64,000 nucleotides of DNA from Pachysolen tannophilus NRRL Y-2460. Taxonomy: Eukaryota. The stretch's first letter is position 1. The number at the start of each line of letters is the position of its first letter. Shown here one piece after another: positions 1 to 64,000 of this stretch. The stretch lies in contig KV454016.1 in assembly GCA_001661245.1 (NCBI GenBank), forward strand, positions 371,381-435,380, read 5' to 3'. The translations under genes were made by a program, and so were the position numbers. The notes beneath the pieces are model-generated. The model did no database searches and was not told the origin of the DNA. It was given only the letters and a program-made list of their open reading frames with translations.

Positions 1-40
<40 letters not shown>

Positions 41-58
41 AAAAAAAACAAAAAAAGA
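1..58. repeat. poly(A)-rich tract
   Basis: 39 consecutive A followed by A-rich sequence at the window start. Confidence 0.9.
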
Positions 59-1652
59 AAAGAAGAAAAATCTTATCTGACATTGGACTGAAAAGTAGTT
101 GTGGGGTTTTTTCAAAATACATTCATTATTCAATAAAAATTTTTTAATTTTCCTTAATTGATTTACTACTGGTACTTTTTAATCTGGAGCTATTTTTAAA
201 ACTTGACTTCACCAGAGAAAGTTTGCAGCACATTCGATTACTCACCAAGTTTCTAAAGAAAACTAAGAACTACTTTACCATGGGGACAAAACCTATTAGA
301 AAGTCTCTTTCATTTCTGTAACAACCATTACTTGAGCTAGTTTCATATAAGATAGATGCGATTCATATGATCCTTTAGAAATGTATCTGATCATGATGTA
401 TAAGACTTACTTAATAAGTACTATTAAAAAAAATTAGCAAAGCTAAAGGAAAAAAAGACGGTGGTATATTTTACCATTTAGTACCCCTTCTAGCACTAGT
501 TAAAGCATAATGAATTTTCTTTAAATATCAAAAGGAACTATTTAAATTACCGGATTTAATGCTAAGTTATAATCTATAGTGTTTTAAAACTATGCAGGAG
601 CTTAAAAAAAGCTGTTGCATGCACTGCAAGAAATGCGTATCACTCTAACAATATTGGTCCACAGTTGGGGTCGGTATTAAAGATTTTAAAAAGAAAACCA
701 ATAAGATATAACTGTAATTGGGTTTTTCTTTTTTTTTTTATTTTAGTACAAATGATATTGGTCTTTGTAAACTCAATTTTTGTTGATCTTTAATAATTGA
801 TTTTGATCAACCCAAAAGTTGGGTTCTAGATTTGGGAATAAAGAAAGTTTAATGTTGAAAATTTTTCTTTCTTTCTGTTTTTCTCTTCCATTTTATAAGA
901 ACAAACTATAGTTGAATGGTAATTCAATTTTATTTTGAAAAATCTTCTTTAAAAAATGTATTGAGGCCAGTGAAACATTGATATTCTCCGTCAACAGTTA
1001 AAGCCTTCCGTTTTATTCTGCTGCTATTGTTCTTACCATCAGTTAGTAGCATTTTAATTAATTAAATGCATGTAGATTTCATATCGTATATTAGAGAGAG
1101 ATTTTTACATGTAAATTTTGTTCTGATTACATGGTTTAGGAAACTACCTGCCTACATATTTTAAGATTCAAACGATGGGTACTTGCTTAAAAATTCACTT
1201 GGTTAACTAACTATATTATTACTTTTGTCTATGGGTAAATCCGAAAATGACCTAAAAACAATCTGCACTTCAATGCCATTATATACCAATATATTTATAT
1301 ATATATATATACATTTTTTTTTTCTATCTAAAATATTTACTCAGTCGCGTAAATTCACTGAATTAGTTGGTGGTTGCAATTTTTCACAAGCTTTCAGAAT
1401 GCCTCGCGCTTCTTTGAGATACTTTTTAACTAAATGAATTGGGTCTTGGTTTAGCATTTAGTTTTATTAGTTGAAAAAAAAAAAGTAGCCATGTCCGAGT
1501 CTCATTAGGTATTACATAAATATAGTAAAAATTTCGAACTTGATTTGCAAAGAATTCAATAAATTGAGTTGGTAATAATTTTTAGAAGACGAAAATGAAA
1601 AAAAAAATAAGATGAGACAATCGAACTAGTATTAATTTTCTTTTTCTTTTTA

Positions 1653-2780
1653 TTATAATTCATCCCTTATATTTTTCAACATTTTATGGTTCCCACCTGG
1701 AAATATAACCAAATATTCAACAAATAAATCACCAAATTCATCTTCATTGTTATAAGCAGGCATACCTTTATTTTTTATTATTTCAACTTCACCATTTGAT
1801 ACCATTTGACCTTCAGGTCTACTAATTTTTAATTTATTATCATAATTATCTAAAAATGGTATTTCTCTTTCCCATCCACCATATAACGCTTCTTTCAAAC
1901 TTAAAACTTCTGTCCTGTATAAATTTTTACCAACTCTATGATAACCCATATTTCCATCCGCTACTTCTCTAAATTGTACTCTTAAATCTCCTGCTATCCA
2001 TTCTGGACTATGATCAGCTTCACCTTCTAAGATTTCAACATAATCTCTAGGAGTTCCAGGTTGTACATGTAATGAATGTTTTCTCACACTACGATGAACT
2101 CCATCTCCATTACATTTTTTACATTTATTTTTTATAATTTTACCCTTACCACCACACTTGTTGCAGGGCCCTTGATATTGTTGAAACATTCCTGGAGCCA
2201 ATTGTCTCTTTACAATCTTGATACCACGTCCATTACATTCATCACATGTGTGGTCTTTACCATCAGCAGAACCATGACCTTGACATTTATCACAAATGTC
2301 TTGCATCTCTACTTCAAAATCTTTTGATACACCATTATAAAATTCTTTTAATGTAAAATCAGCAGAAGTGGCAATATCATTCCCCCTTGGCTTTCTTTGC
2401 TGTCTCAGCTGTCCTCCACCACCACCACCGCCAAACATGTGTGCAAATATATCTCCAAATGGGTCATTATGCTGTTGTCTTGGATCTCCACCTCCATTCT
2501 TAACAGCATCAGCACCATATCTATCATACACCGATCTCTTTTCATCATCACTCAACACATCGTACGCTTCGCTCACTTCTATAAACCTATCATGAGCTTC
2601 TTTATCATTCTGGTTCTTATCAGGGTGATACTTCTTACTTAAAACTCTATAAGCTTTCTTAATTTCTCTTTCATCTGCATCCTTAGACACACCAAGGACT
2701 TTATAATAATCTACTTCGGCAAGAACAACCGTAGCAATCACTAAGAAATTAAACAACAAGAACTGAAATAGAAACTTCAT
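1653..2780 (-). CDS. SCJ1: ER-luminal type I Hsp40 (DnaJ) co-chaperone
   Basis: Signal peptide, J-domain with HPDK, CxxCxGxG zinc-finger repeats, C-terminal RDEL ER-retention signal; ATG at 2780. Confidence 0.93.
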   Translation of the reverse strand: MKFLFQFLLFNFLVIATVVLAEVDYYKVLGVSKDADEREIKKAYRVLSKKYHPDKNQNDKEAHDRFIEVSEAYDVLSDDEKRSVYDRYGADAVKNGGGDPRQQHNDPFGDIFAHMFGGGGGGGQLRQQRKPRGNDIATSADFTLKEFYNGVSKDFEVEMQDICDKCQGHGSADGKDHTCDECNGRGIKIVKRQLAPGMFQQYQGPCNKCGGKGKIIKNKCKKCNGDGVHRSVRKHSLHVQPGTPRDYVEILEGEADHSPEWIAGDLRVQFREVADGNMGYHRVGKNLYRTEVLSLKEALYGGWEREIPFLDNYDNKLKISRPEGQMVSNGEVEIIKNKGMPAYNNEDEFGDLFVEYLVIFPGGNHKMLKNIRDEL

Positions 2781-2984
2781 CAAACAGTCAATTCCAAGTA
2801 GAACTATCTATCTATCTATCTATCAATCTAAATATATATATATCCACACTTGATATCTTTTTTTGCCTTTCAATCTTTAATCTTGAATTAAATATTAATA
2901 ATATATACTTTTGGTATAAAAATGAATACTTGTCAATTTACGATCAAAAAAAAAAATTGAAAACTGAAAAGTGTTGAAAAATTG

Positions 2985-2990
2985 CACGTA
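2985..2990 (-). promoter_or_regulatory. possible UPRE-2 (Hac1) element TACGTG upstream of SCJ1
   Basis: cacgta on the + strand, ~200 bp upstream of an ER chaperone; short motif, may be chance. Confidence 0.3.
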
Positions 2991-3062
2991 AGAACAAAAG
3001 AACAAAAGAACGAAAGAACGAAAGAACGAAAGAACGAAAGAACGAACAGAAGAAAGAACGAA
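2991..3062. repeat. tandem 8-bp repeat (AGAACRAA)n in the SCJ1/DML1 divergent promoter
   Basis: agaacaaa x2, then agaacgaa x5, then degenerate copies. Confidence 0.85.
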
Positions 3063-3108
3063 GGAAGGAAGAGACTAAGAGATTAAGAGAGATTAGTTTT
3101 TTGGGAAA

Positions 3109-4638
3109 ATGCATGAGATCATCAATATCTCTTTATCACAGTCGGCTAATCATTTGAATACTCATTTCTTTAATGCGCAAGAAAGTTATTTAGACTATGT
3201 TAAAGGTGTTTCTAATTCAAAAGTTGAACCTGATATATTTCTTAAGCCAACAACAAATTTGTTAAGTAATACGGTCTCGTATAATCCTAGAGCATTATTA
3301 TGGGATGCAACTGGTGGGTTTGGAGCTTTAGGTAAATATGAGTATTTTGAAAACCTGGATCAACAAGATATACCAAAGAATGTAGTAAAAAGTCAAATTT
3401 TACCAAAGATTGCAAAAAACGAATATCAAAAGGCATTGGATAGTACTGAAGATAGTAGTCAAGAGCTGGATTTAAATACTTGTAATACTTTGTATTGGTC
3501 TGATTATTCGAGAGTCATATATGAACCGAAATCTTATAATTGCTTACAAGATTGGATATACGACCCAAAGAAATCAACAACTAAAGCTATATTGAAATCT
3601 ACTTATAATAATAATGATCCTCAATATGTGAAATTTTTTGAAAACTATGAAGTTGGTGTTGAAGAGTTTGCAAAGGATAATCAAGGAGTGGACTTTTTAG
3701 AGGATAATTTTAGAAATTGTTTAGAAAAATGTGATGGTCTTTCTGGGTTAAATTTGATTGATGAAATAGATTCATCTTGGGGTGGTTTTGCTTCTGAAAT
3801 TTTACTAGAAATAAAAGATGAATTTTTACCCAAGACAAGTATATTTACTTGGAATATATATGAAAATAGAGGTAATAGTGAATTGGGGACTTTACTGTTA
3901 CTTTCTCGTATTAGAAGTACAATATCAATTTTGAAAAATTCTTCAATATTTATTCCAATTAACTTAAGACCTAATAATTTACCTCAATTTTTAAAAGATA
4001 AAGTAGATTTGAATAGTTTATGGCATACATCTTCTTTACAATCGATAATTTTTGAAAGTTTTAATTTATTACAGTGTCGAAGAACAAATAGAGTTTTCAT
4101 GACTGATATTGAAAATGGGTTAACCATGGGTACTAATAGAAATTTAGTATCTGATATTAATTTAATGATTTCTGGAATTAACTCAGATACTAGTGGGATG
4201 ATTGATTTAACAAGTTCTATGTTTGAAGAATTTGATGCAAAGAAAAATAGAGTTTTCTCCAGGAGTTGTATTTCAAGATCTCCACACCAATTAAAAGATA
4301 TTAGCTTTGATCATGAAAAAAATTTGGGTAAGATGGAAAATAATAAATTGTTGGAATATGGAACCTCTTCTAAAGGTTTAGTAAATTATAAGACGGATAT
4401 AGCTTTCAACACACCTTCTTCTTTCCCACAATCAATTATTTCAAAAAAAGATGCACTTTGCTGTTCTTTAACAACATCAACTAAGGTAAGATTTACTTTT
4501 AAAAATATGAAAAAATTTGTTTCAAAAACTTTAAAAAATGATGACAGAGAATCTTTAATAGATGAATTAGAAACCTACTGTCAAGAATACGAATGGGGGT
4601 ACACAGAGGATGATGAAAGTGATGATGATGATTATTAA
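3109..4638 (+). CDS. DML1: Misato/DML1 tubulin-like protein (mitochondrial DNA inheritance)
   Basis: MHEIINISLSQSANHL...HFFNAQES N-terminus, PRALLWD, YWSDYSRVIY, LEKCDGLSG, SSWGGF; acidic tail. Confidence 0.93.
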   Translation: MHEIINISLSQSANHLNTHFFNAQESYLDYVKGVSNSKVEPDIFLKPTTNLLSNTVSYNPRALLWDATGGFGALGKYEYFENLDQQDIPKNVVKSQILPKIAKNEYQKALDSTEDSSQELDLNTCNTLYWSDYSRVIYEPKSYNCLQDWIYDPKKSTTKAILKSTYNNNDPQYVKFFENYEVGVEEFAKDNQGVDFLEDNFRNCLEKCDGLSGLNLIDEIDSSWGGFASEILLEIKDEFLPKTSIFTWNIYENRGNSELGTLLLLSRIRSTISILKNSSIFIPINLRPNNLPQFLKDKVDLNSLWHTSSLQSIIFESFNLLQCRRTNRVFMTDIENGLTMGTNRNLVSDINLMISGINSDTSGMIDLTSSMFEEFDAKKNRVFSRSCISRSPHQLKDISFDHEKNLGKMENNKLLEYGTSSKGLVNYKTDIAFNTPSSFPQSIISKKDALCCSLTTSTKVRFTFKNMKKFVSKTLKNDDRESLIDELETYCQEYEWGYTEDDESDDDDY

Positions 4639-5289
4639 TATATGTATATAGATATTGCTACTGCCTAATAAATTTTAATGTTTTGAGTGATAAAAAAAAA
4701 AAAAAATAACTTTTGTCTGTTTTGTATATAACATAAATCTATAGGTATCACTGGAAGACCAACCTTAAAAACTTAATTCTCTAACAACTATTGACTATTT
4801 CCTTCTAAAGCTCAAATCTCTTTTTTACATCTCTATCGTTAATATAACGGGAACCAAGCTGGAAGGAACCAAACGGTAGCTAGGCGGTAATCCAGGCGGT
4901 AATCCTAGCCGTGGAATCAAGCAGTTGGAATTAAGCGGTTGAAAAAGGGGGTAATTCTTTATGTCCGAAAAATAACCCCGATTTTGTGGTGAAAAATAAA
5001 AACCTAATTAATTTACTTAAGAAGGGAAAAGAAGTTAAGAAGAAGAATAAAAGGAAAAGAAACATCAAGATCAAAAGGCTTGCTTGGAAAGCTTGTGAAA
5101 GCAGCTTGAGGATTTTGGAATTTGCTATTCAAATTTTTTTTTTTTTTTATGCTTTTTTTGCTAATATCGAAACCAGAACCTTAGTAAGAAGCAATTTGTT
5201 TTCTTTAAAACACAATAAAACAGGATCAAGATTGAAACCAAAAGGTCAAAAAAAAAAGACATTTTTGTTATTAATCTAGCTGACGAGAC

Positions 5290-5670
5290 ATGCGTTCCTT
5301 ACCACCTCCAAGGTATTCCAGATACAGGACTGCGAGGCGAATAGGTAGGGCCATAAGACTATCGTTCACCACGGGTTACATATCAGATTCAAGTGCTTTT
5401 AACAAGAGGAAAAGACAATCCAAAACCAAAATCAGAACAACTCGATTGACAAGAAGAACTACGACAAGACCAAAAGTACGGACAAAGTTGAACCAAAAGT
5501 TAATAAGCACTGCAACTAATGGCGTACTCCCAATGGACGAATTATACTTGAGTGGTAATGACACAGACGAGTTTATCGAAAACGTTTCAAAGTTTAGAAG
5601 ACTTTGCAACTGGTTCAGAAGGGCCGGAAGGAAAAGAAGAGGCAAGCTTGATGTCGAGTTCAGACTATAG
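5290..5670 (+). CDS. small Arg/Lys-rich hypothetical protein (126 aa)
   Basis: ATG-started ORF, GC-richer than the flanking intergenic DNA and free of long homopolymers; no recognised family. Confidence 0.45.
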   Translation: MRSLPPPRYSRYRTARRIGRAIRLSFTTGYISDSSAFNKRKRQSKTKIRTTRLTRRTTTRPKVRTKLNQKLISTATNGVLPMDELYLSGNDTDEFIENVSKFRRLCNWFRRAGRKRRGKLDVEFRL

Positions 5671-6387
5671 TTTTTTTCTCTTTTTTTTCAATATCTCCAT
5701 CTTTATCTCCATCTCCATTTCCATCTCAAAGTCTATAACCATGGCAAAAGCAATCCCAAACAGCTCGGAAAAGGGGGTAAAATAGGGGTAAAGGAGTGTT
5801 GGTGAACCTGTCCAAGCTCAAGCTCAAGCTCAGAGCAAACCCGCCAAAAAAAAACAAAAAAAAAAGAAAACACCCGGTAACCGCCCGCAACCACCTGCTA
5901 CCACCTGCTACTGCCCGCTTTTCACCTGCTTTCCACATGCTTTCCGCCAGTTTTTTTTCCCCAAGAACCCCGCCTACTTATTGGCACAGGTTTTTGCGGT
6001 GCGCGGGCGAAAAAAACCGAAAAAAAACCAAAAAAAGTCTGCCAAAAAAACTAAAAAAAAGGTGATAAGTACCAATTGATAATCGATTTAAGAGAGCAGT
6101 AGTTGTAAATCGAGGATGATGGCAAGTTATTAATTAATTTGTGAAATTGAATCAATCAAATTACGTTGGTTTTCCAAGTTTGAGATCTTGTATATCTATA
6201 TATATATATATATAATTGAGTAATATTTGGTTTTTGAAACTAGTATTAATTTCCTTTTTTATTTTTTTTATTTTATTATTAGTATTATTATTATTTACTT
6301 TAAGATATTAATTTAACTTGCTAGGAAAAAAGAAATTTAATTAATTGAAATAAACGCCTTTTTAGCATTGGTTTATTCTCTGGAAAG

Positions 6388-8655
6388 ATGTTGAAAGCGT
6401 TGGGTAGAAATGGTTTCAATGCTAATATTTATTTGAAGAAGAGAGTTTCATTAGTTGATTGCCATGCGGGTATAAGTTTATTTATGATCCAGTCCAGACG
6501 GTACGCGAAGATAAAACCAGATAACAATATCGTTGAAGAAGATAATGAGGATGATAATAAAGACTATGAGATTGACTTGGTCACTTTGAGGAGAAGGCCG
6601 AAGATTATTAAAAAGCAGGAGAATGTGAATGTGAATGAAGGGGACAAGATGGAATCCAAGATGGAATCCAAGGCAGAGGCTAAGGCGGGGGTCAAGGTAG
6701 AAGCCAAGGAAGAAGCCCCTGAGAAAAATCTGTCTTTTGAAGCTTTTATCAAAGATTTTGAAAGTGAATTAAGTTTTTTGAAAAAATATTTGCTTTCATT
6801 ATCAATTAAAAACCCTTTACAATTCTTGAGTTGTTTAAATGAAAAAGATTTGAAATCTTTTATCAGTAATTTCAAAGTTTTCACTATTACGAATAATAGG
6901 AATGGTAATGATATGATTTCAAATAATCGTTATAGGTTATATCAAATGTGTAATATCTTAAAAGATAATAGTGATTTTTTCAAAAAAATTTTTAAAAATT
7001 ATTATGAAGAAATTTCAAATTCTGGAAAGAAGTTAAGTGGTGAAAATAGCAGTATTAAAGATGTTTTAAAAATTTTCCAAAAACCAACGGTTAAGACTAT
7101 AATAAAGGACCCCGAACCAAAGGAAACACAAAAGAGTGACCGTTCTGATGTTCCTCCTTCATCTAATTTTGAACCTAAGATGGATGATTACCTTTCAGAG
7201 TTTAATCCGAAAAAGAGTTCAATGAAATCAATCCATTTGCATGATGAGCATGAATCCAAAAGTTTCCTTGAGAACAACAATAAAATTAATGGAGAAGATT
7301 TGAAACAAGACAATAAAGTTTTCTCTTTAAAAATGAGAAGAGAAGAAGATCAGGCTTCTAGATTGAAAAAACAGGAAGATATTAAGTATAACACTGATAC
7401 TAGTGATAAATTTGAACTCTATTTTGATGAGAAACTGCAAAATACCCCACAGCAAGAAAAGACAAATGAAGAATCTTTAGAAGATGAAATAAGGGCTAGA
7501 TTTTTGAATAGCGGTAATAACAATCACAAATTCTTCCGTAATAAAGTTAATGATAATAAAGATTCATCTTTAACAGGGATGTTATCTAAAGAGTTTAATG
7601 TTGATTTATCAAATGACGAAAAACAAAATATAGCCAAAGATACTGAAAATACGATTCTTGAAAATTTAACAGCGGAAGAAATCAGAAATAGTTATCAAGA
7701 ACTATATGGTGACTTGTATAACAAGAAAGATGATGATATTGATAATAATATTGCAAACGGAAAAGTCAATAGAGAATCTGGCATTAGGGCTTGTAATAAT
7801 GTGCAAAAGATAGAGGAGCACAAACAGAATTTTTTAGAACTGAAAAATAATGTGAAATCAGAAGATGAAAAAATTTATATGGAACCAACAGTAGAATCAA
7901 TTGAAAATTTTTTGAAAAATGCTAAAATCAAGAGTGCTAATAAAAAGGAAACAACTTTCCGTCAACAAAAAGCTTACGAATGGTCCAAGTCTCAATTAGA
8001 TAAAATTTCTTCTCCTTTGGAACTATTATCAAATGGCAAATTTTTCACTCCAAAGTTGATTCCAAATACTTTGATTCCTACAAGCTCTATTAAAAATGTT
8101 AGAAAAAATAAAGGTTTTGTAAGATACAATAGCAATCGTGAAGATGATTTGTTCTTCCCTAAAACTGAAAACACAGCCAAAGAATATGTATTGTTGACTT
8201 CTTCCGGAAAAACGATCGATTATAATGGAGGACTTATACCACCAAATAGTTTTATTAAACAAGATCTATTTACAATATTATCTTCTTTGAAAACTCCAAA
8301 AGCTTTTATCAGAAACATAAATAGATTACACAAAAGAAATTGGAAGTTAATTGGTAGTATTAATAATAAAGATGATCAAAATAAGATTTTGGTTTTTGAA
8401 AGATCATTAGATTTTAAGAGGAATCGCAAAAGTGTTATTTTCAATAAGCTCAAAAATTTATTGGCTGTCATTGGATTTACCACTTTAAGCTTAATAAGCT
8501 TGAGTTTCTTTATTGAAAGTGACCCCTTGTATCAATTTTTAAAACAGGAAAATAACAAGAACCAGATTAAGGACGTACTTCAGAATGATGATGATATCAT
8601 TATTTTCAATGATAGGGGCGACAGAAAAGTTGTTGGAAATTTCGTTAACAAGTAG
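6388..8655 (+). CDS. uncharacterised 755-aa protein, possible mitochondrial membrane protein
   Basis: Long ORF; basic N-terminus ending in an RRYA-like cleavage motif; hydrophobic segment near the C-terminus (LLAVIGFTTLSLISLSFFI). Confidence 0.75.
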   Translation: MLKALGRNGFNANIYLKKRVSLVDCHAGISLFMIQSRRYAKIKPDNNIVEEDNEDDNKDYEIDLVTLRRRPKIIKKQENVNVNEGDKMESKMESKAEAKAGVKVEAKEEAPEKNLSFEAFIKDFESELSFLKKYLLSLSIKNPLQFLSCLNEKDLKSFISNFKVFTITNNRNGNDMISNNRYRLYQMCNILKDNSDFFKKIFKNYYEEISNSGKKLSGENSSIKDVLKIFQKPTVKTIIKDPEPKETQKSDRSDVPPSSNFEPKMDDYLSEFNPKKSSMKSIHLHDEHESKSFLENNNKINGEDLKQDNKVFSLKMRREEDQASRLKKQEDIKYNTDTSDKFELYFDEKLQNTPQQEKTNEESLEDEIRARFLNSGNNNHKFFRNKVNDNKDSSLTGMLSKEFNVDLSNDEKQNIAKDTENTILENLTAEEIRNSYQELYGDLYNKKDDDIDNNIANGKVNRESGIRACNNVQKIEEHKQNFLELKNNVKSEDEKIYMEPTVESIENFLKNAKIKSANKKETTFRQQKAYEWSKSQLDKISSPLELLSNGKFFTPKLIPNTLIPTSSIKNVRKNKGFVRYNSNREDDLFFPKTENTAKEYVLLTSSGKTIDYNGGLIPPNSFIKQDLFTILSSLKTPKAFIRNINRLHKRNWKLIGSINNKDDQNKILVFERSLDFKRNRKSVIFNKLKNLLAVIGFTTLSLISLSFFIESDPLYQFLKQENNKNQIKDVLQNDDDIIIFNDRGDRKVVGNFVNK

Positions 8656-9319
8656 GATTCACGGTTACGAATTAAGATTATGAATGGGAATGATTTACAT
8701 TGGGTAGCGGTTAATCACGGTGGATAATTATATTTGGTACTTTTGAAGTTATTTTTGGTTTTTTTTTTTTTTATTTTTTTTTCTTTTTATATATATTTGG
8801 TTCTCAATTGCTTCTTTATTAACGAAACTTTTGAATTTGAAAAAAATTCTTCAATTCTTTTTACTATTTTTTTATTATCTTTCTTTTATTCATTTTTTTA
8901 CAATGTGAGTTTTATACTATCTAATTATAGTATTTTCATATAACATTACTCTTTTTTAGTTGAAAATCGTAAAAAAAAAAAAAAAATTGGCTGGTTAATA
9001 CCAATTTCCTTTTTATTTAAAAATGATATAATTAAATCTTTTATCTTTTTTTACATATCAAGCGATAATTACATCATATCACAGAAGATCTACAATAAAC
9101 CATCATAGCTTATCTAAGGTTTCCTATATTATACCTAAAGTTACTCAAATTCAATTCTAATAAAAAGTCACACAGAAAAAAAAAAGTATCAAAAAAATTT
9201 TACATCTAAATCGTAATGAGAAAGAATCAAACAAAAAAAAAAAAAAAATAAAAAAGATAAATTATAGCTCTAAACCGTGATACACCCTCAACATACTCAT
9301 CTCGACTTTAAAAGTCTTC

Positions 9320-10579
9320 TTAAGAAGAGTAAATAACGTATTTAGCTTTACCTGAGGTGACGGCAACGGTACATCCGTCAGTACCATCACCATTGTAGGA
9401 ACCATTTTCGTAGATACATTCTCCGTTAACAGTTGAGTCATCATCGTAAGCAACAATTTTGACGTTGAAGTTCAGAGCATCCAAGTTGTTTGGATTTGGA
9501 ATCAATGATAAGTAAGAAATACTGTCATCACTTCCAGCACCGAAATTCAAAGGAGCCCAGTTACCGACACCTGAACCTGAAGTACCCCAGATACAACCAT
9601 CTTCATAAGAGACACCAGCATTGTTAACATAGTATTGAGCTGAGGTAGTTTCACCTTCCCACATGTAGTAAGTTGCTTCATCGACAACGGTTAATGGTTG
9701 CTCATCACCAGCATCAACAACGGTTGGAATAACCATATCTTCAGTACCTGGGTAATCAGTTCTACAGATGGCAACAGAGTCATCAATTTCAGAGACAACA
9801 ACGGCTGAATCAACACCCCATTCACATAAGTAATCATTACTTGAAGATTTGTACAAGTAACCATTGTCACAGTATAAACCACCAATAGAGACACCACTTG
9901 AAGGTTGGTCAGAAGGCCATTGAGTCTTTGACATACCTGGTTGACAAGCATAAGAACAGTATGAACCATCTTCACAAGAACCACCGGTAGATCCGTCAGA
10001 GTTTTCAATACCGGACCAACCACCGAATCCCAAATAGTCCAAAGCGATAACACCTTGTCCTGATGGGAAATCAGTACAAGCAACAACACCATCAGTGAAA
10101 GTTTCTGTTGGATCAACGTACAATGACAAATCACCATTAATACCTCCTGAAGATGAAGAAGAGGAAGAAGTTGCCGAAGAAGTTGTTGAACTTGCTGTGG
10201 TGCTTGCCTCAGTTGAGGATGAAGAAGCAACGGTTGAAGAAGTTGACGTAGCTTCGGTAGAAGATGTCGACGACGATGATGATGATGACGACGAAGAAGA
10301 AGAAGTAGTTGTAGTTTCAACAGAAGTTGAAGAGCTTGTTGTTGATGAAGAAGTTGTTGAAGTAGCAGAAGATGATTCTGAAGTCGAAGTAGCAGTACCG
10401 TAAACGGTTTGACCTTCATTATTGACGGTAACTGTAACATAGACATAATCATAAGCAACAGCACGCTTGTGCATGTGGTGTCTGTGACCTAACTGAGCAT
10501 TGGCTTGTGGAGCTGGGAATGCAGCAGCAGAACCCATCAACGCAGCAAAGGCGATAATTGTAGCTTGAGAAAATTTCAT
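9320..10579 (-). CDS. SUN4: SUN-family secreted beta-glucanase (SUN4/SIM1/SUN41-type)
   Basis: Signal peptide, HRHHMHKR Kex2-type site, Ser/Thr tract, SUN domain ([35 protein letters not shown]); tandem with AYR1 as SIM1 is in S. cerevisiae. Confidence 0.92.
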
Positions 10580-13277
10580 GACTTAATAAATAAAATGACC
10601 AGCAGTTAGTATTATATGTTACAAAATTAAAATAAAAAGCTATGATGCTAATAAGATGCAAACCCCAAAATTAAAAGCAAATGAAGTATAAATGACAAAA
10701 AGAAAAAAAGAAAGAAAGGGCAAAAAAAAAAGCAGTGAGAATCAAGTTATGAATAATGCAATGGAAACAAACTTATGGGATTGATAGAAGGAATGAATAA
10801 AAGTTGGTTTTGTTTTACTTTTTCTTTTTTTTTCGTTTTAAAAAAATAATCTTAAATATTCGAATGGACCGAAAGCTTTAATTTAAATGAAACTGAAATT
10901 ATTTTTCTTTGCTTTGCTGGAATTGAAACAAATCAAATATTATTTCAAATTATCTTCTCTTGCAAAAAATGCAGAAAAAAAAAGTATGAAAAAGGGATGA
11001 TTTATTGAAAGGGATAACAACAATAAGCCCCGATACGATTTTTTTTCGAAACGTGAAAACTGATAAGTCAGATTAATACCGCTAAAACAACAACCGATAA
11101 CTTTAATAGAACTGACAACGACAATGATAGCTGATGGAAAAGGAAAAGACCCAAAGACAACATGCGACATTCAGAAATTGAACACGTTATATATCTTTTT
11201 GAATCTCTCAAGGTTGACTGTTCAAAAATGTATCATAAAACTATCATTGTATTAGAGTTCAGCTTTAATACCGCCTTTTTCGAAAACGCGATCCTCGAAA
11301 ATGCAGACATAAACAAATTAAATCTCTATTATGCACAGCTGCAAAAAATGTAACTTCCTAAAACGGAAATACTTTTTTTTTGCAAAAAGTCAAACGACCT
11401 TTTCGCGATTTTTTAGTGGTATTATTTATTTTTTCTTTTTTTTTTGCTTGTTTCGGCTAAACTTTATAGTTGGTGGGACGTAAATATTGATGGTAGATTT
11501 AAAACAGGTATTAAACATTTTTATTTTCGTAATAATAGTATTGCAATGTATGTATTGGTCCTTCAATCATCCTATATTGTAGTTATTGATATATTCATTT
11601 CGCTGTAAAATGTTTGTGTAGTTCCATTTTGCTTTGCTTTGTAGTTTGAACGTATGTGTATATGTTTTCTCTTGAACTTTGTGACTGCTTTTTTTTTGTT
11701 TATTCCCTTTTTTTTTTTTTTTTTTTGCTTTATAAAACTTCATAAAAGAAAGTAGAGTTTTCATCTGAAAATAAAATAAAATATACGTACTTTGATTATA
11801 ATCTTCTTGTTTGCAAAGGAATTCTCTCTAGAACTAAAATTTCTTGGAAAAAAATTGAAACTGATTCAATAGAAAAAAAAAACAAAATAGTAATAATAAA
11901 AATAATAATGTTAAACACGCAAAGATACTAAAGGAATGTAAATAGTTGGGATCTCTGCTAAAAGAATGAACTTATTAAAAAAGACTGATAGTTTTGTTTA
12001 AAAAAAAATTATAGGTATAAAATATATTAAAAAAAAACTGGCCTGGGAAAACAAATGTTTTTATAATGGAGGTAGAAAAAAAATCAGGCTGCTTAACTAT
12101 TTATTTTCCCCAATTAACGTTTTACCGGGAAGTGTGTAGGGAAAAAAAGAAATCAAAACAGAACTTTTTAATTAGCTCGCCTTTTTTTTTTTTTTTTTAC
12201 TTTTTTTTTTATTTTATTTTCATGCGGCTGCAAGAAAATGCTGGCTTTCAAAGAATTTCCTAATTATTAATCACTATGGTTACTGGTATTGTTAAACCCC
12301 AAATAGGTAAAAGAAAAAAGCTTAATTTTAAACCAGCCCCAATTTTTGTATACAAATAAGAGAAAAAAATTTTTTTTTGTCGTTATTTCTTCTTATGCGG
12401 CTAAGATCTTATTGTGCGCTTAACTGTTCAAATGCAGATTTTTTTATTCGTTCTTATGTTCACGTAAAAATTTGTGCAATTTGTGCTTAGAAAATTATTC
12501 GGTTAACTTTCTTTTTTTCTTTGTTTTACATTCTTTCGCTCATTCGCTTATATGTGAAAATGTATGATTTTTTTTCATACATTTATCATTTGGTATTATT
12601 CATGATATATAGAAAATTACAAATCATATATTTATATATATATATATTTATATATCTATCGTAATTTTTGAACGTATACTTGTTCGGTTGAATTTAGCTA
12701 ATTAATTGCAGCATTAATTAGTTAAGTTACTAGTTTATGTTCTAACAACTGAAACAGAGTTAACCGTACTACAATTTTTAAGTTTTAGTGAAAAAAATTT
12801 TTTCTTTTTTTTTTTTTTTTTTTTTTTCTTCATTTCAAAACTGTCATGCCGATAGAATCTGTACTACATACATATACAGATTTTTCTTTTTATTAGATCA
12901 CTGGGTGATAAAAATTTTTATTGACAAATAGTAAAAGTACCTACCTGTAAGTAATTTAGTCGAATTGATTACGATTTAGAGTTAGAGCTAAATTGATCTG
13001 GATTTTATGAGATAAATTATCAAATAGATTTCTTTTTCAAAAAAAAAAAGAAAGAAAAAAGCAAAAAAAAAAAAAAATTAGTTTGTTAGATCTCAAGTCT
13101 GTATCATGAGTAATCAAAGATAAATTATTGCTTTCACTGCAGTATTGAATTATAATTATAAAATATTAAATCGCTAAAAAAGAAAAAAATAAAATAAAAT
13201 AAAAAATATATGTATGTTTTTTTTTTTTTTTTTTCTCTGTTTTACTTTGAAAAAAACTAAATAAGTTCGAGATTGCT

Positions 13278-14153
13278 TCATTCGATATGTTCCTTTGTCG
13301 ATCTTCTCCGAATTGCTTCAAAAACAGGGTTTAATTTAAACTTTATTCTAAAAGCAAATTCAATAATTGATCTGGGTAACCATGCAACAACTGTTGAAAC
13401 ATAAGTTGCCTTTGTACCCCTATAAACATTTAATGGATCAGATTTACTTAACATATCATCAACGACTTTACGTGCGAAAACATCAGGTTCCATTGGATGA
13501 TTTTTATCAGACATTTTCTTTCTTTCTTCAAAAGCTTCAAGAGTCTCTGGTAAATAATAATGTGATGTAGCTGGTAACAGCCTCTTATCGGCAATATTAG
13601 TATGAACACCACCTGTAACTATATTCAAGACTTTAACTCCAAAAGGCTGCAATTCTAAATGAAGCACAGAACAGTATTGATGAATTGCAGCTTTGGAAGC
13701 TGAATATATTGAACCCCAAGGAAAAGGAGCAATTCCTGCAAGGGATCCAGTGAATGCAACACAACCTTTAGCCTTGATCAATAAGGGAGCAAATTCTCTT
13801 GTCATTCTAATAGGAGCAAAAAAATTTACTGCAAAACATTTATAAACTGAATCATCATCAACATCTATTGCAGGCATGGTACAAGACAGACCAGCATTAT
13901 TATACAATAAATCCAATTTACCTCCAGTCTTATTAGAAATTAAATCTCTAACTTCTAAAACTTTTTCCAGATTTGTAACATCCAAAGAAATTGGTTCAAT
14001 ACCATATTCAACTAAATCTTTCATATTTTCAAAATTTCTTGCACATGCAAATACTTTAAAACCTCTTTGAGCTAATTCAATAGAAACAGCTTTACCAATA
14101 CCTGAAGATGCACCTGTCACCAAGGCATATTTTTGTTCCGTTTCTTGTGACAT
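13278..14153 (-). CDS. AYR1: NADPH-dependent 1-acyl-DHAP reductase (short-chain dehydrogenase)
   Basis: ALVTGASSGIG, LYNNAG, YSASKAAIHQY, TGGVHTNIADKR; first ATG at 14153. Confidence 0.92.
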   Translation of the reverse strand: MSQETEQKYALVTGASSGIGKAVSIELAQRGFKVFACARNFENMKDLVEYGIEPISLDVTNLEKVLEVRDLISNKTGGKLDLLYNNAGLSCTMPAIDVDDDSVYKCFAVNFFAPIRMTREFAPLLIKAKGCVAFTGSLAGIAPFPWGSIYSASKAAIHQYCSVLHLELQPFGVKVLNIVTGGVHTNIADKRLLPATSHYYLPETLEAFEERKKMSDKNHPMEPDVFARKVVDDMLSKSDPLNVYRGTKATYVSTVVAWLPRSIIEFAFRIKFKLNPVFEAIRRRSTKEHIE

Positions 14154-14634
14154 GATAACAGAAATTAAAAGCACAAAAAAAAAAAAAAGAAAAAGAGAAA
14201 AAAATAATTTAGGTGATGAATTGAATTCAAGAAATATAAAATAATTGATTACAGCAATGAATTAATTGTTGTAAGAACAACACCCAGTGTATCTAATCTA
14301 CCTTGTCCAAATATTAAACAAGTTGCACAACTAAACCTCAAATTTGATTTTAACTTCAATTTCAAATCAGCTAATTAAATACTTCAATCAAACTCTCCAA
14401 ATACCTACTCACTACCGTATCCAATCAATGGATCCAAATCCGTGGCAATTATTTTATAGATTAATTCGAATTGTAGCTATTTAATTGTTGTATTTTTAAA
14501 TAAATTAAGTGATGAGTTGCGGAACCGTTGATGATTTCAGACGACTCTTTTTTTTTTTCCTTCTTTTTTTTTTTAATTATGACCGCATTAAAAATTTCCA
14601 AAGCTATGAATGAGAGATATCTGTTTCTACATAG

Positions 14635-16032
14635 ATGAATGTTTTGAAGATTCTTTGTGGTGCAATGAAAAGATCGGTGATGGGTTCTCCAATAAATGTG
14701 ATATCGATAATAGGTACAACTGGTGTTGGTAAATCTCAGTTTAGTATAGAGTTAGCCAAAAGATATAATGGGGAAATTATCAATGCTGATTCTATGCAGA
14801 TGTATAAAAGATTGGATATTATAACTAATAAGCATCCGATAGAGGAAAGGGAAGGTATAGAACATCACGTTATGAATCATGTTGATTGGGATAAAGAGTA
14901 TGTGATTCATAGGTTTAGAGAAGAGGCGATGCTGAAGATAAAAGAGATTCATGAAAGAGGTAAGGTGCCCATTATTGTTGGTGGAACTCATTATTATTTA
15001 CAATCGTTATTGTTTAATAATAAGACTATAAAGACCAATGAGCAGATATTGGAAGAAGATGATGAGATGAGGAATTTGGAAAAAAAATTAACAAGGGAGG
15101 AGTTAAATATACTTAATGATTCTTCTCCTGCTGAACTATACAGTTATTTACAAAAAATTGATCCTATTGTATCTGAAAAATTTCATCCAAATGATTCAAG
15201 AAGGATTAAAAGATGTATTGAAATTTTTTTCCTTACAAAGAAAAGAGCTTCTGATTATTATGATGAACAACTGGCAAATAAAAAATTTGAATCAAGTTTA
15301 AATTTTAATACTTTAATATTTTGGTTATGGTCTGAACAAAGTGTCTTAGCTAAAAGGTTGGATGATAGAGTCGATAAGATGCTTGCAGAAGGTGGCATTG
15401 ATGAAATTAATGAACTATATAGGTACTATTCATCTTTAAAAGTTAAACCAGATTGTGAACACGGTGTTTTCCAAGTCATTGGTTTTAAAGAATTTTTACC
15501 CTGGTTAGATTCAAATAGTTTACAAGATGATTTATTTAAAAAATCCATAATGGATATGAAAACTAGAACTAGAAGGTACGCAAAGAGACAAGTTAAATGG
15601 ATAAAGAATTCATTAGCTAGAGATTTACTGAGCGAATCATTACATAATTTTTCTAATGGAGGTAAGATATATGTTTTAAATGCTACAGATTTACTGAATT
15701 GGAATGATGAGGTTTACCAAAGAGGTTCTTCAATAGCTAAAAAATTTTTATCATCAGATCTGGGACAAATATTGGAACCACAAACCCCGGAAGGTTTGGA
15801 AGATTTATTACCATCTTTTGAAAACAATGTTGATGATCATAGTATCCGCACACAAAACTGGAAACATTATGAATGTGACATATGTAAGGACGATAATGGG
15901 AAACCATTGGTATTTGTTGGAGAACAATATTCAATACATTTGAAAAGCAGAAAGCATAGATCGTATTTGAATAAGGGAAAGAAAAAAAGAGAATACGAAG
16001 AACGGTTAATGTCTAAAAGACAAACATTATAG
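14635..16032 (+). CDS. MOD5: tRNA dimethylallyltransferase
   Basis: GTTGVGKS, INADSMQMY, VGGTHYY, IGFKEFLPW, C-terminal zinc finger (CxxC...HLKSRKH). Confidence 0.96.
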   Translation: MNVLKILCGAMKRSVMGSPINVISIIGTTGVGKSQFSIELAKRYNGEIINADSMQMYKRLDIITNKHPIEEREGIEHHVMNHVDWDKEYVIHRFREEAMLKIKEIHERGKVPIIVGGTHYYLQSLLFNNKTIKTNEQILEEDDEMRNLEKKLTREELNILNDSSPAELYSYLQKIDPIVSEKFHPNDSRRIKRCIEIFFLTKKRASDYYDEQLANKKFESSLNFNTLIFWLWSEQSVLAKRLDDRVDKMLAEGGIDEINELYRYYSSLKVKPDCEHGVFQVIGFKEFLPWLDSNSLQDDLFKKSIMDMKTRTRRYAKRQVKWIKNSLARDLLSESLHNFSNGGKIYVLNATDLLNWNDEVYQRGSSIAKKFLSSDLGQILEPQTPEGLEDLLPSFENNVDDHSIRTQNWKHYECDICKDDNGKPLVFVGEQYSIHLKSRKHRSYLNKGKKKREYEERLMSKRQTL

Positions 16033-16123
16033 ATTTGATTAATAATACCTTTATATACAGCGTTACTTATATTCGTTAATTCCAATATTAATTGAAATGA
16101 AAATGAAAAAAAAAATTCTTTTA

Positions 16124-16532
16124 TCAAGAACTATTCCCCTTTCTTCTTTGTTCTAACTGTATTAATAAATGTATATATTTGTTAGTTATATGTTCGTTAT
16201 AGCTAACTAGTAAGCTAGTTCGTCAAAATTTTAACAATTATACTTACCCATTCTTTCTTACATTCCCTATAGGCCCTAAAATATTCACCACAAATCTGTT
16301 TATAATCATGATCATGATTCTCCATACACCTAATTGCCATCCTTGAAGTTTCACCACATGGATCATAATATTGAGAAGGCGCTTTCACAACAAATATATC
16401 TTTATGAACTTTTTGAGTTGGTTCATCAGGATAGTACTTGAAATCACCCTCATTGGTTGAACCTCTTGTGAAATCAACTTTTTTAGAATTCACATCATCC
16501 TTCTTGTTCTCTTGATTGTCCGAAGAACTCAT
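16124..16532 (-). CDS. COX23: twin CX9C mitochondrial IMS protein; exons 16532-16248 and 16156-16124
   Basis: YYPDEP, SQYYDPC...C...C.EYF.AYRECKKEW; intron 16247-16157 (GTAAGT...AACTAAC...CAG) adds LEQRRKGNSS*. Confidence 0.9.
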
Positions 16533-16676
16533 GATTACCTGGTATTAATCATATATTATTATATTTAATGAACATTATTAAACCTTACTATTTAATAAAA
16601 AAATTTTTTTTTTTTTCACTTTTTTATTTTCAGTTTCTTTTATATTTCAATACGAAATCATTGAAATATAACAACG

Positions 16677-18121
16677 ATGAGCTCTTCAACCACTAAGGCA
16701 GGAGCAGTGGTATGTTCTAGATGTAAAATTGAAGAGTCGCTATTGGTGACTAGAAAAGAGGCCTTTTGTTCAAGTTGCTTCACAAAGTTTATATCGAACA
16801 AGCAAAGAAAGTTAATGTCCAGTGATAAATTTAAAGTAAAATATGGCAAACAAGTGAATGAAATACATAAAGTTTTGCTCTGTTTATCCTTTGGTAGATC
16901 TTCTTTGGTGCTATTGGATATTATTATAAATTTATTGAAAGAACAAAGATCAATACATAGGGGAAGGCAAGGTTTTAAACTAGTAGTAGTACATATTCTT
17001 GATGATCATCATAGACTTGAATTTATAAAAGAAACCATTAAAAAGATTAATTTTTTTATAATTTAGGTGATGAAAAGATAGATATTGAATTTAAGATTTT
17101 GAATATAGATTCTTTTTTATCAGGATCTTATGATTTTGAGAGAATTAAATTGTTTAAAGATTTCAATTCAATGATTATTAAAGATGGATCATCACTTGAT
17201 GAAAAATTTCCTCAAACAGTACAAGAATTATTATCAAAATGTTCTAGTAATTCATCGGTTGAAGATTTACTTGATATTATTTATAATGAGTTGTATTTCA
17301 ATACATGTAAATCTGAGGACTGTCATACTATGATATTTGGTCATTCGATGACTAAATTAGCAGTTGATATTTTAGCTTTAACTATCAAGGGTAGAGGATC
17401 ATTAGTGAACCAAAGAGTGACAGATGGTATTCATACTTACCAGAAGTACCAGGTAGAGGTTGTGCATCCATTGAGAGATGTCTTGGATTCAGAAATCGAT
17501 AAGTATCTTGATTTGAATAATTTGATGCAGTTTTGCGATAATAATAACGATACCAATACTACTTTAGCTATAAAGAAATTAACAAAGAATATGACTATTG
17601 GTGAAATAACACGGCGGTATTTCGATACCCTCGATAAAGATTATTCTGAAACAGTCTCAACAGTGGTTAAAATTGGATCCAAATTAATAGATCCCATTTC
17701 TGAAAAAAATGATGAAAAAGATGACAACAATGGTATTCAGTTTTGTAAAATTTGCAATTGCAAGATATTTAAAAATCCTCAGGCTTGGCTCAATAGAATA
17801 ACTGTGGAGGAACCTTTTCCAATAACTAATGATGAAGAACGTGCTGCATATGAAATGTATAAAGAAGCAGCATTACAAATTTCACCAGATAATCTAGAAG
17901 AAGAAGAAGAAGAAGAAGAAGAAGAAGGTGTACCGCAGAAAGAACCTATATCTCTCTGCTACGGTTGTCTTGTTACCATAGGTGGAGTTCCAAAAGAAGG
18001 ACTCGACTGGCCAGTCAGAAACCAAGAAACACAAGAAATCTTGAATGAATATATTCTAACCGACAATGGAAGCGATGACGATGGTAACGATGATGATAAC
18101 GATGATGATGGTGGGAACTGA
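16677..18121 (+). CDS. NCS2: cytoplasmic tRNA 2-thiolation protein 2, split by a 1-nt frameshift at T7 (17051-17057)
   Basis: CxRC...RKEAFCxxCF, LSFGxSSLVLLD, FGHSMTKLA, KGRGS, HPLRDV, TVVKIGSKL, LCYGC; adding one T joins the two ORFs. Confidence 0.9.
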
Positions 18122-18426
18122 GCCAGAAGTCCTATCAGGCACAATCTTCTCCGCGGAGAAGAGTTTTTTGTATAGTAAATATCATCGCTGCAGTAAATAA
18201 AACGCCTCTAAATTTCTCCAAAACGGAAAACTTTCAGATTTAGAAGATCTTTTGAGGTTTCCTACTAGGAGACGGAGAAGATTTTGTTTTTGTAGTAATA
18301 ATTTAATTTCACATAGAATAAATAATGATAAATAGTGTTGTGTGTAAGCTTTGATTGATGGGTAATCATAATCTCTTTTTTCTTTTTTTCAGTAGGTAGA
18401 TGAGCTGTCATTGTGAATAGATTAGA

Positions 18427-21400
18427 ATGGAAGTGTATCCGATAGAATATACAGCTCAATTAGGTCCTTTGATTTTTGTTCAAGGTTTAGGGAAGGATGG
18501 TATACCTCAAGGTTCTACTAATAATTTGTTAAATCCTCCTCCATCGGCTCCAATAATAAATAATCCGTTGTTGATTGATGGTGAGCTTATAAGAAGGGAT
18601 TCACAGACGATTAGGTGTTCTTATGGGTTGGAATTGGTTTCATTGTTTAACCAATTTAATTTGGCAAATGATTGCATTTGGGATAATGATTTAGTAAGGT
18701 TTGGTACAAATAGCAATAGTATAAGTAGTGGTAGCGGTATAGCTACCACTAAGGCTACGCCTAGTGATGGGTTAAAATTTAGGTTTAAGTTTATTGATAG
18801 CGAATTATTACTACCTCAGCTGAAAGAATCTTCGGCTGCCAATTCTAGTGGTAGTAATAGTAATAATAATAGCAGCGCTACTAATTCTGAATCATTGGAG
18901 TCTGATGGGTCTAGTCCCGTTTCTTCGAAAACCACTTATTCTTCAAGTTTTGTATCTCCATTATCTCCATTCAATGAGAGTTCGGATTTGTATCCGGATG
19001 GGATACTCTCTGCCAACTGGATTCAAAAATATAGAGATATTACTCCTGCTGTCTTTGTAAGTGTTCATGAATTGGATGGTGATTTAACTGACAAAGAAGA
19101 GATTTCAAAATCTGACAATGAAATAATAAAAGAGATAAATTATCTTAAATTGCATTTTATTAAAAGGAATATCAAATTTCTCTCAATCGTAGTATGTTCG
19201 AGATCAATATTGATGAACCCAGAATTAAATGAAAGGATTAATAATTTAAGAAAAGCAACAAATTTAAATGCTAAAAATGGTTTATTATTTTTACCTTCAG
19301 GAACTGAAAAAGAATTAAAATTTTTTTTCAAAAATAATTTATTGACTTTATTACGATCACTTTCATTAGAATACTATAATTCCATTGAAAAGAAAATTAG
19401 AAAAAAAAATTTAAAGTTTTATCAACATTGAGTAATGCTGAAGATTTGAAAAATATTCCAAAAGAATTAATTCAACCATTTTATGAAGCTAGATATGATT
19501 TAAAATTATCTATAATTTCAGAATTAAAATTACAACATGAAAATTCTGTGAAATTATACGAATTAGCATATGTATCTATGGTTAAAATTTGTTCTACTAT
19601 ACCAATGAAACACACTAGATGGCAAGATTTAAGAATGTTATTAGATTATACTGCTTTCAACATTGTGAAGTTGTATTTATACTTACAAAATTGTAATTTG
19701 TCATATACAAAATTTGATATTCATATTCAAAACGTTTTGTTGTTTTTGAAAAAACATAATGTATCGATAAATAAAAATTATTGGGTAATAAGTTGGTTAA
19801 GCTACCAATTCCAATGGTTGGGAGAATTGTTAGAATTTGTGCCTGATGGAATAGTGCCTGTTGATAATGCTTTGTCTTTACGTAATTCCGATAATGATTT
19901 ACTACAAATGCCAAATGGCGGTTACATTTTTCTTCAGGCTAATTCGTTATTGAAAAGGCGTAAGATTCAAGCATCAAAATATCAAAATGGTAATAACAAG
20001 ATTGACATTGACGATACTTTTGATAGTTATCTATCATTGCTACCAGAGGATGAGGTTAAATTTGATTATTTTGCAAAATCCAATGATTTATTGGAGAAAT
20101 CACTCAGGTCTTTTAGTAGATCAGAATACCTCAAGTTTAATAGAACAATTATAAATATTCACTTGGAAATGGGTGAGAATTTTTTCCAGTTACAGAAATA
20201 TGAAATGTCTATCATTAATTTTGAAAAATGTTTGGAGTTGTTTAATTTGAATAACTTACAACTCAATTGGTATTATTTACTTTCCATAATATATTTAAGG
20301 CTTTACCAAAGTTATTACAAGATGGAGAAAAAAAAAGAAATAATTTTTTATTTATTGAAATTGAGTTCTTTAGAAGGTAAATATTCTCAAAATCATATGG
20401 AGGTTATGGAGTCAGAAACGAAATTTGATAAAAAATTTGCAGAACCTGTTGTGTTTGATGAGAAACAAAATTTTTTCACTGTTGAATTTTTATTTAAAGA
20501 ATCATCTACTCCAATATCTCTGTGTTCTAAATTTCAACTCAAGTTAACATCAAATTTGAATGAGCTATTAGGAACGGTAAAAGTCAAAGAGATTGTGATT
20601 ACTTTTAAAGATGATTTATTAATGCCTATCATCTTGAAACATTCAGAAGAAATGGAAATGAAGAAAATAGTTGACATTAATAATTTGAAAGAAGAACAAG
20701 ATACGAATTTACAAAAAAATGTATTAATTGGATACTTGAATTTAAATTTTTCTCTGACCGGAAATAAAAATATCAAGTATTTGCAATTTACAGATATAGT
20801 TACTACAAAACTTGGAACTACTTCTTTATTGGATATTGATTTATTAGTTTCTTATAAGGAGTTGGTTGAAGTAAAATTTAAGCCAGAGATACAATTGGAC
20901 AAGGTTTCAAATCGGTACGAATGGTTGATATTAGATAAAGACAATAATAGTAAGGATAATGAAAAAGATGACTACAACTTTAACACATTTTTTCTTAAAA
21001 AGAGACAAATAATTAAAACTTATGACCCTCTTTTCACCAGTATTGTACCCAGAAAACCTGATACAAAAATTTTATTAGACTATGATCATAATAGAGATCA
21101 TTTTTATATTGGAGAATTAATCCATTTCAATATTAGTGTGATTAACAATGATAGTGGGAATGTTAGTCTTAATTTGAAAAGTACTATCAATTTAAACGAT
21201 GAAAATGAAGATACTAACGTTGAGTCTTATTGGGAAGATTCAACAAGCGATGAAATATATTTGGAGTCATTAAAATCAAACAATTCCAAAGTTTCTAAGA
21301 AACTTTTCATTAAGATACCAAATATTCTTGAAAAAGACAAAAATTTTCTTCATTTAAAAATACTGATAAAATTTTTTGTTAATGATAATATGAATTTACC

Positions 21401-22331
21401 AGTTGAAGATTCAGTTGTTATTAAGAATATACCTATATTGAGGAAAATTTTCAATTTAACTTTTAGTGTTCTGCCAAGATATATTAAAGAAGATAATATG
21501 ATGCCTTCTCCATTTATAATACATGATGGAGATCTGAAGTTACCTAAACCTGTCAGATTATGGTGCGGTAAATCATCTATTAGAATCAATACCTTGGATA
21601 TAAAAGTTAAAGAAATTAAACTAGTTGTTAATACTTCAGATAATGATGAATATATTTGTGAATTAGTAGAAAATAATGATGATAATAATTTTAATGAAGA
21701 TGAACAACATACAATTATACATAAAAAAAATTTTAAAACTTTATCAAAAACAGGTAATATCCATCGAAATATTCCAATTGAAGCAAAGTTAATAATTTAT
21801 TGGAGTAGGAAATCTTTGAATGATGAAGAAGAAGAAGATGGAAACATTAACGAGTATTTTTCACCATTATGGAAAGTTTCTTTGCCTTTATCTGATCCAA
21901 GGGTCTTATTGAATATTAAAAAAATAATTGAAAATGGTAATGATAATATTTTAAATTTCAAATATATTTTAGAAAATCCAACTCCAAGGATATTTCAATT
22001 TTCCAGTTCCTTGATTTATTCAACTGATGTACAAGATGATGATGAAGGTAAAGAAAAAATACAGATGATTAGTGATCGAGGAGATGTTAAAAATCAAACT
22101 TTCCCTGTTCTACCATTTACTAGACAAGTCTTGAACTATTATGGTCTTATTATGAAAAATGACAAATTCAAAACAAAAGAAGGTAATAGCGATGATGATT
22201 GGATCAAATTACCTGTAGTTTTGAAAATTTATGATTTGAATTATAAGATTTATTTACCAACTTTAATTTCTAATGATTCTTTACAAATTGATCAAAATGG
22301 TGATGTTTTTTACAGATCACAATCACTATAA
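18427..22331 (+). CDS. TRAPPC11 (Foie gras/Gryzun) TRAPPIII subunit, split by a 1-nt frameshift at A9 (19401-19409)
   Basis: MEVYPxEY...PLIFVQGL start, SPLSPF...LYPDGILSxxWIxK, C-terminal DPRVLL...LENPT...LPFTR, all typical of fungal TRAPPC11; adding one A joins the ORFs. Confidence 0.8.
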
Positions 22332-22554
22332 AAATGAGATGGTAGAAGTTAAGATGTTTGAAAGCATTCCAATTATACAAATAATGATAAAATTTATTCA
22401 TTCATTCCATAATTGACATGGAATTAAATTATTTTAAAAAGTAAAAGTAAAAGTAAAGAAAAAAAAAAAAAAGCAACTAGTTGGTTGCTACAACTAACCT
22501 GAAAAATGAAAGTTTTTATTTTTTTATTTTTCAATCAAGTTTTTATTGATTTGA

Positions 22555-22985
22555 TTAATTAATTCCCAATAATTCAACTTCAAAAATCAATGTAGCATTT
22601 GGAGGAATCAATCCTGGAAATCCTCTACTTCCATAAGCCAATGGACCTGGAATTGTCAATCTTGCAACTTCACCAAGTGAAAGTTTTGGAATTGCTTCAT
22701 CCCAACCTTTAATAACTTGACCAACACCAATATTGGTTTGGAAAGGTTTACCTCTATCCCTTGAAGAATCAAACTTCTTACCATTCTCTAAAGTTCCAAC
22801 ATAATGAATTGATACTAAATCACCAGTCTTTGGGAAAGTTTTACCATCACCTTTAATAAATTTCAAAAAAAAAAAAAAAAAAACCCCATTAAAGTTAATT
22901 TATTGGCCTATTTTCTCCACAATACATAAAAAAAAAAACATTACTACTCACCTGGTGTAATTCTTTGAATTTCAACTTGAGACAT
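22555..22985 (-). CDS. FPR1: FKBP12 peptidyl-prolyl isomerase; exons 22985-22952 and 22850-22555
   Basis: [64 protein letters not shown]; 101-nt intron GTGAGT...AATTAAC...AAG. Confidence 0.96.
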
Positions 22986-23222
22986 TCTAAACGAGTTATT
23001 AAAAAAAGATCTGCTTGTTCCTAAGTTTAAGCAACGATTACTTATAATTGATTTCCTAACAGAAGAAATAAACATTCATAAATTAATTTTAATAGAATTA
23101 TTATTAACTCTTTATATATATATATATTAATATTAATATTGAACTAGTTTTATTACTATTAAAGAACAAAAGAAAAAATTTTTTTTCAATTCATTTCAGG
23201 TCGTGCGCGTAAAACGAGAATC

Positions 23223-24284
23223 TCACCGCCTTCCGCGGGCGCTCCTCCTGCGGTTCTCCCCCGGTGTGCTGGCGGCACTGGCAGCAGCACTAGAAGCATT
23301 AGCTGCCGAAACACTGGTGGTGGTTGTGCCAGCGGCGGCGGCACCGGCGGCACCAGCACCAGTACCGCTGCCTGTTCCTGTTCCTGTGGCCGTGCCCGCG
23401 GCCGTACCTGTACCAGTTCCAGTACTGGCGTTTGTACTTGCACCTGCACCCGCACCAGTTCCCGTACTCACCACGCTGCCAGCAGTAGAAGTGCCAGCAC
23501 TTGCTCCAGGAGTACCTGAAGAAGATGCAAGTGACATCCTTGCAGATCTCCGTGTAGCTGGCTTTGATGGGGTGTTATCGGCAGTACTAGTGGCAGCTGT
23601 TGCTAATCTTGTTGAGCGTCTTGAATTTGCAGCTGGTACTGTATTTGCCGTATTATTATTATTATTATTTGCACTTGAACCTGATGGTGTTGATAATTTT
23701 TGAATTTTTCTTGGTCTCGCAGACTGAGCTGTAACTTTAGCTGTTCTTTTAAAACGAGTTCTGTCTGGTTCTGGAGTAGTAGATCCTCCTGTATTGGTTA
23801 CTTCTTGTTCCTCCTCATCCTCTTGATTATCATCATTATCATCATCATCAGCACGCTTTTTATCTTTGTCTTCGTCTTGGTCTTTCTCTTGGGCCGCTTC
23901 ACTGTCTCCAGACGGAGATGCAGCAGTACTATCAGAGTTACTATCAGAGTTACTATCAACAGTACCAATAGGCGTACCTTCTTTCAGCAGAGGCGATTTT
24001 TTCGTATTTTTAGCAACCTCGCTCTCCAGTTCAGAACCCAGTTCATCTTCTTCTCCATCTTCCTCATCTTCTTCTTCCAACTCTTCAAGTCCTTCCAAAT
24101 CATATAACATCTTCAACTTATCAATAACATCTTTTCTTGTTATTTCGGTATTATTCAATTTCTCTAAAATTAACCCTAAACGCTCATTTTTTTCCTTCCC
24201 CAAAGGCTTGAACCTCGCAATCGACTTAAACAAAACAATCTCTTCCTCTACACTCCACTCTCGCATCAGCATCAGTACCATCAT
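23223..24284 (-). CDS. EAF7: NuA4 subunit Eaf7 (CT20 family)
   Basis: WSVEEEIVLFKSIARFKPLG...KLKMLYDL N-terminal domain, acidic region, RRSTRL/TRRSAR motifs; lies between FPR1 and NAM9 as in S. cerevisiae. Confidence 0.85.
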   Translation of the reverse strand: MMVLMLMREWSVEEEIVLFKSIARFKPLGKEKNERLGLILEKLNNTEITRKDVIDKLKMLYDLEGLEELEEEDEEDGEEDELGSELESEVAKNTKKSPLLKEGTPIGTVDSNSDSNSDSTAASPSGDSEAAQEKDQDEDKDKKRADDDDNDDNQEDEEEQEVTNTGGSTTPEPDRTRFKRTAKVTAQSARPRKIQKLSTPSGSSANNNNNNTANTVPAANSRRSTRLATAATSTADNTPSKPATRRSARMSLASSSGTPGASAGTSTAGSVVSTGTGAGAGASTNASTGTGTGTAAGTATGTGTGSGTGAGAAGAAAAGTTTTSVSAANASSAAASAASTPGENRRRSARGRR

Positions 24285-24605
24285 CTTTAATCAATATAAA
24301 CCTCTTACTCTTTTATTTTATTAAAATTTTGAATATTCACCAAAATTCACCGCCTAAATCACCGGGAGCAAATACGCGGTCGTGTCCGCCTAAAACCAAT
24401 TTTTTTTCGCCGTAAATTTTTTTTTTTTTTTTTTTTTTTTTGTTTTTTGAAAAAATTTTTTTGTTTCCAAATTATAGAAAAATAATAGTAATTTTTGGAC
24501 AAAAATTAGTATTGAATAGAACATAATATTAGATTTATTTAAATTTTTTTTTTTTTTTTTTTTAAAAAGTTGAAGATTAAGAAATCAATCAGAGGTTGAG
24601 ATAAG

Positions 24606-26060
24606 ATGCCAAAGAAGGCTATATTGTTGAAATCTTTGGCTAGGGGCCGTATTAGGGCTTCTTGGAACAAGTATAATTTGTTTAATTTGTATAAGAAACA
24701 AAAAGTGAATTTTAATACAAAGACTTTATTTCAACAAAAATGGAGTTCAAAGACTGAGACAAGGGCTTATCATGGAGAACAATTAACTGAAAAGAGGTTT
24801 ATTAATGGGAATTTTGAGCCTAAGTTGAAAGGGGTTGCTCAATTGGATGCTTCTTTGAAAGGGAATGGGGATGTTGAAGAGACTCCTATTGTATTACAAA
24901 CATTTGCTGCTTTAGAGAAAAGATTAGATTTTGCTTTATTTAGAGCGATGTTTGCATCATCAGTTAGACAAGCAAGACAATTTATATTACATAAGAATGT
25001 TAAAGTTAATGGTGTTGTAATAAGACATCCTGGATTCCCATTAAAATCTGGTGATATTTTTTCAATTGATCCTGAAAAATTATTAACTGCTTTAGGTAGA
25101 AAGAAACCAAGTTTAAAAGAAAGTTATCAAGTTGATAATTTACAAATTATTAAATGGAATACATTTGTTAATAAGGCAAGAGAAAATCCATATGAAATTT
25201 GGATAAAACAACAGAAAAAGAAAGAATTACAAAAAAAAAATTTAACATCTCAAGTTAATCAAGATTATTTACAAAATGATGAATTTTCAATTAAAAAAAT
25301 TGATCAATATAATAATAATTTAATGTTAAATATGTTAAAAATTCAAAAAATGACAAATAGATCAACAATTTTAAAAGATATAATTGAAATTTCAAATAAA
25401 AATCTTAAAGATTTTAAAAATTTGAAAATTGAAGAATTAAAATCTTCAATTTTTAATGAAAAATTTGGTGATGAATTAAGTGAAAGATGTCTTTTAATTA
25501 TTAATTTATTAAAAGATAATCCAATTTTACAAAAAACAGAAATTGAATCATTTGATAAATTTTTATCTACAAATGTTGATGAATTTCCAGAAAATTTTAA
25601 ACATAATTTTAAAAAAATTAAACAAATTTTATCAGAATTAAATTCTTTATATTTAGAAAAATTAAGAAAAGATTCAGAAGCATTAAAAATTGATCCTTCT
25701 TCATCAATAGATTCATTACCTTATGATCCAAATTGGACAAATAATTTAATAAAACATCCAAATTTACCACCTTTACAAGAAATAGAAGAAAAAGGTGAAG
25801 ATTTAACAAAGATAAATTTACCATGGCAATCTTCATTTTTCGGTAGAGCTGATTTAAAGAAACCATATTTTACACCATGGGAACCAAGACCATTCTTGGC
25901 ACCTTTTGCCATATTGCCCCATCATATTGAAATTTCATTCGAAACAGGTCACGCAGTCTATTTAAGAGATCCAGTTGCAAGACCAGGTCAGTCTGAAGTT
26001 ATTTCACCATTTTCAACCGATGTTCACAAGCGGGCTTATATGTGGTATATCAGACGTTAA
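24606..26060 (+). CDS. NAM9: mitochondrial ribosomal protein uS4m
   Basis: MPKKAILLKSLARGRIRASWNKYNLFNLY, LEKRLDFALFRAMFASSVRQARQFI, PVARPGQSEVISPF. Confidence 0.96.
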   Translation: MPKKAILLKSLARGRIRASWNKYNLFNLYKKQKVNFNTKTLFQQKWSSKTETRAYHGEQLTEKRFINGNFEPKLKGVAQLDASLKGNGDVEETPIVLQTFAALEKRLDFALFRAMFASSVRQARQFILHKNVKVNGVVIRHPGFPLKSGDIFSIDPEKLLTALGRKKPSLKESYQVDNLQIIKWNTFVNKARENPYEIWIKQQKKKELQKKNLTSQVNQDYLQNDEFSIKKIDQYNNNLMLNMLKIQKMTNRSTILKDIIEISNKNLKDFKNLKIEELKSSIFNEKFGDELSERCLLIINLLKDNPILQKTEIESFDKFLSTNVDEFPENFKHNFKKIKQILSELNSLYLEKLRKDSEALKIDPSSSIDSLPYDPNWTNNLIKHPNLPPLQEIEEKGEDLTKINLPWQSSFFGRADLKKPYFTPWEPRPFLAPFAILPHHIEISFETGHAVYLRDPVARPGQSEVISPFSTDVHKRAYMWYIRR

Positions 26061-26294
26061 AAACGGATAAATATATATATAAATTATCTTGTAAATATAA
26101 ATTAGAAAAAAAAAAATTGGCTTAAATGATCTCGTAGATTTTATCAACCTCTCAAGATACTGAAGAGTTTAGAGGAAACTTCAATTTCAATCATCTCTCT
26201 TGATTTCATATGATTCAACTAAAAGAAGCTCAAAAGTAAAAAAAAAAAAAGTTTGGGAAAAGTGAAAAGAATTAATACATTGTAATATTAAATA

Positions 26295-27227
26295 ATGCCC
26301 AGGATATCACCAAGACTCATACTAGAAGCTTATAAAATACACCCATATTTACCATACTTATTACCAGCATGTAAGACAATATTTCAAGCTAAATTAGAAC
26401 TTGGTTGGATAATTAATGAATTACCAGTATCAAAACATAAATCTGCAATCAAAAAAAGGTTTCGATTATATCCTTTACAATACATTTTGGGGAATCAACC
26501 TTTTGGTTCTAACTTGAAGATTGAATGTAAAAAAGGAGTATTGATACCAAGACTGGATACTGAAGAATGGTGTATGGAACTTTGTAAAAAATTGAGAAAG
26601 ATTAAAAATCCAAATGATTCTTTAAAAGTGTTGGAAATTTGTAGTGGCAGTGGATGTATTTCATTATTAATTGGTGAACAATTAAAAGATTATTTACTGG
26701 AACTTGATATATTAGGGGTTGATGTTTCTCAAATATGTGTTGATTTATCTCAAAAGAATTTGGAATTGAATCATAAATATATAAATTCCAATAAAACTTT
26801 GATTAATTTTATAAAAGGTGATTTGTTTAATAAAGATTTACTTTCATCATTACCTATACAAAATCATGAGTTAGTTATATCAAATCCACCATATATTCCT
26901 CTTGAAGAATATAATGTATATCATGGTGGTTTAGAAAAATCGGTGATTAAATATGAACCAAGATTAGCATTAGTAGGGAATTTAGAAGTTTACAAGTCTT
27001 TATTGGACAATTTTGTTTTTAATAATAAATCATGTAAAAGTTTTATATTTGAAGTTGGTAATAAGAAACAAATTGAATTTGTTCGTGATTATATATTATT
27101 CAAGAAATTTTCTTGGAATGTTGGTTATAGAATAGATTCAAATGGTCAATATAGAAATGTTGTTGGATGGCAAAGAGATTGTAATTATGATTTATTACAA
27201 AAAATGTGTACTAGTATATATAATTGA
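26295..27227 (+). CDS. MTQ1: mitochondrial release-factor glutamine methyltransferase (HemK/PrmC family)
   Basis: PLQYILGNQPFG, VLIPRxDTEEW, EICSGSGCI, ISNPPYI, YEPRLAL. Confidence 0.92.
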   Translation: MPRISPRLILEAYKIHPYLPYLLPACKTIFQAKLELGWIINELPVSKHKSAIKKRFRLYPLQYILGNQPFGSNLKIECKKGVLIPRLDTEEWCMELCKKLRKIKNPNDSLKVLEICSGSGCISLLIGEQLKDYLLELDILGVDVSQICVDLSQKNLELNHKYINSNKTLINFIKGDLFNKDLLSSLPIQNHELVISNPPYIPLEEYNVYHGGLEKSVIKYEPRLALVGNLEVYKSLLDNFVFNNKSCKSFIFEVGNKKQIEFVRDYILFKKFSWNVGYRIDSNGQYRNVVGWQRDCNYDLLQKMCTSIYN

Positions 27228-27240
27228 TTAGAATAAAATT

Positions 27241-28692
27241 TTAATTATTCTTATTATTATCATCATTATCTTCTTCTTTTTCTAATTTTTGTTTCTTACG
27301 CTCATTTCTTCTAACAAAACCTCTACCAACAGCAATGACACCACCTTCTTTTGGATAAACTCTTGTACCCCATAAGAGATAACCACCACCACCTCTCATG
27401 GACATTAATGGATGTATTCTTCCAGGAATTGTTTGATATGGTCTTGCTCTTGTTTCCATAATGGAAGGTGCTAATACATTTAAATTTTTTGATAATAAAT
27501 GTTGTAATTCAACCAATATTTCTTTATATTGATTATATACAACAATTGGTCTTGAACCTTTAATTTTAGTAATTATATTTGGAATTAAAGTTGTTGGATA
27601 TATTGTTGAACAATATAATAACCCATCAAATTGAGAATCTTTACCAGTTACAAAATCAATAGTTTTATTAATTTCAATAATTCTTTTCTGTCTACGATAA
27701 TATTGTAATTTTTTTTGAGGTCTTAATTCTTCAATCAGTTCTTTAGTTTGTTCATTAAATATAAGTTTTTCATTTTCTGGTTCAAAAAATTGTAACCAAT
27801 TAATTGGTTTTATCATTGAATTAATCAGAGATTCAGTATAATTGGAATATTGTAAAAGGTTAAAATTTGGATGTTCATTTTCATGTCCAACAACAATAAG
27901 ACCTTCCCCTTTCATTCTTTCCATCATTGCATATAATATTAAACCTCCAGTTTCATCAACAACAAAATATTTTCCTCCAGGTCTAATATCTAATAAATTA
28001 AGCATTAAACCTAAAGTTTCTTCACTTAAATTTAAAATCTTACTCAAATCTTTTTCTTCATAATATTTTAATAAATTAGATGATGATAAATATTCAACTG
28101 TAAATTTTTTCATAAATTTTTGTTGCTTTCTAGTTATATATTTCTCTTGAGAATATTTAGTTTTTTTATTAAAACCTTTATGTGATTCAATTATCTTGGA
28201 AATAAGAATTTCTCCATTATCATTATTTTGTTTTTTGAAAAGTTCAATTTCTTCACTTGTTATTCCTTGAATCTTGGACCCAATATCAATAATATCACGA
28301 TTGGTCTCACTACTATTCTTCATAAGCTCTAAGATAGGTGTAGACTCTCTTGAAGTTTCTTGATCCATATTTTCTAATTCTTCTTCTTCCAATTCTAACT
28401 CATCTAATTCATCTAATTCTCCTTTAGCATCATCACCAAAAACCAATGATTTAACAGGTGAAACTTTTTTATCCGCTGATATTTCAAAAGACTGACCAAA
28501 GGGAAACCCCAATATCCCATTGACTTCAAAAGATCCAAATTTACCCAAATTAATCACACCATCAGACCTCGTTTCAACTATTTTCAAACCTTTAGAAGGT
28601 AACTTGATTAAAACATACTGGCCCACAGTTATCACACCAGTTTCTTTGGCAAACGATACAGGCTTTTCAGCACTCTCCAAACTCAAATCCAT
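27241..28692 (-). CDS. GCD10: tRNA m1A58 methyltransferase non-catalytic subunit (TRM6)
   Basis: LGKFGSF...GFPFGQSFEI, FNKKTKYSQEKY, ETRARPYQTIPGRIHPLMSMRGGGGYLL. Confidence 0.95.
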   Translation of the reverse strand: MDLSLESAEKPVSFAKETGVITVGQYVLIKLPSKGLKIVETRSDGVINLGKFGSFEVNGILGFPFGQSFEISADKKVSPVKSLVFGDDAKGELDELDELELEEEELENMDQETSRESTPILELMKNSSETNRDIIDIGSKIQGITSEEIELFKKQNNDNGEILISKIIESHKGFNKKTKYSQEKYITRKQQKFMKKFTVEYLSSSNLLKYYEEKDLSKILNLSEETLGLMLNLLDIRPGGKYFVVDETGGLILYAMMERMKGEGLIVVGHENEHPNFNLLQYSNYTESLINSMIKPINWLQFFEPENEKLIFNEQTKELIEELRPQKKLQYYRRQKRIIEINKTIDFVTGKDSQFDGLLYCSTIYPTTLIPNIITKIKGSRPIVVYNQYKEILVELQHLLSKNLNVLAPSIMETRARPYQTIPGRIHPLMSMRGGGGYLLWGTRVYPKEGGVIAVGRGFVRRNERKKQKLEKEEDNDDNNKNN

Positions 28693-28780
28693 CCTCTCTC
28701 TCTTTGACTCTCTCTCTGACTACTCTCTGACTCCCTGACTCCCTCTTAAGAGATGATTTAATCAATTTGATATTCAATTT

Positions 28781-28871
28781 GATGAGTTGAAAATTTCGTT
28801 TTAAAAAATTTTTCAAAAAAAAAATTTGAGCCGCATTTAAATTTTCTTTTCTTTTTTAGTTGAAAAATTTT
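28781..28871. promoter_or_regulatory. PAC (GATGAG) and RRPE (TGAAAAWTTT) motifs in the GCD10/NOP2 divergent promoter
   Basis: GATGAG 28781, TGAAAATTT 28788, reverse TGAAAAATTTT 28805-28815, TGAAAAATTTT 28861; both genes belong to the ribosome-biogenesis regulon. Confidence 0.7.
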
Positions 28872-28983
28872 TTATCATTTTAAAAGTTAATAATCTTTTG
28901 TAAGTTAATAATATTTGAACAGATAGTCTTTTATTGAGTTTATATCATAGGATTTGGAGGAGTAGCAGTGATATAGTAGTATA

Positions 28984-30891
28984 ATGGGTAGAGTTGCTAG
29001 AAACAAGCAGGGTGTGCCACCTACGTTTGAGGAATTTCAAGCTCAGAAGGAAGCAAAGGAGAAAAAACGGAATCAAGAGAAAAGGAAGAGGTCATCGGAA
29101 CCAGATATAGATAGAAATGGAAATTCAAAAAATAATAAGTATTCTAAGAAAGGATCTTCTTCATCTTCTGGAACTAAGAAGCATAGGAAGAATGTTGTAC
29201 AACAACAACAAAACTTGGATATTGAAGAAGATAGTGCTGATTTACCAGAAGTTGACTTGGAAGCATTATCAGCTGCTAAGAAATCATTATTTGATGAATC
29301 TGAGGATGAGGAAGAGGAAGAAGAAGTTGGTCTTGAAGCTGATGAGTTCCAAGACGATGAGTTTTATGATTCTGATGAGGAGAATAGAGAAAAGCCTATG
29401 TTTTCGGATGATGATGAAGATAACGAAGAAATTGAAAGACTGAATGCTGCAAATATGGAACTTCTTTCTAAACAGTTGGATGATGAACAAGAATTAGAAG
29501 ATCAAGAAGCTCAAGATGAATTATTGCAGACAAATATAATTCAGCCAAGGGCCAAAATCTTGCCTACTGAACAAGAAGAAGAAGAATTAGCTAAACAACC
29601 ACAAGATTTGACTGTATTAAGAACTAGAATGATTGAAATTACAAAAGTATTGGAAAATTTTAAAACATTATCAGAAGAAGGGAAAAGTAGAACAGAATAT
29701 GTTGATAGATTATTAAAAGATATTTGTGATTATTTTGGATATTCTTCATTATTGGCTGAAAAATTGTTTAATTTATTTACACCTTCTGAAGCAATGGAAT
29801 TTTTTGAAGCAAATGAAATTGCAAGACCAATAACTATAAGAACAAATACTTTGAAAACAAGACGTAGAGATTTAGCTCAAACTTTAGTAAATAGAGGTGT
29901 GAATTTACAACCAATTGGTAATTGGACAAAAGTTGGTTTACAAATTTTTGATTCACAAGTACCAATTGGTGCTACTCCAGAATATCTTGCAGGTCACTAT
30001 ATCTTACAAGCTGCTTCATCATTCTTACCAGTAATGGCCCTTGCTCCTCAAGAAAATGAAAGAATCTTAGATATGGCCGCTGCTCCAGGTGGTAAGACTA
30101 CATATATTTCAGCATTAATGAAAAATACAGGTTGTATATTTGCAAATGATGCAAATAAAGCAAGAACAAAATCTCTTATTGCTAATATTCATAGATTAGG
30201 ATGTACTAATACAATTGTATGCAATTATGATGCTAGAGAATTTCCTAAAGTTATAGGAGGATTTGATAGAGTATTATTAGATGCTCCATGTTCAGGTACT
30301 GGTGTTATTGCTAAAGATGAAAGTGTTAAAGTCTCAAGAACTGAAAAAGATTTTATTCAAATTCCACATTTACAAAAACAATTGTTACTTTCTGCTATTG
30401 ATTCTGTTGATGCTAATTCAAGTACTGGTGGTTATATTGTTTATTCTACTTGTTCTGTTGCAGTAGATGAAAATGAAGCTGTAGTGGATTATGCTTTACG
30501 TAAAAGACCAAATGTTAAATTGGTTGATACAGGTTTAATTATTGGTAAAGAAGGTTTTACATCTTATCGTGGTAAACATTTTAATTCTAAATTAAATTTA
30601 ACTAGACGTTATTATCCTCATACTTATAACGTTGATGGATTCTATGTTGCAAAATTTAAGAAAATTGCTCCATCTCCTCATGATGTTTCAAAAGCTGGTG
30701 CAAATGAAAAAGAAAACGCTGCAAGAAAAGAAGCTTTGGAAGAAGGTATTATCAATGGAGATTTTGCTGAATTTGATGACCAACAGGATAAGGACTTAAT
30801 TGAAAAAACCATAAAACGTAATTTGAAAAAGAAAGGTATTAATCCAAATTCTCTTAATTCAAAAGAAAAACCAAAAAAAGAATCCGAATAG
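28984..30891 (+). CDS. NOP2: 25S rRNA m5C methyltransferase
   Basis: IGATPEYLAGHY, LDMAAAPGGKTT, VLLDAPCSGTG, YSTCS, DGFYVAK. Confidence 0.98.
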   Translation: MGRVARNKQGVPPTFEEFQAQKEAKEKKRNQEKRKRSSEPDIDRNGNSKNNKYSKKGSSSSSGTKKHRKNVVQQQQNLDIEEDSADLPEVDLEALSAAKKSLFDESEDEEEEEEVGLEADEFQDDEFYDSDEENREKPMFSDDDEDNEEIERLNAANMELLSKQLDDEQELEDQEAQDELLQTNIIQPRAKILPTEQEEEELAKQPQDLTVLRTRMIEITKVLENFKTLSEEGKSRTEYVDRLLKDICDYFGYSSLLAEKLFNLFTPSEAMEFFEANEIARPITIRTNTLKTRRRDLAQTLVNRGVNLQPIGNWTKVGLQIFDSQVPIGATPEYLAGHYILQAASSFLPVMALAPQENERILDMAAAPGGKTTYISALMKNTGCIFANDANKARTKSLIANIHRLGCTNTIVCNYDAREFPKVIGGFDRVLLDAPCSGTGVIAKDESVKVSRTEKDFIQIPHLQKQLLLSAIDSVDANSSTGGYIVYSTCSVAVDENEAVVDYALRKRPNVKLVDTGLIIGKEGFTSYRGKHFNSKLNLTRRYYPHTYNVDGFYVAKFKKIAPSPHDVSKAGANEKENAARKEALEEGIINGDFAEFDDQQDKDLIEKTIKRNLKKKGINPNSLNSKEKPKKESE

Positions 30892-31035
30892 CTTTAATAT
30901 TAGCGATATTATTATTATTAATTTTGGCCTATGTATTAATTAGTGGTAATTGAATTTTTATCTTTTTTGTTAATAAACTATATATATTTTCAGTACATAA
31001 ACAAAAATCAATTAAACTTTTTTACTTAACTGGCA

Positions 31036-33300
31036 TTAGTTTGCAAAATTCCCCAAATTATGTTCTTTGATATAATCTGGTCCCATTTCTTCGTAATCCT
31101 GTTTGCTAATATAACTCTTTTCACATTCAGGTGTCTTTGACCATAAGCTCATACCTCTCCAAGCATCTAAAGTAGGATTTTCTGCTTTTCTTATCTTTAA
31201 TTCCGTTCCAACAGGTAAAAATGATCTGAATTCAGTGTATAATCTCTCTTCAAAATTTTGAAAATATCCTTGACCACCAGTAATGAATATATCTTTACAA
31301 ACTTCATATCTCTTTTCATCACTTAATCTATTCCATATAATGTTTTCACTAATCTCTATTATACCTGCCTGGTCTATACCAGCAATACTTGAAGGCTGAA
31401 ACATAATTTCAGGTACCTTAATCCTTTCCACATTTAAGTGAATTCTATGTTGTTCATGCGAGTCTTCTTGATTGAATGGTCTAGGTCCTCTAAGAAATTT
31501 ATGCACTACGGAGTTTCTCCAATTAAAGTTATTTGCCATCGTATCTTCAACGGTAAAGTTAGGATCATATTCCAATAATTCCTGCTCGATCTTTAAAATT
31601 TTAGTATCTTCCTCTTCTTCAAATTCTGATTCTTGTTCCAGATTTTCTCCAATATCCCTATAAATAGCCCAATCATCATCATTGGCTCCAAAAGTATCGT
31701 TTGGATCATTATCAATAGTTGCATTTTGATTTCTTCTACGTCTATTAGAGTTAATGCTGTCAACACCATTTTTATCATCCGAGGCCAATGAAGCAATATT
31801 TTTCATACGCTGTTGAGCTGCATGAGATTTTCTATTGTTTAATTCTTCCTTCAACTTCTTTCTCTCCTTCTTCTTGTTCAAAATCACTTGCAACTGAGAT
31901 CTTTTCTCAGCTATCCATCCATTCAAGTCAGTTTCTCTAAATCGTTTATCTTTTAACTCTTCTTCCTCTTTTCTTTTTTGCTCCAGAAGTTTTTCTTCTT
32001 TTGCTCTTTGTCTAGCCTCAAAATTCGACTTCATCAATCTCTGTTTACGTTTTTCTTTGATCTCGTCTTCATCAAGTTGATCATCTGGAATATCTACTAA
32101 AGGAAAATTATTGGTTTCAGCGGCAGGACCTTCATCTTCACCAACATCCTGATTTCTTGCTCTTTTCAAAGATTTTTCTAAATTAGTCATATATTTTTTA
32201 AAATCCAGCTCATCATCAAAACCTTCTGTAATAAGTGTATTCAATATGTGTTTTTTTGAGGTATTTGCAATTTCATTTCTAATCTTTGAAAAATATTCAA
32301 ATTCCTGTTCTTTTTGAACTAATTTTTCCAATCTTTTCTTTCTCAGCATTTCTTGTAATAACCTACCGCTTTCTTTTCTCTTTTCAGTTTCCAATCTTAA
32401 TTCTTCTTCAGTCTTTTGTGGCTTAATAACTTCAGTAAATGGTGCTTCCACACATACATCTTTCTGTTCCAAGACATCCATATCTAAATAGGACCTCATC
32501 TCTTGGTCAAAGTCAGTTGATATATAACAATGATCTTTTATTAAATAATCAATTTGAGAATTGGTAAATTTCGATGGGAAATATGGATATTTTAAATTTA
32601 ATGAACGTTGAAGATAATTTACCGCTGAATTTCCACCCCAATCAATTCTTTTACATTCATTTAAAATACCTTTACCATCTAAGACTGGAATAATATGAGT
32701 TGCTTCATGTCCTGTTCCGATAACCAACCCATCTCTACCACTGTTGGCATAAAAACTAAACAATGAATCTATACCACTTACAACTTTTGGGACTTGATAA
32801 GCTTCAAAAAGTAACTGATACATGTTCCTTCTATGTGATTGTGGAGCCCCAACAATTTCAGTGAGTAATATTGGGTTATTAACAAATCCAGACGAGCTCA
32901 CACCTAAATGCAGTAACGAATAATCAAGTATAGATTCCACATAATCCCAATTGGTAACTAAATTCCCATCAAAAGGTGATTTCGAAGAAGATTTAACGCT
33001 AGGTTCCAAGTAGATATCATTTCCGACAATTGTCAAAGTCTTGGTGAGTTTCCTATCTCTATAACGTGACACAATCGTAGGAAACCTATGAGATGGCATC
33101 GCACCATTGACCAAACCAACTCTTGTTTCCGATTTACCTAAATCTATAGCTATTGGCACATTTTCTGAATAATCAGTCGATATATATTCAGGTTGTGTTG
33201 TAGGTGCCAAGTCTCGAAGTGGATACACTTTCTGAGGTGGTAAATCCTCATCCCTAGAATGATTATAACGGCCGCTCTTGCTATTACTGCTGACAGGCAT
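31036..33300 (-). CDS. ARP5: INO80 complex actin-related protein 5
   Basis: Actin fold with charged insertion, KSHAAQQRMKNIASLA, DTFGANDDDWAIY, LNVERIKVPEIMFQP, DAWRG, YIKEHNLGN. Confidence 0.96.
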   Translation of the reverse strand: MPVSSNSKSGRYNHSRDEDLPPQKVYPLRDLAPTTQPEYISTDYSENVPIAIDLGKSETRVGLVNGAMPSHRFPTIVSRYRDRKLTKTLTIVGNDIYLEPSVKSSSKSPFDGNLVTNWDYVESILDYSLLHLGVSSSGFVNNPILLTEIVGAPQSHRRNMYQLLFEAYQVPKVVSGIDSLFSFYANSGRDGLVIGTGHEATHIIPVLDGKGILNECKRIDWGGNSAVNYLQRSLNLKYPYFPSKFTNSQIDYLIKDHCYISTDFDQEMRSYLDMDVLEQKDVCVEAPFTEVIKPQKTEEELRLETEKRKESGRLLQEMLRKKRLEKLVQKEQEFEYFSKIRNEIANTSKKHILNTLITEGFDDELDFKKYMTNLEKSLKRARNQDVGEDEGPAAETNNFPLVDIPDDQLDEDEIKEKRKQRLMKSNFEARQRAKEEKLLEQKRKEEEELKDKRFRETDLNGWIAEKRSQLQVILNKKKERKKLKEELNNRKSHAAQQRMKNIASLASDDKNGVDSINSNRRRRNQNATIDNDPNDTFGANDDDWAIYRDIGENLEQESEFEEEEDTKILKIEQELLEYDPNFTVEDTMANNFNWRNSVVHKFLRGPRPFNQEDSHEQHRIHLNVERIKVPEIMFQPSSIAGIDQAGIIEISENIIWNRLSDEKRYEVCKDIFITGGQGYFQNFEERLYTEFRSFLPVGTELKIRKAENPTLDAWRGMSLWSKTPECEKSYISKQDYEEMGPDYIKEHNLGNFAN

Positions 33301-33614
33301 TTTTGAATTATGGCCAAATATATAAATATAGTTAAATCTGTATATATATATTGAATATATATAATAAAGAGTATTAAATAATTTGAATTATCAACTATAT
33401 TTTCTGGTGTCGAAAAGGTCAAATTTTTTTTTTTAGAAAAGTGAATTTTTCCAAATTTTCACCAACAATTAATACAATTACAACTTGATTAAATACAAGT
33501 TCCCATGGGGTAAGAAGGAGTAGTTTTAAGTGTATGAGCCTTATAAATAGTTTCAAAAATCTTCTATTTAGTTATAACGTTTCATTTACCTATATCAACT
33601 ATTAAAAACAAAAT

Positions 33615-35098
33615 CTATAAAGTTTTCTCAACCAAGTAGATACCGTATTTATCTTTCAATTCCTTCATGATTGGGTCATTGATTTCCGGAGTCATTGGAG
33701 CAAGTAAGCCTGGAGTATGTAATGTACCGTTAAGGATTTGTTGAGTGGCAACAGCACATGGAACACCAACCAATTTTGCCATTGAAGAATAACCACCTGG
33801 GACACCGAGATCAACTAAAGTGGAAGTTCTTGTTTCTTTAGATCCATCAGCCCATTCAATACCAAATTTGTGTTGAAGAACAACCAAATCACGTTCATCT
33901 GGAGCATATTGCATTAATTCTTCTAAAGTTGCACATAAGGTATCCAATGGATTTTTCCTTGGGGTAGTTAATTTGTCAGAAAAGAGACCCAACCATTTAA
34001 GACCACTAATGATACGTTCCTTATCTGCCTCTGAAACAAAAGTAGCCAATTTAGAAACTGTACTTATCAAATCTGCCTCATTAGTTGATGGTGCACCAAT
34101 TTGCTTAGCGAAAACTTCTTTCCATGGAAGAGGTTTTTCAAAAATTGGACTTTCATCTTCTTTTAAAAATCCAAGGTCAACCAAGACTTTAACAAATTCT
34201 GGGAATCCTTGATAACGTAAAGTACCTCTAATAACAGTTTCTGCTTCAGGAATATGGTATAATTCTTTATAAGTAGTTGAATCTCTGTTTGCATATGCAA
34301 CAAAAGCATAACCAGGGTAGATGAAATATGGTTTAGCACTAGCCATCAATTCTTCAGAATTAATGGATTCAATTCTACCTTCTTTCCAATATTTGGCAGA
34401 GTTTCTCAATGCCAACAAGACACCTCTTGAAGACCATGAAAATTTATAACCCAAAGGATTATCCGAAGCCTCTGGAGATGGTAATCCTCCACAATAAGAT
34501 AAGAAAGATTTAATCTTACCACCAGCCTTGTGGACCTCATCAATTGTCTTAACAGCATACAAATGGTCAATACCTGGATCTAAACCAATTTCATTCATAA
34601 CAATAATACCAGCTTCTTTAATTTTTGGTTCTAATTCACGCAACTGAGGATTAATATACGAAGTAGTAACAACATGTTTCTTAAACTTGATTGCCGATTT
34701 GACTACAGTAGCATGATGAATATAAGGAATTAAAGAAATAACAATATCATGTTGTGAAACAGCTGCATCTAATGAAGCTTCACTACTGACATCCACAGAA
34801 ATTGCTTTAGCAACAGAACCAGCAAGAGATTGAGCAGTTGAAAGAGTTCTGCACGCAACAGTAACTTCAACACCCGGAGTATTGGATAAAATGTCAACAG
34901 TTGGCTTTGCAACAAAACCTGAACCTAACAAAAGTACTTTTCTATATTCAACCAAAAAAAAAAAAAAAAACTGGTTAGCAATTTGTCTAAAATAAAAAGA
35001 CAACAAGAAAAACAAAACCACAAAAAAAAAACAAGAAATAGTAAATGCCTAATTCTTGCTTTTCACAATTGAGTGACAAGACAAACTTACTGAGCCAT
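33615..35098 (-). CDS. LYS9: saccharopine dehydrogenase (NADP+, L-glutamate forming); exons 35098-35091 and 34941-33615
   Basis: MAQ|KVLLLGSGFVA, NEIGLDPGIDH, SYCGGLP, NPLGYKFSWS; 149-nt intron GTAAGT...TGCTAAC...TAG. Confidence 0.97.
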
Positions 35099-35765
35099 TT
35101 TGATATTTAAATAAGAATAAATAAATAAGTTATTCACTTTATTCAATAAGTAGAATAAAATAACTGAAAATTTTTTGAATCAAAAAATATTGCTATATTA
35201 TGAACATTTATTTAGTCACCCGTAGGGGCCACACAGACAGATAAAACCCAAGATAGGAGAATGATGAAAAAAAAGACAAAAAAACTTTTGGTACTATTGT
35301 TTAATAGAGTAAAAGGTGGAAAAGTTTCATGCAGGCAGCCACTCTTGCTGCGGTTCCAGGCCCGCAAACGGCCAATCACTTGCAGGGCAATCGCTGAATA
35401 ATTAATACCAACATTTGACAAATGCTCAGCCCCTGATATAAAAGAGGGGCGCTGACTTTTTTTTTTTGATTATTATGAGTTTAAGGAATGGGTCGTGGAG
35501 TGGCCCAATTTGACCTAATAGTATCATTTTCTGGCCCAGTGGTCTTTTAATGGTCCAATAGTCCAGTGCAGTTCGGTATTAATTAATGTGTACGGATTAT
35601 AACGCTGTTTTTAACTGAAATAAAGTAAAAAAAACAGAATTAGCGGTCAATTGAATTGTAACAATATAGAATAGTATTGTATAATTATTTATCATTGTTG
35701 TTAGAAATCATAATAGAAGAAATATTTTTTTGTTTTCTTTTCTTTGGCCATAGAAACAATTGATT

Positions 35766-37442
35766 ATGTCGTCTGAAAATAATTTTAGTATTCAAGGTTA
35801 TAATTTAGTTACTTTATTGAAAAGGTTAGAAGCAGCTACTTCTAGGTTAGAAGATGTTACTATTTTTCAAGAGAATTCCAAGAAAGATGTTTTACATGCT
35901 TCGGATTATACTGCAACTCAGAGGCAAGCACCTCGTACGAAATCAGTAGGGCAAGGTCTGGGACAGGATTTGAATCTGGAATCAAGTCAGCCGAGTGCTC
36001 AGGCATCATTACCTGTTTCTATAAAAGAATTTGATAGTTTAATTGAAGGTTTTGTTAAGCCATTTGTTGATAAATCTGAAAAAGTGGATCCAGTTGTTGG
36101 TGAAGTGGGTAGTACTTTATTAAAGGCATTTATAGAAGAAAGAAATTTTTTATTAGCAGTTTCAAAAAGTAAAAAAATTGAACCTTCAAACCCAATTTTT
36201 GCTCAAGCTTTAAAACCTATTAATGAGCAAATTGAAAAAATTATACTGATTAAAGATCAAAATAGACGTTCAAAATTTTTCAATAATTTAAATGCTGTTG
36301 CAGAAGGTATACCTGTATTGGGTTGGGTTGTTGTACCAACACCTATAAGTTATATTCCAGAGTATAAAGAATCCACCGAATTTTGGTCAAATAGAATTTT
36401 AAAAGAATTTAGAGATTCACTGGATACTTCTCAGGTCGAATGGGTTAAATTGTTACTTTCCATATTTGACTGTTTAAAAGTCTACGTCAAGCAATATCAT
36501 TCTACTGGGCCTTCATGGGATCCCAATGGTGGGTCTTTGGAAGATGCCTTAGCTGCAACTACCGCTGCTGTTGCTGATGGACCTATTCCAAGTACAGGTC
36601 CTTCAAGTTCTACAGGTGCACTGCTGGCACCACCACCTCCACCACCTCCACCACCACCTCCTGCATCTGTTTTCGAATCAGATCCTAATTCTTCCTCTGG
36701 TGCTCTGACATCAGACACCGGTATCAATGCAGTCTTCTCTGAATTAAATAAAGGTGAATCAATTACATCTAGCTTAAAGAAAGTGGATAAATCACAAATG
36801 ACGCATAAGAACCCATCATTAAGAGATTCATCTACAGTTCCAGCCGTGTCTAAGAAAGTTCCTCCAAAGAAACCCGTTAGCTTATCGAAGAAGTCTGCTG
36901 CTGCTGCTGCTGCTGCGGCTGCCGTAACTGGTGGTGTTGCTTCTGATTCGGCACCAAAGAAACCACCTAAGAAGGAACTTGTTGATACAAAATGGGTTAT
37001 TGAAAATTTTGAAAATACTCACGATTTAATTGTTGAAAATGGTCAAATGAACCAATCTGTCTTCATTGCAAATTGTAATAACGTTACTATTCAAGTTAAG
37101 GGGAAAGTTAATGCATTATCTATAAATAATAGTCATAAAGTCGGTCTAGTTGTAGACTCAATGGTCTCTGGTATAGATATCATCAAGTGCACCAAATACG
37201 GAGTTCAAATACTAGACCAAGTTCCAACCATATCAATCGATCTGTCAGATAGTGGACAAATCTACTTGAGTAAGAATTCGTTAAATACAGAGATATATAC
37301 ATCTTGTACCACCGCATTGAACATTGAGATTCCTGATCAGGAAACCGGCGATTTCAAAGAAGTTCCTGCTCCAGAACAATTAAGACATTCTTTCGATGCA
37401 ACCGGTAAGATGGTCACCAGCATTGTTGAACACGCAGGCTAG
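35766..37442 (+). CDS. SRV2: adenylyl cyclase-associated protein (CAP)
   Basis: IQGYNLVTLLKRLEAATSRLEDV, poly-Pro, WH2 LKKVDKSQMTHKNP, C-terminal CARP domain ending VEHAG. Confidence 0.97.
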   Translation: MSSENNFSIQGYNLVTLLKRLEAATSRLEDVTIFQENSKKDVLHASDYTATQRQAPRTKSVGQGLGQDLNLESSQPSAQASLPVSIKEFDSLIEGFVKPFVDKSEKVDPVVGEVGSTLLKAFIEERNFLLAVSKSKKIEPSNPIFAQALKPINEQIEKIILIKDQNRRSKFFNNLNAVAEGIPVLGWVVVPTPISYIPEYKESTEFWSNRILKEFRDSLDTSQVEWVKLLLSIFDCLKVYVKQYHSTGPSWDPNGGSLEDALAATTAAVADGPIPSTGPSSSTGALLAPPPPPPPPPPPASVFESDPNSSSGALTSDTGINAVFSELNKGESITSSLKKVDKSQMTHKNPSLRDSSTVPAVSKKVPPKKPVSLSKKSAAAAAAAAAVTGGVASDSAPKKPPKKELVDTKWVIENFENTHDLIVENGQMNQSVFIANCNNVTIQVKGKVNALSINNSHKVGLVVDSMVSGIDIIKCTKYGVQILDQVPTISIDLSDSGQIYLSKNSLNTEIYTSCTTALNIEIPDQETGDFKEVPAPEQLRHSFDATGKMVTSIVEHAG

Positions 37443-37642
37443 TTAGCCCTTATAGAAACACTCCTGGTGTGCGGGGGAAACAGCTGGCTAGTCAGCCAAA
37501 ACACAAGGTTCCGCCGCCCGTTGCCCGTTGCCCGTTTCCCATTGCCCAGCACATTTACCAGCACATTAGCCAGCACGTTGCCCGGCGCCAAACCAAGCGC
37601 CAACCCAGTGCCGTCCTCCTTCCTCCGTCCTCTCTCCTCCGT

Positions 37643-37657
37643 CGAAGTTTCTAGATT
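37643..37657. promoter_or_regulatory. heat shock element upstream of YDJ1
   Basis: cGAAgtTTCtaGATt matches nGAAnnTTCnnGAAn with one mismatch, ~250 bp upstream of a cytosolic Hsp40. Confidence 0.55.
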
Positions 37658-37908
37658 AATTGCTTCAAGTTGACACGTTTTGAAATTTGAATTTTTTTGG
37701 CAGTATTTTTTTTTTTTTTTTTCTTTTTTTCTTTTTTATCTTTTGAACGAACAACAAAAAACAAAAAAAATTTTAAAAAGCTGTTTAGAAAAGCGATATA
37801 TAATTTATTAGTAATTTAGATAAAATTATCAATCAACCTTTATATCTAGTTGTAAGGTCCCATCAATAGTTATATATTGCATCTAATTGAATTTGAGTTA
37901 AAAATATA

Positions 37909-39132
37909 ATGGTCAAAGAAACTAAGTTATACGATATTCTAGGTGTTTCGGCAGATGCTTCTGATTCCGATTTGAAGAAAGCTTATAGGAAAGGTGCTTT
38001 AAGAAATCATCCTGATAAAAATCCTTCTCCAGAAGCGGCAGAAAAGTTTAAAGAGATTTCAGCAGCTTATGAGATTTTATCTGATCCTCAAAAGAGAGAG
38101 GTTTATGATCAATATGGTGAAGAAGGTTTGACTGGAGGTGCTGGTATGGGTGCTGGTGGTATGGGAGGAATGGAAGACTTGTTCTCCCAGTTTTTCGGCG
38201 GCGGCATGGGTGGCGGCGCGTCTCGCCCAAGAGGTCCAGTTAGAGGTAAAGACATTAAACATACAATTTCATGTACTTTAGAAGAATTATACAAAGGTAG
38301 AACAGCAAAGTTAGCTTTGAATAAAACTGTATTGTGTAAATCTTGTGATGGAAGGGGTGGTAAAGAAGGTTCTGTTAAAAAATGTACTTCTTGTAATGGT
38401 CAAGGTATGAAATTCATTACTAGACAAATGGGTCCAATGATTCAAAGATTTCAAACCACTTGTGATGTTTGTAATGGTGAAGGTCATACAATTGATCCAA
38501 AAGATCGTTGTAAGTCTTGTCAAGGTAAGATGACTACCAGTGAAAGGAAAATTTTGGAAGTTCATATTGATCCTGGAATGAAATCTGGTCAAACTGTTGT
38601 TTTCAGCGGTGAAGGTGATCAACAACCAAATGTTATTCCTGGTGATGTTGTCTTTGTTGTTGATGAAAAACCACATCCAAGTTTTACCAGAAAAGAAGAC
38701 GATTTGTATTACGAGGCCAAAATCGATTTATTGACAGCTTTGGCAGGTGGTTCATTTGCCATTAAACATATTAGTGGTGAATATTTGAAAATTGATATCA
38801 TCCCAGGTGAAGTCATTTCTCCAGATATGATAAAAGTTGTTGAAAATAAAGGTATGCCAATCAGGAAAATGGGAAGTTATGGTAATTTATTTGTTAAATT
38901 TGAAATTGAATTCCCTCCAAAGAATTTTGCCAATGAAGAAAAATTAAAAATATTGGAACAAGTCTTACCTCCAAGAAAGAAAGTTGATATTCCAAAGAAC
39001 GCCATTGTCGATGATGTTGTATTAGTCGATGTTGATCCATCAAAGCACAGAACTCAAAACAGAAGATTTGCTGATGACGATTACGAAGATGAAGAAGGTG
39101 CCGGTCCAGGAGTTCAATGTGCTTCTCAATAG
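37909..39132 (+). CDS. YDJ1: cytosolic type I Hsp40
   Basis: [20 protein letters not shown] region, zinc-finger repeats, C-terminal CASQ farnesylation motif. Confidence 0.97.
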
Positions 39133-39826
39133 ATTTGAAAAACGAAAAAAAAAAAAAAAAAATAAGAAAAGAAAAGAAAAGATCAAAGAAATTTTCATAT
39201 ATGTTGATAAAAAGGGCAAGAGATAAACCATAATAATCAAATAATTATAATTATTAATAAAAATAATATTAGTAGTAGTAGTAGTAATAATAATCAATGA
39301 TAGGAATAGTATCAGTAAAAAAAAAAACAACTAGTTATTTATATACAAATAACATTTGCCTTACTGAAAGAACTGAATGTATTGATAAGGAGAGAAAGGT
39401 GCTGGATTTAAAGGCTGATGAAAAGTTATTCAAAAGAAATACTTCAGAACTGATGTGTTTGGAAAATATTTCCTTTTTTAACTTTCTATTATCTAAGTAT
39501 ATAGAGATATATACATGTTCGTTTGCAAGTTAACTTATATTTTATTTAATTGTTTTTCTGTTATTATTGATTTCCCTTTTATTTAAACTAGGCTAGTTAA
39601 CTAAGAGTAACTATCATATTTAGAACATATATATATATATATATGTATTTGTTATTTTCAATTGTAAAGTTGTTAAAAAGCAGCTGAAATATCTATTAAT
39701 AAAATACGCTAAAAAATACCAAATGAGAAAAATGCTAAATACATAAAAGAAATCTATGAGTGCTAAAAAAATAATTAAAAATAATAATTAAAATAAAAGA
39801 AAAAAAGAAGAAAAAAAAAAAGCACA

Positions 39827-41686
39827 TTAATGATCGCTGTGAGTTAAGGCATCTTCCACTTTTCTCTCTTCTTCTTGAGCGCGCATTTCTTGTTGTTGTT
39901 CTTGTTCCTGCTGTTGCTGTTGTTGTTCTTGTTCCTGCTGTTGCTGTTGTTGTTCTTGTTGCTGCTGCTCTTTCTCGGAAGCTCTTGCCCTCTCTCTTTT
40001 TTTCCTATTTTCAATCCAAGTTTCACCTCTATGAACAACCAAATAAATTAAAATATTACCCAACATACATAACAGAGCCATGAATGTGTAACAACCTCCT
40101 GTTGTCATTCTTGCAATCATTTTCGACAATGCTGCAACAAATACAGCACCTGTCCAACATCTCAAAAGGTTGACAGCAGAAGTAGAAGTTGCAGACCGCT
40201 CTGGAAACAAATCTACTAAAACAGTAGTACACATAGTCATTGGAAACATACAAGCAAATGCCATGAAAAATGTAGAAATGATAATCAGTGATACATTTGT
40301 ATGCGCATAAATAGTCCATCCAAATACGAGTAATGATGCTGCACAAAGTGAAGAAGGGTAAATGAACAAATTCAAACGAGCTTTGATAATATTAAGTTTT
40401 CTATCTTTTGGTATCTTATTTTGTTGTTGTTTTAATCTGAACAGTTTCTTTTCACGTCTGTAAAAAAAATCTAATATTTTCCCACAGGTTAAAGAACCAA
40501 CTAATGTAGCAACTCCACAAGGTAAATAGAACAAACCAATATCTAAAGTCTCGTAGCCATAATCGTCTGCCAAAACAGAAGTTAAAGTAGTTAATCCCAT
40601 TGTCCAAGATGTAAAAATCAAAGCTGCTGGGAATAAAGAACAGAAAACTTCTGGTAATATAATTATCTTAAAAGTAGCAATAGCATCAAATTTTGTAACT
40701 GATTTCTCTAATGATTCATATTGTTGATTTGCATAAAACTGTTTTTGAAAATATGGAAGTTTCAAGATTGGTGCTCTATTTACAAAACGTTTTGGTTTCA
40801 CTGTAACATTTCCAACCATTGTTCTCTTTGTTTCTGGTAAAAAAATGATTGCACAAATCAACATGACCCCAGCAGATATAGCTAAAAACCAAAATATTCC
40901 TCTCCAACCAAATGAAGATTGTGCAATAACAGCACCTATTAAAGCACCAAAACCTTGGCCAACAAGTGTTACACCACCCATAATACCAATATACGATCCT
41001 CTTTCATGTTTCTGTGTGATATCACCTACAACACCTGAATTAATAGCAATAACTGGCGCAATACCCGCCAGCTGTACACATCTTAAAACTAAAATTAACC
41101 AATACAGATCACTAACTGCTAACCCTATATTTGCAGCAATGTAAACAGACAATGACATAATAATAACAGGTCTTCTACCTAATGTATCAGCCAAATTTGA
41201 AGAAAAAGTTGGACCTAAACCTTGGAAAATCAAATAACAAACCACTGAAATATTTATCAATTCACTACTAACATCAAATTTTTTTTGAAGAACAGTTAAA
41301 ATTGGGAAATAAATTGGCATTGCTATAGAAGACCATAACCCAATACATGAACATAAAGTCACTATAAAAGCTTTCTCTTTCCCAGTAAGCAGTGAATACG
41401 GCACTTTTGCCCATCGCTGATTTGCTGTGTTATTAGAATCATATGTATTGGCTATCGATTGTTGTACTGACAGATTATCTGAACGCGTACGAACTATATC
41501 ATTCCCAAAATCAGTCACTATATTCTGTACTTGATAATCATTATTATTGTTATTATTTTCCTCGTTATCACTCAAATCACCACTACTATCACTATCACTA
41601 CCACTACCATTACCGCTACCACTATCCATCGATTCAATTTCCAGAGGATCAGATTCAAGTTCCTTCAACCTAGAATCCGCTATCAT
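39827..41686 (-). CDS. MFS drug:H+ antiporter (DHA1; QDR/AQR1 subfamily) with a poly-Q/E tail
   Basis: IYFP, LADTLGRRPV, LRCVQxAGIAPVIAINSGVVGD, GWRGIFWFL, LPETKR, VNLLRC; convergent with YDJ1 as AQR1 is in S. cerevisiae; start codon uncertain. Confidence 0.9.
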   Translation of the reverse strand: MIADSRLKELESDPLEIESMDSGSGNGSGSDSDSSGDLSDNEENNNNNNDYQVQNIVTDFGNDIVRTRSDNLSVQQSIANTYDSNNTANQRWAKVPYSLLTGKEKAFIVTLCSCIGLWSSIAMPIYFPILTVLQKKFDVSSELINISVVCYLIFQGLGPTFSSNLADTLGRRPVIIMSLSVYIAANIGLAVSDLYWLILVLRCVQLAGIAPVIAINSGVVGDITQKHERGSYIGIMGGVTLVGQGFGALIGAVIAQSSFGWRGIFWFLAISAGVMLICAIIFLPETKRTMVGNVTVKPKRFVNRAPILKLPYFQKQFYANQQYESLEKSVTKFDAIATFKIIILPEVFCSLFPAALIFTSWTMGLTTLTSVLADDYGYETLDIGLFYLPCGVATLVGSLTCGKILDFFYRREKKLFRLKQQQNKIPKDRKLNIIKARLNLFIYPSSLCAASLLVFGWTIYAHTNVSLIIISTFFMAFACMFPMTMCTTVLVDLFPERSATSTSAVNLLRCWTGAVFVAALSKMIARMTTGGCYTFMALLCMLGNILIYLVVHRGETWIENRKKRERARASEKEQQQQEQQQQQQEQEQQQQQQEQEQQQEMRAQEEERKVEDALTHSDH

Positions 41687-42148
41687 CAAGTATTTATATA
41701 AACAAGTCGAATTTTTTTCTCTTGTCTTTCCATTCAACAAAAAAAAAGGTCTTTATTTTCCTTTCTAATAAATAATGAATTAGTTCTTGTTTCTTTCAAC
41801 AACAACAAAAGAAAAATATATATATATAAGAATACAAAAAAAAAAAGATAAAACAAGAAAACAAGAAAACAAACTATTAACAAGATATCATTTACCTACC
41901 TACTTCCTTGTCCCTTATATATATTTACCTATATGTATTAAAATGTTAACGGAAGAAAAAAAATTAGTACTAATCACAGTTATTATCTATTATTTCTATT
42001 TAACGTTAAATTAACGGTTTTCCCTATGTTTTCTGCGTAAAAAATTTAAAAAAAAAACTTCTCACCAAAAGGTTTCGGCTTTTAGCCAAAAAGGGAAATA
42101 CTGATGAGAACGGTTTAAACGTCAAGATAAGTTTATAAATTTTCAGTT

Positions 42149-44182
42149 TCACTTGTATTTTGGTGGGTTGTCTGGTGTCGTTAGGATGAAACTAACGTCT
42201 TTACCGGAAGAAGGAACAGTCGGTTTTTTAGCGGCTTGAGTTATAGGAGAGTTAGCTACATTTGATGAAGATCCGGGTTGGGCACTAAGGGAAGAGGATG
42301 AAGAAGAATTTTGGTTTTGGTGTTCCTCTTCTTCTCCGAAAGCTGTATGACGTGTGGTAAACCGTTGGGTCGGAACTGGATGTTGTTGTTCCTGTTGTAG
42401 CGGATGTTGCTGATGCGTAGTTCCGGAAGGTGGGAAATAATAGTAGGGCATCGGATGTGGATTCGGATTCGGATATTGTTGTTGATGTTGATGTTGCGGC
42501 TGCGGCTGCGGCTGCGGCCGTTGGGTTTGTTGTTGTTGCGCCTGAGCTTGAACTTGAGCTTGGACTTGAGCTTGAACCTGAGCTTGAGCTTGAGCTTGAG
42601 CTTGTGTCGGTATTTGGCTAGAGGCAGACGGTATCGACAGCGGAAATCGGTAGCTCCGATGAGGTTGTATTTCAGTCCAAGGCGGCGCACGTGACGGAGA
42701 ATACGAAAGAGGTTGTTGAGGTTGTAAGTAGACAACTGGTACTAAATTGCCTCGAATATCTCTCATTGAAGAAGTGTTTGGTTGAACTGGATACATCCCA
42801 GGAACTTGTTGTTGGAATTGTTGTTGTTGTTGTTCTTGTGGAGGATATTGTGGCTGAAATTGTTGCGGCTGCGGCTGGGGTTGCTGCGGTTGCTGCGATT
42901 GTTGCGATTGTTGCTGTTGCGGTTGATATTGATGTTGCGGTTGTATTTGCTGCTGCTGCTGCTGTTGTGGTTGCGGTTGAGGTTGTAAACGAGTTTGAGG
43001 ACCGGATGGTTCTGCGGCTCCAATTGTTGGGTTATAATAATACATAGACAGACTCGTCACTTGCAATGGTTGTTGTTGTTGTTGTTGCTGTTGATGTTGA
43101 TGTTGCAGCTGTTGTAAGTATCTTACATTTTGTTGTATTGGTGTATGCTGTGCAGAAATTGGCGGTAATCTAGTTGTGGCGATATTGCTTTCAGATTTCA
43201 GTCCTTTTCGATGACCTTCAGAAGTAAAACGACTTAATAAATTTGGTGGTCTTCTGATTGGAGATGCTAAATATGACGATGAAAGGCTACTTCGCTTGAG
43301 TCTTTTCTCCAGGGAACTTTTCAGTGTTTTTCTCGAAGATGATGTTTTTGGTGTTACTGCCATAGCAAATGAACTCCTGAGTCTTTTCAAAGGTGATTGC
43401 ATTCGTCCCTGATGCCCATACCGTTCTTCTTCTTCTTCTTCATCATCTTCTTCTTCCTCTTCTCCCTCTTCTTCTTCTTCTTCTTCACGTTCTTCTGTTT
43501 CGGTCCCTTCACCTTGTTCAAGCTTTCCTTCGGGCACCTCGGGCTGTTTTTCTTTAAATGTAGAAGTTGCTCGACGGTATCCAACATGTGTTGGTGTTAT
43601 TGGTTTTCTCAAAGTACTAGCAGGTGTTCGTATTCTCTGACTTGTAGGTATATTCAATTCAGCTACATTAGACAGATCTTGAGCTTGTTGTTCTGCCACA
43701 ATATTTTCAAATCTTGATTTAATAGTTTCCTCATCCACATTTTCATTAATTAAATTTGATGAAAGTAATATTGGTATAAAAGATGGATTTATTTCGAGAT
43801 TCTTACATAATCTCACCAATTCAATAATTAAGTCTAAATTTTTCAATTTTAAAGATAACTGTTTTGATCTTTCTTGTTCAATTTTTAAAATCAAAGATTG
43901 CAGTAATGTCTCATCCGAAAAGGGCAATGATAATTTTTCAAAATTTTCAATTCCAATCAAATTACTCAATAAATTTTTTAAACCTTCATCAGTATTAATT
44001 GGTAATTGCAGTGATTGCTGTTGTGGCAATGGCTCTAAAGATTGTGATATATCTGATCTTTCTTCTTGTTCTTCTTCTTGTTCTTGTACTTCTTCTCCTG
44101 GCTCTTCCTTACCTGATTTTCCTTCACTTTCTTCATGTTCCTGTGCTTCTGATTTACCATACGGTATTTTATGAGCTTCCAT
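42149..44182 (-). CDS. BOP3: Bop3-like Q/P-rich protein
   Basis: FSDETLLQSLILKIEQERSKQ...KLKNL resembles recalled Bop3 FSENALMKAMDLKIEQEKTKQ...KLENL; C-terminal FILTTPDNPP motif. Confidence 0.7.
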   Translation of the reverse strand: MEAHKIPYGKSEAQEHEESEGKSGKEEPGEEVQEQEEEQEERSDISQSLEPLPQQQSLQLPINTDEGLKNLLSNLIGIENFEKLSLPFSDETLLQSLILKIEQERSKQLSLKLKNLDLIIELVRLCKNLEINPSFIPILLSSNLINENVDEETIKSRFENIVAEQQAQDLSNVAELNIPTSQRIRTPASTLRKPITPTHVGYRRATSTFKEKQPEVPEGKLEQGEGTETEEREEEEEEEGEEEEEDDEEEEEERYGHQGRMQSPLKRLRSSFAMAVTPKTSSSRKTLKSSLEKRLKRSSLSSSYLASPIRRPPNLLSRFTSEGHRKGLKSESNIATTRLPPISAQHTPIQQNVRYLQQLQHQHQQQQQQQQPLQVTSLSMYYYNPTIGAAEPSGPQTRLQPQPQPQQQQQQQIQPQHQYQPQQQQSQQSQQPQQPQPQPQQFQPQYPPQEQQQQQFQQQVPGMYPVQPNTSSMRDIRGNLVPVVYLQPQQPLSYSPSRAPPWTEIQPHRSYRFPLSIPSASSQIPTQAQAQAQAQVQAQVQAQVQAQAQQQQTQRPQPQPQPQHQHQQQYPNPNPHPMPYYYFPPSGTTHQQHPLQQEQQHPVPTQRFTTRHTAFGEEEEHQNQNSSSSSSLSAQPGSSSNVANSPITQAAKKPTVPSSGKDVSFILTTPDNPPKYK

Positions 44183-44483
44183 AAGTGGCTAAAACGTTTG
44201 TTTTTTTTTTTCTTTTTTCTTTTTTCTTTTTCTTTTTCTTTTTCTTTTATTTTTTTTTTTCGATTGAAAATTGCAATTATCAAGAAAGAAAAAAAAAGAA
44301 GAAAAGAAAAGAAAGAAAGAAAGAAAAAAAAAAGAAAAGGTACCAATTGATCTATATCTATCTATTTTAATTGCTTAGAAAAAAAAAAGTATATAAGAAA
44401 GTTTCATTTCAAATTTTGCAGTTAATAAGATCAGCTAAATATATATGTATATATATGATTATAAATATATAAATATATATTTA

Positions 44484-44518
<35 letters not shown>

Positions 44519-45733
44519 GTAGAATAAAAAAGAAAGAAAACAGGCAAACAGGAAACAGGCAAACAAAGATATACCTATTAGCTTGACTATAAACTAGTAA
44601 AAATCGCCAATCCAAAAAGATAAAGAAGCCCGAGACAATGAAATGAAACTTGAGGTTTGCAAAATTAAGTTTATCGCTAACGGCGTCATTACTTAAATAT
44701 TTTTTAAGCCCATCTATATTAGTATCACGGCTCAGGTACACTCAAACCCCAACTAACTTATATTGCAATTCCTATAAATTATCATTTTCATCATGACCAA
44801 CAAAAATAAGTATATATGGGAAATATTGATTTTAAAAAGGCTGAGCGCTAATTTTGATATAATCTTTATGGACTTGATTTTTTCATTTCCAATGATTTCA
44901 TTTCAAAAATCTATATTTAATACTAATACACGTTTGTAAATGGACTGGATTTCCCAACTAGTATGCACTAAATAATAGCCTTAAATAGCAAGCATAATAA
45001 ATAATTTAGTTATAAAAGCAGAATAACTAAAAAAAAAAAAAAAAACAAAAGAAAAAAAACAAAAATGTTTAAAAAAAATGTAAAAAAAGTACATTAAACT
45101 AATAATATATAATATTTTTAGTTCATTTTTTTAATAATTTCAGATCATTTAGTAAACATTGCGGAAAATGTACAACATTACTTTACCGCTTTAGGAAATT
45201 GATAATGTTGTACATTTTTATTTTATTTTATTTTTTTTGATTTTTGGCTCTAAAACAAAACAAAAAAAAAAATAGCAAAAAAAAAACTAATTGGGAAAAA
45301 TAGGATTCCAAAATGGGATACTAATGCTTTAAACGGTATGTTAGTTCCTAAAGAGGCAGGCCAATACCCGAAGAGGTAGATTAGGAACCTTTGATTCCTT
45401 AATACGGCAATTTCTCCAATTTTTTAATAGATTTTAACATTTTTGCCAAAAATGAGCCGCCGTGGTTTTCGTGATGGTTCTGTTGGAAACGTAAACAAAA
45501 GAAAATGAAAATAGTTGTAAAAACAAAAAAAATGGGTTGATACGCCCTTTCTCTCCTTCTCTACTATAAAGTTTTTTTTTATAAATCAAAAACAAAAACA
45601 AAAACAAAAAATAAAAACAAGGAGTATCGGCGGTTAATTTTTAAAAAAAAAAAAAATAGAAAAGAGTTGATCTGATCTTTATTGATTCTTTTTTTGTTTT
45701 TTTCTCTTTTTTGTTTGTTTGTCTTTGATTAAG

Positions 45734-48700
45734 ATGGATCATTACGATAATAAGAAAGAAGAAACAAGTGGGAAACGAGTGTCGACTCAAGATTTGAAAA
45801 CTCAATTTAGTGATTTACAAAATAAGTTCTTCAATGAAAAATCAAATTCTAATGATGTTAATAAGAAACAATCGAATTTAAGTTCTTTTGCAAGGAGGAA
45901 ATCAGTAAGTTTTCAATGGTTTATGAACCCAAAAAGAATAAAAAAAGAAAAAATTTTTTTTTCTTTCTTTCTTTCTTTCTCTTCTTGGGCTTTTGGAGTT
46001 TGGAGTTTTTACTAACATGAAGGTTTGGGTAACCCAATTTTTTTTTTATTTTTTTTTTATAGAGGGAACCAGATGCAGACAAGAGAGCTTCTTTACTGTC
46101 GATGCCAATGCCAATGCAAATGCAAATGCCGCTTATGGGCGGGAACAGCTCGCATGCTTTATCGGCCTCAGGGGGGTCATCAGGAACCTCAGGGACCTCA
46201 GCGGCAACAATGGCATCAGCGGCAGGTCAGAACGACGTTAACTTTGTTGTTGGATTGTCGGAAAACTTGTTATTAGAATGTAGGCGGTTAAATTTTGAAA
46301 ATTCAAAACTTTCAAAAGAATTGCAAGAATCAAAAAATAATCTGGATAGTATTTCAAAACAATTAAATAATATAATAACAATTAATAAAAAATTGTTAAC
46401 ACAAGAAGATGATTTAAAAGAGAAAAATTATTTATTGGAAAATACTTTTAATGATTTTAAATTAAAATATGATCAATTATTAGGTGAAAATCAAAAAACA
46501 ATTTCTAAAAATTTAGAAATTAAATCTATAAATGATAATTTAAAAAATGAATTAGAAGATTATAAAAATAAAAATTTAGAATCATCACAAAATTTTAATC
46601 AATTAAAACAACAATTGAAAAATGAAAATAAATTATTAAAATCACAAAATGAACAATTAAATGATGAAAATGATAATTTACACAAAAATTGTGTAGAATT
46701 AAAAGATGAATTGAAATCAATCAAGTCTAAACAACAATTATCTACTATCCCACTTTTACCATTTAAACAGGATTTAACCTTTAATGATAACAATAAAAGT
46801 GGTGATGATTCTTTAATTGAAGAACCTTCAAGTTCTCCTATAAGGAATATAGATAAGGATAATTTGGAATTGGAAAAAATAACCTTAAACAGTAATGTTT
46901 TACATTTAAATGAAATGATAAACAAATTGAAATCGGATAATTTAAAACTTAAATCAGAGAAAAATGAATTAGAAAAAAAATTAACAGATTCATCTATTAT
47001 AGTTCCATCTTCAAATAAAATATTATCGGGGAAAAAAATTAAACTGGATTCACCAAGATCACCAGGGTCTCAATACTCTATCCTCCCTTCAAATAGAAAC
47101 AGTAAATATGATTCATCTATGGATACCGATTGGGAAGAGTTAAACATTGCCGATAACAAACCATCCCTTTTACCACCTTTCCACGAAAATAATACTTCAT
47201 CGGATGAAGAAAGCGATTCTGGATTTGCGGAATCTTCAAAACAACAACATAGATTATTGTCTCAAGAATTGCATGAATTTGAAGCAAATCAGAATAATAC
47301 AAACGCCATAATTGATGATTATATTACTAAAAATAATTTGAAATTAATACCTATCGATCAGTATAATCGTTTGAAGAAACTAGAAATAGCACCACAACCA
47401 ACTCAATTAGAAAATTCTTCCATGATATCTGCAGCTGAGGATTTTGATATAGTGGCTTTACCTAATGTTGAAGCAGATAGTCAAAAGGATAAGACATCTT
47501 TGGAATATTTGCAACAAAAATGTAAAGAACATAACATGGTTGTTGTTAGTAATTCTGATTTTCAAAAGTTGCTCGATGATAAAGATGAATTATCCAACAA
47601 ACTCCAGTCTACATCTAATATAGAAAGACAAATAGTTGAATTGAATAGTTTGATTGGATCTTTGAAATCTGAAAAATCATCATTGATTGAAAATATCGAA
47701 CAAATCAAAGCTAATCATCAAAGTTCATTAACTACTAAAAATGATGAAGTACTACAGTTGAAGCAATCTTTAGAATCTTTGAATAATGTGAATAATGAGA
47801 ATTTATTGAAGTTAAACAGTGTTAACCTGGCACATGCCGACAAAATGAAAGATATTGCAAATTATGAGACCCAGTTGAAAGAGAAAAATCTCATGACAGC
47901 GGAATATGAAAAAGAAATTCTGTTGTTAAATGCTAATTTGGATAACATCAAGGAAACTCACACTTTTGAAATTAAAACGTTGAACGATAAAATAAAGGAT
48001 CAAGAAGTTTCTTATAGCGAGCTATTGAAACTTAAAGAGGAATTAGAAAATTCTAAATTAAATTTGACCAAACAATGTGATGATCTTCAATTATCACTTA
48101 GTAGTAAAGATATTGCAATTGATTCGCTAACTTCGGAGAAAAATGATATTACTCAAAAATTTGATCTGTTAGAGAAAGAATTCACTAGTAAAATTGCAAG
48201 CTATCAATTATTAGTAACACAAGAGCAGGAGTTGAGACAGAAATCAGATCAATTATTGAATGAAAAGGATGTGTTGATTTCAGAAAATAATACTTTAAAC
48301 AGTAATTTGGAAAAATTAGAAGGTAACTTAAAAGAATACACTGAGCTTTTGAGTTTGAAAGATAATGACATTGCTGAAATTACTTCTGACCTTAAAAATT
48401 TGAAAGCAGAACATTCAGCATTACTGGTTAATTTAAATTCTTTGTTTGCGGAAAAAGAAGAGTTGGCTAAAACTTCTGATTTACTGCTTGCCACTAAAAA
48501 TGAAGATATTTCGAACTTGACATCCCAAATAGAATCCCTAGAAGCAGACAAGACCGAATTATTGAATAAATCTACAGAATTATCTAACGACTTAGATTCT
48601 AAAACAAAAGATAAGGTGATATTAGAACCTCTGGTGTATAATATGCTTTTAAAAGATAAAAGTAATTTAGATGCAGAAATTAAAGAGATGAAGGAAAAAA

Positions 48701-51700
48701 TTACCAAAATGGATGAGGAACATAATCTGGTTCTTAAAAATAAGAATAATGAGATTAGTGAGAGTTTAAAGGAATTAGAAGCATTGAAATTTGAGAAAGA
48801 TGAATTAATCGATAAATCACAGAAGGATAATGAAAACCATGAGATGATGGTCAAACTGAAAGAAGTCGAGATTGATAAGCTCAATGCAAGTGTATTGTCC
48901 GTGGAGTCACTTCTCAAAGATCATCAAAACTCATTTAAAGACTTAATGAATGACAAAAATTCTTTGGAAATTGAAATCAAGAATATCAAAGATGAAAATG
49001 AAGCTCTATCAAGTAAGATTGTGGAATTGGAAAGTTCTTATAATAATTCGGTGGAAATGGAGAATTTGTTGAAATCTGAAAAGGCAGAATTAATAGATAA
49101 GGAGGTTAAAGTGAGAGATGAGTATAACTTAACATTACAATCCAAACAGGAAGAAGTCAACGTCTTAACTAAAAGATTGGAGTCAATAGATGATTTAAAA
49201 CCAATTGTTGAAGCAATGAACTTTGTTATTCTCGACAAGGATGAATACGATTCCTTAGTCAAATTATCCGAAGAAGAATTGTCGTTGGATGAATTAAAGG
49301 AAAAAGCGAAATCGTTTAATATGGAACTATTACCGTGCGAGAGATCTTCACCAGCAGCATCAAAAGTTTCATTAAGTAAAGCAAAGTTTGAGGAACTTAT
49401 AAAGAAGGAGCAACAAACGGATGAAAATTTCAGTGTAATGAACACTATCAAGTCGTTAGGTTTTGTTACTTTGAATAATAGTGACTACAAAAGGTTGGTT
49501 GAGAACCAGAAAGAATACACGCCAACGATTTCGGATGTTTATAATGCAGCTAAAGGTTTTAACTTGACTGTTATGCCGACTGCGGAATATAAAGATTTAC
49601 TAAAGAGACGTTTAGAACCAACAACTGCTGAAGAACTTGCCATTTTGAGTAAAAGATTAGGGTACAGAATAGTACCAATACTTGATCCTTCATTAAATAA
49701 AGGAGATGGTGTTTCTAGTTTATTGAGCAGCAGTACTGATGACGATGATTTTGAAGATGCGGCTAGTCATTTACCCTCACTTTCAGACAATAAAAGCGAC
49801 CATAGCATATCTAAACTATCAATTAATGAATTCAGTGATGCTGATGAAGAATATGAGAGATTATTACTTCGGGCTAAAAGCTTCGGTTATGATCTCATTC
49901 CAATTGGCGAGGTCGATGATAGAATGCATCTTTCTAGAAGATACGTTGAGAGTGATCAGGAAACAATAGAAAGTAAATCAACTGAGGAAGATGCCGAAGA
50001 TACTATTCATGGACCTATTTTTGAATCAGGTGCTACGTACGAAGCATCTAAAGACGGCTTCATCAGCATTCCAACAGAAGACTTCGAGTTATTGTCATCT
50101 ACAAAGATTTTGAGTATGACGGAAATCTCTAAGATTGTCAATAACAGAGGCTATGTATTGATAAAAGAAAACGAATTAGAAGAACTTAAATCTGAACTTA
50201 CAACGAAGAGTAACGACCATGCTGTTTTGAAAAATGAACTTATGTCTATTAAAAAAACCAAAAATGAGGAACTTCCCGCAAAAGAGGATTTAGTAAATGG
50301 ATTGAGTCAGTTTGGTATGGTTGCAGTTAACGTAGATGACTATAATAACTTGCTATCTCAATTGAAAAAATTAGAGAACAATCCACAATTAGATACATTA
50401 GAATCTGTCACGACTCTGGCTTCGGGTCTTGGATTGGTAACTTTAAGCCTCGAAGAGTATAATGCATTAAAAGAGAAATCCGAAAACAATGTATTTTCAC
50501 TTGATGATGCTAAACACCTTGCATCTGAAAATGGCATGGCTATAATTACTTTTTCAAGGTTACAGAAACTTGAGAAATTTGAACTGAATAAAGAAAATAT
50601 AACAGAAGCTGATCTTATCAAACATGCACCGGAGTTTGGATTGGCTGTTATCCCTCATTCAGAACTATCTAAAGTTAATCGTATATCAGCAACATCTAAT
50701 GATTTAAGCGAACAAAGGTTGATTGAGCGTGCGAACGAATTAGGGCTTGTTGTTATTTCTAAAGATGAGCTAGCTGAGTTGAAGACTCCTGGTTCAAATA
50801 TTTCACCAAATGATTTAGCAATGAAGGCTGCTGAATTTGATTTAGTTCTCGTTTCGCAGTCGTCATATGATGATTTGAAGAAAGCTGCCATTTCTAATGA
50901 TCATTTTAAGGCTACCAGCAAAGAAGACATTCAAACTCTTGCAAAAGGTTTTGGATTACTATGTGTTCCAGAATCATCGTTTGTTGCCACCACTGTCTCA
51001 AGGCATCCGGATGTTGACAATGTTGTTGTCGTTCCAACAACTTACTATAACAAATTATCAAGATGTCTTTCACTTTCAGTTGAAAGAATTTCGAAGTCCC
51101 AATTACTGGAACATGCAAAGAAGCGTGGTTTAATTCTTGTTGAAGACCGTCAAGCTTCAAGTGATCTGGGTAGTGTGTCTTTGGCCGCTTATCAAAGTCC
51201 AGTAATTGGCGATAACATGAACGAAACTGAATTGAAAAGTTATTCTGGAAAACCGTTTAATCAAGTTCCGCGTGCGGAATCTATCAATGGTAATTTGATC
51301 AATTCTCCTTCACATTTCTCCCTTTCAACTAACATTTCATTAACAGATCGGAATATGATACCAGCACTTACGCAGACTATTATAGGGGAGTATTTACACA
51401 AGTACTATCGTCGTCTTGGTCCCTTTAGTTCAATTTCTGAAAATCGTCACGAGAGGTATTTCTGGATTCATCCATATAGCTTAACGCTATACTGGTGTAA
51501 TAAAAACCCAGTATTTGGTGATCCTTCGTCAAATAAGATTCGTGCGCTAGCCATATTAGCCGTTGATAGTGTTGAAGATAACAACCCACTTCCTCCAGGA
51601 TTATACCATAAGAGTATTATTGTTCGTTCATCGGACAGAAATATCAAAATTACATGTCCTACAAGACAACGTCATAACATTTGGTACAATTCTTTACGTT

Positions 51701-51924
51701 ATTTAATTGAGAGAACAACCGATGGATTAGTTTTTGATGATAACGGAGAAGATCGAAATGATGACAATTACACTGCAGATGAATTCGTGCATTATGATAG
51801 AGCTAATGAACAATTCCGTCATTCTAAGCCAAGAGCAACTTCAAATGCATTTCCTCATAAGGGTATTCGCTCATTATCTAATTCTATTAGTAAACAATCG
51901 CTTTTTTCAGGTCCAAAGACTTAA
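45734..51924 (+). CDS. NUM1: nuclear migration protein / cortical dynein anchor; exons 45734-45904 and 46063-51924
   Basis: GLSENLLLECRRL coiled-coil start, degenerate Num1 repeats, C-terminal PH domain (IIGEYLHKYYRR, HERYFWIHPY, CPTRQRHNIW); phase-0 intron GTAAGT...TACTAAC(46010)...TAG. Confidence 0.92.
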
Positions 51925-52303
51925 TCATGATACACTTTTTCTTTATTTCGTTTTTTTTTTTTTCTTTGTTTTGTTTTGTTTTTTGTTTTTGTTCTTGACA
52001 AACATTTCTAGTATGTATATATTAATATATAATTGACGATCTTTATATGAAACTTTCTACATTTTTAGATTAAATTCCCTTCATATTCACGGATTCAAAG
52101 TTATTAAAATAAAATTTACACATGTCAGCAAAACATAAAAAATTATAAAAAGATAAATAAAACACAAAACAATGATATCTAAATGAGATCGACGTTTTTT
52201 TAAAAATAAAAAAGTAAATAGACAAATTAGATGAAGACAACACATCATTATCAATAGAATCAATCAAGTTCTTTAAAATCTCCATTCTCATTTTGTTTGT
52301 TCT

Positions 52304-52341
<38 letters not shown>

Positions 52342-52449
52342 ATATTTGTCCATTTATTGGGAAAGTGTCATATCAACAACTTATTTATTCATTTATCTTA
52401 ATTCACCTGCATTTATTTATTTATTTATTTTTTCTCATTCTTCATCTTT

Positions 52450-53128
52450 TTATTCTTCATCTCCTTCTTCATTATCATCTTCATCATCTACTAAAGCATC
52501 GAATGCATTAAATGTAACTGTATTTTTATCTGCAATTACATCTCTTGGATCTGCTGGTTTCGAGCTACCAATATTTTTATTATTTGGCTTTGCTTTAACA
52601 AAAGAATCTTTGACTGATTCTCTGAAAACATCTCTTGAAACTTCACCTTCAGCTGAACCAAAGGATTTCTTTGTCTTTGCAGTTGTGATCCACCCATCTG
52701 CATCTGGTCTTGGTAAAAACTCTTTATGTTTATTTTTCCTGAAAATTGGACGATGATCTGAATTAATTATTATTATTATTATTATTATGAATGATAAGGT
52801 CAGTATATAAATATGAATATATATAATAAATTAAACTATTTGTCTAAACCTCATTTTTACTTACGATTTGCTGAAGATCTTCTTCTGCCATTTGGAAAAT
52901 GATTTCTAATTGTATTATAAATTCAAATTGTGAGTAATTATATCTCAAGGAAAAACCACTAAAATAATCTTAAACTCTGGAAATTACTTACTCATCATTT
53001 TCACATACTGCTGCTAATGCAACTTTAACATCTTCAACCATTTTTACAAAACCTGAAAGGTCCGCACCTTGTGGAAGAGATCCTGCATCTTTATACTTGA
53101 GTAATTCTTCTTCAGTATATCTGACCAT
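52450..53128 (-). CDS. CAF20: eIF4E-binding protein p20; exons 53128-52992, 52905-52865, 52757-52450 (absent from the ORF track)
   Basis: MVRYTEEELL (YxxxxL-phi), GRRRSS, DADGW, KPNNKNIGSSKPADPRDVIADK...FNAFDAL; two GTAAGT...YAG introns with TACTCAC/TACTGAC branch points that keep the frame. Confidence 0.93.
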
Positions 53129-53566
53129 CATACACTTTCTTTAATCAAAAAGAAAAATAAAAGCAAATTACCTAAAAAGTTGATCTAGAATAAAAACAGA
53201 TTCAAAAAACCCATATAAATTTTAATCAATAGTTAATTGTTCTGTGGAAACCCATCTGAATTCTTCAAATTTTTCACTTTTTTTTTTTCTTCTTTTTTGA
53301 CAAAATGAAAAGGAAAAAGTTGAGCGTTAGCACACGACCACAAAAATTTTAGCAAATCGCTCTGATGGTGAAACGATTACTGATTTTAGATGGAGATATG
53401 GAGACGACGACAACGATGATTATGGTGATAATGTTAGAGTAGAATATACAGTATTTTTTGGTTATGTAATGCTCTATAGTAGATAGAAAAGCATGAAAAG
53501 CATGAAAAGCATGAAAAAAAAAAAAGAAAAGAAAAACAAAAACAAAAAAAACAAAAAAAGATCTAT

Positions 53567-56220
53567 TTAAACAGTGACCAATCTCCCACGTCTAAAGCTT
53601 TCGTTATTGACATTATCTTCATCACTACTCAAGTCTCCATCGACATCTAGTTCGGCTAAGAAAGAGCCTACGTCATTGACAATTTTACTTGAAACCATAC
53701 TTGAGCCATCGAGAAAGTTGTTGCTAATACCATTACCGTTGCCATTATTATTGCCATTATCGTTGCTGCTATTTGGTTTCCCGCCACCATTGCTGGATAT
53801 CTGTGATCTCAAATTGCTGCCGCTAATTGCCTGTCTTAAATCTGTTGTTCTAGGCGCACCGTTATTGTGTCTATGTGTATGTGCAGAAGAAGCAAACATT
53901 GAAGTAGGCGTGAAAGACCTATTCATAATGCTTGATGAGTAAATGCTCCGAATTTCTAAATGGTTGTTTGGTAAATTTGAGTTGGTGGTAGTAGAGGAGG
54001 AAGTTAATGTTCCATTAGGGTCAAGCTCTTGCAGTTGTAATTGCAATTGCAGTTGCAGTTGCAGTTGGTCTAGGGACAAAGAAACCATGTTCAAATGAGA
54101 TCTATTTCCAGTAGAAGATGCAAGTGTATTACTTCTTGGAATGCTAACAATGTAATCTTGGGACTGATGATCATTTAACGATTTGTGAATATCTATCCAA
54201 TTTGTTATTTTATCTTCATCGTTTGTTTGATGATATTGTACTAAATATTTTTTAACATCTTGCCTGGATAATATCAACTGTGATGTAGAAGATTCAAATG
54301 ATTCAGATGGATTTGATACATCATTAATAATAATTTCATTACTCCACAAGTTTTTCTCTTTACGATATTTAATTTTGTTAATAATAACTTGAGTTAAATT
54401 ATTCAACTTTAAAAATAAAGATGAGTGATAAATGAAATAATATCCAATTGAATCTTTTAAAATTTCCTTTTCTGTGAATTCCATAGGATTTTCTTCTGAT
54501 AATTGCCATTCAAAGAAAAAGGGTAAACCATTAGCAATAGCGTTAATACCAAATTTTGTTATTGATAAATCTAATAATTCCAATAATTGTAAAATTTTTT
54601 CTGTTTCAATTTTTTGTAAAAGTAAATAATCATGAATTGTATTAAAAAATTTAAACAATGGATTTTTAAAATCATTAGAAATATAATGATTATAATTTGG
54701 CTGTAAATACAATTCATTACTATCGTTTAATTCATATTTTAAAAAAATCTTTGTTATCTTGAAAAATTTACTACAAATCTCATGATCTTTATCTATTAAA
54801 AACTTGAAACAATCTTCCAAGCTTTCAAGATCACAATGATTTCTTTGCTTTGTGATTAGGCTATTACCATCATAATCATAACAATGATTGAAAACCGTTA
54901 GTATATCGCCTAATACAGTTAATACCAAATCGTTATTTCTCTTTGAGACACCGCCAGCGACATCGTTAATAATCTTCAACAAATCGTTAATCATATCACT
55001 GATTTGATTTTTATAATAAATGTGACTAGTCAATGAACCAATACAAGTTGTATAACTTTGAACTAATGCGTCATCTTTTTCAATTTCTGATTTCTCTAAT
55101 AATGTCAACTGACCATCAACTAGACTTTTCAAAGTATCTGGTATAACCAACCCAATTAATGTAACACTTGAAGTTAATAAACTATTAATCTTATTTGTTA
55201 ATATAAATTTTTTTTATAATCTTTAGATGTTTTCAATTTTTCCAATAAATTTTCCAAAAATTTAAACCTTAATTGAATTGGAGTCCAAGAAGTTGCCAAT
55301 TGAATTAATGAATCTGTCCATCCATTATTAATCGAGTCACTATATTTCAAAATATATGTAATCAATGAATTTGATGATATATTTAACTGGACTTCAACAG
55401 ATAAAGATGTTGAATCAAATAAAGATCTCAAAGATTCCAAGGCCTCATCATTGACACTAGTTTCAGAATCATCTGTTTTATCATGGACAACTGAATAAGC
55501 AGAGCGTGTAGTTGTAATTTTTTTAACTCCAAAACTATTGGTCCTTCTTAATTCATCACCATTGGTATTTGATATATATGGTCTTAACTTTGAATTTAAA
55601 ATATCATCTCTATGATCAATGTTAGACAAGAGTAAAGGCATACATGTATCAATTAAATCTTGAGATACAGCAGTATTATAACCAATACAATAACTAAAAC
55701 ATCTAATAGACTTCAATCCTATAATTATCCATTCTTTTACATTAGGTTCTATTGGGTGAAATCCAAAATTTAAAAAACTTCTTGCTAAATCATCAAATTT
55801 TGCTAATAAATCTTTATCACCATTAAATAAATCACTCCTAATTTTTGAACAAAAATTCTTAAATATTATTAAACAATATTGACATAATGATAAATCTTTT
55901 GTCAATAATATATATTTAAAAATAACCAACAAATTACTTGAAAAAACATCCAAATTATCAGAACATTTATCAATTAAATTCTTTATGATATCCAATGAAA
56001 CCAATAAATTACCACTTCTACTATGATTATAATCATTAATAACTTTCTTTTGTAAAAAAGTACCAATTTTTAATAATTTAGTTCTTCTTGTAGTAGCATA
56101 GTAAAGTAAATAACTCAATTCAGATGGATTGGGCTTTTTATCAACATTCTTCCCCGGAGGATAGCATTGCAATATTAATCGCTGGTGCTTCGACTTCAAA
56201 GATAGCTTCATCATCTGCAT
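53567..56220 (-). CDS. EFR3: Stt4 PI4-kinase complex subunit, split by a 1-nt frameshift at A8 (55208-55215)
   Basis: KHQRLILQCYP...KPNPSELSYLLYYATTRRTKL, WTPIQLRF, SLLTSSVTLIGL, HIYYKNQISDMI; adding one A joins the ORFs; adjacent to CEF1. Confidence 0.92.
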
Positions 56221-56510
56221 TCAACCCAGCAGCTACTCTTCTATCAAAAACTCAATCTTATTCAAATTGAAATTGAAATTTAATTGTGTGTTGGTATTAT
56301 TCTCGGCGCTTTTTTCTTTTTATTTTTTTTTTTTTTTTGGGTTAATTTTTATATGAAAAATATTTTGACAAAAATTAATCAGTTTTAACTAAATTACATC
56401 AACAAATTGAAATCTTTATAGAGATATTATAAGTTATAATTTAAGCTATCTAGATTGTCTAGGTTTGGTACTTTGATAGTTTGATAGTTTGGATTAAGTT
56501 GGTGAGAAAG

Positions 56511-58658
56511 ATGGCACCTGTGTATGTGAAAGGAGGGATTTGGACAAATGTTGAAGATGAGATATTGAAGGCATCTATATCTAAGTATGGGTTAAACCAA
56601 TGGGCTAGGGTTTCTTCTTTATTGGCTAAAAAGACTGCTAAACAGTGTAAGGCCAGATGGTTTGAGTGGTTGGATCCAACTATAAAGAAATTAGAATGGT
56701 CTGCAGAAGAGGATGAAAAGTTATTAAGATTGGTAAAATTATTACCTAACCAATGGAGATCCATTGCACCTATTGTTGGAAGAACTCCAACACAATGTAT
56801 TGAAAGATATCAGAAATTATTGGATGAGATGAATGACGAAACTACATCTAATGAATTGGGACTACAAGGCTCAGGAATTGAAACGATGCTGCCAGTTGGT
56901 AGGAATTTACGAATAGGTGATATAAACGCTAATCCAGAAAGTAAACCTGCAAGACCAGATGCTGTTAATATGGATGATGAAGAAAAGGAAATGTTATCCG
57001 AAGCTAGAGCTAGATTAGCCAATACACAGGGGAAAAAAGCGAAAAGAAAGGCAAGGGAAAGAATGTTGGATGAGAGTAGAAGAATTTCTTTGTTACAAAA
57101 AAGAAGAGAATTGAAAAATGCTGGTATTAATATTAAATTGAAAAAAAATAAAAAAAATGATAATAGAATTGATTATAATGCAGATATTCCATTATATCAG
57201 AAACCTCCAACTGGGTTTTTCGATACTTCGGAAGAAATTGAAAATAATTTGAGAGAACAACATAATTTTGAAAATAAAGTAAAACTGGAAGGAATTAAAA
57301 ATATAGAATTTGAAAAACAAACTAAAAATGAAAAAAGAAAGAAACAAAATGAAAGGAAACGGAGAGATAATCAACAGAATGAAAATCAGATTGAAGAAAA
57401 CATCACGAAGAGAAGAAAATTGGTTTTACCAAAACCTGAAATTTCTTCAAACGAATTGGACGCGATTATTAAAGTTACTGATAATAATAATAATAATGAA
57501 CTGATTTCCGAAAATGATAATTATATAGGAGATTTTGCATTGAAGCATTTGCTGACAGGTTTAGATGAATCAAGGGGAAAAGATACCTATAAAAGTGAAG
57601 AACAAGTGGGAAAAGGAATTAAAACAGAAATGCAAGATTTTCAACAAAGAACAGAACTGCAGAATTTATTGCCTAGTTCAAAATCCTTCCCAACAGTTCA
57701 AGACTCAAATAAAGTCTTTCAGGTGACTGAAAGTAATGAGAAAAGTAAAGAAAGTTCATTGGAAGTTAAAAACTTTGATCTCCTGGCATTATTCGGTTCA
57801 TTACCAAAGCCTGAGCATGACTATGAATCAATACTTCCCGAACTCATAGATGATATTTCAGAGGAAGATGAAGAAGATGAACAATTGGAGCTTGTAAATA
57901 ATAAACATGCACATTTTCTGGAAATCGTGGATGAAGGTGAACGCTCAAGACTATTAGAGATTGCTCAAAAACAAGAAATGGAAAAAGCCGCATCAAGGAG
58001 GTCACAAGTATTACAGAGAAGCCTACCGATACCCAACATTTTGGAAGAGGGTATTAAATTGAAAAAGTTGCCATATTCAGATGAAATTGATTCTACCATT
58101 AATGATGTTATGACTCAGTTAATAAGGTCAGATTTCGTGAAGAAAAATAATATTACTACGCTGAATGTCCTGTTATTGGATGATTTGGATGACGAAATTA
58201 AAACTGAAATTGACCAAAAAATTAGAGAAGAAGAGCTTCAAATGCCAAGTTCGCTTTCCATATACAAGAATACAATCTTTGACTATTACTCCAATGAGAA
58301 TTATAGATTACCTGGCTTAAATGGTACTCCAGCTCCACCTTTGAAACAAGTTCAATTGTTAATTGAAAATCTAAAAACTATATCTTCAAAATCTTCGATT
58401 TTAGAAAATAGGTTTAGGGAAAAAAATGAGAGTTATGAAATGATTAATAAGGAATTAATTTCGGAAAACGAGCAAATAGTGAAAAATCTTATGGAGAAGG
58501 ATTTAGAATATGCTGTCTATGAGAAAATGCTAGCCATGGAAAAATTAGCCATAGAAAACAGAAGAAGCTTTTTGCAGGAAAGCGTTGATCAATTAGTTAG
58601 AGCAGAAACTTTTGGACAAATGAGGTACGAAGAATTGAAAAATACGAATACAGATTAG
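56511..58658 (+). CDS. CEF1: Prp19-complex Myb splicing factor (CDC5L)
   Basis: [56 protein letters not shown]. Confidence 0.97.
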
Positions 58659-58767
58659 GTTTATAGCTACTTTAAATTTTTTTAATCTTTTTAATTTTCA
58701 CAAAATGTAAGTAGAATTAAATAAATTATATACGTAGTATTAGAGTACAACAAAAGTATGCAATGTT

Positions 58768-60552
58768 TTAATCAAACTTTATTCCAGCGCTTGGCTTCCA
58801 CAAGCCACTATGAGCAGCGTTTTCTTTAGACTGGGAGTTTACTTCTCCCTCCTCACCACTGTTTTTATTAACCTTGTGAACCATTGATTCATTTGAATCT
58901 ATACTATTATCATTATCGTTATTATTTTCATCTTCAACTTCTAATGTTTGCGTTTTGGGCATAGAATTTGACGTCAACTTCTGTTGTTTCAAATGAGATG
59001 TCTTTTGGTGAGCCATCTGATCTTCTAAAGAGGTTTCTAGTTTTTTGCGAGCAAAAGCAAATTGATCACATTCGGCAATTAACTCACAAGTAATTGTATT
59101 TACAAAATTATTGTAAAACGTTTTCCCCTGTGATAAATTGTTCAAAATCTCACTGTATCCATCAAAGGCTTCTTCCAAAATTTTTAAACTGTTAGCTCTT
59201 TTTTCATTAACGTTTTGTAAGTAAGAAGATGATCTTGATAAGAATATTTCATTTTCTTTATCTATCTTTTTTTCAAGATTAATTTGTTCATTTTTAAAAC
59301 TTTGCAAATCAGCAAAGTCACTATCAAAAAGTTTTAAAACATTTTTTTCATAAACAGATTCAAAAGATGATTCATCAAGGGATTTCTCTTCTTCAATTTG
59401 CGATAAATTTTTTTTATATTCTGATATCAAAATTGATAAAATATTCAAATTTTCTGATTTCAAATGCAAATTCTCTATAAATTGACAATTTCTATCGATC
59501 AACTTTTTGGCCTTATTAATTAACTCATTTAAATTATTAATTGACGACAAAATATTCTGGTCTAAATTTACAACTTTCGACAGAGGTATAAAATTCTTTA
59601 ATTCTTCTTTACCACTTGGTGAATCAACTTCAGTCATCAATTTAACATAGGGCACTAAGCTATTAATTTGTTCTTTAATTACATTATCACCATCTTTAGC
59701 CTGATTTAAATAAGTCTCAAATTTTTCAATTTTTAGAAATAAACCTTCTAGTTCTGATGGATCTCTGTTCCAGGCTTTTCCATATTTTCGTCTCAATGCA
59801 GCATCTTCTTCAGCTTCGAATTTCATTCTTTCCCTACAATTGACTATCAAATCATTACTTTTCGAAGAAAGTTTGTTTAATTCATCCATAGCTTTTTGTA
59901 ATCGCAAACATCCTCCTTGCTTCAGTAATTCACTACAATTTAGTAATACATTATCGGGTAGACTCTGGGGCTTTGATATGGAATCAATTGAAGAAGGTAA
60001 ATTTCTTTCGTTTAAAAAATCTTTGAGCATTTTGTTTAACTGGTTGATTGGGTTTATTAAATTTTTATCAACAAATTCCTGTTGACGTTCTTTAAAAGCT
60101 TGAGAAGTCTTAATTACAATATAAGGTAATAAGTTTTCAAATAACAATTTTTGATTTGATTCTTTCAAAATTTTAATTGGATTTTCAAAATCCAGTGGAA
60201 TCAATGTTTTAACCATTGAAGCACCAATAATTGGTTTCAAATCTTTCAGCAGTGGTACATGTACAAGATAGATTAAATTATTATCACGTTCTGCTGTTGT
60301 TAAAGACTCCTTAACAATTTTATTAAAATTTTGTAATTCATTAACCACTTTTGTACTTACATTTTTAGAATATTCTAATCCATTATTTGATTCTTCAAAT
60401 GCTATTTTTAAATGTGCAATCTGTTCACCATATTTAAATTTATTCAAATAATTCAACGAAGTCCTATAATTTGCCACTGCTCTAAAATGGAATTTTTTCA
60501 AAAGTATATGGTTCATAATTTTCAGTTTTAATAAAAACTGAGATTTATTGTT
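58768..60552 (-). CDS. RIM20: 3' part of RIM20/PalA (end of the BRO1 domain plus the ALIX V domain), separated from its 5' part by an inversion
   Basis: HILLKKFHFRAVANYR, KYGEQIAHL, AERDNNLIYL, NLPSSID, NLSQGKTFYN, terminal GLWKPSAGIKFD; no ATG at the break. Confidence 0.9.
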   Translation of the reverse strand, partial: NNKSQFLLKLKIMNHILLKKFHFRAVANYRTSLNYLNKFKYGEQIAHLKIAFEESNNGLEYSKNVSTKVVNELQNFNKIVKESLTTAERDNNLIYLVHVPLLKDLKPIIGASMVKTLIPLDFENPIKILKESNQKLLFENLLPYIVIKTSQAFKERQQEFVDKNLINPINQLNKMLKDFLNERNLPSSIDSISKPQSLPDNVLLNCSELLKQGGCLRLQKAMDELNKLSSKSNDLIVNCRERMKFEAEEDAALRRKYGKAWNRDPSELEGLFLKIEKFETYLNQAKDGDNVIKEQINSLVPYVKLMTEVDSPSGKEELKNFIPLSKVVNLDQNILSSINNLNELINKAKKLIDRNCQFIENLHLKSENLNILSILISEYKKNLSQIEEEKSLDESSFESVYEKNVLKLFDSDFADLQSFKNEQINLEKKIDKENEIFLSRSSSYLQNVNEKRANSLKILEEAFDGYSEILNNLSQGKTFYNNFVNTITCELIAECDQFAFARKKLETSLEDQMAHQKTSHLKQQKLTSNSMPKTQTLEVEDENNNDNDNSIDSNESMVHKVNKNSGEEGEVNSQSKENAAHSGLWKPSAGIKFD

Positions 60553-60597
60553 AGACACGTTTTCCGTGTTGGTGCAAGAGCTGAAATCCCAACTTAA
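60553..60597 (+). CDS. JLP1: displaced 3' end of JLP1 (RHVFRVGARAEIPT*)
   Basis: AGA CAC GTT TTC CGT GTT GGT GCA AGA GCT GAA ATC CCA ACT TAA matches the TauD/Jlp1 C-terminal RHxFRx...AExP motif missing from the - strand ORF. Confidence 0.85.
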   Translation, partial: RHVFRVGARAEIPT

Positions 60598-61006
60598 TAA
60601 CTCAAGTCACTTTTTTAAGTGCCTTTCTTTTTTTATTTTATTTTATTTTTTTTTTTTTTTTTCCTTTTCAACTTTATACTATTTACTGATGACTCAAATA
60701 TACGATATGAACTTACCCAAATGACGACCTTAGACTAGATCCCATAGTCTTTAGATTTGTTTAAAACTATTTGAAGTTTGTCTGTACCGTAGTTTTGGTG
60801 GCCTTTTGGTGGTCTTTCCCAATTGGGAAACTCAGTTCTGTTGTGTGATGTGGTGATGATCAAAATCAAAACAACACAACAAATATATATTTTATATTTT
60901 ATATTTTATATATTTAAATTAATGTTATAGCAATTTATAGCAATTCAAGTCGCAAGAGAAGGAGAAGAGGTACAAAAAAAAAACCAAAAAAAACACAAAA
61001 ATAACA

Positions 61007-61690
61007 ATGGAAGATTCATCGAATCTATTGTATATTCCCTATCATAGATCGGATAGTATAAAAATATACCAACTGTTTAAAGATATAATATCAAAAGATT
61101 TTTATCAGTCAGCTACGTTATTTGAAAAAGATTTACAAGATATTAACAGTTTGAGGGATAAATATATAGCGATTATTAATAGCGAGGGTAATAATATTGA
61201 TTATTCAAATTTTGTTAATCAGTTGAAGAATTATTACAATCAATTGTGTTCTATTTCTAAGAAATTTCCAAATAATGAAATTGAATTTACTTATTATAGT
61301 AATGATTTAACATATCAGTCTTCTAAAAAAACTATTTTAAAATCGTTTAATTTTGAAAAATTGAATGTGCTTTATAATATAGGCTCATTTTTTTCTATTT
61401 ATGCTTTTAAACAGTCCAGAGATGATGATATAGGTTTAAAAAATTCATGTTTATATTTTCAATACTCGGCTGGATGTTTTGAATTTATTGAAAGTTTTTC
61501 CGAGAAAATTGATGATTTTCAAATACCATTAGAATATTCATCAGAAATTGTATCTGGTTTAAAAAATTTAATGTTAGCACAAGCACAAGAGACATTTTGG
61601 CAAAAGGCAAGAAAGGATGGTTTGAATGTTTCTGTAATTGCTAAATTATCTGCACAAGTTGCAAGTTATTATGAAATGTCATTTGATAGT
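61007..61690 (+). CDS. RIM20: 5' part of RIM20/PalA (BRO1 domain), inside the inverted segment
   Basis: LLYIPYHRS, FEKLNVLYNIG, GLKNSCLYFQYSAGCF, LMLAQAQETFWQKA, IAKLSAQVASYY; then runs into antisense JLP1. Confidence 0.9.
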
Positions 61691-62761
61691 CTTTTCTTCA
61701 GTATCCCAATCAAATAAGGCACTATGACAAGCACGTCTATTATCCCAAACAACAACGGTATCTTTTTCCCACTTGGCTCTGGTTTGGATATCCACACCTG
61801 TAGCGATGAAGTTATACAAGAAGTTTAAAATTGCATCACTTTCTTCTTTCTTGAAACCCTTGATGTATCTAGTGAATTGTGGATTAACATAAATAGATTT
61901 TTTCTTGGTTACCGGATGAGTACGAACTACTGGATGTTCATGAGCAACAGGTTCACGGCGAACATGTCCATTACCTAAACGAGCAGTTTCTGCTTGTTCG
62001 AAACCCGAATGAACAGCTGTTAATCCTTCTAAAATTTTTTGAAAATCTGGTGAAAGCCTATCGTATGCTTCTTGTGTATCAGCAAAAGCAGTATCACCAC
62101 CAACTGTTGGTCCATCAAGAATACCCAAGAAAGTCAATCCGAGGGGTTGTAATTCGTATGAAACATCCGAGTGCCATGTCATTGTTGTAATATGTTGTTT
62201 TAAATAAGAACCGGATGATGCCTTAGTATATTTATCCTTATAGACTAAATGAATATTTGGATGACCTCTTGGAGCTCCTGAAGTTGGATGAGAATGTAAA
62301 GGACCATAATATTCACCATATTGTTCAACAAAATCTGGACCTTGAGAAGCAAAATCTTGATCTCTAAAAATGACAACACCTTTTTGAGCAACATATAAGG
62401 CTAAATCATTTTTAGCAGCATCTGAAAGTTTTGATAATTGAATACCATGAATAATTGTACCAAACTTTGGAGTTAATTCTTCAATTTTAATTGAATTAGA
62501 TTCTAAATCATTTGATGGAAATAAATTTTTTAATTTAGGATCTGCATCTAAACCTCTATCTCTAAATTTAAATTCTTTATAAGGTTCTTGCCTTTCAGTT
62601 AAATCCCATGTTGGAGCAAACGCTGGATAAGTTAATTTTTCAGTATCTTCATCAGAAATTAATAAATATTTCTTATCTTCTGATAAGTGTCTATGAATTG
62701 AATATGTGGTCTTGTAAGCACCAACACTATGTACTTCTTTTTTTTCGTTTTCTACAGTCAT
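61691..62761 (-). CDS. JLP1: Fe(II)/alpha-ketoglutarate sulfonate dioxygenase (TauD family), C-terminus displaced by the inversion
   Basis: HPTSGAP, WHSDVSYELQP, GGDTAF, HPVVRTHPVT, WDNRRACHSA; stops before the conserved RH..R. Confidence 0.92.
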
Positions 62762-62902
62762 AATTATTTATAAGAAAGTAAACTTTTTTCTGATTTAATT
62801 TTAAAAATAAACTTGAACATAATTTTATGGAATATCATTCATATATATATATATATATATAGATAATATTAGCCAACCAAGACAAACTTAAAGCTCTTTG
62901 AA

Positions 62903-63029
62903 CCACAGTATTTTTCAACTTTAGTAATTAGTTCAGTACATAAGAAAAGTGTGTTTTGAACTATGATGCATCAATTCACATGATTTTCTTCATTATTATG
63001 CAGATCTGAAAGAGGAAAGGGCCCACACT
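62903..63029 (-). promoter_or_regulatory. Met31/32-like (ACTGTGG, AGTGTGG) and Cbf1-like (TCACATGA) sites upstream of JLP1
   Basis: CCACAGT 62903, TCACATGA 62976, CCACACT 63023; consistent with a sulfur-starvation gene. Confidence 0.5.
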
Positions 63030-63105
63030 TTTAAGCCAAATAAAAAAAGATAAAACCAACAGATTTAATGATATAATGAATATATGGAATAGAATTGATC
63101 TATCC

Positions 63106-63110
63106 ATATA

Positions 63111-63146
<36 letters not shown>
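63106..63146. repeat. (TA)n microsatellite
   Basis: Interrupted TA run. Confidence 0.85.
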
Positions 63147-63149
<3 letters not shown>

Positions 63150-64000
63150 AGTTCCATAGATGTTAAGCTGGTATTGAATAGTATTAAATAGTACTTCAAA
63201 TTCTTGGACATAAATATTTATGGACGATATTTAAAAATCATGTTCGCTTGTCGCATGAGCGATAAAACCCCAAACCCCAATTTTCCATTCTACTTAAAGT
63301 AATGCTTTTACTTTTAGTTTATCTTTATTGCTTTATTCTTAAATCCAATATATTACACTTTATAATACCACCATATCCAATGGCAATTAATAGTACATCA
63401 TATCATTATCACTATTCAATCCCAATTTTTTTAGGATTTTTCAAATACATTTCTCGGATAATTCTCGGATATTAAAGGACATTAAAGGCCTTTTTATAAA
63501 AAAAAAATTTTTCCGCAGAGAGATTAGATAACAAAGAAACAGGTACTAAAAAAAATTCCCAAAGTGGAAGTTTGGCAGATAGATGAACGACCGTTTATTA
63601 TTCATATTTTTTTTTCTTTTTTTTTGCCTTTACGTCTCTCTCTCTCTAATCTAGACGAAATTGGAAAATCTTTTTGACCACTTTTAAATTAAATAATAAT
63701 ATTATATAATTAATTTATTATATTAATTATTTATCTATCTTTTTTTTTTTACCATTTAATATATCTTTTTTTCTTTTCATTTAGATATTAAAAAGTTATC
63801 TGCTTTATTTGTTTTCTTTTTTTTTTTTGTTTTATTTTTTTTTTTAATTTTTGTTTATCCATCGGATTAAAATTTTTTTGAAACAAGCGGGATATTATTA
63901 AACGGAAAACTTAAATTTTGGAGTCATAAACATTTAAATTAAGGCAACACAACGTCGCAAAGTAGTAATTGTTTAAAAAAAAATTTTTTTTTTTCTTTTG

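Follow-up and report, generated by a model that had tools for sequence, protein, structure and literature searches.

The window analyzed here is the whole 64,000-nucleotide stretch of Pachysolen tannophilus NRRL Y-2460 DNA (GCA_001661245.1 KV454016.1:371381-435380), with positions counted from its first letter. We worked with 27 open reading frames (ORFs) of at least 150 amino acids; there were 28 before an ORF at 9691-10452 on the minus strand, which overlaps a longer SUN-family ORF, was left out. CTG occurs in frame at 96 of the 14,663 codons in these ORFs, 21 of which contain at least one. The genes of main concern are as follows.

13278..14153, minus strand: AYR1-like short-chain dehydrogenase gene (Pfam adh_short), with three CTG codons, including DKR[CTG]LP at 13578-13580
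14635..16032, plus strand: MOD5, tRNA isopentenyltransferase gene (Pfam IPPT), with five CTG codons
31036..33300, minus strand: ARP5 gene (Pfam Actin; PDB match to Arp5, E=3e-240), with five CTG codons at 32911-13, 32344-46, 32206-08, 31984-86 and 31639-41
35766..37442, plus strand: SRV2, adenylyl-cyclase-associated protein gene (Pfam CAP_N and CAP_C), with eight CTG codons
39827..41686, minus strand: QDR-type MFS transporter gene (Pfam MFS_1), with eight CTG codons and 119 homologues aligned among the matches listed
46102..51924, plus strand: NUM1-like gene (Pfam Mcp5_PH), with 14 CTG codons, most of them in coiled-coil sequence of low conservation
56511..58658, plus strand: CEF1 gene (Pfam Myb), with nine CTG codons

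The first-pass annotation of this DNA had proposed that CTG is read as alanine, and had described the codon as scarce in coding frames. The counts gave no support to scarcity as a signal, given that 76 CTG codons were expected from the position-specific base frequencies and 96 were observed (observed/expected 1.26). CTG makes up 0.65% of the codons in the 27 ORFs and ranks 41st of the 64; CTC, CTA, GCG, GCC, CCG and GTG are all rarer in this window of 31% G+C. The individual CTG codons that had been cited as examples, in ARP5, QDR, SRV2, MTQ1, MOD5, RIM20 and AYR1, were all found at their positions and in their contexts. Those that we followed through alignments, with two further QDR sites and one in CEF1, are given below.

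15694-15696, plus strand: CTG in MOD5, ATDL[CTG]NW, context confirmed
26553..26555, plus strand: MTQ1 residue 87, IPR[CTG]DTE (PDB alignment, threshold 1e-5)
32344..32346, minus strand: ARP5 residue 319, LQEM[CTG]RKKR, in a conserved Ala column
36621..36626, plus strand: SRV2 residues 286-287, an adjacent CTG pair before a proline run, GA[CTG][CTG]APPPP (alignment columns)
37242-37244, plus strand: SRV2 residue 493, SID[CTG]SD; K 79 and Q 37 among the matches listed
40073..40075, minus strand: QDR residue 538; G 64, A 40 and V 6 among the matches listed
40286..40288, minus strand: QDR residue 467; A 50, S 26, V 13, P 11 and L 7 among the matches listed
41069..41071, minus strand: QDR residue 206, LRCVQ[CTG]AGIAP, the most conserved Ala column found
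56889-56891, plus strand: CEF1 residue 127, in a conserved stretch
60247..60252, minus strand: RIM20 residues 89-90 (ORF as in the window), an adjacent CTG pair, VP[CTG][CTG]KDL (PDB alignment)

We aligned four families, QDR, SRV2, ARP5 and MOD5, with 119, 119, 150 and 119 homologues, taken from the best 120, 120, 150 and 120 of 358, 1619, 7041 and 5341 matches, respectively. The window's own proteins were taken out of these alignments. The four ORFs hold 26 of the 96 CTG codons, the other seventy lying in the remaining 23 ORFs. At 22 of the 26 sites the column occupancy was at least 50%; QDR 15, QDR 72, SRV2 219 and ARP5 554 fell below this and were dropped. A first version of the test, based on the likelihood of mean substitution profiles, placed serine (-60.4) slightly above alanine (-61.5). 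Because it ignores column conservation, this likelihood fails to separate the two residues, and it was replaced by a Codetta-type score, namely the summed log column frequency calibrated on the query's own codons of each amino acid.

Over the 22 CTG columns, the summed log column frequency was highest for alanine (-50.27), followed by serine (-59.35), lysine (-76.6) and leucine (-87.6), so that serine stood 9.1 and leucine 37.3 log units below alanine. When the sites were bootstrapped, alanine won 4595 of 5000 replicates. Alanine also remained first whether the pseudocount was 1, 5 or 20 and whichever of the four families was left out, with its margin over serine dropping to 2.4 log units when the family omitted was ARP5. 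In the calibration, in which 2000 random sets were drawn for each true amino acid, between 1977 and 2000 sets were assigned to the right residue. By column fit, then, the window agrees with a CUG=Ala code, and not with a CUG=Ser code or the standard CUG=Leu code. This is the result that the first-pass annotation had anticipated in naming alanine as the best fit, and the tabulation of conserved-column residues at CTG sites that it had put forward as a check thus places alanine first over 22 columns in four families. Its statement that CTG sits mostly where homologues have a residue other than leucine was borne out as well, as leucine was the commonest residue in none of the 22 columns of these deep alignments. 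The top residue was Ala in five, Ser in four, Lys and Glu in three each, Gly and Pro in two each, and Ile, Val and Gln in one each.

Individual columns carry this result to different degrees. At ARP5 residue 319, Ala is the commonest residue among the 150 best-listed representatives (A 67, T 14, L 13), and inspection by eye of the PDB alignments showed Ala in both S. cerevisiae and Chaetomium Arp5. QDR residue 206 faces A 90, S 28 and L 1 in the 119 homologues among the matches listed. In SRV2, also among the matches listed, the column at residue 286 holds A 42, S 39 and G 27, and that at residue 287 holds G 86, A 16 and S 10. The MOD5 columns, with the same restriction, show A 32 and S 19 at residue 100, S 47 at residue 354 and K 80 at residue 213. 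The homologue residues that the first-pass annotation had given were right wherever we checked them (ARP5 319, QDR 206, SRV2 493 and MOD5 354). Taken alone, SRV2 scored slightly better with serine (-15.8) than with alanine (-16.7), and MOD5 ranked lysine first, then serine, then asparagine; the earlier caution that several sites still admit serine is therefore a fair one for single sites. Outside the four families, CEF1 residue 127 is matched by Ala in both of the PDB chains that cover the position, with a gap in the third alignment shown. MTQ1 residue 87 does not lie in an Ala column: it faces Pro of bacterial HemK in all four alignments shown, three of which are constructs of one protein. 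RIM20 residues 89 and 90 face D and L, and residue 198 faces I, in human ALIX, the single homologue shown, and GCD10 residue 289 aligns to F in S. cerevisiae. With one or two distant homologues each, these GCD10, MTQ1 and RIM20 alignments are hardly informative on alanine either way, and they were kept out of the likelihood. A PDB search with AYR1 at a strict threshold gave no match.

We also conducted an exact look-up of 10 sequences against public collections (NCBI, UniRef). The ARP5 and MOD5 proteins were present as translated by NCBI table 26 and absent as translated by table 1 or table 12, and YDJ1, a control free of CTG, was present. The best match of SRV2 was PACTADRAFT_70729 [Pachysolen tannophilus NRRL Y-2460], which departs from the window ORF only in a 12-residue gap and in having Ala at all eight CTG sites. 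The public QDR protein has Ala at 7/7 CTG sites covered, and over four public proteins Ala stands at 25/25 covered sites. Ala at these positions reflects the annotators' choice of translation table and is not a measurement.

On the window's own evidence, leucine is firmly excluded and alanine moderately favored over serine. The observed margin of alanine over serine falls within the lowest 2.1% when compared with sets of ordinary GCN-Ala codons. That CTG is serine here, as in the CUG-Ser1 (Candida/Debaryomyces) or CUG-Ser2 (Ascoidea/Saccharomycopsis) clades, is the closest competitor in the column test: serine was second-best over the 22 columns, won 310 of the 5000 bootstrap replicates, came first in the cruder mean-profile test and in SRV2 alone, and was the top residue in 4/22 columns. 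Against this, the observed margin of alanine over serine (+9.09) was reached by none of 2000 random 22-site sets of true Ser codons (mean -30.4, sd 8.4), and the sole CTG column with clear dominance between the two residues, QDR 206 among the matches listed, is dominated by Ala. The absence of the table 12 translations of ARP5 and MOD5 from the public collections, where the table 26 ones are present, also speaks against serine, and the peptides reported in PMC4937558, with 97.2% Ala, rule it out for P. tannophilus. We therefore give serine a very low probability. For leucine under the standard code, with the non-Leu contexts produced by chance or by fast evolution of the sites, the probability is negligible. 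Some CTG sites do face hydrophobic residues (I/R/L/V at QDR 99 among the matches listed, in addition to RIM20 90 and 198 and GCD10 289), and in a (CAACTG)n repeat at 54032-54064 the CTG copies are interspersed with CAATTG and CAATTA units, so that the standard code would yield (QL)n without a break. However, the repeat is accounted for by C-to-T changes in the DNA of a hexanucleotide array within low-complexity sequence. True Leu sets were called Leu in 2000/2000 cases, the mean Leu share was 0.03 at the CTG columns, compared with 0.52 at the Leu codons of the query itself, and the table 1 translations were absent from the public collections; the column test together with the published peptides (PMC4937558) thus rules leucine out.

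An ambiguous CTG, mostly Ala with a real minority residue or dependent on context, as in Candida albicans or Ascoidea asiatica, is a shade less probable again than serine. The CTG columns are less conserved than the GCN-Ala columns: one residue reaches at least 50% in 23% of the former versus 42% of the latter, and Ala makes up on average 0.19 of the former versus 0.35 of the latter. The same picture would result if an ambiguous codon were avoided at important sites. In the P. tannophilus data of PMC4937558, eight CUG positions carried Ala plus another residue and 18 carried another residue only. However, the same paper reports similarly many deviations at the unambiguous AUG, concludes that CUG is unambiguous, and describes the P. 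tannophilus tRNA-CAG as being without the long variable arm needed for charging with Ser or Leu. The lower conservation may also be expected from the code table itself: because two base changes separate GCN from CTG, CTG-Ala codons would never arise by synonymous change, and an origin only by amino-acid-changing mutations would explain why conservation is lower at their columns than at those of GCN-Ala codons.

We thus consider it almost certain that the window is P. tannophilus nuclear DNA in which CUG is decoded as alanine (NCBI translation table 26) through a tRNA-Ala with a mutated anticodon. The earlier inference of CUG=Ala is correct, and the finding is already known rather than new. CUG=Ala in Pachysolen has been a textbook case since 2016. 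The species belongs to the CUG-Ala clade as defined in PMC5951914, where Pachysolen, Nakazawaea and Peterozyma are its members, in agreement with the genera that the first-pass annotation had named. Decisive proof of CUG=Ala for the species is already published in PMC4937558, which reports 907 fully supported CUG positions in LC-MS/MS data, 97.2% of them Ala. According to the same paper, the tRNA-CAG of P. tannophilus is of the alanine type, with G3:U70 and A73, and 80% of 5288 genes together contain 16,824 CUG positions. In the spread of CTG, the window resembles that published genome, with 96 CTG codons and at least one in 21/27 ORFs. No tRNA genes were found in the window by either ARAGORN or Rfam at gathering thresholds. 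From the literature, an alanine-type tRNA with its anticodon mutated to CAG would decode CUG. Because alanyl-tRNA synthetase senses the acceptor stem (G3:U70, A73) and ignores the anticodon, such a tRNA would carry Ala and insert it at CUG.

Among known systems, NCBI table 26 is the type case itself, with the same species and the same reassignment, and we found no difference from it (clade as in PMC5951914). NCBI table 12 (CUG-Ser1, e.g. Candida albicans) is similar in that the same codon is reassigned via a tRNA whose synthetase skips the anticodon, with CTG at non-Leu columns, but it differs from the window in specifying Ser rather than Ala. The CUG-Ser2 clade, together with Ascoidea asiatica and its stochastic decoding of CUG as Ser or Leu (PMC6041473), is another independent CUG reassignment in budding yeasts. 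Ascoidea asiatica has competing tRNA-Ser and tRNA-Leu, whereas for P. tannophilus a single tRNA-Ala(CAG) that decodes unambiguously is reported in PMC4937558.

There is a slim chance that a minority of CUG codons are not simply Ala codons like any other, owing either to residual or context-dependent non-Ala decoding or to ancestral Leu codons being tolerated as Ala. The CTG codons that face hydrophobic residues or Pro (QDR 99, RIM20 90 and 198, GCD10 289 and MTQ1 87) would be candidates for such a class. If this speculation is true, surviving ancestral Leu codons read as Ala would be relevant to the sequence of steps in the "tRNA-loss-driven" model of reassignment. For practical purposes, translation without table 26 would make about 0.65% of residues wrong (96 in the 27 ORFs), and table 26 is already the one applied to the public proteins. 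In addition, the window serves as a useful positive control, since the first-pass annotation, made without tools, picked out a real sense-codon reassignment from raw sequence containing only about 100 such codons.

We also compared the window record with sequencing reads. The stretch is present in five of the seven listed sequencing runs, from two studies, and no RNA run was among those listed as containing it. Two contig joints that skip from 54067 to 57324 and from 54661 to 58914 have sides of 21 letters, and we took them as chance matches with unrelated contigs. According to the contigs of four sequencing runs, EFR3 is split in the window by a 1-base deletion, at the A-run at 55207, and RIM20 by an inverted 1.1-kb segment, with 60549/61693 as the positions concerned. 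No inverted repeats were found at the breakpoints of the inversion, the repeats seen being A/T-rich low-complexity pairs elsewhere. The deletion and the inversion each break a gene, and their relevance is limited to annotation quality.

The window has a base composition of 31% G+C and contains 28 ORFs of at least 150 aa, of which 27 were analyzed; the ORF left out, 9691-10452 (- strand), overlaps a longer SUN-family ORF. Pfam identified an ordinary budding-yeast gene set, namely DnaJ proteins, DML1, a SUN-family protein, an AYR1-like dehydrogenase, MOD5, CTU2, TRAPPC11, EAF7, GCD10, NOP2, ARP5, LYS9, SRV2, YDJ1, a QDR-type transporter, a NUM1-like protein, EFR3, CEF1, RIM20 and a TauD-family dioxygenase. 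MTQ1 (26295-27227), which had no Pfam family at the threshold used, was named by its match to bacterial HemK. No tRNA genes or other Rfam families were found within the 64-kb window. In-frame CTG accounts for 96 of the 14,663 codons in the 27 ORFs and occurs at least once in 21 of them (78%). The first-pass annotation, which proposed that CTG encodes alanine here, had taken a scarcity of CTG as a signal. This did not hold, given that 76 CTG codons are expected from position-specific base frequencies, and CTG ranks 41st of the 64 codons, being commoner than CTC, CTA, GCG, GCC, CCG and GTG. On the other hand, its CTG examples were all found where it had placed them and in the contexts it described. 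In most cases the CTG contexts are hydrophilic or rich in small residues, unlike those of Leu codons.

We tabulated the residues found in homologues at the CTG columns of four families, encoded by the following ORFs:

14635-16032, + strand, MOD5
31036-33300, - strand, ARP5
35766-37442, + strand, SRV2
39827-41686, - strand, QDR-type transporter

CTG was translated as X in the queries used for homologue collection, and the window's own proteins were taken out. We used 119 of the best 120 homologues for each of QDR (358 matches), SRV2 (1619 matches) and MOD5 (5341 matches), together with the best 150 representatives of 7041 matches for ARP5, and all four sets were aligned with MAFFT. Since the homologues in all four sets were at most 70% identical to the query, none was excluded as a possible same-code relative. 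A column filter of at least 50% occupancy kept 22 of the 26 CTG sites and dropped QDR 15, QDR 72, SRV2 219 and ARP5 554 (residue numbers of the CTG codons).

The top residue in the 22 columns was A in five, S in four, K and E in three each, G and P in two each, and I, V and Q in one each; L was the top residue in none of them. A first score, based on mean substitution profiles, ruled out Leu (-85.1) and left Ser (-60.4) and Ala (-61.5) unseparated. We also calculated a Codetta-type score, in which the log frequency of each amino acid per column is summed, and here Ala scored best (A, -50.27; S, -59.35; K, -76.6; L, -87.6). Calibration with 2000 draws of random 22-site sets of the queries' own unambiguous codons gave the right call in 1977 to 2000 draws for each of eight amino acids. 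None of 2000 true Ser sets reached the observed Ala-minus-Ser margin of +9.09; the mean margin of true Ala sets was +24.7 (sd 7.7), and the CTG sites fall within their lowest 2.1%. Bootstrapping over sites (5000 replicates) returned A 4595 times, S 310 times, K 94 times and Q once. Ala ranked first at pseudocounts of 1, 5 and 20 and in each leave-one-family-out run, with its margin over Ser down to 2.4 when ARP5 was left out. Among single families, SRV2 alone favors S, and MOD5 alone favors K, then S, then N. Thus, the window by itself firmly excludes Leu and moderately favors Ala over Ser.

The CTG columns are more weakly conserved than those of GCN-encoded alanine: one residue has a share of at least 50% in 23% of CTG columns versus 42% of GCN-Ala columns, and the mean Ala share is 0.19 versus 0.35. 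By the code table, two base changes separate CTG from any GCN codon, so that a CTG-Ala codon would have no synonymous route of origin. The sources of such codons would instead be codons for Leu, Val, Met, Pro, Gln or Arg, and the amino-acid changes involved would be tolerated mostly at variable sites. An origin by non-synonymous steps may account for the weaker CTG columns.

Single PDB homologues, read by eye, fit this picture of CTG at variable positions and Ala at columns that conserve a small residue. The alanine that the first-pass annotation had given for homologues at ARP5 319 (32344-46) is present in both Saccharomyces cerevisiae and Chaetomium. In the same two species, ARP5 365 and 439 are R and A, ARP5 130 is H and V, and ARP5 554 is P and K, respectively. 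CEF1 127 corresponds to A in the two chains having a residue there; GCD10 289 and 319 correspond to F and E of S. cerevisiae Trm6; MTQ1 87 lies opposite Pro of the 'PRP.TE' stretch of bacterial HemK; and RIM20 89, 90, 198 and 312 lie opposite D, L, I and S of human ALIX.

When 10 translations were searched for exact matches in the public collection (NCBI, UniRef), ARP5 and MOD5 were present only as table 26 (CTG = Ala) versions, their table 1 (Leu) and table 12 (Ser) versions being absent. The CTG-free control YDJ1 was present. SRV2 was absent under all three tables because its public counterpart differs from the window ORF by a 12-residue gap: the top match in the homologue search, P0124 ('PACTADRAFT_70729 [Pachysolen tannophilus NRRL Y-2460]'), is otherwise identical and has A at 8/8 CTG sites. 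The 12 residues missing from the P0124 gene model (VTGGVASDSAPK) are encoded in frame by the continuous ORF at 35766-37442, and the gap is probably a spurious 36-base intron of the annotation. In total, the four public proteins have A at 25/25 of the CTG sites that they cover; a further QDR site falls outside the public protein, whose annotated start is downstream of it. These alanines are the annotators' assumption and say nothing about decoding in the cell.

The window is thus from P. tannophilus, the species that table 26 was set up to describe, and the proposed CUG=Ala assignment is correct and already established in this species. Riley et al. (PNAS, 2016) reportedly gave a second account of the same reassignment. 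For P. tannophilus, Muhlhausen et al. (2016, PMC4937558) describe 97.2% Ala among 907 CUG positions with full fragment-ion support, with CUG deviations no more frequent than those of AUG. They also count 16,824 CUG positions in the genome, affecting 80% of 5288 genes, compared with 78% of ORFs in our window. Pachysolen, Nakazawaea and Peterozyma form one Ala clade in Krassowski et al. (2018, PMC5951914).

We also compared window positions 53400-62800 with contigs of four sequencing runs (two samples, two studies). The two agreed letter by letter apart from two structural differences, each present in 4/4 runs. One is an extra T behind 55207. EFR3 in the window consists of two frames, 55198-56220 and 53567-55213, which overlap at 55198-55213 and are broken at an A-run; with the extra letter added, it becomes one ORF of 885 codons with no internal stop, so the split is probably a 1-base error (deletion) in the window record. 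The other is a joint between 60549 and 61693 at which the strand switches. In the window, the BRO1 domain of RIM20 is split: the + strand (61007-61717) encodes profile positions 1-220, and the - strand (58768-60516) encodes positions 242-385 together with the ALIX V domain; joined as in the runs, RIM20 is one ORF of 823 codons with no internal stop. Thus, the window record seems to be missing one base and to have a 1,144-base segment (60550-61693) in inverted orientation; no inverted repeat was found flanking this segment. A strain difference, such as a strain inversion at RIM20, seems less likely than an error in the record, which at RIM20 would be a mis-assembly, because the 9.4 kb are otherwise identical.

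In its C-terminal, low-complexity part, EFR3 contains a (CAACTG)n hexanucleotide repeat (54032-54064, - strand) interspersed with CAATTG and CAATTA copies. Table 26 translates this repeat as Q-A-Q-A-Q-A-Q-L-Q-L-Q-A-Q, and the standard code as (QL)n without a break. The EAF7 ORF starts with M-M-V-[CTG]-M-[CTG]-M (24267-24275, - strand), and translation may in fact begin at an ATG further downstream. At LYS9 (33615-35048, - strand), the ATG-started ORF has only the C-terminal saccharopine dehydrogenase domain. The stop-to-stop frame is open to 35048 and includes the conserved GSGF NADP-binding motif, with no ATG before the motif; a pyrimidine run precedes the open frame, and the arrangement points to a 5' intron behind a short first exon.

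What the first reader, a model, noticed from the sequence alone, without database searches (positions are those of the whole stretch)
60553..61690. ~1.13 kb inversion that cuts RIM20 and JLP1 at once; flipping it back restores both genes in frame
Seen in sequence: the RIM20 BRO1 half is on + (61007 to ~61690, ...AQVASYYEMSFDS) and its continuation is on - from 60552 (NNKSQ...HILLKKFHFRAVANYR). JLP1 runs on - to ...HSALFDWDTEEK(TIK*), and its missing C-terminus RHVFRVGARAEIPT* is on + at 60553-60597. Reverse-complementing 60553-61690 gives intact JLP1 (DWDTEEK-RHVFR, the same spacing as recalled Jlp1 DWEEPIH-RHAFR) and intact RIM20 (YYEMSFDS-NNKSQ), arranged in tandem on -. Breakpoints are ambiguous by a few codons (60553/61684 is also in frame). 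There are no long inverted repeats at the ends; the nearby AGAC/GTCT microhomology does not restore the frames. Neither half looks degenerate and JLP1 keeps sulfur-type promoter motifs, so the event is very recent, polymorphic or artefactual. Inference: if real, one flip would disable alkaline-pH (Rim101) signalling and sulfonate use together, and a reversible switch is conceivable. Misassembly is at least as likely.
Basis: partly seen in the sequence, partly recalled or inferred. Interest (0 to 1): 0.9.

Follow-up and report, generated by a model that had tools for sequence, protein, structure and literature searches.

The report
Assembly-flipped segment splitting RIM20 and JLP1
A 1.1-kb piece of this yeast (Pachysolen tannophilus) record sits back to front and cuts two genes, but independent read sets of the same strain show the normal orientation, so it is almost certainly an assembly error and not biology.

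Summary
In the window, segment 60550-61693 (1,144 bp) is inverted relative to its flanks. This splits RIM20 (BRO1 + ALIX V domain) and the sulfonate dioxygenase gene JLP1 (TauD family). Flipping it back gives an 822-aa RIM20 and a 371-aa JLP1, both continuous with their homologues.

The public annotation of P. tannophilus NRRL Y-2460 carries the same defect. Its JLP1 model ends in the nonsense tail, and its RIM20 fragment model starts at the breakpoint codon.

Logan contigs from 4 of 4 public runs laid (3 samples, 2 studies, depth 23-178, no base differences) join 61693 directly to 60549 on opposite strands. That is the un-inverted form, with RIM20 intact. No laid contig carries either junction found in the window. 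The JLP1-side junction was not covered and is inferred.

The breakpoints have no inverted repeats and no microhomology, and no base is lost or gained. Three homopolymer frameshifts elsewhere in the window point to draft-quality sequence.

Verdict: assembly artefact (about 0.88). A real double knockout or a switch is not supported. Low interest, but two public gene models need correcting.

The parts
60550..61693 (.). The 1,144-bp segment that is inverted in the record relative to its flanks. It holds the JLP1 3' end, the JLP1-RIM20 intergenic region and the RIM20 5' half.
   Evidence: in 4 of 4 runs one contig joins 61693 directly to 60549 on opposite strands ('both' = 0, 255 or more letters on each side). 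It then continues through the segment to about 60640-60647; the pair 60550/61693 restores ORFs of 822 and 371 aa.
61007..61693 (+). RIM20 codons 1-229 (N-terminal part of the BRO1 domain)
   Evidence: PF03097 BRO1 profile 1-220 of 385, E 5e-59; the ORF runs on into a short non-homologous tail and a stop at 61717.
58768..60549 (-). RIM20 codons 230-822 plus stop (rest of the BRO1 domain and the ALIX V domain)
   Evidence: BRO1 profile 233-385 (E 1e-34) and PF13949 profile 2-294 of 295 (E 3e-53); the public 483-aa fragment model P0001 starts exactly at 60549.
61694..62761 (-). JLP1 (TauD-family sulfonate dioxygenase) codons 1-356
   Evidence: PF02668 TauD profile 2-258 of 267, E 2e-57; 49-59% identity to named fungal sulfonate dioxygenases / Jlp1p.
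60550..60597 (+). JLP1 codons 357-371 plus stop, the displaced conserved C-terminus
   Evidence: + strand frame reads ...RHVFRVGARAEIPT then stop; it aligns with the conserved C-terminal block of 9 of 9 homologues.
60598..61006 (.). JLP1 3' flank and RIM20 upstream region, with a T-rich tract (60629-60674) and an A-rich tract (60959-61004). Both tracts lie inside the segment, not at its ends.
   Evidence: I1-I7 are low-complexity T/A tracts; all four Logan contigs end in the T tract at about 60639-60647.

Best explanation
The inversion is an error of the public draft assembly of Pachysolen tannophilus NRRL Y-2460. It is not a feature of the yeast's chromosome. In the real genome JLP1 and RIM20 lie intact, in tandem on the minus strand: JLP1 (371 aa), about 410 bp of spacer, then RIM20 (822 aa).

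At some assembly, scaffolding or gap-patching step, a 1,144-bp piece (60550-61693) was placed in the wrong orientation. Nothing was lost or added. The annotation built on that sequence therefore carries a JLP1 model with a false 4-residue tail and only a fragment model for RIM20.

Shown: the RIM20-side junction in reads is the un-inverted one, and the record and its public gene models carry the inverted one.

Inferred: the JLP1-side junction, and which step of the assembly process produced the flip.
For: 1.. Logan contigs from 4 of 4 runs laid (X1, X2, X4, X5; 3 samples, 2 studies; contig depths 22.6, 126.5, 178.2, 122) each run 61005->61693 and then straight on 60549->59300 on the other strand. 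There are no letters between, no ambiguity ('both' = 0) and 0 other letters. The same contig also covers 60677-60858 in the segment's orientation. About 1,050 of the segment's 1,144 bases are therefore linked to the left flank in the un-inverted sense.

2.. No laid contig crosses 60549|60550 or 61693|61694 as written in the window. A second arrangement at appreciable frequency would put a branch in the assembly graph at these points, yet the contigs run through them in all four runs.

3.. 5 of 7 listed runs hold 0.95-0.96 of the sampled words. None holds all of them.

4.. The flip is in the public record, so it was not introduced afterwards.
- P0007, named PACTADRAFT_86430 of P. tannophilus NRRL Y-2460, lies on a 1,128,252-bp contig and ends in the same false tail as the window.
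- P0001 is the window's own 483-aa RIM20 fragment on a contig of the same length. It begins at the very codon of the breakpoint.

5.. The inversion is perfectly balanced: both genes are restored with no base missing or added.. It has blunt ends with 0 nt of microhomology and no flanking inverted repeat. This is what a mis-oriented piece of sequence looks like.

6.. Three other genes in the same 64 kb (EFR3, a TRAPPC11-like gene, CTU2) are each broken by a frame change exactly at a homopolymer run (T8, A9, T7), with no intron signals. This fits draft-level sequence quality.

7. (passages of PMC13232491). The public scaffold-level assembly of this strain is described as having contig N50 in the 10^4 class against scaffold N50 in the 10^6 class, so it is built from many joined contigs.
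Against: 1. The JLP1-side junction was not observed. No contig was laid on 61757-62575 or on 60550-60617 in any run. The tool states that a filter drops some records and that a hole proves nothing.

2. Contigs drop rare variants, so a minority inverted form in a culture cannot be excluded.

3. I do not know which reads the assembly was built from. If it came from a DNA preparation not among these runs, the flip could be real in that preparation.

4. The breakpoints lie in unique coding sequence, not at repeats, where assemblers usually go wrong. There are no N gaps in the window. The step that produced the error is therefore unexplained.

Confidence: 0.88

Rival explanations
1. The inversion is real but private. 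A spontaneous, repeat-free (end-joining type) 1.1-kb inversion arose in the particular culture or DNA preparation used for the assembly, or exists there as a sub-population. It would give a rim20 jlp1 double mutant that other stocks of the strain lack.
For: - The record and its annotation do carry the inversion.
- The breakpoints lie in unique sequence, where assembly errors are less expected.
- Contigs cannot exclude rare variants, and the source reads of the assembly are unknown to me (caveats).
Against: - 4 of 4 runs from 3 samples and 2 studies, identical in sequence to the window over the parts laid, show only the un-inverted RIM20 junction, with contigs running straight through it.
- End-joining inversions usually leave small deletions or insertions at one or both junctions. 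Here none is needed to restore both frames and both alignments.
- Neither half shows any decay.
Confidence: 0.09
2. The segment is a reversible genetic switch (flip/flop) that turns RIM20 and JLP1 off and on together.
For: - The species does have one proven invertible region, at MAT (PMC6692504 passages).
- The inversion is exact and balanced.
Against: - The MAT switch uses 2-kb inverted repeats around an 8-kb region. Here there are no inverted repeats and no microhomology at the ends.
- No recombinase-type domain was found in the 34 ORFs of the window that I scanned.
- Only one orientation is seen in four read sets.
- A switch that truncates two unrelated proteins in mid-domain has no known precedent or plausible mechanism without repeats.
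Confidence: 0.01
3. Both arrangements exist in the genome as two loci: an intact RIM20 copy elsewhere, plus this rearranged copy.
For: It would reconcile the record with the contigs without invoking an error.
Against: - Two loci sharing these sequences would create branch points at 60549 and 61693 and break the contigs there. The contigs run through in all four runs.
- No laid contig shows the window's junctions.
- The protein search with the RIM20 C-part found only one P. tannophilus sequence (1 of 6 hits, the rest at 34% identity or less).
Confidence: 0.02

Closest known systems
Orientation (inversion) misassembly of a short piece in a scaffolded draft genome
   Same: - Simple, perfectly balanced flip of a short stretch.
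- Contradicted by independent read-derived contigs.
- Occurs in a draft built from many joined contigs (passages).
- Other signs of draft-level errors lie nearby.
   Different: - No N gap and no repeat marks the joins, as would be usual for a wrongly oriented scaffold member.
- The step that produced it is not identified.
Flip/flop mating-type switch of Pachysolen tannophilus (also Ogataea and Komagataella)
   Same: Same species. A DNA segment whose orientation decides which genes are expressed (PMC6692504 passages).
   Different: - MAT uses 2-kb inverted repeats flanking an 8-kb region and was shown experimentally to invert.
- Here there are no repeats.
- The breakpoints cut through protein domains.
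- Reads show one orientation only.
Rim20 / PalA (BRO1-domain adaptor of the Rim101/PacC alkaline-pH pathway) and Jlp1 (Fe(II)/2-oxoglutarate sulfonate dioxygenase)
   Same: - The restored genes have the full domain make-up: BRO1 plus ALIX V domain, and TauD.
- They align end to end with fungal homologues, several of them named Jlp1p or sulfonate dioxygenase.
   Different: - Nothing unusual once the segment is turned.
I did not test it with a tree.

Membership tests
Assembly inversion artefact | Independent reads or contigs contradict the record's junctions | tested here: met
   4 of 4 runs carry the joint 61693 to 60549 on opposite strands. 0 of 4 runs have a laid contig across 60549|60550 or 61693|61694. 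The second (JLP1-side) true junction was not covered.
Assembly inversion artefact | The flip is present in the deposited record, not introduced later | tested here: met
   the named public protein P0007 ends in the same false tail. P0001 starts at codon 60549.
Assembly inversion artefact | A cause is visible at the joins (gap, repeat, contig end) | tested here: inconclusive
   There are no Ns in the window and no repeats at the ends. The only hint is that the public fragment model begins exactly at the breakpoint base.
Invertible-DNA switch (flip/flop or invertase type) | Inverted repeats or recombination sites flanking the segment | tested here: not met
   none of the 25 longest of 687 inverted-repeat pairs pairs the two ends. 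The longest are T/A tracts inside the segment; 0 nt of shared sequence at either breakpoint.
Invertible-DNA switch (flip/flop or invertase type) | Both orientations present in one population | tested here: not met
   only the un-inverted joint appears in contigs of 4 runs. Rare forms cannot be excluded from contigs.
Invertible-DNA switch (flip/flop or invertase type) | A recombinase encoded nearby | tested here: not met
   0 of 34 ORFs scanned have a recombinase, invertase or transposase Pfam domain. These were 34 of the 63 ORFs of 110 aa or more. 25 shorter overlapping ORFs were left out, and of the 4 in the finding region, 3 were covered.
BRO1-domain / ALIX family (Rim20/PalA type) | Complete BRO1 domain followed by a V domain | tested here: met
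   BRO1 profile 1-220 on the + piece and 233-385 on the - piece, with the V domain at 2-294 of 295; the re-joined protein is continuous with 5 of 5 homologues.
TauD/TfdA dioxygenases (Jlp1 type) | TauD domain including the conserved C-terminal R-H-x-x-R block | tested here: met
   profile 2-258 of 267 in the record as it stands; the block is regained only in the un-inverted reading and is present in 9 of 9 homologues (one has R-I in place of R-H). That these arginines bind 2-oxoglutarate and the sulfonate is recalled from E. coli TauD and was not tested.

The most novel reading that the evidence does not exclude
The inverted form is a real allele. It would be a spontaneous, repeat-free, base-perfect 1.1-kb inversion present in the culture that was assembled, or as a minority in the strain, and it would knock out the alkaline-pH adaptor RIM20 and the sulfonate dioxygenase JLP1 in a single event. 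The assembler would then have captured a genuine laboratory-stock polymorphism.
Probability: 0.08. Interest if true: 0.3.

Novelty: not a real feature. Interest (0 to 1): 0.08.

Why it matters
The finding has no biological importance, but it has practical value.

- Two public gene models of P. tannophilus NRRL Y-2460 are wrong because of this flip. The JLP1 model lacks its conserved C-terminal block. RIM20 is represented only by a fragment.
- Comparative studies that score gene presence or absence, or pathway completeness, could wrongly record this yeast as lacking a functional Rim101-pathway adaptor or sulfonate dioxygenase. P. tannophilus is the reference species for the CUG-Ala clade.
- The three homopolymer frameshifts nearby suggest that the record needs polishing more widely.
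- The case shows that a tool-less reader can spot a true structural anomaly in a record. It also shows that public read sets can settle such a case quickly.

Tried and rejected
- **Whole-genome search.** Not possible: no genome is held for this window (error).
- **RNA evidence.** No RNA holder was listed among the runs, so expression could not be examined.
- **JLP1 body and the first 68 bases of the segment.** No contig was laid on 61757-62575 or on 60550-60617 in any of the 4 runs. The tool warns that a filter drops records, so this says nothing, and the JLP1-side junction remains inferred.
- **Short stray matches.** The 19-22-nt matches at 59600-59618 and 62638-62659, with their loose ends, come from other contigs. 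I disregarded them.
- **Search for an intact RIM20 of this species.** The search with the 593-aa C-part covered candidates of 326-1038 aa, which would include an 822-aa protein. It returned only the window's own fragment plus 5 distant homologues at 34% identity or less. No independent protein record of the intact form was found.
At the breakpoints fixed by the reads there is none.
- **Promoter motifs.** The result was weak.
- **Paper searches.** 0 papers hold both 'Pachysolen' and 'RIM20'. The genome paper of the strain could not be read under the PMC id I tried, which I recalled (not held). The assembly method is therefore unknown to me.
- **Earlier notes of this scan.** Nothing by place, by words or by sequence.
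- **Duplicated-locus idea.** Rejected, because the contigs run unbranched through the joint.

Full report
**What is in the window**

The region is AT-rich yeast DNA: the window is 30.8% G+C and has no Ns. Four pieces make up the finding.
- On the + strand an ORF starts at 61007. It matches the first 220 of 385 positions of the Pfam BRO1 domain (E 5e-59) and then runs into a short unrelated tail and a stop at 61717.
- On the - strand an ORF from about 60550 down to 58768 matches BRO1 positions 233-385 and then a complete ALIX V domain.
- On the - strand from 62761 a TauD-family ORF matches profile positions 2-258 of 267. It ends in four unrelated residues and a stop at about 61680.
- Its conserved C-terminus, 15 codons plus a stop, is on the + strand at 60550-60597.

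**One inversion explains everything**

In a script I re-inverted the segment for 30 x 35 pairs of candidate breakpoints. Two long - strand ORFs (>800 aa and >=370 aa) reappear only for one value of (a+b) mod 3, so a single flip sets both frames right at once.

With the breakpoints later fixed by reads (60550/61693), the products are an 822-aa RIM20 and a 371-aa JLP1.
- The re-joined RIM20 aligns across the junction (...FDSL|NKSQ...) with 5 of 5 homologues, with no gap within six residues.
- The re-joined JLP1 (...TEE|VRH...) regains the C-terminal R-H-x-x-R...AE-P block. That block is present in 9 of 9 homologues aligned (one has R-I in place of R-H), and 5 of 9 have identical spacing while 4 of 9 have one more residue.

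This is far beyond chance. By recall, not tested here, the two arginines of that block correspond to the 2-oxoglutarate- and sulfonate-binding arginines of E. coli TauD. The JLP1 product as written in the record would then be inactive.

**Which organism, and is the flip in the public record?**

The best JLP1 hit is P0007. NCBI names it PACTADRAFT_86430 of Pachysolen tannophilus NRRL Y-2460, and it lies on a contig of 1,128,252 bp. It ends with the same false tail as the window.

The best RIM20 hit is P0001, flagged as encoded by the window itself and on a contig of the same length.
- It is a 483-aa fragment with no start and no stop.
- It matches the window only when CTG is read as alanine (table 26; 6 CTG codons), as expected for this species.
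- It begins at base 60549, exactly the breakpoint.

The deposited assembly and its annotation therefore carry the inversion. It was not introduced later.

**What public reads say**

Five of seven listed public runs hold 0.95-0.96 of the sampled 31-mers of 59800-62500. I laid the Logan contigs of four of them (X1, X2, X4, X5; three samples, two studies) on 59300-62780.

In each of the four runs one contig (2,919 to 5,298 letters; depth 22.6 to 178.2) behaves the same way.
- It runs along 61005->61693 and continues without any intervening letter along 60549->59300 on the opposite strand.
- The joint is listed as 'opposite strands' with 'both' = 0 and 255 or more letters on either side.
- There are no base differences from the window.
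- The same contig also covers 60677-60858 in the segment's orientation and ends in the T tract at about 60639-60647.

This is the un-inverted arrangement, with RIM20 intact. No laid contig crosses 60549|60550 or 61693|61694 as the window has them. If both arrangements were present at appreciable frequency, the assembly graph would branch at these points and the contigs would stop there. They do not, in any of the four runs.

**Limits of that evidence**

- No contig was laid on 61757-62575 (the JLP1 body) or on 60550-60617. The tool warns that a filter removes some records and that a hole proves nothing. The JLP1-side junction is therefore inferred from the frame and the homology, not seen.
- Contigs drop rare variants, so a minority form cannot be excluded.
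- I do not know which reads the assembly was built from.

**Anatomy of the breakpoints**

No inverted repeat pairs the two ends. The longest inverted repeats in 59800-62500 are T-rich and A-rich tracts inside the segment. At the exact breakpoints there is no microhomology at all, and no base is lost or gained.

A biological repeat-mediated flip is therefore excluded. An end-joining inversion that left both junctions base-perfect would be unusual. A piece of sequence laid in backwards gives exactly this picture.

What remains unexplained is why the joins fall in unique coding sequence with no gap. The only hint is that the fragment gene model starts exactly at 60549.

**Quality of the surrounding record**

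I scanned 34 of the 63 ORFs of 110 aa or more against Pfam. I left out 25 shorter overlapping ORFs and the 4 in the finding region. Three genes are each split into two overlapping ORFs in different frames.

| Gene | ORFs | Strand | Frame change at |
|---|---|---|---|
| EFR3 | 55201-56220 and 53570-55213 | - | T8, 55208-55215 |
| TRAPPC11-like | 18421-19428 and 19401-22328 | + | A9, 19401-19409 |
| CTU2 | 16665-17063 and 17051-18118 | + | T7, 17051-17057 |

None has intron signals at the frame change. They look like homopolymer-length errors, although I could not check them against reads. No recombinase-type domain was found (0 of 34).

Passages of PMC13232491 describe the public scaffold-level assembly of this strain as having contig N50 in the 10^4 class and scaffold N50 in the 10^6 class, so it is built from many joined contigs.

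**Comparison with what is known**

P. tannophilus has one proven invertible region, the MAT flip/flop: an 8-kb region between 2-kb inverted repeats, induced to invert in nitrogen-depleted medium (passages of PMC6692504). The present segment shares none of its defining features.

No paper in the searchable library mentions Pachysolen together with RIM20 (0 papers). Earlier notes of this scan held nothing on this genome or sequence.

**Verdict**

The best explanation is an orientation error in the draft assembly (0.88). In the real chromosome JLP1 and RIM20 are intact and lie in tandem.

The rivals are:
- a real inversion private to the assembled culture, or present as a minority (about 0.09);
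- a two-locus arrangement (about 0.02);
- a reversible switch (about 0.01).

Interest is low. The useful outcome is that two public gene models, and probably several homopolymer runs nearby, need correction.

Noticed in passing
window 53570-56220 (-), frame change at T8 run 55208-55215: EFR3 is split into two overlapping ORFs in different frames exactly at a homopolymer run, with no intron signals. Pfam EFR3 profile positions 1-299 fall on one ORF and 308-391 on the other. It is probably a homopolymer-length error in the record, or a real frameshift.
   Followed up: partly
window 18421-22328 (+), frame change at A9 run 19401-19409: A TRAPPC11-like gene (Foie-gras_1 + Gryzun domains) has an upstream 336-aa ORF that overlaps it in another frame at a homopolymer run. 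It looks like one gene broken by a single-base length error.
   Followed up: partly
window 16665-18118 (+), frame change at T7 run 17051-17057: CTU2 (tRNA 2-thiolation protein 2) is likewise split into two overlapping ORFs at a homopolymer run.
   Followed up: partly
window 62640-62735 (-): The public JLP1 model (P0007, 339 aa) skips 21 codons near the N-terminus that are in frame and open in the window. This modelled intron is probably unnecessary.
   Followed up: no
window 52453-53100 (-): The CAF20 ORF matches only Pfam profile positions 63-149 of 150. Upstream there are GTAAGT/GTATGT donor-like motifs and short coding stretches, so the gene probably has one or two 5' introns.
   Followed up: no
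window 58768-60549 (-): The public fragment protein P0001 matches the window only with CTG read as alanine (6 CTG codons). This is direct confirmation that the record belongs to the CUG-Ala yeast clade.
   Followed up: yes
window 60629-60674 and 60959-61004: A T-rich tract and an A-rich tract form an imperfect inverted pair (46 nt, 72% complementary) inside the JLP1-RIM20 spacer. All four Logan contigs end in the T tract. They are ordinary low-complexity tracts of a yeast intergenic region, not at the breakpoints.
   Followed up: yes
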